Source: Mucisphaera calidilacus (GTDB lineage: Bacteria > Planctomycetota > Phycisphaerae > Phycisphaerales > Phycisphaeraceae). From it: a stretch of DNA of 32,000 bases. Where the stretch lies: the NCBI RefSeq assembly GCF_007748075.1, contig NZ_CP036280.1, positions 330,001 through 362,000 of the forward strand. Direction: 5' to 3'. Positions 1 through 32,000 of this stretch are shown here, piece after piece (the stretch's first letter is position 1; every line of letters starts with the position of its first letter). The notes under the pieces are model-generated. The model did not search any database. It was not told the origin of the DNA and was given only the letters and a program-made list of their open reading frames with translations. The translations under genes were made by a program, and so were the position numbers.

Positions 1-168
1 GCTCGCGACAACGCATTGCCCGATCCCGAGCGACACCGCGGGTCAGGCGACTTCCTCTTCGCTGATGGCCACGCAGCGTCCTATCAGCCCGAGGACATCA
101 CCGATAAATACATCCGCTGGGACAACGTAGACAGTGACATCGTGAATGGTGTCACCGGGCCCCAGTAA
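1..168 (+). CDS. C-terminal end of a DUF1559 / H-X9-DG pseudopilin-like protein (5' part lies outside the window)
   Basis: Frame 1 is open from base 1 to TAA at 166-168 and reads ...ERHRGSGDFLFADGHAASYQPEDI.... His + 9 residues + DG-H matches the C-terminal signature of the four complete prepilin-type genes here. It is absent from the ORF track because it has no start codon. Confidence 0.6.
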   Translation, partial: ARDNALPDPERHRGSGDFLFADGHAASYQPEDITDKYIRWDNVDSDIVNGVTGPQ

Positions 169-185
169 CCGCTTAATCACCCACC

Positions 186-1328
186 ATGAATACGCCCCAG
201 GGCAAAGCCAACCACTCGAGCACCGCGATCCATAATCGCCGGCTCACCATCCAGCTCCTCCGGGAGTACGGGCAGCTGTCCCGCAGGCAACTCGGTGAAC
301 TCACCGGCCTACGCAGCTCGACCCTCACCTACATCATGCGCGACCTCCTTGAACACGAGGTCGTGCGCACCGTCGGCAAACGCGCTTCCAAGTCCGTCGG
401 AAAGAAACAGGTCCTCCTCGAAATCAACCCCCACGTCGGTTGGTCCGTCGGTATCGGCGTCGATACCGAAGCCCTCCTCGTCGTCGTCATGGACGCAGCC
501 GGTGATGTCACCTCCAAAGACCGCATCACCTGCGACACCCGCGCCGATAGGGTCGAAGACCGCCTCGCCGAGCTTGTCCAGAGCCTCTGCAATAACGATC
601 GACCCGCCGACCGACTCCTGGGGGTCGGCCTGGGTATCCCCGGTGTCGTAAACCCCGACGAAGGGCTCATCCTCCAGTCCACCATGCTCAGGCGCAAGAT
701 GTTCCCCATCGGCAGCCTCCTCGCCGCCCGGATCGACGCACCCGTGCACGTCGACAACGATGTCAACTGCGCCGCCATCGCCGAAGCACGCGACGGCCAC
801 GGCACCGACCTCAACAGCTTCGTCTTCTTTATCATCAATGCCATCGAGAGTGGCGACCGCTTCGCGCTCGCGGGTGTCGGTTCCGCCCTCTACCTCGCCG
901 GCAAGATGTACCGCGGAAGGCACTTCGCCTCCGGCGAGATCGATGCGCTGCTCGACAACGACCCGCTCGAACGTGTGACCGCCGGCCAACTCCTCCAGCT
1001 CGCCGATCACGCCGCTCCTCTCACCCCCGAACTCGAGGCCATCGCAGCCCGGCTCGCACGCACCATGGCCATCGTTGTCGACCTCATCGACCCCCAGGCA
1101 CTCATCATCGGTGGCAACGTTGACCTCGCCAACCAGGCCGTCATCCAACGCATCGCCGAGTCCATCAACACCGACATCATCCCGATCCAAGGCCGACAGA
1201 TCGTGGTCCGCGGATCACGCTACACCACCCACGGCGTGCCCGTTGGCGCATCGTGTCGTGTCCTCGACGCCGTCATGCTCGGCATCGGCCATCACATGCC
1301 CAGCGACCGCTTGTTCATGCCACGCTAG
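186..1328 (+). CDS. ROK-family transcriptional regulator (NagC/Mlc/XylR-like) with N-terminal winged-helix
   Basis: ATG at 186. The N-terminus RRLTIQLLREYGQLSRRQLGELTGLRSSTLTYIMRDLLEHEVV is a typical ROK-repressor HTH. It is followed by sugar-kinase-fold motifs (GIGVD, LGVGLGIPGVV, DNDVNCAAIAEA). No CxCGxxGC zinc motif is visible. Confidence 0.75.
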   Translation: MNTPQGKANHSSTAIHNRRLTIQLLREYGQLSRRQLGELTGLRSSTLTYIMRDLLEHEVVRTVGKRASKSVGKKQVLLEINPHVGWSVGIGVDTEALLVVVMDAAGDVTSKDRITCDTRADRVEDRLAELVQSLCNNDRPADRLLGVGLGIPGVVNPDEGLILQSTMLRRKMFPIGSLLAARIDAPVHVDNDVNCAAIAEARDGHGTDLNSFVFFIINAIESGDRFALAGVGSALYLAGKMYRGRHFASGEIDALLDNDPLERVTAGQLLQLADHAAPLTPELEAIAARLARTMAIVVDLIDPQALIIGGNVDLANQAVIQRIAESINTDIIPIQGRQIVVRGSRYTTHGVPVGASCRVLDAVMLGIGHHMPSDRLFMPR

Positions 1329-1348
1329 GGCATCGTCGAGGAATCCCG

Positions 1349-4078
1349 ATGAAACCAACGATGCCGTCAGCCACGCAGAAAGCCGAGACGCCGACAGCGT
1401 TCAACGCGCCTCAGTCAGAGCGCCTCGCACACGATGCGCTCGTCAACGAAGCCCGACGATTCATCGCCGTCGCGCACCGCATCGAACACGACGACGACTA
1501 CGCCAACGAGCAACGATTCCACAACGCCACCTATCGCGTCGATGACACCCACGTCATCGAGTTTACGCGCGAGCGTGGCGACAGTCGATACGCACTCGGC
1601 CGTGAAGGCTTCAACCTCTGGCTGTACGCCTCGGGACAGATCCACGCCAACAAAGGCCTCTTCTCGTACTTCCTCAAACCCTCCGAAGGCGGCGAACCCT
1701 CCGCAGCCTGCTTCCTCGGTCTGCTCGATCAACAGGGCTCAACCGAACAGACCGTCCGCCTGCTCCCGCTCGAGCCCGAAGCCGGCCCACAGGCCCAACA
1801 GTTCGCCGTGCTCGGGCCCGAAGCCGCTTGGTACATCACACGCTTCGCCGGACTCGCCGCCGCTGTCCGCGTGTCACTCTCGGCCGATGAACAGATGCGC
1901 TGGAGCACCGCACTCTGGAACGACGCCGGTGCCGACCGCCAGGTCATCCTGTCGACCTACCTCAACCCCTTCCTCCGCCACGGCATACACCCCAGCTCAG
2001 AAGATGTCTGGTTCCGCCGCGGCGATATCATGACCGCCGACGATGGCAGCCGTAACGTGATCATCCGCGTCAACGAAGACATCGATCGCGAAAACTCAGT
2101 CGTCAACCACGGCGTCATTGGCCGATCCCTCCACACCCACGAGGGTGCTGAACTCCTCAGCGAAGCGATCACCACCTCACGAACCAATTACATCGGAGGT
2201 TCTCGGCACACCGCGCACGCCCCCAGGTCCGTACGCAACGGCACGATGAACAGGACCGCATCAGTCACCGAACTCACGGACACCGCCGTCTCCGCCGACC
2301 TGCTCAGGATCCACCTGCCTGCCAGCAGCCTGCTCCGCCAAGAAACCACACTCACCGTCACGCATAACGATCCCCACCACGGCCACTGGCTCAAGCAACA
2401 AGACCGACCCGATGAGGCCGACCGTCGACTCGAACGATTTCGAGCAGACGAAGCTGCACGCCACAACGCCCTCAGCCTGAGAACCATCGGCCTCGAGGCA
2501 TCCGCTAGCGACGCCGTCTTCGGGTCATTCTTCGAGCACCTGAAGCGACAGGTTGATGTCTGCGCCGAGATCCGCGGGTACATGCAGGCCAGCGCCAGCT
2601 CGCTCATCGGCGTGCGTGATGTCTGCCAGGCTATCGAAGCTCAACTCCTCTGGCGGCCCGCCGCCGCGCGAAACAAGCTCCTCGAGGTCTTGGCCTACAC
2701 CGGCCCCGATGGCCGATGCCTACGTCAATACGCGCTGCCAGACAAAGCCGGCCGCCCCGGCCGCGTCGACAGCAGACCCTTCATCGACCAGGGCGTCTGG
2801 GTCATCGCCACCCTAGCCACCTACCTTCGTGCCACCGGCGACCACCCGATGCTCAGTGAACTCGTCGGTTACCACCAACTCGTCGAGACCGACCCGCCCC
2901 ACGCCGTCAAGACCGACGCCGTCGACACAGTCCTCGATCACCTCATCCGAATCGCCGACTACCTCCTCGACCATCGTGACCCCAGCACCGGCTGTCTCCG
3001 CGCGATGTACGGCGACTGGAACGATGCAATCGACGGACTCGGTCTCACCGACGAACCCGGCCAGACCTACGGCAACGGCGTCAGCGTCATGGCCACCCTC
3101 CAGCTCTACCAGAACTGCCTTGAAATGGACGAGCTTCTCGCCAGCAGCGATCACCCGCTTCGCGAGCAGCACCGCGCACGCTACCGCCAGGCCGCCGAAC
3201 ATCTCGCCACCGCGCTCCAGCAGCACGCGATCGCCGCCACCGACACCCATACCCGGAGAATCCTCCACGGATGGGGACACAACCAGGAATACGAGATAGG
3301 CGGCTACCGGGACCTCGACGGCAAAGCCCGCGACGGGCTCGCGGCCAACGCGATGTGGGTTCTCTCTGGCATGGCACAACGAGATCCTCAATACAACCAG
3401 GACATCCTCGAAGCGTTCCAGCGACTTGATGGGCCCTTCGGCCTCAAGACCTTCGCGCCCGGCTTCGGCAGAGATACACGACGGGCCGGACGCATCGGCA
3501 ACCTCCCTCTCGGTACCGCCGAGAACGGAGCCTGCTACGTCCACGCCACCGCCTTCGGCATTATGGCCCTCTTCCGGCTCGGCCAGCCCGACCGAGCGTG
3601 GGAACAGCTGCTCAAGATCCTCCCCTTCGCGATGCCGCAGAGACACGTCTCCCACTCACCCTTCATCATGCCCAACTCTTACAGCCTCATCGATGAGGCC
3701 GGTGCCTTCGGCGAGAGCATGAACGACTGGCAGACGGGCAGCTCCAATGTCGTCCTCAAAACCCTGATCCACGACGCAGCCGGCATTCAACCCACCCAGG
3801 AGGGCATCTGGGTCAACCCGGCAACATGGGCACCCTGTGCCGAGATACATCTCCGCCTCACGCTCCGTGGTCGCCCTATTGAACTCATCTGGCAGCGGGA
3901 GGCAGCCCAAGCACGAACCTTTATCGTCAACGGCGACGTCAAGACCGGCCAGACACACCCCCACAGCGGCGTTGCCCGGCTGAGACTCACCTACGACCAG
4001 CTCAAGACCACCGCCAACACCATCACCGTTCTCGATCAGGCTCCGGCTGAGCACACATGCGTGCCTCAAAATTATTAG
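1349..4078 (+). CDS. GH94-like glycoside phosphorylase/hydrolase with an (alpha/alpha)6 barrel (cellobiose/chitobiose/beta-glucan phosphorylase superfamily)
   Basis: ATG at 1349 is preceded by GAGGAA. The GTG-1253 extension in the track overlaps the ROK 3' end. Motifs seen: YGDWNDAIDGLG (GH94-type catalytic Asp loop), ENGACYVHATAF and QTGSSNVV. No signal peptide, so the protein is predicted cytoplasmic. Confidence 0.7.
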   Translation: MKPTMPSATQKAETPTAFNAPQSERLAHDALVNEARRFIAVAHRIEHDDDYANEQRFHNATYRVDDTHVIEFTRERGDSRYALGREGFNLWLYASGQIHANKGLFSYFLKPSEGGEPSAACFLGLLDQQGSTEQTVRLLPLEPEAGPQAQQFAVLGPEAAWYITRFAGLAAAVRVSLSADEQMRWSTALWNDAGADRQVILSTYLNPFLRHGIHPSSEDVWFRRGDIMTADDGSRNVIIRVNEDIDRENSVVNHGVIGRSLHTHEGAELLSEAITTSRTNYIGGSRHTAHAPRSVRNGTMNRTASVTELTDTAVSADLLRIHLPASSLLRQETTLTVTHNDPHHGHWLKQQDRPDEADRRLERFRADEAARHNALSLRTIGLEASASDAVFGSFFEHLKRQVDVCAEIRGYMQASASSLIGVRDVCQAIEAQLLWRPAAARNKLLEVLAYTGPDGRCLRQYALPDKAGRPGRVDSRPFIDQGVWVIATLATYLRATGDHPMLSELVGYHQLVETDPPHAVKTDAVDTVLDHLIRIADYLLDHRDPSTGCLRAMYGDWNDAIDGLGLTDEPGQTYGNGVSVMATLQLYQNCLEMDELLASSDHPLREQHRARYRQAAEHLATALQQHAIAATDTHTRRILHGWGHNQEYEIGGYRDLDGKARDGLAANAMWVLSGMAQRDPQYNQDILEAFQRLDGPFGLKTFAPGFGRDTRRAGRIGNLPLGTAENGACYVHATAFGIMALFRLGQPDRAWEQLLKILPFAMPQRHVSHSPFIMPNSYSLIDEAGAFGESMNDWQTGSSNVVLKTLIHDAAGIQPTQEGIWVNPATWAPCAEIHLRLTLRGRPIELIWQREAAQARTFIVNGDVKTGQTHPHSGVARLRLTYDQLKTTANTITVLDQAPAEHTCVPQNY

Positions 4079-4243
4079 CTCATTCACAAAGAAAATAGTT
4101 GCGGAACCGCCGGTTCTGCGGCAAAATAAAAGGCAGTGAGCGTTGTCGCTGGCCTGCGAGAACAACACTGATGAGCTGTTGACTCATTTCATGAAGTATC
4201 AAAACGAATCACTATCCACCAACACGCTGAGGAGGCGAGACCG

Positions 4244-4855
4244 ATGAGTACCCATGAAACTAATAACCAGCAAAGATTAATGGTTTATCTGGCCGCGGCC
4301 GGGCTGGGCGCCTTTGCCTATGGGCAGGACGTCTCCGCCGGCATCATCTACACGCCTGTACAGCCCGCTGTCACTCTCGTTCAATACCCCGGCTCACCAT
4401 CTGCCTTCAACATTGACTTTGACAATGACGGCACCCCCGAAGGCGCCATCATCAACTCCAGCGTCAACATGCAGGCACGCTTCTTCCCGCCCGGGCGCAC
4501 ACTGGCCGGCAGCGGAAGCTACTACGCCACCTCCTTCGCGCCCGGTGCCGTTATCGACGCCACCGCCGACACGACCGGCGGCGCAAACCTGATGACCAAT
4601 CCAAACTACAACGCCAACTTTGTCGGACAGGGCAATTACATCGGTTACCGCTTCGAGATCGACGGCAACACCCACTACGGCTGGGTCCAGGTCGATGTCA
4701 CAGATAACCTGATCAACGCCATCATCACCGGGTATGCCTACGAGTCCACACCGGACACCGGCATCGTCGCCGGAGCCATCCCCGAGCCCACGTCACTCGC
4801 ACTGCTCGCAGCCGGTGCCGGTGCGCTCGGCCTACGCCGCGGCAACGCAGCCTGA
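4244..4855 (+). CDS. Secreted PEP-CTERM sorting-domain protein, function unknown
   Basis: GAGGAGG lies upstream of the ATG. There is an N-terminal signal-like segment (LMVYLAAAGLGAFAYG). The C-terminus is IPEPTSLALLAAGAGALGLRRGNAA, i.e. PEP motif, hydrophobic helix and basic tail. It is a paralog of the next gene. Confidence 0.8.
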   Translation: MSTHETNNQQRLMVYLAAAGLGAFAYGQDVSAGIIYTPVQPAVTLVQYPGSPSAFNIDFDNDGTPEGAIINSSVNMQARFFPPGRTLAGSGSYYATSFAPGAVIDATADTTGGANLMTNPNYNANFVGQGNYIGYRFEIDGNTHYGWVQVDVTDNLINAIITGYAYESTPDTGIVAGAIPEPTSLALLAAGAGALGLRRGNAA

Positions 4856-4943
4856 CACAAAACCATTCCCTTCGCCGGTCATAATCAGATCGGCGAAGGA
4901 TTTCCCATACGAACCTCTGGATCCACAAGGCGGAGCAAACACG

Positions 4944-6089
4944 ATGAACGCAGACACCAGCAAGAGAATCCTCGGCTACACCACCGCCGCCACCGTCGGC
5001 GCTTTCGGCGCCGGCCAGACCGCCACGGCCGCCGTGATCTACACCGACCTTGTCCCCGACATCACCGTCGGTGCGGTCCCCGGCACAGACGAAACCTTCG
5101 CCATCGACTTCAACGGTGACGGCGTCGACGACGCCCTCGCCCTTCGCGTCATCATCAATAGTTTCTCCAACAACGTGCAGTTCCGAGCTTTCGGCTACGA
5201 CCGCATCGATGACCCCGACGCTCCCGACATCCTCCCATCCGACATCCCCGGCGAGTGGGTCGAGCAGAACTGGGTCTTCTCCAATGGACCCGCCGACAAA
5301 GGGCCCAACGTTACCTATTACGCACGCTCGTTCCCCGCTGGAACCACCATCGACGACACCCTGAACCGAACCGGCTTCAAAGACCCCAAGCCGCCCACAG
5401 GCGGCTACGGCATCGCCGCTCGTGCCCTCTTCGGCAACCCCTATAACTTCATCAACACCGGCGGCTTCCTTGGCTTTCAGTTCGAGATCCCAGATGACCC
5501 CATCGCCGCCCTCGATGAGGATGGCATCGGCCAGGACCTGGCCGTCGGCGGCAGCACCACCCACTTCGCATGGCTTGAAGTCGACATCGTCTTCGACGAG
5601 AACACCGAGCCTCAAATCATCCTCAAGAGTTGGGCGTACGAGTCCACACCCGATACCGCCCTCGTTGCCGGCGAGATCCCCGTGGGTGTCCCCGGCGACT
5701 TTAACGGCGACTCCGTCGTCGACGCCGCCGACATCGATATCCTCCTCACCGACCTGGGGGACCCTGCACTCGACCTCGACGGCGACTCCGATTCCGATCA
5801 GGACGACGTCGCCTTCCTCCTCGGCGACATCCTCGGCACCGCCGCGGGTGACGCCAACCTCGATCAGGCCGTCGACCTCCTGGATCTCAGTGCCCTCGCC
5901 GCCAACTTCAACGTCTCAGGCGTCGGCTGGGCATCGGGCAACTTCAACGGCGACGCCATCGTCAACCTTCTCGACCTCAGCACCCTCGCCGACAACTTCG
6001 GTTTCAGCGCACCCGCCATCCCCGAGCCCACCTCCCTCGCACTCCTCGCCGCAGGGGCCGGGGCTCTCGGCACACGCCGGCGACGCTAA
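4944..6089 (+). CDS. Secreted PEP-CTERM protein with dockerin-type repeats; paralog of the 4244-4855 gene
   Basis: The start is taken at ATG 4944 (MNADTSKRILGYTTAATVGAFGAGQ). The track start at 4734 overlaps the previous gene. Shared blocks are AAVIYTD, THFAWLEVDI and SWAYESTPDTALVAGEIP. These are followed by GDFNGDSVVDAADIDILL, GDANLDQAVDLLDLSALAANF and GNFNGDAIVNLLDLSTLADNFG, and finally IPEPTSLALLAAGAGALGTRRRR. Confidence 0.8.
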   Translation: MNADTSKRILGYTTAATVGAFGAGQTATAAVIYTDLVPDITVGAVPGTDETFAIDFNGDGVDDALALRVIINSFSNNVQFRAFGYDRIDDPDAPDILPSDIPGEWVEQNWVFSNGPADKGPNVTYYARSFPAGTTIDDTLNRTGFKDPKPPTGGYGIAARALFGNPYNFINTGGFLGFQFEIPDDPIAALDEDGIGQDLAVGGSTTHFAWLEVDIVFDENTEPQIILKSWAYESTPDTALVAGEIPVGVPGDFNGDSVVDAADIDILLTDLGDPALDLDGDSDSDQDDVAFLLGDILGTAAGDANLDQAVDLLDLSALAANFNVSGVGWASGNFNGDAIVNLLDLSTLADNFGFSAPAIPEPTSLALLAAGAGALGTRRRR

Positions 6090-6121
6090 CCCGCTGACTG
6101 TTCGGCCTCAGCCAGCCAGCG

Positions 6122-8140
6122 ATGGGATGCATCCGTATGCGTGAGACGCCTGCGACGAGAAAGAGGGTCTTGCTGATCGGCTGGGACGCCGCCGACTGGC
6201 AGATGATCGACCCGCTGCTCCAAGCAGGCGCGATGCCGAACCTTGAGGCATTGATCGGCCGAGGTGTCCGCGGCAACCTCGCCACCATACGACCCATCCT
6301 CTCGCCGATGCTCTGGACCTCCATCGCCACAGGCAAACGTGCCGACAAACACGGCATCTGCGGATTCACCGAACCCAAGCCCGACGGCACAGGCATCCGG
6401 CCCGTCACGAGCACCAGCCGCGCCACCAAAGCCGTCTGGAACATCCTCAGCCAGAAGGGCTATACCAGTGCCGTCTGCTCATGGTTCGCCTCTCACCCCG
6501 CAGAGCCCATCAAGGGCTCCGTCGTCACCGACCAGTTCGCACGCCTGCTTGCCGTCCTCGACCACGATATCGACCCCGGACCAGGGACCTTTCATCCCCC
6601 CGAACTCGCCGAGCAACTCAACCCCTACCGCGTCGACCCCCGGATGCTCGACGCCCAAACGCTCCTGCCCTTCGTCCCCGCTGCCGCCGAGATCGAGCAG
6701 GAGCAGGACGGCCGACTGATGACCCTGGCGCACCTCATCGCCAAGGCTTCCACCATCCACGCTGCCGGCTGCCACCAACTCCGAGAAACCGACTGGGACT
6801 TCGCCGCGATCTACTACGACGCCATCGATCACTTCGGGCACCAGTTCATGCCCTACCACCCGCCCGCCGTCTCGGGCATCAGTGAACGCGACGCCCGGAT
6901 CTACGGCCCCGTAATGGAAGGCTGCTACCGCTTCCACGACATGATGCTCGGGGCCCTCACCAAGCTCGCGGGTCCCGATACCGACATCCTCCTGATCAGC
7001 GACCACGGCTTCTTCAACGATCAGGCACGACTCGGCACCGACGCAACCGAAGACCCCGAACATTGGCATCGACCCTTCGGCGTTGTCGTAGCCGCAGGAC
7101 CCAGCTTCAAGCAGAACGAAACGCTCTACGGCGCCACCATCCTCGACGTCACCCCCACCATCCTCTCGATCTTCGACCTACCGCTCGGGGCCGACATGGA
7201 CGGCCGCCCCTGGATCGAAATCTTCAACGAACCCGTCACACCCGATCGCGTCTTTAGCTGGGACAAGATCGAAGGCGAGTCCGGGTACCACCCCCCCAAC
7301 GCCGAAGAAGACGACCCCGTCGCCAGCGCCGAAGCCGTCGCCCAGCTCGTGGCCCTCGGCTACATCGATGACCCGGGCGAGGACGTCACCACCGCCGTTC
7401 GCAACACAACCCGAGACCTCCTGACCAACCGTGCCTCCGCGCTCGCCGACAGCCGACGAGCCTCGCTGGCCATCCCGATCTGGCAGAAGCTCATCGAAGA
7501 CAACCCTGACGAAGACGCCTTCCGGCTGCAACTCGCACGCACCGCCCTCGTCGTCGGACAACTCGACCTCTGCACCCAGCAACTCGAGGCACTCAAACCA
7601 GAGCACGCCGACACGCCCACCATCCTCCTGCTCGAAGCCGAAGTCCTCCTCCTCAGACGACAACCCGAAAAGGCGCTCGAAAAAGTCCACCAGGCCAACA
7701 AAGCAGAACCCGAATCCGTCCGCATCCTCAACGCACTCGGGCGGATCTACCTCAGAACCAACCAGCACCAGCAAGCCCTCGAAGCCTTCGAACACAGCCT
7801 CGCACTCGAACCCGAAAGCCCCGTCGTCCACAACGGACTCGCTCAGGCCTACAACAACCTCCAACAGCACCAACAGGCCGTCGAACACGCCCTGCAGTCG
7901 ATCGGCTACGCACACCAGTACCCCGCCGCTCACCTCAACCTCGGCATCGCTCTCGCACAATCCGGACGGGAAGACGCCGCCATCCAGGCCCTCGAAGTCT
8001 GCCTCGGCATGTCCCCGCAGAACAGGATCGCACACCAATGGCTCGCTAAGCTCTACGCACGGGACAACCGCAACCAAGACAAGGCACGAGAGCACGACCT
8101 CATGGGACAAACCGTCCTCACACGTGGAAACATCCAATGA
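6122..8140 (+). CDS. Alkaline-phosphatase-superfamily (type I phosphodiesterase/nucleotide pyrophosphatase-like) domain fused to C-terminal TPR repeats
   Basis: N-terminal half: KRVLLIGWDAADWQ, LSPMLWTSIATGKRADKHGI, YYDAIDHFGHQF and LLISDHGF (metal-ligand-like motifs). C-terminal half: repeated 34-aa TPR-like units (ALNALGRIYLRTNQHQQALEAFEHSLALEPESP...). No signal peptide. An alternative ATG lies at 6137. The stop overlaps the next start (ATGA). Confidence 0.65.
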   Translation: MGCIRMRETPATRKRVLLIGWDAADWQMIDPLLQAGAMPNLEALIGRGVRGNLATIRPILSPMLWTSIATGKRADKHGICGFTEPKPDGTGIRPVTSTSRATKAVWNILSQKGYTSAVCSWFASHPAEPIKGSVVTDQFARLLAVLDHDIDPGPGTFHPPELAEQLNPYRVDPRMLDAQTLLPFVPAAAEIEQEQDGRLMTLAHLIAKASTIHAAGCHQLRETDWDFAAIYYDAIDHFGHQFMPYHPPAVSGISERDARIYGPVMEGCYRFHDMMLGALTKLAGPDTDILLISDHGFFNDQARLGTDATEDPEHWHRPFGVVVAAGPSFKQNETLYGATILDVTPTILSIFDLPLGADMDGRPWIEIFNEPVTPDRVFSWDKIEGESGYHPPNAEEDDPVASAEAVAQLVALGYIDDPGEDVTTAVRNTTRDLLTNRASALADSRRASLAIPIWQKLIEDNPDEDAFRLQLARTALVVGQLDLCTQQLEALKPEHADTPTILLLEAEVLLLRRQPEKALEKVHQANKAEPESVRILNALGRIYLRTNQHQQALEAFEHSLALEPESPVVHNGLAQAYNNLQQHQQAVEHALQSIGYAHQYPAAHLNLGIALAQSGREDAAIQALEVCLGMSPQNRIAHQWLAKLYARDNRNQDKAREHDLMGQTVLTRGNIQ

Positions 8141-9219
8141 CACACGGCTACGAACGCCCCACCGCCGGCCTCATACTCGCCGCCGCAATCACGCTCGGCA
8201 CCCCTCCGGCTCAGGCTGCGCAAACCATCGTCGACGGCTTCAACGGCAGCAGCATCAACGCCGGGATCTGGGAAGTCCGGCTCGCACAATGGGGCGGACC
8301 AGGACGCAACGGCGGGGTCATCCCGGAGAACGTCTCCATCGCCGACGGCATCGTGTCCATCGATGGCAACGGTGATCTCTATACCGGACCCAAACGCGGA
8401 TGGAATGCCAACGGCTATCGCGAAGACCACGGCCGGCGATCCGGCGGCGCCATCCGCACCCGTGAACCCCAGGGACCCGGTCGCTTCGAGGTCCGCATGA
8501 AGCCCGTCTTCGAAGACGGCGTCACCACTGCCATGTGGACCTTCTTCTACAACTTCAACGGCGGCGACGTCATCAACCACGAGATCGACATCGAACTCCT
8601 TAATCGCCAGTCACCCTCACCCACCGGATTCCGCTCCGACTACACCACCATGAACACCTGGCTCGGCGAGAGCTCCTCGCAAGCCAACCTGCAACGCGTC
8701 AGCATCATCGACGAACAAGGCGACCCCGCCCCTCAAGACCTCGACGAGTTCCACACCTACCGCTTTGACTGGTTCGCCGGTGAGGGCGTCACCTACCCGC
8801 GCGTCGAGTTCTACGTAGATGGCGTCCACCACTACACCAGCCGCGAGTTCGTCCCCACCATCCCCGGACAATTCACCGTCGGCCTCTGGTTCCCCTTCAA
8901 CTGGGCAGGACAGCCCGACTTCGTCACACGCACCCTCGAGATCGACCGTGTCGCCATCACCCCACTCGCCAACATCATCCCGGGCGACGCCAACGCCGAC
9001 GGCAACGTCAACCTCACCGACCTCTCTCTCCTAGCCACCAACTTCGGATCCACCGAGGCCGCCTGGTCGCTGGGTGACTTCTCAGGCGATGGCAACGTCG
9101 ACCTCGTCGACCTCTCGTTCTTCGCCAGTAACTTCGGACATTCAGCCTCCACGCCCGAGCCGGTCACCTTCTCCCTCGCACTCCTCGGCCTGCTCGCCTC
9201 CACCCGGCAACGATCCTGA
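8137..9219 (+). CDS. GH16 beta-glucanase (laminarinase/licheninase-type) with dockerin-type repeats and a PEP-CTERM anchor
   Basis: Signal peptide LILAAAITLGTPPAQAAQ. GH16 catalytic motif NHEIDIELL (E-x-D-x-E). Dockerin-type repeats GDANADGNVNLTDLSLLATNFG and GDFSGDGNVDLVDLSFFASNFG. C-terminus TPEPVTFSLALLGLLASTRQRS. Confidence 0.8.
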   Translation: MTHGYERPTAGLILAAAITLGTPPAQAAQTIVDGFNGSSINAGIWEVRLAQWGGPGRNGGVIPENVSIADGIVSIDGNGDLYTGPKRGWNANGYREDHGRRSGGAIRTREPQGPGRFEVRMKPVFEDGVTTAMWTFFYNFNGGDVINHEIDIELLNRQSPSPTGFRSDYTTMNTWLGESSSQANLQRVSIIDEQGDPAPQDLDEFHTYRFDWFAGEGVTYPRVEFYVDGVHHYTSREFVPTIPGQFTVGLWFPFNWAGQPDFVTRTLEIDRVAITPLANIIPGDANADGNVNLTDLSLLATNFGSTEAAWSLGDFSGDGNVDLVDLSFFASNFGHSASTPEPVTFSLALLGLLASTRQRS

Positions 9220-9403
9220 CGGCCAGTGCCAGCGAACTGTTTCTTCCACCGGAAAAGGGGCCGCTCGTACACCCTAAGCATCCGGTAGACCTGCGCCTCT
9301 CCCCGTATCCTGATCCATTCGTGATGCTCGTCTTCAGCGATATTTCGGCATTAGATTTGGAAACCAAGAAAGTACTGCAGGCCTGACTCTAAATGAGAGA
9401 ATT

Positions 9404-9473
9404 GCGGATACTACGAGAAGTGCGAACTGCTACGAACACACGCGAAACTTGCGAAGAACGCGAATCTTGCTAT
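9404..9473. repeat. Phased array of short direct repeats (RCGAA core every 9-10 bp) in an AT-richer non-coding patch
   Basis: Cores gcgga 9404, acgag 9413, gcgaa 9422, acgaa 9432, gcgaa 9442, gcgaa 9451, gcgaa 9460 and degenerate gctat 9469. Spacings are 9, 9, 10, 10, 9, 9 and 9. It can also be read as about three 19-bp units (CTACGA-N5-GCGAA-type). Confidence 0.6.
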
Positions 9474-9540
9474 CCTGCATTTCAGCTAAGGCTTGCAGCG
9501 TTTTTCGACGCCCTTGGATATCTTTTTCCCAAGCTGAATG

Positions 9541-9567
9541 TCGAGGGTTCGAGTCCCTTCACCCGCT
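9541..9567 (+). other. tRNA 3'-end-like fragment (T-arm plus 3' acceptor strand); possible att-site remnant
   Basis: GAGGG-TTCGAGT-CCCTT forms a T-stem/loop with the canonical GGTTCGAGTCC signature, followed by CACCCGC-T. No complementary 5' acceptor strand (GCGGGTG) and no D or anticodon arms were found in the preceding 100 nt. No CCA is encoded. Confidence 0.4.
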
Positions 9568-9590
9568 TTCTTTAGCTCTTCTGACGATCA

Positions 9591-9634
9591 ACGCCTTGTG
9601 CTGCCAATCGGCCACACAAGGCGTCTTTGTTTCG
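9591..9634 (+). terminator. Rho-independent terminator-like hairpin just downstream of the tRNA-like fragment
   Basis: ACGCCTTGTG (9591-9600) pairs perfectly with CACAAGGCGT (9615-9624). The intervening region can pair further (GCC/GGC). The hairpin is followed by CTTTGTTTCG. Confidence 0.5.
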
Positions 9635-9821
9635 CCCACGTCGCGAGTTACGCACCGGTCGCACCAACTAGCCAACGCCCGCCCCTCGCCAACACACGCC
9701 AACGTGTGCCATCCGCTTCCGGGGGCGGCCTGCTGTCCGTGCAAGGATCCGTACCAGCGCCCGGCCATTTCCGGGTACCACGTGCAAGGTTTCGTGCAAG
9801 GACTGGGGACCAGAGGTGGGC

Positions 9822-10046
9822 CTATCCCGCCACGGAGAGAGGCTGATCGGAGACTTCACTCGCTGGTGTACCGAAGGTAGGCAGCGTCTCCACCGCCTGG
9901 GCCACATCGAGCAGAGCCGGGTCGGTGTAGACGTTCATGGTGAGTTCGAGACTGCTGTGTCGCATGGCGGTCATGGCGACTCGCGGTGCAGCACCCGCCC
10001 GAGCAAGCTGAGTGCCGAACGTGTGGCGAAGGGCGTGGAGGTCGAC
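9822..10046 (-). pseudogene. Tyrosine recombinase (phage-type integrase) C-terminal fragment
   Basis: The minus-strand translation ...[56 protein letters not shown] carries the HxxR, H and catalytic-Y region of integrase box II. The upstream part of the 159-aa ORF is merely antisense to the hsdR piece, so about 75 of roughly 400 aa remain. Confidence 0.65.
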
Positions 10047-10235
10047 CGCTTCGAGAAGCGACAGGAGGCCATGGACGGCAAAGGCATGATCGTGTGCATG
10101 TCCCGCCGTATCTGTGTGGAACTCTGCGACGAGATTATCAAGCTGCGCCCGCAGTGGCACAGCGGAGAGGATGGCAAGGGGCAGATCAAGATCGTCATGA
10201 GCGGCTCGGCGTCTGACGTGGCCGAGTGGCAGCCG
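10041..10235 (+). pseudogene. hsdR: Type I restriction enzyme R subunit (HsdR) internal fragment
   Basis: ...[63 protein letters not shown] closely resembles the conserved helicase-C region of HsdR proteins. Only about 65 aa are present, with no N- or C-terminal continuation. It abuts the integrase fragment on the opposite strand. Confidence 0.65.
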
Positions 10236-10260
10236 GGAGAAGGTGGTGTGGACGGAGTAT

Positions 10261-10285
10261 GAAAAGGCCGCCTGTGAAGGCGGCC
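10261..10285 (-). terminator. Rho-independent terminator of the minus-strand regulator/pseudopilin/PEP-CTERM operon
   Basis: On the minus strand: GGCCGCC-TTCACA-GGCGGCC followed by TTTTC. It lies about 60 nt downstream of the stop at 10343. Confidence 0.7.
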
Positions 10286-10342
10286 GGGTGTAATAGATCA
10301 ATCGACCGTCAGCGTGGGGCTAGTGTGGCCACACGGGGCCGG

Positions 10343-11071
10343 TCAGTGTTGACCGCGTCTGCTCGCCAAGAGTCCTGCAAGTCCCAGGAGCGCCAGGGAA
10401 CTCGGCTCGGGCACCTGTGTGCCCTCGATCTTCAGGTTGTCCACGTTGGTGCCGCCGCCGGACCATCCCTTTGATGAACTCAGGAAGACCTGGGCTCCAT
10501 TGGCGTAGTTAGCGTAGTTAAGGTCGTGGCTGTTGGCCCCGACGCTCTCGCCGTTGTGGAAGACTTCAACGTTGGTAGGCCCAACCGACAGGCGCCATGT
10601 TGCCTCATAGTTGTTGCTGTTTGCGATGGACGCGATCACGCGGTTCTTGAAGCTTGCGTTCAGATTACGAACGAGCACCTCGACATCGTCGCTCCGCCTC
10701 TGTATCTGGACGATCAGACGGACACTCTCGTCGTCGATGGATTGAATGCCGAAGCTCGTGGGAGCAAAGGCTCCGCTGCCTCCGATGATGTCGAGGTCGA
10801 TCGAGATCGGTGTCTCGGCATCCACCGTAAACGCCTCGGGTCGAACCACTGAAGCGTCGCCACTGCTTGAGAAGTCAACCCGCAGGCTTTCATTGTTTCC
10901 CTGCAGGATGACCGCAGGGCCTGTTGTGGTCACTTCGTACACATCTTCAAACGCTGTCTGGTCGGCGTAGGTCGAGAAATCATCGGTGATGATCTCGCCG
11001 GAAACCGCGGTTGCCAGCGTGAGCCCGAGGGTCACGCTCAGGGCCAGTGAGCCGGGGTTGATCTTATCCAT
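10343..11071 (-). CDS. Secreted PEP-CTERM sorting-domain protein, function unknown (possibly a lectin/jelly-roll-like module)
   Basis: Signal peptide MDKINPGSLALSVTLGLTLATAVSG. The mature N-terminus EIITDDFSTYADQ resembles that of the 26013 gene (DVVFMEDFESAD). C-terminus VPEPSSLALLGLAGLLASRRGQH. Confidence 0.75.
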   Translation of the reverse strand: MDKINPGSLALSVTLGLTLATAVSGEIITDDFSTYADQTAFEDVYEVTTTGPAVILQGNNESLRVDFSSSGDASVVRPEAFTVDAETPISIDLDIIGGSGAFAPTSFGIQSIDDESVRLIVQIQRRSDDVEVLVRNLNASFKNRVIASIANSNNYEATWRLSVGPTNVEVFHNGESVGANSHDLNYANYANGAQVFLSSSKGWSGGGTNVDNLKIEGTQVPEPSSLALLGLAGLLASRRGQH

Positions 11072-11151
11072 GTTCTCTATCTCCTATGTGAGAGCATCTG
11101 TTCACGAACCCCAACACGGGGAACGTTTTTAGGCTGAATCTTCGGGTGGGC

Positions 11152-11880
11152 TTAGTACCCTAGCCAGAGTGTCTCGTTGGACGTCGGTGTATCCAGAAAC
11201 TCCGTGTTCGACAGGGAGGAAACGTGCCCGTCTGCGTAGAGGAGGTTGTGCGCTTCGCCCGGGTGTCGATTGATCACGGCTTCCAGGCGGCTTTGCAGCT
11301 TCGGCAGGCCTGCCCACGGGTGGATGCTGATAAAGATCGACTTCCCGTCGGACTGCGTGAAGGTTTCGGAAGGCGACATGATCTGATCCGGGCGTTTGTA
11401 GTGCCAGTGCCGGCCGGGATTGTCATTGTTCGTCTTGTTCCAGTGCAGCGACCCGTTCATGACGTAGCCGCGATTCTCCCAGTCAATCACGTCATGATCC
11501 TGCTCCCATGACGGGCAAACAAACTCTGATCCTTCCAGTTCCTCAAAGGAACCGTCCTCGATGGGACGCCACTGGGGGTCGTCCCGTCCGGCCACGTAGG
11601 GGTAGAGGATGCGAATCCAGGTGCGTTCAGCAAAGGGGGTCACGGGGTTGCTGTCGTAAACGCTGGGCCAGTAGGACTGGAAGTCAATGCGGTACGCGGC
11701 CAGCCCGATGCCGAGTTGCTTCAAGTTTGACTTGCACACCGACGATCGGGCGGCTTCTCTCGCTGCCGAGAGTGCGGGCAGCAGGATTCCGATCAGCAGG
11801 GAGATGATCGAGATCACGACGAGTAGTTCGATGAGTGTGAAGCCCGAGTCAACTCGTCTGGGTATTCCTGTCAACATCAT
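11152..11880 (-). CDS. Prepilin-type N-terminal cleavage/methylation protein, DUF1559 / H-X9-DG family (pseudopilin-like)
   Basis: DSG|[44 protein letters not shown] at the N-terminus. C-terminal [15 protein letters not shown] (H-x10-DG). Confidence 0.85.
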
Positions 11881-11974
11881 TAATTCCTATCAATACGAGG
11901 CAGTCAGAAGTTCTGTGTCGTCAGACAAGGAGGCTGGATACGTCGATACCGATGAACGTGAGGCAGTGAATGAC

Positions 11975-13129
11975 CTACTGGGAGCGACTGGTCTCTTGAG
12001 GTTCGTGGTGGCGCGGTGTTTCTTCGGTGGCGTCTTGTTCGGTGAGATCCAGGACGCTGTTTCGCTCGACAAGCCGGGGCATGACCTGCATCACGCGGGG
12101 CGAGCCCGCGTCGCCGTCAAGGATCTGGCAGAGGCGGACCGCTGCTCGTCCCGCCGCCACACTCTTTCGCGTCCACACGGCGGTGATCTGGGGCCTGCTC
12201 AGGGCGAAGGATCCATCGTCCCCGATGGCGACCACCGACACGTCTTTCGGGACAGAGCGCCCGGACTCGTGGACCGCCCGAGCGATGCCTGTGGTGATGA
12301 CGGGGTTGATGCCCACGACGGCGGTGAGATCGGGGTGTTCGGCTAAGAGTGACTGGGTGGCACGAGTTCCGTTCGCGTGAGGCTCCGACAGATCGACGAC
12401 ATCCCCCTCCACGTAGGACACCGCAAGATCAGAAAAGCGTAGGCCGTACTCGCGAAGCGCCATGTCGGCGCCGGTCCGTATGTCGCAGAACGAGGGCACC
12501 TGCGAGCCGAGATCGACGTAGCCGATGCGGCGATGGCCTTTCTTGAGCAGGTGGCCGAAGGCCAGCCGCCCTGCCTCGACACCGTCAAAGACCACGGCGT
12601 CGACGTCGATGCCGTCCAGGCGGATGGTGGCCTGGACGCAGGGTATGCCGTGTGTCAGGAAGCGTTTGACCGCGGGGGCAAATCGGTTGTCGGTGGGCGG
12701 GCACAGGATGACGCCTGCCACCTGATTCTTCACCAGAAGATCCAGCATCTCGACCTGATCGCCAAAGTCGCCCTGTGCGGCGAGGATGATCAGGTGATAC
12801 GGGGTCTGTTTGATGGCGTCCTGGACCCTGGTGACGATGTTCCCGACGGTATCCAGAGAGGCTAAGGCCAGCACGATGAACCGTGGGCGGTTGCTGGACT
12901 GAGCGACGAACACGCCCTTTCGTTCGGAGGAATCGAGAAGGCCCTCGCGGGTCAGAGCCGAGATTGCCTGCTGCAGCGTGCCCACGGAGCACCCGTACTC
13001 CCGGCTGAGTTGTCGCATGCTGGGGAGCTTGTCCCCGGGTGACAGCTCGGCGAGGCGAACCCGCCTGCGGATATCGCCACCGATCTGGTTCACGAGGAGA
13101 ATGCCGGGTTCGGGGGGGTTGTCAGGCAT
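11975..13129 (-). CDS. AraR-type chimeric regulator: GntR-family wHTH plus LacI/GalR-type sugar-binding domain
   Basis: GntR HTH: LPSMRQLSREYGCSVGTLQQAISALTREGLLDSSERKGVFV. PBP type I effector domain: GVILCPP, GHRRIGYVDLG, VPKDVSVVAIGDDG. The start is taken at ATG 13129; the track's 13138 start is a TTG. Confidence 0.75.
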   Translation of the reverse strand: MPDNPPEPGILLVNQIGGDIRRRVRLAELSPGDKLPSMRQLSREYGCSVGTLQQAISALTREGLLDSSERKGVFVAQSSNRPRFIVLALASLDTVGNIVTRVQDAIKQTPYHLIILAAQGDFGDQVEMLDLLVKNQVAGVILCPPTDNRFAPAVKRFLTHGIPCVQATIRLDGIDVDAVVFDGVEAGRLAFGHLLKKGHRRIGYVDLGSQVPSFCDIRTGADMALREYGLRFSDLAVSYVEGDVVDLSEPHANGTRATQSLLAEHPDLTAVVGINPVITTGIARAVHESGRSVPKDVSVVAIGDDGSFALSRPQITAVWTRKSVAAGRAAVRLCQILDGDAGSPRVMQVMPRLVERNSVLDLTEQDATEETPRHHEPQETSRSQ

Positions 13130-13161
13130 GGCGGTCAAACAGAATGAACAGATATCCGGTC

Positions 13162-13177
13162 GATTCAGTGATTCAGT
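13162..13177. repeat. Perfect tandem 8-mer GATTCAGT x2 in the divergent promoter region
   Basis: Read directly: gattcagtgattcagt. It lies 33 bp upstream of the regulator ATG on the minus strand, within the AT-richer 13139-13497 intergenic region. TGTACTA also occurs twice in that region (13197 and 13354). Confidence 0.5.
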
Positions 13178-13497
13178 CGGTCCTCCCCCCGGAATATGTA
13201 CTATAACAAACGGTCATGCGGAAGCAAGCAATTGTTTCAACGGGCTCATAAAATCAGACAGATATACGCTTAAGTGCATTAAATATAGAAACTTATGATT
13301 CAACAAGTCTTGCGTTGAAGGTCTGAGATCCGGCGGTCACGAGACCGGGCATCTGTACTAGAATACTTTGCATTCTGCGTTGCTGGTGCTACACTTTCGC
13401 TGACGTATCGCTTCAGATTCTCTCGTTTTGTTGATGGTCGCATCATCATATTGCTGGCCATGCATCTTGTGTCTGCTACCTAAAAAGGCCTGTAACT

Positions 13498-15144
13498 ATG
13501 GAAATCAAAAACACATATATGCATCGCAGCCGTCTGATGGTTCGGATCAGCCAGCTGTTCATTGTTGTGCTGGCGTGTTCTCAGGGCTTTGCGGCTTCGG
13601 ACGCCAGGCCCCGTCCGGGCGGCGAGTACGACGGCGTCTTGCTGACCGGGCGAGAGTCATCGTCCGGTCCGATCAGGTTGCTGATCAGGGAGACAGCCAC
13701 CAGTCATCCGGTCCATCGTGAAGTCCTCGGGTTCAACTGGGGCTGGGTCTGGACCGCGACGCGGGTTCTTGAAATCGATACGACACGTCTTACCGAAGCC
13801 TTCACGGAGAGCATCCGTAACTTGCCGGTTCCGCTGATCCGGATGGCTGGGACGGAGTCGCAGTACTTCCAGTGGCGTGAGGCCATCGGTCCGCTGGACG
13901 CGCGCCGGCCGATCATCATCAACGCCTACGACAAGTCGTTCGGCAAGCGGCGGATGGACTTCGGGCTGCCGGAGTTGGTTCGTGTCATGCAGCACGCGGG
14001 AGGCCCTACCCGTCTGGCCTATGTTCTGAATTTTGAACTGGACAGCGCGCAGGATCACGCAGACCTTGCGGAGTATCTGACGGGCGACGGCCGAGAGAAC
14101 CTCAACGGGGGAAAGAACTGGGCCGCGGTGCGTATCGCTTCGGGGTTACCCGAGCCCGTGGATGTTGCTGTGTGGGAGTTGGGGAACGAATTGGACTGGT
14201 CGTTCCACCGCGAGAGTTTCCCGAGTGTCGAGGTGTACATTGAGCGGTGCCGCGAGACCATCCGGGCGATCCGCGCGGTCCAGCCTGATGCGCGTTTTGC
14301 CGCGTTGACGACGACAGCGCCATGGAACAAGAAGATGCAGGATCCTGAGAAGTACTGGCCGCGCTGGCACCGTCGTGTCATCGAGGAGCTCGGGGATGAG
14401 ATTGATTACCTCACGTTTCACCCTTACTACCACGGCCACTCGCCGGTGACACTCCGCTCGTACATGGACCGGATCGCTGAGGATGTCGAGAGGATCACGG
14501 GCTCGGATCGGATCAAGTTCTTCATTTCAGAGCACGCCCGGTGGCCCGGGCCTCGGCCGGGAGGCGGACTCCGGGGGCGGGATACCCACAACCTCAAGGG
14601 TTGTCTTGCCGTGGCCGAGTTCCTCAACCTGAGTTTCGGCAATCCGGATGTAGCCATGATGGCGTACCACAACCTCAATGCCGGCCCCTGGAACGCCATC
14701 GAGCTTGATTCCGACACGGGACGTTGGCACCACAACGGCATTGCTCGTCTCTTTCAGATGTACCATCGCCACCTGGGGACGCACGTGGTGACGCACCGTA
14801 TTCGGGGTGATGGCACGAGTACCGAGAAAACAGACCTGAACGTGACGGTGTTGGTCACAAGCGATCAGCCGACGCGTGGCGACGCGCCCGAGGAGCTGTC
14901 GGTGATTCTTGTCAATCGTGATTCCGATGATCCCCGGCGGCTGTCGATCAGTGCCTCCTCGCGGTACCGGATCGCATCGGGTGAGATCATGACTTCAGGC
15001 AGCATGGATGCCGCGAATACCGCCACGGAATCTCCTTTGGATCCCCGTGTGCTCGTTCCTGAGCGGCATGGTGACCTGAGGTCCTTTGTGCTTCCCGCCA
15101 AGTCGATTGTTGCGATGAAGCTCGTGCGTGTGGACGACGAGTAA
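13498..15144 (+). CDS. Secreted clan GH-A glycoside hydrolase, GH51-like (alpha-L-arabinofuranosidase-like, divergent)
   Basis: Signal peptide ISQLFIVVLACSQGFAASD. The order of blocks parallels GH51: IRMAGTESQYFQWREAIGP..RRP, FGLPELVRVM, VWELGNELDW (acid/base Glu in GNE), IDYLTFHPYY and FFISEHARW (candidate nucleophile Glu). Confidence 0.65.
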   Translation: MEIKNTYMHRSRLMVRISQLFIVVLACSQGFAASDARPRPGGEYDGVLLTGRESSSGPIRLLIRETATSHPVHREVLGFNWGWVWTATRVLEIDTTRLTEAFTESIRNLPVPLIRMAGTESQYFQWREAIGPLDARRPIIINAYDKSFGKRRMDFGLPELVRVMQHAGGPTRLAYVLNFELDSAQDHADLAEYLTGDGRENLNGGKNWAAVRIASGLPEPVDVAVWELGNELDWSFHRESFPSVEVYIERCRETIRAIRAVQPDARFAALTTTAPWNKKMQDPEKYWPRWHRRVIEELGDEIDYLTFHPYYHGHSPVTLRSYMDRIAEDVERITGSDRIKFFISEHARWPGPRPGGGLRGRDTHNLKGCLAVAEFLNLSFGNPDVAMMAYHNLNAGPWNAIELDSDTGRWHHNGIARLFQMYHRHLGTHVVTHRIRGDGTSTEKTDLNVTVLVTSDQPTRGDAPEELSVILVNRDSDDPRRLSISASSRYRIASGEIMTSGSMDAANTATESPLDPRVLVPERHGDLRSFVLPAKSIVAMKLVRVDDE

Positions 15145-15246
15145 CTCGGCGAATGTGGAGGCATGTGGTGGGGGTGAGGCGGTGTCGGGCGGCGGGCGGA
15201 GCCGGACGCACGCGGGGTTCGACGCCTTCGCAGGCTTGCGGAACGC

Positions 15247-15689
15247 TCAGCCCTCGCGCCACTCGGCCAGCATGTCGTTGACCTCGTCGATGTCGAACGC
15301 TTCGGGATCGAAATCGTCACCTAACCATTCAACCAGATCATCGTGTTCTTCGTGATCGGCATCAGCCACCACGGTGAGCATGTGTTCATACCTATAGATA
15401 CCGCCGCAATCTTCAGGCGGACAGGCCAGTTTCCCCGCCAGGCAGACCGGATAGTCGACGCCAGGCTTGGGTCTGCCGGGGCGATATCCTGCACCTCGAT
15501 GGTGTGTTCCCACCCGTCGCCGAAGTCGTACTCATAGGTCAGCTTGCTCTTGACCTTCGGGCACACCTCGGCCAGCGTGATGACATCTTCGTCCTCACCC
15601 TCCATTTCCGTCGGGTCGCCGAAATCCGGTGGCAGGGGGGCAACACGCAGTCGTCGCGTTCGGCCGCTGGCACAAACGATCCGCTTCAT
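15247..15689 (-). pseudogene. pRiA4b ORF-3-like (IS-associated passenger) family gene, frameshifted and N-terminally truncated
   Basis: One frame gives KLTYEYDFGDGWEHTIEVQDIAP. A second frame continues GRPKPGVDYPVCLAGKLACPPEDCGGIYRYEHML..HEEHDDLVEWLGDDFDPEAFDIDEVN. The two ORFs (15321-15689 and 15247-15513) overlap, which implies a 1-nt indel near 15480-15500. The usual N-terminal WRR-type segment is missing. Confidence 0.65.
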
Positions 15690-16126
15690 TGGCCCCGGAT
15701 CACCGTGAAGCTGTAGGCGGGCAGGGTCGCTTTCCCGTCCAGCCCGACCAGCAAGACCTCGCGGTCAAGCGTTCTCGCGATCGGCGTCCGGTGCTCATCA
15801 AAAACCACCGGTACGCGAATCTTGCGATCCACCTGATCCGCGGTCAGCGTCACGGCACGATCGATAGGAAGCACACGCAATACGACGTCCGCCGGCTCCG
15901 AGGACACATTGATCAGAACCAGCTCACGCCCCCATGGACCCACAAAACTCACACCCGTCACCGCCGGCCGCGACCGGTCGCGCCAGTTCAACTGACCCTT
16001 GATCTGCTCGCCGCCGACCACCTCGACGCGGCTCACCCACTCCGCGCGACGGGCGCAGTCCGACATCATCGAGAACAGCTCCACCGCCGGGCTCGCCGAG
16101 ATCCAGTCGCCGTCAGGATCCACCAT
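15686..16126 (-). pseudogene. Orphan 146-aa ORF resembling a glycoside-hydrolase C-terminal beta-sandwich domain (probable gene remnant)
   Basis: ...VSFVGPWGRELVLINVSSEPADVVLRVL...GKATLPAYSFTVIRGQ resembles the C-terminal domains of GH13-type enzymes. No catalytic domain lies upstream. It shows an ATGA overlap with the pRiA4b-like fragment. The call is weak. Confidence 0.3.
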
Positions 16127-16242
16127 GCCAAAAGCCCGTTCAGCGCGTGCCCCGATTGCTCACGTATTTCTAACCTTACGGTGGTTTTTCAGTTGCGTGC
16201 AACGGCTAGGTTGTCTGCTGAGTTCTGGTTATAGCGTTTGGA

Positions 16243-17979
16243 GTGCAACTGATGTCCTATTCGTTCGGTTCTTGTCGTCTATTCGGGGGCATCAAGCAGG
16301 GTGGTCGCGGTCAGCCGCGACGAGAACACACGGATGCTGAGCCGGAGTTCATCAGTCGAGCGGGTCTTCGTTTGGAAGTAACGAGCTATCGCGTGCGGAT
16401 TGGAAGCGAGTTGATCGGCCTGACGCCTATCGAGTTGCGCGTGCTCAAGCATCTGATGCAGCATCCTGATCGTGTCCATGCCAAGGCCGAGTTGCTCGAT
16501 GTTTGTCATGGCGGTTACACCGACGCCACGCCCAAGGCGTTGACGATGGTCATCTCTAGGCTGCGGCGGAAGTTGGGTCATCGGTCCGACCTGATCGAGA
16601 CGGTGCACGGCATCGGGTATCGATTTGGTGTTCGTCGTATTCGCACGGGCGCGGCAATGCTGGCCTTATGTGCGTTGCTGCAGTCATTCTTTGATGCTGT
16701 TGTTTGTCGTCCGCGGGCAACCCTCGCTTGTGCCTCGATGGTGACACTCTCGACGATGACCGTGGTCTGGACGGGCACGCGTTCTTCGATGGTGTGGCCC
16801 GGGCCGACACAGGCCAACGGGATCGCGACGCTTGGTGTAGCCGTGGTGCGTGACCTGAGTTATGAGGAGGCTGGTGGTGATGATCATCACTCGTCTCGTC
16901 CCATCAGTCTGCCTGGTGATGTGGGTTCGTCGATCGCCTATACGGGGTCGGATCACCGCTACATCACTGTCGCGGACCCCGGGACTGCTCTGGTTCGAGG
17001 CAACACCACGTACCTGAAGACCTATGAAATACGTCTTGATCCTGAGCGGCCCGGCGAGATTGATATTGCGGCCCGGAGCGCGAATCGGCTCCGTGATCGT
17101 CGCAATGTTGTCTATCGGATACCACACTGGCGGCGGCCGGAGGATTTCAATGCGAGCAGCTTTAACGGCGAGCCCGCACGGGTAGGCCGTGGGGGGGCGA
17201 TCTACGTTGGTGATCAGTACAGCCCCCGCATCGGTCGCTTCGACGCGTCGGGCAAGCTGCTGGATGTTATTGAGATCGGCGATGATCTGGGACTTCCGCG
17301 AGAACGTCATGATCTGGATCACGCTTCGACGCATCTGGTGCAGCATCGTCTGGTGACGTCATCAGATCGGGCAGTGGATGAGTCCTCTGGCCATCATGGC
17401 GGGGTTGAGGCGATCGCGATGACGCCTAGTCACCGCAGGCTTCTTGTGACTTCGGGCATGCACGACCGGGCGACTTATGGGCCTGCGGGGAACCCGTGTG
17501 TACGGTTGGTTGAGATGCGTCACGACGGTACCGATCGCTGTGTGTACAGCTATCCGCTGGAGCACAGCGATCACCGGCTTGTTGAGTTACTCGCCGTGAG
17601 CGAGAATCGTTTTCTGGCGCACGAGAGACTGGATGCCGAGGGGTCGGGGCGCGTGTTCAGCCGGTTGTATCTTTTTGATCTGAGAACGGGTACGCGTGCG
17701 ATTCCGGGCCGGGGCGGGCGTGTCTCGGTTCCTGAGTCGCGGCCCGTTGAAAAGGAGGTATTCATCGATTTTGCTGATGGCGGGCTGCTTCCGATCGAGC
17801 ACGTCCGGGCGCATCGGATCGAGGGACTAACCTTTGGACCTCGACTCAAGGATGGCCGCTACCTTCTTCTCGGTATCAGTGATAACGAGCAATCGTACGA
17901 CGCTCCGACGGTGCTTTATGCCTTCGCGATCGACCCTATGTCCCTGCCCGGTCTTGAGGCATACTATCCGCCCTTGTAA
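16243..17979 (+). CDS. Membrane-anchored ToxR/CadC-like one-component regulator: OmpR/PhoB-type wHTH, TM segment(s) and an extracytoplasmic phytase-like (esterase-like activity of phytase) beta-propeller domain
   Basis: wHTH: LIGLTPIELRVLKHLMQHPDRVHAKAELLDVCHG...ALTMVISRLRRKLGHRSDLIETVHGIGYRFG. Hydrophobic stretches: AAMLALCALLQSFFDAVV and LACASMVTLSTMTVVW. C-terminal blocks: GGVEAIAMTPSHRRLLV and HRIEGLTFGP..GRYLLLGISDNE. No receiver domain. GTG at 16243, with an alternative ATG at 16252. Confidence 0.65.
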   Translation: MQLMSYSFGSCRLFGGIKQGGRGQPRREHTDAEPEFISRAGLRLEVTSYRVRIGSELIGLTPIELRVLKHLMQHPDRVHAKAELLDVCHGGYTDATPKALTMVISRLRRKLGHRSDLIETVHGIGYRFGVRRIRTGAAMLALCALLQSFFDAVVCRPRATLACASMVTLSTMTVVWTGTRSSMVWPGPTQANGIATLGVAVVRDLSYEEAGGDDHHSSRPISLPGDVGSSIAYTGSDHRYITVADPGTALVRGNTTYLKTYEIRLDPERPGEIDIAARSANRLRDRRNVVYRIPHWRRPEDFNASSFNGEPARVGRGGAIYVGDQYSPRIGRFDASGKLLDVIEIGDDLGLPRERHDLDHASTHLVQHRLVTSSDRAVDESSGHHGGVEAIAMTPSHRRLLVTSGMHDRATYGPAGNPCVRLVEMRHDGTDRCVYSYPLEHSDHRLVELLAVSENRFLAHERLDAEGSGRVFSRLYLFDLRTGTRAIPGRGGRVSVPESRPVEKEVFIDFADGGLLPIEHVRAHRIEGLTFGPRLKDGRYLLLGISDNEQSYDAPTVLYAFAIDPMSLPGLEAYYPPL

Positions 17980-18017
17980 TCCACTGCTGACTCGTTGACG
18001 GGAGCCCCTCCGGGAAG

Positions 18018-18043
18018 AGGCCTGTACACGCAGGCCTTTGTAT
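18018..18043 (+). terminator. Rho-independent terminator after the ToxR-like gene
   Basis: AGGCCTG-TACACG-CAGGCCT followed by TTGTAT, 39 nt after the stop at 17979. Confidence 0.6.
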
Positions 18044-18154
18044 GCATGTTATGGGAGTGAGTGTGTCCGAATTATCATCGTTTGTTGCATATCTATAACG
18101 GCGTTCTAACAAGTATGTTGCCATCCCCAATGACATAACTCTATCGTGGCTGCC

Positions 18155-19210
18155 ATGACTGACGCAGTGACGATCAGAGTGATACATGCTTCGCACCCCC
18201 GCGGATCGATCCATGCGCGTGGAGGATTCGGCTTTACGCTGATCGAGCTGTTGGTGGTTATCTCGATTATCGCTCTACTCATGGGCATCCTGCTGCCGGC
18301 GTTGGGCGCAGCGCGTGATGTTGCACGCCGGGCGATCTGCATGAGCAACATGCGTTCGGCGGTGTCGGGTGTTCTGACTTACGGCACCGCCAATAATGAA
18401 TGGTTGCCCGGGCCGCACACCAGTGGTGACCGTTACAACAGTGGTTATGGTCTGTCTGATGTGGACGCCCAAACCAACAGCAGCCCGACGACACCGATTC
18501 AGAATATGGATTGGGCTTCACCCGCGCTCGGCGACGGCCTCGGCTTGCCGAGCAACGACATGATGCGAGCAATCCAGCTCTACGACACAGATCTGCACTG
18601 CCCCTCCAACGACAGTAACTACAACGCGGTCTTCGGTGGAAGCCTGCCTAACGGATACGCCCCAGAGAACATACGCTTTGCGAGTTACAGTGCGGTTCTT
18701 GAGTTTCACGACTATGAACGAGGCGACCCGCCTGCGAATACTTCGCCCAACATCCAGGTCCGCACCGGCTTTGGATTCCAGTATCCCCAGGGCTATCAGC
18801 CGCAACTCTTTCGGATCGGTAGTGAATCGACGAAGGTCTTTCTGGTCGAGGGCGGTCGATATGTAGAGGGGCTGTTCGGGCCGAGCCCGTACCTGTCGCT
18901 GAATCTGACGCGATACCAGATCCAGGGAGGGGGGTTCATGGCGGCGGGTCCTTACCAGCGGTGGCCTAACGTCTCCCATAGCCTCCCGACGCCCTCGGGC
19001 ATGAAGATGAGTAAGCACGCGGAGACCTATGCGTGGCGGCACAACAAGGGTATGAATCGAGCATTCTTTGACGGGCACGTCGAGTATGACGTGTGGACGG
19101 ATGCCCTTGACATCACGAGCTATGTTCCTTCCGGATCCGTGATGGTCAACCCGCGTTCGATGTACTGGCCCACACGCGAGCGCTACGAAGAGGGCGATGT
19201 AATCGATTGA
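18155..19210 (+). CDS. Prepilin-type N-terminal cleavage/methylation protein, DUF1559 / H-X9-DG family (pseudopilin-like)
   Basis: RGGFG|[42 protein letters not shown] at the N-terminus. C-terminal [14 protein letters not shown] (H-x9-DG). ATG at 18155; the track uses an in-frame GTG at 18146. Confidence 0.85.
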
Positions 19211-19267
19211 GATCCGCGTTACCCGATCATGACATACGAGTGACATTAACCCTGAGGAGTCGATAAG

Positions 19268-21190
19268 ATGAGACAGTCTTCAAGTATCTGCCTGACCGCC
19301 GCCTTGACACTTGCCTACGCTGTTTATGGCTCGGCTGCGAGCGTGCAGCCGTCCTTGCAGATCATCGTAGAGGCCGACCCGTCCTCCACTTCGGGTGACC
19401 CCCGACGAGCATCGGAGAGAGACCGAACCTTCGGTTTCAACACAACCCAGAACGGGCGATTCCTCGCCGTAGAGAATGTCGACGAGAAGGGATTCTTCTT
19501 ACCCACCGAATGGTATGAATTCAATCCTGTCAACGGAATTTACGAGACTTATATAGATCCTGAGCAAGCCGGTAGCGGCTGGGGATATGACGATATCAGC
19601 TACCAGGGTTCTACCGGAAACTATTTCTATTACATCGGCAGAAAATACGACCAGTACGACGATGTCAGTGCCATTCACAATCTCCGAGTGACTCCTGAGC
19701 AGCTTGAGGCCGGCTCGGTCCCGACCGTCCTCCGGCGTTTCAGTGGCCCCGAGGGATTTCCTCAGGGTGAATCTCTTCCTGACGGCAAGGTGATGGCAGC
19801 GAGTTATTCGTGGTCAACCGGTGGCGTTCCTGTGGAGAACAGGGCTGTTCCGGGTGAGTACATTTTCTCTAACCTGATCCCGGGTGTGAGCACGATCTCC
19901 CCATTCGATCGTGACGTCTACGGCTTCTATGGTCGGACAGGTGATGGTCCCATCTCACTGGTCCTCAACGACACGACGGTGTTGCCCAATGACCGCAGAC
20001 TATCGCCGACATCGGGATTGGGCAGTGATGCCAGGGTGGGCTTTCTGGACGACGGCATGATCCTCGCGCTCAGGACTGTCGACAAGAACGCGCTCCCCTT
20101 CCTGCCCAGCAGCATCCAGGATGACCTCATTCGGATCGACAACGGCGGCAGCATCACCATGATCGACCTCGAAGGCATCGTGAATCCCGCAGCCGTGCCA
20201 TTCAGCGAGATCAGGCTGATGGGTGAGGTCACGTCGGCACGAGGACCCAAGGGCAACGGCATCGAGGCGAACGCCTTGGGGTCTCAGTTCCTCACCACCA
20301 ACGGCGACTTCCTGCTCCGCGCGATCTACACCGACGATCTCGGGGCAACCCAGAGCGGCATCTACCGCTCCTCCGATCTTCAGAACATCGAGATGATCAT
20401 TGACCTCGATGAACTTGTTGACCCCGTCAACGGTGAAGCGATCACCAACTCGCGCGGCGAGGTTATCAAGGACCCCATCCGTTTCAACATCGACGACCAC
20501 GGCCGTGCGACGTTCGTCGGCTGGACAGCCAGCGACGAGAGCTCCTACTACGCCATCGTCGATGGCGAGGTGTTCAGGCTGGTGAATCAGGGCGAAGTCG
20601 TGCCCGGTGGGCGTCAGATCCGGGACGCCTCCGGTGGCAGCGCAGGCGCCTTCACCAACATGAGTCTGACCCACGCCTTCATCGAGGACCACTTCGTCTT
20701 CAACGCACGCGTGAGAGGCTTAGATGGGGATTACGATGAGTACGCGCTCTTCTCGGTCGACCTGACACAGCTGAGCAACACGCTTGCCGGGGACTTTAAC
20801 GACGACGGGGTCATCGACGAGATCGACATCGACCTGCTCGTTTCGGCGATCACCACCCAGGCCGGCGCGGGTTATGACCTCGACGGGTCGGGAAGCGTCG
20901 ACCAGGGCGATCTGAGCTACCTGGTCGAATCGGTGCTCGAGACCCACTTCGGCGACGCGAACCTCGACGGCAGCGTCGACCTGCTGGACCTGTCGCTGCT
21001 CGCGAGCCATTTTAGCGACGAGGCGGGTTGGGCCGGGGGCAACGGCAACACCGATCAAATCGTCGACCTGCTGGACCTGTCGCTGCTCGCGAGCAACTTC
21101 GGCCAGAGCAACAACGTGATCCCGGAGCCGGCAGTCCTGTCGGTCTGCACACTCGCGGCGCTGGTCACGATCCGGCGACGCAGGCAATAG
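19268..21190 (+). CDS. Large secreted protein of unknown function with C-terminal dockerin-type repeats and a PEP-CTERM anchor
   Basis: GAGGAG upstream of the start. Signal peptide ICLTAALTLAYAVYGSAAS. The roughly 500-aa N-terminal region has no recognisable motif. It is followed by GDFNDDGVIDEIDIDLLV, DLDGSGSVDQGDLSYLV, GDANLDGSVDLLDLSLLASHF and GNGNTDQIVDLLDLSLLASNFG, and ends with IPEPAVLSVCTLAALVTIRRRRQ. Confidence 0.75.
   Translation: MRQSSSICLTAALTLAYAVYGSAASVQPSLQIIVEADPSSTSGDPRRASERDRTFGFNTTQNGRFLAVENVDEKGFFLPTEWYEFNPVNGIYETYIDPEQAGSGWGYDDISYQGSTGNYFYYIGRKYDQYDDVSAIHNLRVTPEQLEAGSVPTVLRRFSGPEGFPQGESLPDGKVMAASYSWSTGGVPVENRAVPGEYIFSNLIPGVSTISPFDRDVYGFYGRTGDGPISLVLNDTTVLPNDRRLSPTSGLGSDARVGFLDDGMILALRTVDKNALPFLPSSIQDDLIRIDNGGSITMIDLEGIVNPAAVPFSEIRLMGEVTSARGPKGNGIEANALGSQFLTTNGDFLLRAIYTDDLGATQSGIYRSSDLQNIEMIIDLDELVDPVNGEAITNSRGEVIKDPIRFNIDDHGRATFVGWTASDESSYYAIVDGEVFRLVNQGEVVPGGRQIRDASGGSAGAFTNMSLTHAFIEDHFVFNARVRGLDGDYDEYALFSVDLTQLSNTLAGDFNDDGVIDEIDIDLLVSAITTQAGAGYDLDGSGSVDQGDLSYLVESVLETHFGDANLDGSVDLLDLSLLASHFSDEAGWAGGNGNTDQIVDLLDLSLLASNFGQSNNVIPEPAVLSVCTLAALVTIRRRRQ
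20974..21094 (+). repeat. Perfect 34-nt direct repeat inside the 19268-21190 gene (87-nt period)
   Basis: cgtcgacctgctggacctgtcgctgctcgcgagc occurs at 20974-21007 and again at 21061-21094. Both copies encode VDLLDLSLLAS of adjacent dockerin-type repeats. Confidence 0.85.
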
Positions 21191-21296
21191 ATAGCCACAG
21201 TCACCACGATGCCGGCGTGTTGTCGGCATCTATCACCACGCAGGACCGTCGACACGTCACGCCGACGATCCAGGAAGAAAGAGAAGGTTTGAAGCT

Positions 21297-22271
21297 ATGA
21301 AAACGACTCACTCCTTGTTCACGACCGGACTTCTGCTCGCAGGAATCGCAGGCCCTGCACAAGGCCAGCTGACCGCTGGAAGCCTGACCATCGACTACGC
21401 TTCCGGCGACGTCGAATTCACCCTCAACGGCGGCTTCACCATTACGGACGTGCACGAGTTCGGCATCAGTCTTGCGAACCCACCGGCTCCTTTTGGCGGT
21501 TCGTCAGTGATGAACATGGACGCGTGGAGCAGCTACCGCGACAGCAATGATGAGGCTTTCCAGCCCAACCTATATGACACCGAGATTCCGGGCAGGTGGC
21601 AGATTGATCCGCTGTCTGTTGAGGGTCTTACGGACGTGACCGGCCCGCTGACGATTTCCATCCCGGGCCTGTACGACGGTGTTGCATGGAAGACGACGTA
21701 CGGCAGCTCGGGCAGCGCCGGGAGCGCCATCTTCCAGCGTAACGGCCAGCCCCCGGTCCAGATCGAGGCCGAGGTCATCAACGACGTGCCCGGCCCCGAG
21801 GTGATTATCAACAGCGCCACGGGCGACCTCACCTTTTACTTCCCCGACGAGGACTTCGTCATCCGTGAGTGGCGTGTCGGGAACTTCTACGGCTTCAGCG
21901 ATGAGGTGTCCTGGAATATCGACAACGCCGACATCAGCGGGCTCCCTGAGAACTGGACCATCTCGAGCTACGACAACCAGACGCTCTACATGAACACCAT
22001 CGATGGTGAGGAAGTCGGATTCGACGGCCCCATGAGCATCACCATCAAGGACGTCTTCGTTGGCCAGGGTTACCTGGACGGTATCGTCAGCAACGGAACC
22101 ATCGAGCCCGACGAACTCGATCGCGCCTTTACCAACAGCTGGAAGTCCGAGGCGCTGGGCATCAAGCATGGATATTCGCGTCTGACCGGCGTGCGAGTCG
22201 AGGTCCCCGAGCCCGCCGCCTTCACGCTTGTGGGTCTCGGTGCGGTTGCGCTGATGCGCCGCTCGGCATGA
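21297..22271 (+). CDS. Secreted PEP-CTERM protein, function unknown, with an apparent internal two-domain duplication
   Basis: Signal peptide LFTTGLLLAGIAGPAQGQ. The two halves share blocks: ASGDVEFTL..FTITDVHEFG / ATGDLTFYF..FVIREWRVG and GPLTISIPGLY / GPMSITIKDVF. C-terminus VPEPAAFTLVGLGAVALMRRSA. Confidence 0.7.
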   Translation: MKTTHSLFTTGLLLAGIAGPAQGQLTAGSLTIDYASGDVEFTLNGGFTITDVHEFGISLANPPAPFGGSSVMNMDAWSSYRDSNDEAFQPNLYDTEIPGRWQIDPLSVEGLTDVTGPLTISIPGLYDGVAWKTTYGSSGSAGSAIFQRNGQPPVQIEAEVINDVPGPEVIINSATGDLTFYFPDEDFVIREWRVGNFYGFSDEVSWNIDNADISGLPENWTISSYDNQTLYMNTIDGEEVGFDGPMSITIKDVFVGQGYLDGIVSNGTIEPDELDRAFTNSWKSEALGIKHGYSRLTGVRVEVPEPAAFTLVGLGAVALMRRSA

Positions 22272-22355
22272 TCCTCCTCTGTCTGTTCACCGTTCCCCCT
22301 AACGGGGGTTCGGTGACTTGTCTGCCGATACGTCATCAGGATCCCGGTACACAGC

Positions 22356-23321
22356 ATGCGAACAATCAGGCACAGTCTTGCATTCACGCTGATCGAACTG
22401 CTCGTGGTGATATCCATACTCGCGCTGTTGATTGGGCTGCTGCTGCCGGCCCTCCGTTCTGCCAGAGAGACGGCACGAACCGCGGTCTGTCTGGCCAACA
22501 TGAAGTCTTATGGCATCGGGCTTGATGTTTATGCGCTGGAGCACAACGGTTGGCTCGCAGGCCCTTACACCTCGGGCAACGGCAATCGTCGTTGGGGGCA
22601 GGCGGATGTCTTCAACTGGGCGGAGGAGACCGCTTCCAATGCTCCGTCTTACGCGTATGACTGGGTATCACCATCCATGAGCGATATCATGGGCGGATTG
22701 CCTCGGCAACGTGCGAAGCGACTCGTGGCTATTCTCAACAGCGAATTATCATGTCCCACCAATGATATTGAGTACGGATCATCCAATGGGCTCTCCGGTG
22801 AGGACGTTTACTCGGATCCCTACGGGCCCAGTGATGCGGTCATACGCAATGCGAATGGCGGCGAGCTTCCGCAGCTAGTCGACTACTCTCTCATCCTCGG
22901 ATTTCACGAGACACGATACGGTCCTTACGAGGCTGATTCGGGTTATCAACCCAACTTGAATCAGATCGGGAGACCATCGGCCAAGGCATCGGTACAGGAG
23001 GGTGCTGACCCCAGGTTTCTTGATGTACGCGGCTTCGATCTTGGGAGCGAGTACAACGATTACTCGGGAGGTCCGCTCTGCCATCGTGGTGCCGCATCCT
23101 ATACGGATGGCAGCACTTTCAGAAAGTCCGAACCCGGCAAGGTCACGGATCTGGCGCAAACCTATGCATTCCGTCATCCCAACAAGACGATTAATACTCT
23201 CTTTTTCGACGGTCACGTGGATAATCAGGATTCCTACGCGGCCATAGGCGGGTTTGCCCAGTACTTTCCTGAGGCATTTGTGCCGTACGAGTTCTATCGT
23301 GATCTGTACGGGTTGGACTAG
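22356..23321 (+). CDS. Prepilin-type N-terminal cleavage/methylation protein, DUF1559 / H-X9-DG family (pseudopilin-like)
   Basis: HSLA|[42 protein letters not shown] at the N-terminus, with Ala rather than Gly at the -1 position. C-terminal [15 protein letters not shown]. Confidence 0.85.
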
Positions 23322-23416
23322 GCCGTGCTTGACTGCTCATCTGCGCGGCGGTTGTTAGACGCTTGCGCGAGGTTGACAGGGTTGCGAAGATGACCTTGCT
23401 GACAAGGAGGTCATGG

Positions 23417-23491
23417 ATGCGACGCTACGAACTGACCGATGAAGCGCGGGTATGGCTGGAATCTGATGCCCGCTGCCGGGTCAGGCGGTAG
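23417..23491 (+). mobile_element. IS5/IS4-type (DUF4096-like) transposase N-terminal stub, 24 codons
   Basis: AAGGAGG followed by ATG; the translation is MRRYELTDEARVWLESDARCRVRR*. The MRRYELTDE..W motif is the characteristic N-terminus of IS5-group transposases. The rest of the gene is absent. An inverted repeat ATGACCT (23390-23396) / AGGTCAT (23408-23414) overlaps the RBS. Confidence 0.45.
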
Positions 23492-23512
23492 TTTCGATAG
23501 CGTCACATGGCT

Positions 23513-24772
23513 TTAGAGCATCAGGGCGAGGCGGTCATCGTCGGTGAAGCAGGCGAGTGTGCTCCATCCCCAGAAGGGGTTGAGTCCACATCCTTCGCCG
23601 GTCTCGGCGTTGTAGTACTCGCGGAAGCCGGCCTTGTTCACCAGTTCCATGGTTGCCGTGTCGATCCGCTTCGCTTCGTCGTGGTATCCGTAGTGTCTGA
23701 GTCCCCGGGCGAGCATGTAGTTGGTGGGGACCCATGTGTTGGCGCGCCAGCTGCAGCCGATGTCAGCGGGCAGCGGGGTTTGGCTGTACCAGCGTTCGGT
23801 TCGGGCGAGTGTCGGGACGGGGTAGGGCGACGCGAAGCCGTTGTTGTCAAGCAGGTGTTCATGGACCATCCGCCTGGCCTGTTCGGGGGTGGCAACGCGA
23901 GCCCAGAGTGTGCTGAAGGCGGCGATGCTACGCACGCGGATCTGTTTGTCGCTGACAGGCGTCCAGAGTTGCGAACCCCGCGGGGCAGAGTCGCAGAAGG
24001 TATCGGATTGGGCGCGGAGGTTGCCGTCGTAGAAGAACCCGGTCTCTTCATCCCAGAGTCGTTGACGGATTCGGGATGCTCGTGCCTCTGCCTGCTGCTC
24101 GCGGGCTGATGCCTGCTCGTCCTGCCCTGCCAGTCGGAGGAGGGCGGCGAGTGCGCGGCACTCACGGACGAGGTAGCAGTTGAGATCCACGCCCTGGCTG
24201 ACGCGGTCGAGCCAGTAGCCAGCCCGTTCATGCTGGTTGTCCATGCCGGTGTGGGGTGCGCTCATCCAGTCGCTGAGGCCCGAGTTCGTGCTGTCCATCG
24301 TGTTGAGCCAGTAGTCGAGGTATCGCTGTAGTCCTGTGAGCAGGCCGGGTTCGAGAAGCCAGTCGATGTTGTTGCGGGCCACGGTGCTGAGGTGCGCGAT
24401 CTGGGCGAGAAAGGGCTTGACGTGCTCGTGGTCATGGGTCGGTGTTGAGGGGACAGAGCGTGCGATAAAACCGTCTTCGCGTTGATGGTTGAGAAAGATC
24501 CGGATGGCGTTCTGGGAGAGGTGCGCCGGCCAGTCCATTGCGATGAGGATGAGGGTGTCAAAGAACTGGTCCCAGTCGTAGAGCGTGTGGTAGGCGTAGC
24601 CAGTGAAGTACTCGAGTCCGGTGGTGGGGTCGGTGATGACGCCCGTTCTCATGAGCTGTTCAATCTCGTTAAGTTGTTTTCTAGCAATAAAAAAGGAATC
24701 GGGTGGTGTCCATGTGCCCGGTGTGATTGGTGTGGCTTGGGGGATGTTGAGGGATGTGTGTATCTGGTTCAT
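23513..24772 (-). CDS. Cytoplasmic (alpha/alpha)6-barrel glycoside hydrolase, GH63/GH37-like (MGH1/trehalase-type)
   Basis: Blocks seen: YFTGYAYHTLYDWDQFFD, HQREDGFIARS, GLSDWMSAPHTGMDNQ, RLWDEETGFFYD, WRANTWVPTNYMLARGLRHYGY and FREYYNAETGEGCGLNPFWGWSTLA. No signal peptide. Confidence 0.6.
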   Translation of the reverse strand: MNQIHTSLNIPQATPITPGTWTPPDSFFIARKQLNEIEQLMRTGVITDPTTGLEYFTGYAYHTLYDWDQFFDTLILIAMDWPAHLSQNAIRIFLNHQREDGFIARSVPSTPTHDHEHVKPFLAQIAHLSTVARNNIDWLLEPGLLTGLQRYLDYWLNTMDSTNSGLSDWMSAPHTGMDNQHERAGYWLDRVSQGVDLNCYLVRECRALAALLRLAGQDEQASAREQQAEARASRIRQRLWDEETGFFYDGNLRAQSDTFCDSAPRGSQLWTPVSDKQIRVRSIAAFSTLWARVATPEQARRMVHEHLLDNNGFASPYPVPTLARTERWYSQTPLPADIGCSWRANTWVPTNYMLARGLRHYGYHDEAKRIDTATMELVNKAGFREYYNAETGEGCGLNPFWGWSTLACFTDDDRLALML

Positions 24773-24834
24773 CGTTGGGCATCCTCTTGAAAAAGGATCA
24801 GAAAGTGATTGACACGGCCTGAATCGGCGTTTAT

Positions 24835-24862
24835 CTTACACGTGTAATATTTCACGTGTAAG
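24835..24862. promoter_or_regulatory. Candidate operator: 10-bp perfect inverted repeat CTTACACGTG-N8-CACGTGTAAG containing two CACGTG-centred sites
   Basis: TTACACGTGTAA (24836-24847) is a perfect 12-bp palindrome, and TTCACGTGTAA follows at 24851-24861. The element lies in the 128-bp divergent intergenic region between the GH63-like gene (start 24772, minus strand) and the LacI-family gene (start 24901, plus strand). Confidence 0.5.
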
Positions 24863-24900
24863 TTTTGTGGTTGATTTGATTCACGATTTTTATTCAGGAC

Positions 24901-25935
24901 ATGTTTGTGGCGACCATCAAGGAAATCGCGAAGCTTGCTGGCGTTTCTCACGTCACCGTTTCCAAGGTTCTCGGCGGCGAGATACCGGTGAGTCGTCCTG
25001 CTGCTGTCCGTCGTGCGAAGAAGATTCAGCAGATCGCGGACGAATTGGGCTACCGCCCCAACCACACGGCACAGGCGCTCCGCACCGGTCGGACCGGGCT
25101 GATCGCGGTGCTGGGTAATACGCCGTTGAGTTTTGACGACCACAATCTTGAGGAAGCGAACATTTTGCGGCGTGTGGCCGCCATGCTCCGCGAGGAGGGG
25201 CTGAATCTTTCTGCCCAGCTCTGTGACCGAGCGGAGAAGAACGGGTTACTCCCGCCTTGGCGTGTGGACGCGGCGATTCTGATCGCTGCCTATTCATCCG
25301 ACCAGACCGAGGATGTCGAGAAGGACGGCCTGCCTTATGTCGCCTTCAACGGCGAGTGCGGTCCGAACGGCTCGTCGGTTCAGTTCGATGACAAGGCCGG
25401 TGTGCTTATGGCGATGCGCGCGTTGCGTCGTGTCGGGCACGAGCGGATCGCCTACATGTCGAACTACAAGCCTTACGACCACCGCAGTGTTCCGCTGCGG
25501 CTCGAGGGTTATCACGAGGCGATGCGGGAAGCGGGTCAGGAGCCCCTGCCGACCTATCCCAACGGGGGTGTTTCGGAGTCGGAGGTTGCCGAGCACCTGG
25601 GCATGCTGGTCCGTGAGCATGGCTGCACGGCGATTGTCTGCTGGGACCCGTGGGTGGCGCTTTATGCCTACCGCGCGGCGCGTGAGATCGGTCTGGACTT
25701 GCCGGGCGACCTCTCGGTGATCGCCTTCAACGACACGCCGCTCGGCAGTCAGGCGCTCCAGCCGCGTCTGTCGGCGGTCACGCGTCCTGTTGAGGCGACG
25801 GCACGGGCGATGGTTGAGTTGCTTAACGAGCGTATGTCGTCGGACGTTGTCGCGGCGCGCAGCATCACCGTGACGCCTGACGTCGTGGTGCGTGAGTCGA
25901 TTGCGCCGCCTCGCCAGCGAGGGGGTGTGTCTTGA
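24901..25935 (+). CDS. LacI/GalR-family transcriptional regulator
   Basis: HTH: ATIKEIAKLAGVSHVTVSKVLGG...IQQIADELGYRPNHTAQALRTGRTGLIAV. Effector domain: GHERIAYMS and GLDLPGDLSVIAFNDTPLG. Confidence 0.85.
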   Translation: MFVATIKEIAKLAGVSHVTVSKVLGGEIPVSRPAAVRRAKKIQQIADELGYRPNHTAQALRTGRTGLIAVLGNTPLSFDDHNLEEANILRRVAAMLREEGLNLSAQLCDRAEKNGLLPPWRVDAAILIAAYSSDQTEDVEKDGLPYVAFNGECGPNGSSVQFDDKAGVLMAMRALRRVGHERIAYMSNYKPYDHRSVPLRLEGYHEAMREAGQEPLPTYPNGGVSESEVAEHLGMLVREHGCTAIVCWDPWVALYAYRAAREIGLDLPGDLSVIAFNDTPLGSQALQPRLSAVTRPVEATARAMVELLNERMSSDVVAARSITVTPDVVVRESIAPPRQRGGVS

Positions 25936-26012
25936 TCAGTGTTTCAGAAGCGGTGGCCGGTGCCACTGCACGGATCATCTCTGTTTCCGTTTCCCTTATC
26001 AGGAGGAATGTC

Positions 26013-26651
26013 ATGTTCAGCCATTGTTTCACGGGTTCGGTCTCGACTCTCACGGTTGTGTTCGCTCTAGCGATCCCGGGTGGGGTCAGCGCCGACGTTG
26101 TTTTCATGGAAGATTTCGAGTCAGCGGACACGAGTGGCGGCAATGCGACGATGGCACAGATTACCGTGACTGGCGGCTACAACGCTCCGAACATCATTGG
26201 CAATTTTGCGACGAACCTGCCTCAGTCGTCGAACTTCATCTTTCTGGACACCGATTTTTTCTTCACCGATGACGTGCCCAGTCCGGTGTCGACGGAGGTT
26301 CTCTACACGCCCGATCCCGCGGTCGTCGCCTTGCCGGGGTACAGCTACACCCTGATGTTCGAGGCGGCGGGCAACTTCGGTGCGCCCGGCCCGCTGACGT
26401 ACGCCTTGCTGGTCGACGGCGTCGAGGTGGCCACGAACACGGTGGATCTGAATGTCGGGCCTGTGGTGCCGATTTCCTTCTCCGGGGCGTCTGGGGCGAT
26501 CGCGATTTCGCTGGTTGGGGAGGCGACCGCCGGTGGCTACGGCCAGATTCAGATCGACAACATCACGATCGATGAGGTGGCTGTTCCCGAGCCTGCGGGT
26601 TTCGTGCTTCTTGCGAGCGGTCTGGCGTTGGTTCGCCGTCGTCGCTCCTGA
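26013..26651 (+). CDS. Secreted PEP-CTERM sorting-domain protein, function unknown
   Basis: AGGAGG at 26001-26006 precedes ATG 26013. The track start at 25932 overlaps the lacI-type 3' end. Signal peptide STLTVVFALAIPGGVSAD. C-terminus VPEPAGFVLLASGLALVRRRRS. Confidence 0.75.
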   Translation: MFSHCFTGSVSTLTVVFALAIPGGVSADVVFMEDFESADTSGGNATMAQITVTGGYNAPNIIGNFATNLPQSSNFIFLDTDFFFTDDVPSPVSTEVLYTPDPAVVALPGYSYTLMFEAAGNFGAPGPLTYALLVDGVEVATNTVDLNVGPVVPISFSGASGAIAISLVGEATAGGYGQIQIDNITIDEVAVPEPAGFVLLASGLALVRRRRS

Positions 26652-26776
26652 TTCTGTGAACAAGGGTGTCTCGGGCTGAGAGGCCCGGGTCCCCGTTGCT
26701 GACTGGGCCGTTCTGGCTGTGGTCTGCGCGCCTCGGCTCGTGATCGAATCTGCCCCCATCTGTACGGAGTCCTCCT

Positions 26777-27586
26777 ATGCTTGCATCTACGCCCGGACGC
26801 CGAAGTCACGGCGGTTTCACGCTGATTGAGCTTCTCGTCGTGATCTCGATCATTGCGTTGCTGATCGGTATCCTGCTCCCGGCGCTGGGTGCGGCCCGTG
26901 CTTCGGCGCGGAATGTCGGGTGTTTGTCGGGCATGCGTCAGCTGGGTATCGCCTTGTTCAGCTACGCGACCGACCACGACGATTATTTCGTTTACGCCCA
27001 GTATCGCCAGAACGGTTCTTCGCCTTGGGAGAACTGGTCCACGATCCTTCAGCAGCTTGATTACGCGACCGGGCCTTTTCTGGAGAACGCGGATGACTTG
27101 CCGGATCCGGACAGTGTTTATTTCTGTCCGGACGCTGACCCGGACCGCTACGCCTCATCGGGGTGGCCGGCGACGGATCACTTTGACACGTGGAACGAGC
27201 AGGCCTGGCGTCTGGACACGGGCGGCGGCTTCCGCGATGTCTGGTACGGCATCAATGCCGGTCCGGCGGGCAACACGGACAGCTACCCGTTTATCTTCGT
27301 GGACAACGGTGACAATCCCGACCAGAACAAGCCGAGTCGCATGTCGATTGTGAGCCGGCCGAGCAGCACGGTTGCGATTTTTGATGGCTGGTCGCTGCAT
27401 TACGGCTGGCCGGCGACGATCAGCCCGACGCGGCATCCCAACGAGAACGTCAACGTTGCTCATCTGGATGGTTCTGTTCGAGGTTACAGCGACAGTGTTT
27501 TGCCTTATGGCGGGGAGTTGTACACGGAGGCGTACCGCGAGAAGGTTGCCAACGGTGGTCCGGAATGGACGCTTGACTATCGGTAG
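26777..27586 (+). CDS. Prepilin-type N-terminal cleavage/methylation protein, DUF1559 / H-X9-DG family (pseudopilin-like)
   Basis: SHGG|[44 protein letters not shown] at the N-terminus. C-terminal [15 protein letters not shown]. Confidence 0.85.
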
Positions 27587-27646
27587 CCGCCTGGCACGTG
27601 TCGTGGATCGCGCCCGAAGCGTACTGATCGCGGGAGTATTTTACGC

Positions 27647-29890
27647 ATGCGGCACCCTCTGACTATGTATACGGTTCTCTTCGTCTGCCTGTGCCTGAAT
27701 CTCATGGCTTCGAGCGGCTCAGCGGCGGGAGACGCGCATCGGCCTGAGCACCGCCGATACGGCGACTGGACTTCGTGTCGCATTGGTGGCGGCGGGTATA
27801 TCCTCGGCGTGCGGTACACGCCTGATCCGGATCGCCTGTACGCCTGGACCGACGTCGGAGGTGCTTACCGCTCCGACGATGCGGGGCGGACCTGGAGGCA
27901 CATCACCTGGACGCTGCCTTATGGCGGGTCTACCGAGTCGCGGGGGATGATGTACGTTCGTGATCTGCTGCCTGATCACCGGGATCCCGATCGTGTGGCG
28001 ATCGTCATTGGTTATCACTGGTCGCCGCCTTATGGCGTGATGATTTCTGACGACGCGGGGCGGTCGTGGCGTGCGGTTCTGGAAGAGGTATGGGTTTGCG
28101 GTGACGATGAAACCCGGATGGATGGTTCTGTTCTTGTGCGTGATGCTCGGCGGCCCGAGACGATCTGGTGTGCCGGGATTCGTGACGGCGTGTTTGTCAG
28201 CCGGGACAATGGCGAGACCTGGGCGTCTCTGGGTGGTCCCGAGACTCAGCCGACCGACCTGCTGGTTGATCGTTCGGACTCGGGTCGGCTCTGGCTGTCC
28301 GGTCTGGCGATGCACCGCGGGGTGATCGAGCGCTACGCGAACACGCCCGATGGTCAGCTGAAGCTGCCGGGTGGTTTATGGCGGACGGCGGACCACGGCG
28401 GGAGTTGGGAGCGGCTTGTCGGCGGCCGTGACGTTCGGGGTTTGGTTCAGGATCCTGTCGTTTCGTCGACGCTGTACGCTATTTTTGATGATCATCGTTG
28501 GATCATGCGGTCTGAGGATGCGGGAGAGCGTTGGCATCGTTACGACACCGGTCTCGATATCGGCAGCCCGAGTCCCTGGGGTCCTCACCCGCACCGCTAC
28601 CAGGCTCTCACGGTTGCGCACGGCGTGGTTTACGCGACGTCCACACGTGGTCAGCACTACAGGTTGGATCGTGCGCGTGATCGGTGGGTCAGGCTGTCGG
28701 GGCCTGAGAACGTCCGGGAGCCCGAGGGCTGGTGGGGTGCCACGCTCGATGACCCTACCCACGGGACGGATAGTTGGGTCAGCACGATGGCCTCGGTAGC
28801 GCGCCTGACGGTGAGTCCCCATAATCCGAGTGATCGATGGATGACTGACTGGTACTCGGCGTACCACAGCGGCGATGGTGGTCGAACCTGGACCAACCGG
28901 TCCGAGGGTTTCGAGGTCACTTACATCGACGCTCTGGAGCAGGACCCGACTGATCCGAGCATCGTCCACCTTGGCATGGCGGACAACGGTTATTTTCGTT
29001 CGGATGACGCGGGTCTCAGCTTTCGCGGTTTTTCCAACGACACCCCGATCACCAACAACATCAAGAGCCTGAGTGTCCCGAAGGCCAACCCGCGTCGCGT
29101 CTACGCCGTGGGCCCGAATCCGCCCGGAGGCGGCTGGTACGCGGGGCACGTCTTCATCTCGAACGATCGCGGCTCGACGTGGCGGTCATCGAGTATGGAT
29201 GGTCTGCCCGAGATCACCGAGGCCGGGCATCGTGCGCACACGATCCTCGCTCTCGATGATGCACCCGACACGGTCTTCCTGACCGTAACCCAGTCGGTTG
29301 TTGAGGGTGGCGGCGGGCTCTACCGGAGTCTGGATGGGGGTGAGAGTTGGGTGTGGTTCGGCGAGGGCTTGCCTGGCGGTGTCGCGTTCTATCGCCACGA
29401 GTCGTGGCGAGGTGGCAAGGAGTTGGCGGTTTCACCCGACGGTGTGATGCTGACGCAGAGTATTCAGAACCGGCTGCTCTACAGGCGTCGGCCTGGTGAC
29501 GGGGGTTGGGTTCGTCTGGACTTTCCGTTTCATGGCGATCTCAACGACTTGAGGGCGGATCCGCATCGTGCGGGGCGTTTCTACGCGGCGGTGTTGCAGG
29601 ACGGGGTGTACCGCACGGATGACGCTGGATCGAGTTGGTTGCGGCTCACTACTCCGACGCGTGCGCCGGGTGCCTCGCAGCTGGTGGTTGACCGCGTCGT
29701 TCCCGGCCGTCTTGCCGCGGGCACCGCCAACGGGGTGATCCTGAGCAGGGACAGCGGCAGGTCCTGGGTGCATCTGGATCCTTCGCTCCCGGGTCGTATC
29801 GATTGGAACAAGGGTGCCTTCGTGGGCGACCGGCTGGTCGTCGGCTCGGGTGGACACGGCGCCTTCTGGATTGACTTGCGGCGGCGATGA
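27647..29890 (+). CDS. Secreted BNR/Asp-box repeat beta-propeller protein (GH74 / sortilin-Vps10-like tandem propeller)
   Basis: Signal peptide VLFVCLCLNLMASSGSAAG. Eleven Asp-box-like motifs (S/T-x-D-x-G-x-S/T-W): SDDAGRTW, SDDAGRSW, SRDNGETW, TADHGGSW, SEDAGERW, SGDGGRTW, SDDAGLSF, SNDRGSTW, SLDGGESW, TDDAGSSW and SRDSGRSW. The 747-aa length fits two 7-bladed propellers. Confidence 0.7.
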   Translation: MRHPLTMYTVLFVCLCLNLMASSGSAAGDAHRPEHRRYGDWTSCRIGGGGYILGVRYTPDPDRLYAWTDVGGAYRSDDAGRTWRHITWTLPYGGSTESRGMMYVRDLLPDHRDPDRVAIVIGYHWSPPYGVMISDDAGRSWRAVLEEVWVCGDDETRMDGSVLVRDARRPETIWCAGIRDGVFVSRDNGETWASLGGPETQPTDLLVDRSDSGRLWLSGLAMHRGVIERYANTPDGQLKLPGGLWRTADHGGSWERLVGGRDVRGLVQDPVVSSTLYAIFDDHRWIMRSEDAGERWHRYDTGLDIGSPSPWGPHPHRYQALTVAHGVVYATSTRGQHYRLDRARDRWVRLSGPENVREPEGWWGATLDDPTHGTDSWVSTMASVARLTVSPHNPSDRWMTDWYSAYHSGDGGRTWTNRSEGFEVTYIDALEQDPTDPSIVHLGMADNGYFRSDDAGLSFRGFSNDTPITNNIKSLSVPKANPRRVYAVGPNPPGGGWYAGHVFISNDRGSTWRSSSMDGLPEITEAGHRAHTILALDDAPDTVFLTVTQSVVEGGGGLYRSLDGGESWVWFGEGLPGGVAFYRHESWRGGKELAVSPDGVMLTQSIQNRLLYRRRPGDGGWVRLDFPFHGDLNDLRADPHRAGRFYAAVLQDGVYRTDDAGSSWLRLTTPTRAPGASQLVVDRVVPGRLAAGTANGVILSRDSGRSWVHLDPSLPGRIDWNKGAFVGDRLVVGSGGHGAFWIDLRRR

Positions 29891-30771
29891 TGATTGGAGT
29901 TCTGATGATGACAAGAGCGAAGGCGGTGGCCCTGTCTTTTCTGGCGATCCTGACGCTGGTGTTGTTCGGCACGGCGGCGCGGGCGGAGGGGGCGATACCT
30001 TTCCCGGAGGATCTGGTTCTTGAGGCTGCGCGTGACATGCAACGCCCCCACGAGGCAGTGCCCAGTGGCACGGCTGCTCTGGACTGGCACGCTGGCCCGA
30101 GGCTGGCGTGGGGCGAGCACCCTCCGGATCACTGGCGTGCGATCACATTCTGGGGGCAGGTCTACGAGGCTGAGGGGGGCAACCCTTCGGGCAATAGTCG
30201 CGTTCAGATCCGGGATTTACGGCTGGCGGTCAAGAGCCTCTCGGATGGTCGATGGCATCTGCTGCAGGACACTTCCGGTTTCGAGGGTGCTTTCTTTCGA
30301 GAGGACTTCACGGACAATGACAGCTGGGACGCCTGGCTTCACGCCGAGCAAGAGGGTGCCTCGGTCAGGCTCCCCAATGGTCAGGGGCGCAACTTTCACT
30401 TCTGGCCTGATGTGGACCGCGCGACGTTCGCGCTTGCGGACATCGACGAGGTGATGGTGAGTGTGGACGCCCGTCTGATTGTCCATGATCCATCGGGACC
30501 TGACGATCGCGATCAGGCTCGATTGATGATGAGTGTCGGCGCCGATTACTGGCTGAGTCAGACGGCGGTGTGGGACGGCTGGAAGACCAACGGTGACGTC
30601 GGTATCGGCCGTTTCGCGTTCATCGGGCGTGATTGGCAGACTTACACGATGACCACGCTCACGGTTGCCGAGGCGCGGGATGAGTTTCCCGTGCCCGAGC
30701 CGGGGGCCGCGTCGCTTGTTGCCATCTGCCTTGGAACGCTCTGGTGTCGACGGAAGGGGGGTTGTTCGTGA
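29887..30771 (+). CDS. Secreted PEP-CTERM sorting-domain protein, function unknown
   Basis: ATGA overlap with the upstream stop. An alternative start lies at 29905 (MMTRAKAV...). Signal peptide ALSFLAILTLVLFGTAARAEG. C-terminus VPEPGAASLVAICLGTLWCRRKGGCS. Confidence 0.7.
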   Translation: MMIGVLMMTRAKAVALSFLAILTLVLFGTAARAEGAIPFPEDLVLEAARDMQRPHEAVPSGTAALDWHAGPRLAWGEHPPDHWRAITFWGQVYEAEGGNPSGNSRVQIRDLRLAVKSLSDGRWHLLQDTSGFEGAFFREDFTDNDSWDAWLHAEQEGASVRLPNGQGRNFHFWPDVDRATFALADIDEVMVSVDARLIVHDPSGPDDRDQARLMMSVGADYWLSQTAVWDGWKTNGDVGIGRFAFIGRDWQTYTMTTLTVAEARDEFPVPEPGAASLVAICLGTLWCRRKGGCS

Positions 30772-32000
30772 GCGGTCGTTATCGTGTTCCGGAGCATCCG
30801 CGCGGTTTTATCTGTGGCGAGGAGGAAGAGCGGGCGGTTCTGGATGCGATCCGTCACGGCGGTTCGCTCAGTTACGCCGGTCCGAATCTGCCTGCCTTCG
30901 AGCGTGAGTTTGCCGACTATGTTGGCGTGGATCACGCCATCGCGGTCGCCAACTGCACCGTCGGGTTGTTCGTGGCGGCGCAGGCGCTTCGGCTGGGCGT
31001 TGGTGACGAGGTCATCATGACGCCACAGACGTTCCGAGCCACGGCTGCCGGGCTGATCATCAAGGGTGTACGGATCTGTTTCGCGGATATCGATGACTCG
31101 TTGAACCTGGATCCCGAGACGATCGAGTCGCTGATCACTGAGCGCACGAAGGCGGTTTTCGTCACGCACATGCATGGGAACCCCGCTGACATGCCGCGGA
31201 TCCTGGAGATTGCGCGCGCACGCGGGTTGTATGTTGTCGAGGACGCTGCGCACGCACCGGGTGCCACGTGTGACGGGGTTTGTGTCGGCGGTTTCGGCGA
31301 CCTGACGGTGTTTTCCTTCCACAGTCTGAAGAACATGTCGACGGGCGGTGAGGGCGGGATGATCACCGCGCGGGACCGTTCGCTGGCCGATGCCTGCCGG
31401 GCTTTGCGGACGATGGGTGTTCACGGCGATCTCGTGTCACGCGAGACGCGTGGTTTTGGTCGTTACGCCAAGCCGGATTTCTATTACAACGACCACAGCG
31501 GAGGGGCTTTCGACGCCTACTACCGGCCGGGGTACGAGTTGGGCATGAACATGAGGTTGAGTGACCTTCAGGCGGCTTTCGGTCGTGTTCAGCTCAGGCG
31601 GCTTGATGCGATGAACGCCACGCGGGCTCGGATTGCTGCGCGTTACGACGATGTGGTTCGCGACCTGCCTGTCTTCAACCGGTTCGAGCCGCGTCGCGGC
31701 GACCGCTGCGTCTATCATTTGTATCCGCTGCGTCTGAACACCGACGTCTGTGGTTGGTCTCGTGACGAGGTTGTCCGCTACCTGCAGGAGGATCGCGGGA
31801 TTGAGATGCTGCTGCGTTACTTCCCCGTTCATCTTTCGGAATACATGCAGCATGCCGGCTATCGGCTCGGTGCCTGCCCGGTCTGTGAGCGGATCTACTT
31901 TGAGGAGATGATCAATCTTCCGATCAGCCCCAATCTGACGGAAGAGCAGATCGACTGGGTTTGCGGCAGCCTTGTTGAGGTGAATCGTCGAGCCGTATCG
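30768..32000 (+). CDS. DegT/DnrJ/EryC1/StrS-family PLP-dependent sugar aminotransferase/dehydratase (3' end outside window)
   Basis: It is absent from the ORF track because no stop lies in the window. The GTG at 30768 overlaps the upstream TGA (GTGA). My translation reads ...FEREFADYVGVDHAIAVANCTVGLFVAAQALRLGVGDEVIMTPQTF...VVEDAAHAPGA...FSFHSLKNMSTGGEGGMI (PLP-Lys context)...MNMRLSDLQAAFGRVQLRRLD...YHLYPLRL.... The frame stays open through base 32000. Confidence 0.8.
   Translation, partial: MSGRYRVPEHPRGFICGEEEERAVLDAIRHGGSLSYAGPNLPAFEREFADYVGVDHAIAVANCTVGLFVAAQALRLGVGDEVIMTPQTFRATAAGLIIKGVRICFADIDDSLNLDPETIESLITERTKAVFVTHMHGNPADMPRILEIARARGLYVVEDAAHAPGATCDGVCVGGFGDLTVFSFHSLKNMSTGGEGGMITARDRSLADACRALRTMGVHGDLVSRETRGFGRYAKPDFYYNDHSGGAFDAYYRPGYELGMNMRLSDLQAAFGRVQLRRLDAMNATRARIAARYDDVVRDLPVFNRFEPRRGDRCVYHLYPLRLNTDVCGWSRDEVVRYLQEDRGIEMLLRYFPVHLSEYMQHAGYRLGACPVCERIYFEEMINLPISPNLTEEQIDWVCGSLVEVNRRAVS

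Follow-up and report, generated by a model that had tools for sequence, protein, structure and literature searches.

The 32,000-nt stretch of DNA analysed here (the window), from Mucisphaera calidilacus, a planctomycete of the class Phycisphaerae, brings together pseudopilin-like, PEP-CTERM, regulator and glycan-related genes. It contains five prepilin-type DUF1559/H-X9(10)-DG genes (one partial) and eight PEP-CTERM genes, numbers already given in an earlier note on this DNA and confirmed by motif, regex and Pfam searches, together with four sugar-type regulators and GH94-, GH16-, GH51-, GH63- and GH74-like enzymes. These genes group into four units (A-D), each with a regulator at its head. 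Our preferred reading, to which we give a probability of about 0.55, is that the units are substrate-inducible glycan-utilisation operons in which a cluster-specific subunit enters a shared T2SS/T4P-like fibre, alongside exosortase-anchored lectins and enzymes. The layout recurs in relatives and thereby offers a first concrete, testable functional context for the very large DUF1559 family; the window is also a source of candidate inducible fibre subunits in Phycisphaerae.

Organization of the four units

ORF calls and profile searches recovered every gene that the earlier note had described, in the same place and on the same strand. Spacing is operon-like: the members of the same-strand pseudopilin/PEP-CTERM pairs are separated by 80, 57, 84 and 125 bp, within the 57-125 bp previously reported, and two 4-nt overlaps are present. 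The head regulators are ROK/NagC-like, GntR+PBP (AraR-type), an OmpR-type winged helix with a phytase-like domain, and LacI. The regulator/enzyme pairings are coherent (AraR-type with GH51, LacI with GH74-like, ROK with GH94 and GH16), and the earlier description of pairs placed next to sugar-type regulators holds. As indicated below, unit A runs from the ROK regulator to a GH16 protein.

1..168 (+), DUF1559-like gene, 3' end only, truncated at the window edge (…RHRGSGDFLFADGH…; H-X9-DG read directly from the translation)
186..1328 (+), ROK-family regulator, NagC/Mlc-like, N-terminal winged HTH, first gene of unit A (PF00480 E=2e-25)
1349..4078 (+), GH94-superfamily enzyme, glycan phosphorylase-like (PF17167 E=2e-28)
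4244..4855 (+), PEP-CTERM protein, 203 aa (TIGR02595 25.2 bits, cut-off 16; regex)
4944..6089 (+), PEP-CTERM protein, 381 aa, dockerin-like repeats (PF07589 21.6 bits; TIGR02595 27.3 bits)
6122..8140 (+), type I phosphodiesterase/nucleotide pyrophosphatase domain with TPR repeats (PF01663 E=2e-26, many TPR families)
8137..9219 (+), GH16 beta-glucanase with dockerin-like module and PEP-CTERM anchor (PF00722 E=2e-11, PF00404, regex)
9822..10301 (-), phage-type integrase, C-terminal fragment, at the A/B boundary (PF00589 E=4e-8, profile positions 125-168 only)

The 55-aa fragment encoded by 1..168 gave no Pfam or NCBIfam match, and the best NCBIfam matches of the ROK regulator, NagC and Mlc, were under cut-off. 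By eye, no signal peptide was seen in the GH94-like protein. The 203- and 381-aa PEP-CTERM proteins are paralogues (BLASTP E=6e-24), and the latter resembles the 8137 and 19268 proteins in their dockerin regions. The GH16 protein that closes the unit is predicted to be a surface-anchored enzyme. A switch in GC skew is located at the integrase fragment; integrase and PRiA4 fragments were found between units.

Unit B is on the reverse strand, and its regulator diverges from a GH51-like gene.

10266..10285 (-), intrinsic-terminator-like hairpin (8 pairs, 7 G-C, then a T run), directly after the PEP-CTERM gene closing the unit
10343..11071 (-), PEP-CTERM protein, 242 aa: signal peptide, jelly roll, PEP-CTERM helix (PF07589 24.2 bits)
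11152..11880 (-), DUF1559/prepilin-type pseudopilin-like protein, 242 aa, H-X10-DG (PF07596 39.6 bits, PF07963 32.5 bits)
11975..13138 (-), GntR-HTH and LacI-type periplasmic-binding-fold regulator, AraR architecture, first gene of unit B (PF00392, PF13377, PF00532)
13498..15144 (+), GH51-like alpha-L-arabinofuranosidase, lipoprotein-type signal peptide

The assignment of 13498..15144 combines weak Pfam matches and an ArfA match under cut-off (E=2e-22) with matches to solved GH51 structures at E=2e-13.

Unit C contains two pseudopilin/PEP-CTERM pairs and faces a convergent GH63-like gene.

16243..17979 (+), one-component regulator: OmpR/PhoB-type winged helix, hydrophobic segment, phytase-like beta-propeller, first gene of unit C (PF00486 E=1e-17, PF13449 E=2e-31)
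18146..19210 (+), DUF1559/prepilin-type pseudopilin-like protein, H-X9-DG (PF07963 22.6 bits; PF07596 18.0 bits and TIGR04294 13.9 bits, both under cut-off)
19268..21190 (+), PEP-CTERM protein, 640 aa, dockerin-like repeats (PF00404, regex)
21297..22271 (+), PEP-CTERM protein, 324 aa (PF07589 19.1 bits, just under cut-off; regex)
22356..23321 (+), DUF1559-like pseudopilin-like protein, H-X10-DG (PF07963 23.3 bits)
23513..24772 (-), MGH1-like/GH63-clan glycosidase (PF22422 E=9e-40, PF01204, PF03200), no signal peptide by eye

The regulator is predicted to be membrane-bound. The 18146..19210 gene has an alternative ATG start at 18155, and its product is 35% identical to that of 22356..23321 (BLASTP E=5e-33).

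Unit D is preceded by a promoter-like site and a palindrome, the latter being a candidate LacI operator of the unit.

24809..24862 (+), promoter-like site (10/12 matches), then 28-bp palindrome (halves CTTACACGTGTAAT and ATTTCACGTGTAAG, central CG in each)
24901..25935 (+), LacI-family regulator, first gene of unit D (PF00356, PF13377)
26013..26651 (+), PEP-CTERM protein, 212 aa, near-orphan (regex; TIGR02595 15.5 bits, cut-off 16)
26777..27586 (+), DUF1559/prepilin-type pseudopilin-like protein, 269 aa, H-X10-DG (PF07963 31.9 bits, PF07596 26.3 bits)
27647..29890 (+), BNR/Sortilin-Vps10 beta-propeller protein, GH74-like, signal peptide (PF15902, PF02012)
29887..30771 (+), PEP-CTERM protein, 294 aa (regex), 4-nt overlap between its start and the GH74-like gene's stop

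The GH74-like protein matched solved GH74 xyloglucanases (E=7e-17 and 9e-13). Among the scanned ORFs of the window there was, as previously noted, no exosortase, prepilin peptidase, secretion ATPase, TonB receptor or ABC transporter, and no secretion or pilus machinery was found in it.

The pseudopilin-like proteins combine a near-invariant helix with a hypervariable domain

The prepilin N_methyl motif scored above the Pfam cut-off in all four complete genes (11152, 18146, 22356 and 26777 ORFs), with G-1, F+1 and E+5 in each. PF07596 (DUF1559) exceeded its cut-off for two (39.6 and 26.3 bits), fell short for one (18.0) and was absent in one; all four align with proteins that NCBI names DUF1559, and the 26777..27586 protein matches a Mucisphaera calidilacus protein at 100% identity. 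At the C terminus, 1-168 and 18146-19210 have H-X9-DG and the remaining three genes H-X10-DG. GspG was the best NCBIfam match for the N terminus (E=1e-10 for 11152..11880), and when the family profile was compared with solved structures, its matches were confined to the N-terminal helix of type IV pilins and of GspG.

Across the four paralogues, the first 27 mature residues include 22-26 identical ones, yet 13-17 of these are encoded by different codons; the helix is under strong purifying selection. The globular parts share only 25-35% identity. Two cysteines are invariant, which is consistent with an extracytoplasmic location. The AF2 model of the 26777..27586 protein (pLDDT 88.9) has an N-terminal helix of about 50 residues (16-66) followed by a globular alpha/beta domain, for which Foldseek found no solved structural relative (nothing below E=3); no carbohydrate-binding fold was recognised in it. 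Tens to hundreds of paralogues occur per genome, with 68 in P. limnophila (PMC10632474).

The PEP-CTERM partners are heterogeneous

Eight ORFs of the window end in [VIT]PEP, a hydrophobic stretch and an Arg-rich tail, and a six-frame regex scan found no others. Pfam or TIGR02595 scores were above cut-off for four of the eight and just below for the rest. The partners are not one family but near-orphans of mixed folds: the 26013..26651 protein, searched against 5.8 billion proteins, returned itself and one weak match, and the 10343..11071 protein has only 12 relatives among 1.84 billion representatives. The latter models as a concanavalin-A-like lectin/glucanase-type jelly roll (AF2 pLDDT 82), Foldseek retrieving GH16 enzymes and legume lectins (E=3e-7 to 1e-5, TM about 0.5-0.57); the GH16 catalytic motif ExDxxE is absent from its sequence. 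The earlier note had given the surface proteins a role in glycan capture. This lectin-like model, together with a CBM96-bearing PEP-CTERM partner in the related locus L169, lends that idea partial support.

Adjacency exceeds chance outside the window

Taken by itself, the window gives only suggestive evidence of adjacency between pseudopilin and PEP-CTERM genes (P=0.07 by gene-order permutation), its PEP-CTERM genes being so dense. In 169 independent loci outside the window, 14 of 34 PEP-CTERM genes lie within 300 bp of a prepilin-type gene, compared with 2.5 expected (0/5000 permutations). This highly significant enrichment, about five- to six-fold within 300 bp and seen in 22 independent loci, shows that the adjacency is not due to chance, a caveat raised in the earlier note. 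The pairs are on the same strand in ten cases and on opposite strands in four, and gene order is not fixed. Of 15 PBP-type regulators, 11 were within 2.5 kb (5.6 expected, P about 0.003), and 14 preceded the pilin-like gene.

A regulator followed by PEP-CTERM, DUF1559 and a glycoside hydrolase or sugar symporter is also seen in Phycisphaera mikurensis, in several MAGs of Phycisphaerae and in one from Lentisphaerae; the adjacency is conserved in relatives. L081, from P. mikurensis, reads LacI, PEP-CTERM, 232-aa protein, DUF1559, GH10, GH10. L169 reads PBP regulator, PEP-CTERM, PEP-CTERM/CBM96, DUF1559, GH10; the L081 PEP-CTERM protein and the first of L169 both begin with GVITFDPADG and are therefore likely orthologues. 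L062 has LacI, PEP-CTERM, DUF1559, GH10 and PEP-CTERM/dockerin, L168 has LacI, two PEP-CTERM genes, DUF1559, an SSF symporter and PEP-CTERM, and L167, L170, L002, L044 and L093 follow the same logic. The full cassette was missing in three of nine unbiased look-ups of Phycisphaerae homologues (L082, L085, L166). In a PVC-wide sample only 14 of 188 prepilin-type genes (about 7%) had a PEP-CTERM neighbour, and in Planctomycetia-type loci the neighbour is a small lipoprotein gene instead. The DUF1559/PEP-CTERM link is lineage-restricted, and the DUF1559 family as a whole is consequently not tied to PEP-CTERM or glycans. Of the substrate-specific modules proposed earlier, the genomic association stands, and the way they would work is put forward below as a proposal.

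A proposed mechanism and its alternatives

We infer that an inducing sugar would relieve the regulator and allow transcription of the unit, as gene order, the promoter-like site and the palindrome suggest. On this reading every unit adds to its glycoside hydrolases one or more Sec-exported PEP-CTERM proteins (lectin-like jelly rolls, dockerin-repeat proteins and a GH16 enzyme) and a divergent GspG-like pseudopilin. The PEP-CTERM proteins would cross the inner membrane, be processed by an exosortase encoded elsewhere and, judging from their family and the lectin-like model, bind or cut polymer at the cell surface. The pseudopilin would be cleaved by prepilin peptidase and, through its near-invariant helix, join a shared type II secretion/type IV pilus-like fibre machine whose genes would lie elsewhere. 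The rapidly evolving globular domain of the pseudopilin could confer a cluster-specific function on the fibre, most likely by pairing with the co-encoded anchored protein and bringing or displaying this partner at the surface. Final breakdown would fall to the cytoplasmic enzymes (GH94, GH63-like). A precedent is the binding of dextran to pili-like fibres in planctomycetes (PMC5394234; review PMC12078418).

The DUF1559 proteins might instead be glycan-binding pilins, each sugar-induced paralogue entering retractable fibres that bind one polysaccharide and draw it towards or into the periplasm, with the PEP-CTERM lectins and enzymes independent and merely co-regulated. Dextran binds the pili-like fibres of Planctopirus and Gemmata, and whole-polymer uptake has been proposed (PMC5394234, PMC12078418); a hypervariable domain on an invariant assembly helix, pseudopilin genes under sugar regulators and an SSF symporter gene that in L002 and L168 follows the pseudopilin gene immediately or closely would all fit. 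However, neither the tight one-to-one adjacency with an anchored protein nor the pairing with a small lipoprotein, away from sugar genes, in Planctomycetia-type loci would be explained, the DUF1559 model has no recognised carbohydrate-binding fold, and the fibres in the literature come from Planctomycetia instead of Phycisphaerae. We regard this possibility as doubtful.

It is unlikely that the pilin-like helix is only an inner-membrane anchor, the globular domain acting without any fibre as a periplasmic oligosaccharide-binding domain or scaffold for the co-encoded enzymes or a symporter: a plain anchor would need neither G-1/F+1/E+5 nor such sequence identity under strong purifying selection, Foldseek returned no solute-binding-protein fold, and the family profile matches pilins and GspG only. 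The Pfam identifier SBP_bac_10 and a faint, non-significant match to a family 1 solute-binding protein (E=0.065) hint at such a role, SSF or MFS transporters adjoin the pseudopilin gene in L002, L167 and L168, and the window contains no fibre machinery. Both families are multi-copy and could simply be enriched in secreted-protein regions, adjacency resulting from gene density and mobile-element shuffling; the in-window P value, the unrelated near-orphan partners, the integrase and PRiA4 fragments between units and the absence of the cassette at some homologue loci point that way. This reading, which we find very improbable, is already disfavoured by the enrichment outside the window, by gene order recurring across genera with likely orthologous partners in L081 and L169, by the upstream position of the regulators, and by the four window pairs, which are not recent duplicates.

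Comparison with known systems

Like Bacteroidota SusC/SusD PULs, of which there are also many per genome, these are substrate-specific clusters with a local regulator, surface glycan-binding proteins, anchored endo-enzymes and intracellular exo-enzymes. They are not SusC/SusD PULs: the window has neither a SusC-like TonB-dependent transporter nor a SusD-like lipoprotein, anchoring relies on PEP-CTERM and not on lipidation, there is a pilin-like gene, and the regulators are LacI, GntR, ROK or ToxR-like instead of HTCS or ECF sigma systems. The term PUL-like, used in the earlier note, is thus apt by analogy only, the window having no SusC/SusD pair and no transporter.

The T2SS pseudopilins GspG-K belong to systems that secrete plant-cell-wall enzymes, e.g. 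Dickeya Out and Cellvibrio Gsp. The DUF1559 proteins share with them the prepilin leader (G-1, F+1, E+5), a GspG-like N-terminal helix and an association with secreted carbohydrate-active proteins, but their genes are scattered singly in catabolic operons, not within a gsp operon, and their globular domain, which has no solved relative, exceeds that of GspG in size by a factor of two to three. The PEP-CTERM/exosortase sorting system, reportedly described by Haft et al. in 2006, has the same N-terminal signal peptide, the same C-terminal PEP motif, transmembrane helix and Arg cluster, and equally heterogeneous passenger domains. PEP-CTERM genes are known from exopolysaccharide loci and in association with regulators such as PrsK/PrsR, whereas here they lie in catabolic CAZyme operons beside pseudopilin-like genes. 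Our literature search found no publication linking the PEP-CTERM and DUF1559 families or describing such clusters.

Planctomycete 'fishing-rod' fibres emerge from crateriform structures, and dextran binds these pili-like fibres (Boedeker et al. 2017, PMC5394234); planctomycetes have been postulated to possess 'dedicated pilin-like proteins' (PMC12078418). The phylum is that of Mucisphaera, but the fibres described belong to Planctomycetia and have no reported genetic link to CAZyme clusters. A further parallel in gene layout, found in this analysis, is the DUF1559/lipoprotein pair of Planctomycetia-type loci, in which a pseudopilin-like gene also lies beside a same-strand gene for a small, exported, membrane-anchored and beta-rich protein, one with weak CarboxypepD_reg similarity; 15 of 17 members of this lipoprotein family adjoin a DUF1559 pseudopilin-like gene. 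Unlike in the window, the partner is a lipoprotein and not a PEP-CTERM protein, and sugar regulators and CAZymes are not seen as a rule in those loci.

Gene content of the window

The window belongs to Mucisphaera calidilacus (Phycisphaerae, Planctomycetota): the protein of gene 26777-27586 matches an NCBI entry of this species at 100% identity, and two of the PEP-CTERM proteins likewise have identical M. calidilacus counterparts. An open reading frame listing combined with family scans recovered every gene of the window named in the earlier note. These genes group into four operon-like units (A to D), each with a lead regulator, with within-unit intergenic gaps of 17–170 bp and a 4-nt overlap at two junctions. 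In the following list DUF1559 denotes the H-X9-DG prepilin-type proteins, hereafter pseudopilins; proteins are named by the gene start.

Unit A (+ strand)
1-168, +, partial DUF1559 gene
186-1328, +, ROK regulator
1349-4078, +, GH94-like enzyme
4244-4855, +, PEP-CTERM protein
4944-6089, +, PEP-CTERM protein
6122-8140, +, phosphodiesterase/TPR protein
8137-9219, +, GH16 protein with dockerin and PEP-CTERM
Unit B (- strand)
13138-11975, -, GntR+PBP (AraR-type) regulator
11880-11152, -, DUF1559 pseudopilin
11071-10343, -, PEP-CTERM protein
10285-10266, strong terminator-like hairpin at the 3' end of the unit, after the PEP-CTERM gene
Between units B and C
13498-15144, GH51-like lipoprotein gene, divergent from the unit B regulator
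Unit C (+ strand)
16243-17979, +, membrane-bound OmpR-type winged-helix/phytase-like regulator
18146-19210, +, DUF1559 pseudopilin
19268-21190, +, PEP-CTERM protein
21297-22271, +, PEP-CTERM protein
22356-23321, +, DUF1559 pseudopilin
Between units C and D
24772-23513, GH63/MGH1-like gene, convergent with unit C
Unit D (+ strand)
24901-25935, +, LacI regulator
26013-26651, +, PEP-CTERM protein
26777-27586, +, DUF1559 pseudopilin
27647-29890, +, GH74-like enzyme
29887-30771, +, PEP-CTERM protein

The pairings of regulators and enzymes are coherent: the AraR-type regulator goes with a GH51 arabinofuranosidase, LacI with the GH74-like enzyme, and ROK with GH94 and GH16. Family scans of the window proteins detected no exosortase, prepilin peptidase, secretion ATPase, secretin, TonB receptor or ABC transporter, in agreement with the earlier note, which had reported all of these except the secretin as absent. 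Neither tRNA genes nor Rfam families were found in the window.

Beyond the coordinates of the finding, ORF 30774-32000 (+) continues past the window edge, and its product is a sugar aminotransferase of the DegT/DnrJ/EryC1 type (E=4e-100); the long antisense ORFs 30642-31424 and 31437-31853 are probably spurious. Within unit A, the beta-glucan unit, gene 6122-8140 fuses a phosphodiesterase/nucleotide-pyrophosphatase domain to TPR repeats. The latter show a weak likeness, far under the cut-offs, to PrsT (the TPR protein of the XrtA/PEP-CTERM system) and to PilW, which is probably generic TPR similarity.

PEP-CTERM genes adjoin pseudopilin genes outside the window

When the order of the 26 window genes was shuffled, all four complete pseudopilin genes obtained a PEP-CTERM neighbour in 7% of trials; the window alone thus proves little, because PEP-CTERM genes are very dense there. 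We therefore looked at independent loci around pseudopilin relatives: 80 with one genome per species, 80 metagenomic, and 9 look-ups of long-contig homologues picked without knowledge of the neighbouring genes. They form 169 distinct loci with 188 prepilin-type genes, sampled among the matches listed (up to 600 per scan), and 22 of the 169 also contain PEP-CTERM genes. The 34 PEP-CTERM genes of these 22 loci include 14 with a prepilin-type gene no more than 300 bp away (2.5 expected from random placement within the same locus) and 20 with one no more than 1 kb away (5.6 expected), neither count being attained in any of 5000 permutations; the tests are distance-based and use precomputed gene calls, with PEP-CTERM genes detected by regex and gene boundaries approximate in some high-GC loci. 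The close pairs are on the same strand in 10 cases out of 14. Outside the window, within the sampled loci, the adjacency is clearly in excess of random placement.

The arrangement is restricted in lineage; only 14 of the 188 sampled prepilin-type genes have a PEP-CTERM neighbour; where taxonomy is known, the carriers are mostly Phycisphaerae, together with one Lentisphaerae MAG, one Verrucomicrobia MAG and unclassified Planctomycetota MAGs. A profile search found 15 PBP-type regulators outside the window, 11 of them within 2.5 kb of a pseudopilin gene (5.6 expected, P ~0.003) and 14 on its upstream side. Altogether, the association of regulator, PEP-CTERM and pseudopilin genes exists, exceeds chance and is conserved.

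Other genomes repeat the unit D gene order, so that the conservation in relatives by which the earlier note proposed to judge the cassette is observed, in the loci listed below (L-numbers designate comparison loci fetched around pseudopilin relatives).

Gene order in cassette-bearing comparison loci
L081 (Phycisphaera mikurensis): LacI, PEP-CTERM (264 aa), 232-aa protein, DUF1559, GH10, GH10
L169 (MAG): PBP-type regulator, PEP-CTERM (266 aa), PEP-CTERM/CBM96, DUF1559, GH10
L062: LacI, PEP-CTERM, DUF1559, GH10, PEP-CTERM/dockerin
L168: LacI, PEP-CTERM, PEP-CTERM, DUF1559, SSF symporter, PEP-CTERM
L167: GntR/PBP, PEP-CTERM, PEP-CTERM, PEP-CTERM/Spherulin4; divergent from DUF1559 and a further PEP-CTERM gene
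L170: AraC/PBP regulator, divergent from DUF1559, PEP-CTERM, 858-aa protein, GH130; farther on, GH95
L002: LacI, divergent from PEP-CTERM, PEP-CTERM, DUF1559, BNR-like protein, LamG/FG-GAP protein, SSF symporter
L044 (Lentisphaerae): LacI, PEP-CTERM, DUF1559, pectate-lyase-like protein
L093: GntR/PBP, PEP-CTERM (1058 aa), DUF1559

The 266-aa PEP-CTERM protein of L169 and its L081 counterpart start with the same GVITFDPADG motif. SSF or MFS transporters are present in related loci, whereas the window has no transporter. Three of the nine unbiased look-ups (L082, L085 and L166) lack the full cassette. L166:10001-16204, from a Phycisphaeraceae MAG, is unlike the glycan cassettes: after its DUF1559 gene come genes for a 1382-aa CobN/Mg-chelatase-like protein, MotA/ExbB and DUF2149.

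A different arrangement was found in Planctomycetia-type loci, where the DUF1559 gene is followed by a gene for a small lipoprotein (~150–180 aa) that has a lipobox and weakly resembles CarboxypepD_reg. Members of this family adjoin a DUF1559 gene on the same strand in 15 of the 17 cases found (loci L022, L024, L051, L065, L067, L071, L073, L078, L095, L109, L118, L123, L145 and L147; e.g. L051:11233-11691), and no sugar genes were seen in these loci. The small lipoprotein is a second conserved, apparently undescribed, partner of DUF1559.

The pseudopilins combine a conserved helix with a variable head

The prepilin motif PF07963 and TIGR02532 scored over their cut-offs, PF07963 in all four complete pseudopilins. 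Read directly from the sequence, the short leader ends in Gly, with Phe at +1 and Glu at +5 of what follows and a hydrophobic helix of ~20 residues. An extended N-terminal alpha-helix followed by a globular head is indicated by the family profile and by the AlphaFold (AF2) model of the 26777 protein (pLDDT 88.9, pTM 0.84), in which a 50-residue helix (16-66) precedes an alpha/beta domain. These features place the proteins, as far as sequence and model can tell, in the type IV pilin-like/T2SS pseudopilin superfamily, with a class III signal peptide. Against solved structures the family profile matched only helix alpha1 of type IV pilins and of GspG, and Foldseek returned no PDB match below E=3 for the whole 26777 model; it backed neither a solute-binding-protein nor an enzyme identity. 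GspG itself (TIGR01710) was rejected, with scores of 27.6–41.8 bits for a cut-off of 88.85 and a match spanning the N-terminal 47–59 residues only: the pseudopilins resemble GspG at the N terminus, yet they are not GspG.

We then considered membership of the DUF1559 family. With PF07596 (cut-off 23.3 bits), two of the four complete proteins pass (39.6 and 26.3), one is below (18.0) and one has no match, the matches covering profile positions 2-61 of 268 only. TIGR04294 (cut-off 19) gave 13.9 bits, in one protein only. PF07596 is present in the nearest database relatives, which bear the name DUF1559, and all four complete proteins align well with DUF1559-named proteins. The C-terminal motif is H-X9-DG in the 1-168 and 18146 proteins and H-X10-DG in the 11152, 22356 and 26777 proteins; in the family alignment R219, H220, N226, D231 and G232 are conserved, as are two cysteines and a set of polar residues near the H-X9-DG region. 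By these sequence comparisons, the window pseudopilins are probably divergent DUF1559 members.

Among the four window pseudopilins, 22–26 of the first 27 mature residues are identical, and 13–17 of these use different codons, a mark of strong purifying selection rather than of gene conversion. Beyond this stretch, each protein shares no more than 25–35% identity with any other, even across cassettes with the same enzyme family. BLAST clustering gave no clear orthologous groups of heads by cassette type (e.g. GH10), at 25–30% identity. A conserved assembly helix carrying a hypervariable head is the pattern expected of subunits that would share one fibre machine while differing in surface role. 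In planctomycete genomes DUF1559 is the largest paralogue family; P. limnophila has 68 copies, of which two are essential, and the family has been described only as such, without assigned function (PMC10632474).

The PEP-CTERM partners are heterogeneous

The PEP-CTERM proteins have a C-terminal PEP motif, transmembrane helix and basic cluster, plus an N-terminal signal peptide as judged by eye. When the six frames of the window were searched by regex for the C-terminal PEP motif, hydrophobic helix and Arg cluster, exactly the eight genes counted in the earlier note were retrieved, with zero false positives. The 4244, 4944 and 10343 proteins exceed the cut-offs of PF07589/TIGR02595, whereas the 21297 and 26013 proteins fall slightly short of them.

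A conserved pair of two families, the pseudopilin and one partner family, was rejected: searches with two partners among 5.8 billion proteins gave essentially only themselves. The link thus joins the pseudopilin family with a class of sorting signal rather than two families. For the 10343 protein an exhaustive search found 12 relatives; six of the seven retrieved have a PEP-CTERM tag or a degenerate PEP tail. The protein was modelled (pLDDT 82) as a jelly roll of the concanavalin-A type, for which GH16 glucanases, legume lectins and PL7 lyases gave the best structural matches (E=3e-7 to 1e-5, TM ~0.5–0.57). Since the GH16 ExDxxE motif is missing, a lectin-like role is most likely for this protein. 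Dockerin-like repeats, a GH16 domain, CBM96 or Spherulin4 occur in other partners, and as a group the partners are heterogeneous and fast-evolving.

Dockerin type I-like repeats directly precede the PEP-CTERM anchor in the 8137-9219, 4944-6089 and 19268-21190 genes of the window, and in L062:13079-14980 and L093:6534-9710. No cohesins are known from the organism.

Candidate regulatory sequences and boundaries between units

Directly upstream of the LacI start codon, a promoter-like site (24809-24837, 10 of 12 matches) is followed by a 28-bp palindrome at 24835-24862, with 14-nt arms (CTTACACGTGTAAT and ATTTCACGTGTAAG) that are 93% complementary and have no spacer. It resembles a LacI-type operator in tandem form that has a central CG, and is put forward as a candidate; the half-site has no further mismatch-free copy in the window. 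The other regulator-proximal intergenic regions of the window contain weak inverted repeats only.

Units A (1-9219) and D (24901-30771) lie on the same (+) strand and yet are opposite in composition, with a third-codon GC skew of -0.5 to -0.7 in the former and of ~0 to +0.18 in the latter. The cumulative skew has its minimum near 9.5–10 kb, with the switch at ~9300-10300. Possible explanations are the boundary of a rearrangement or inversion, an acquired segment, or a switch related to replication. A search for DnaA boxes revealed no cluster at the switch, and we thus claim no origin of replication there. Also at the switch, between units A and B, lies a C-terminal fragment of a phage-type integrase (9822-10301, -; PF00589, profile positions 125-168 only). 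The gene-poor gap between units B and C (15145-16242) contains ORF 15321-15689 (-), a fragment related to plasmid pRiA4b ORF-3-like proteins (PF07929, E=7e-13), indicating that mobile-element debris separates the cassettes.

A proposed role for the pseudopilin

Conserved regulator-headed operons thus join glycoside hydrolases or symporters, PEP-CTERM proteins and a pilin-like protein. We propose that each unit would be switched on by a sugar inducer; the PEP-CTERM proteins would be exported and surface-anchored via an exosortase encoded elsewhere, binding or cutting the polymer there, and the pseudopilin would be processed and join a shared T2SS/T4P-like fibre, its variable head conferring a cluster-specific function. 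We favour a pseudopilin that would partner the neighbouring anchored protein, for the latter's export or display, because the adjacency is tight and near one-to-one, and because the Planctomycetia-type loci pair the same family with another anchored protein, the small lipoprotein.

In the chief alternative, the glycan would be bound by the pseudopilin itself, as a 'fishing rod'. It draws on the observation that dextran binds planctomycete pili-like fibres (Boedeker et al. 2017, PMC5394234); these fibres are so far the sole lead to polysaccharide capture or import without SusC/SusD in PVC bacteria. A membrane-tethered periplasmic pseudopilin is less likely in view of the selection on the assembly helix, and the adjacency statistics disfavour pure chance as the source of the pairing.

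There is also a broader and tentative reading, to which we give a probability of about 0.3: in Phycisphaerae, the greatly expanded DUF1559/H-X9-DG family may supply sugar-inducible, substrate-specific subunits to a single T2SS/T4P-like fibre. Each subunit, with the cognate PEP-CTERM-anchored lectin or enzyme, would make up the device for capture or display in a third type of polysaccharide utilisation locus, beside SusC/SusD PULs and Gram-positive ABC-type loci. If true, this reading would explain the planctomycete 'fishing rod' at the molecular level. The conserved operon provides specific, inducible candidate genes, with arabinan, xyloglucan and beta-glucan as predicted substrates, which make DUF1559 function and PVC glycan capture directly testable; it also suggests a possible route of PEP-CTERM proteins to the cell surface, and can mark glycan-utilisation loci when Phycisphaerae genomes and MAGs are annotated.

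Comparison with known systems

The units resemble Bacteroidota-type PULs functionally, and the 'PUL-like glycan capture' of the earlier note finds partial support, as a functional analogy, its mechanism being a proposal. They are not SusC/SusD PULs, which are defined by adjacent genes for a SusC-like TonB-dependent transporter and a SusD-like lipoprotein; family scans of the window proteins found neither a TonB-dependent receptor nor a SusD family. We found no paper in the available literature that connects DUF1559 or H-X9-DG proteins to PEP-CTERM proteins, to sugar regulators or to CAZyme clusters. In a CAZyme gene cluster of the dbCAN type, a CAZyme has a transcription factor, a transporter or both no more than a few genes away, and this generic definition applies to ROK with GH94/GH16, GntR/PBP with the GH51-like gene and LacI with the GH74-like gene. 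The units are thus CAZyme gene clusters with a previously undescribed accessory pair, the pseudopilin and the PEP-CTERM protein.
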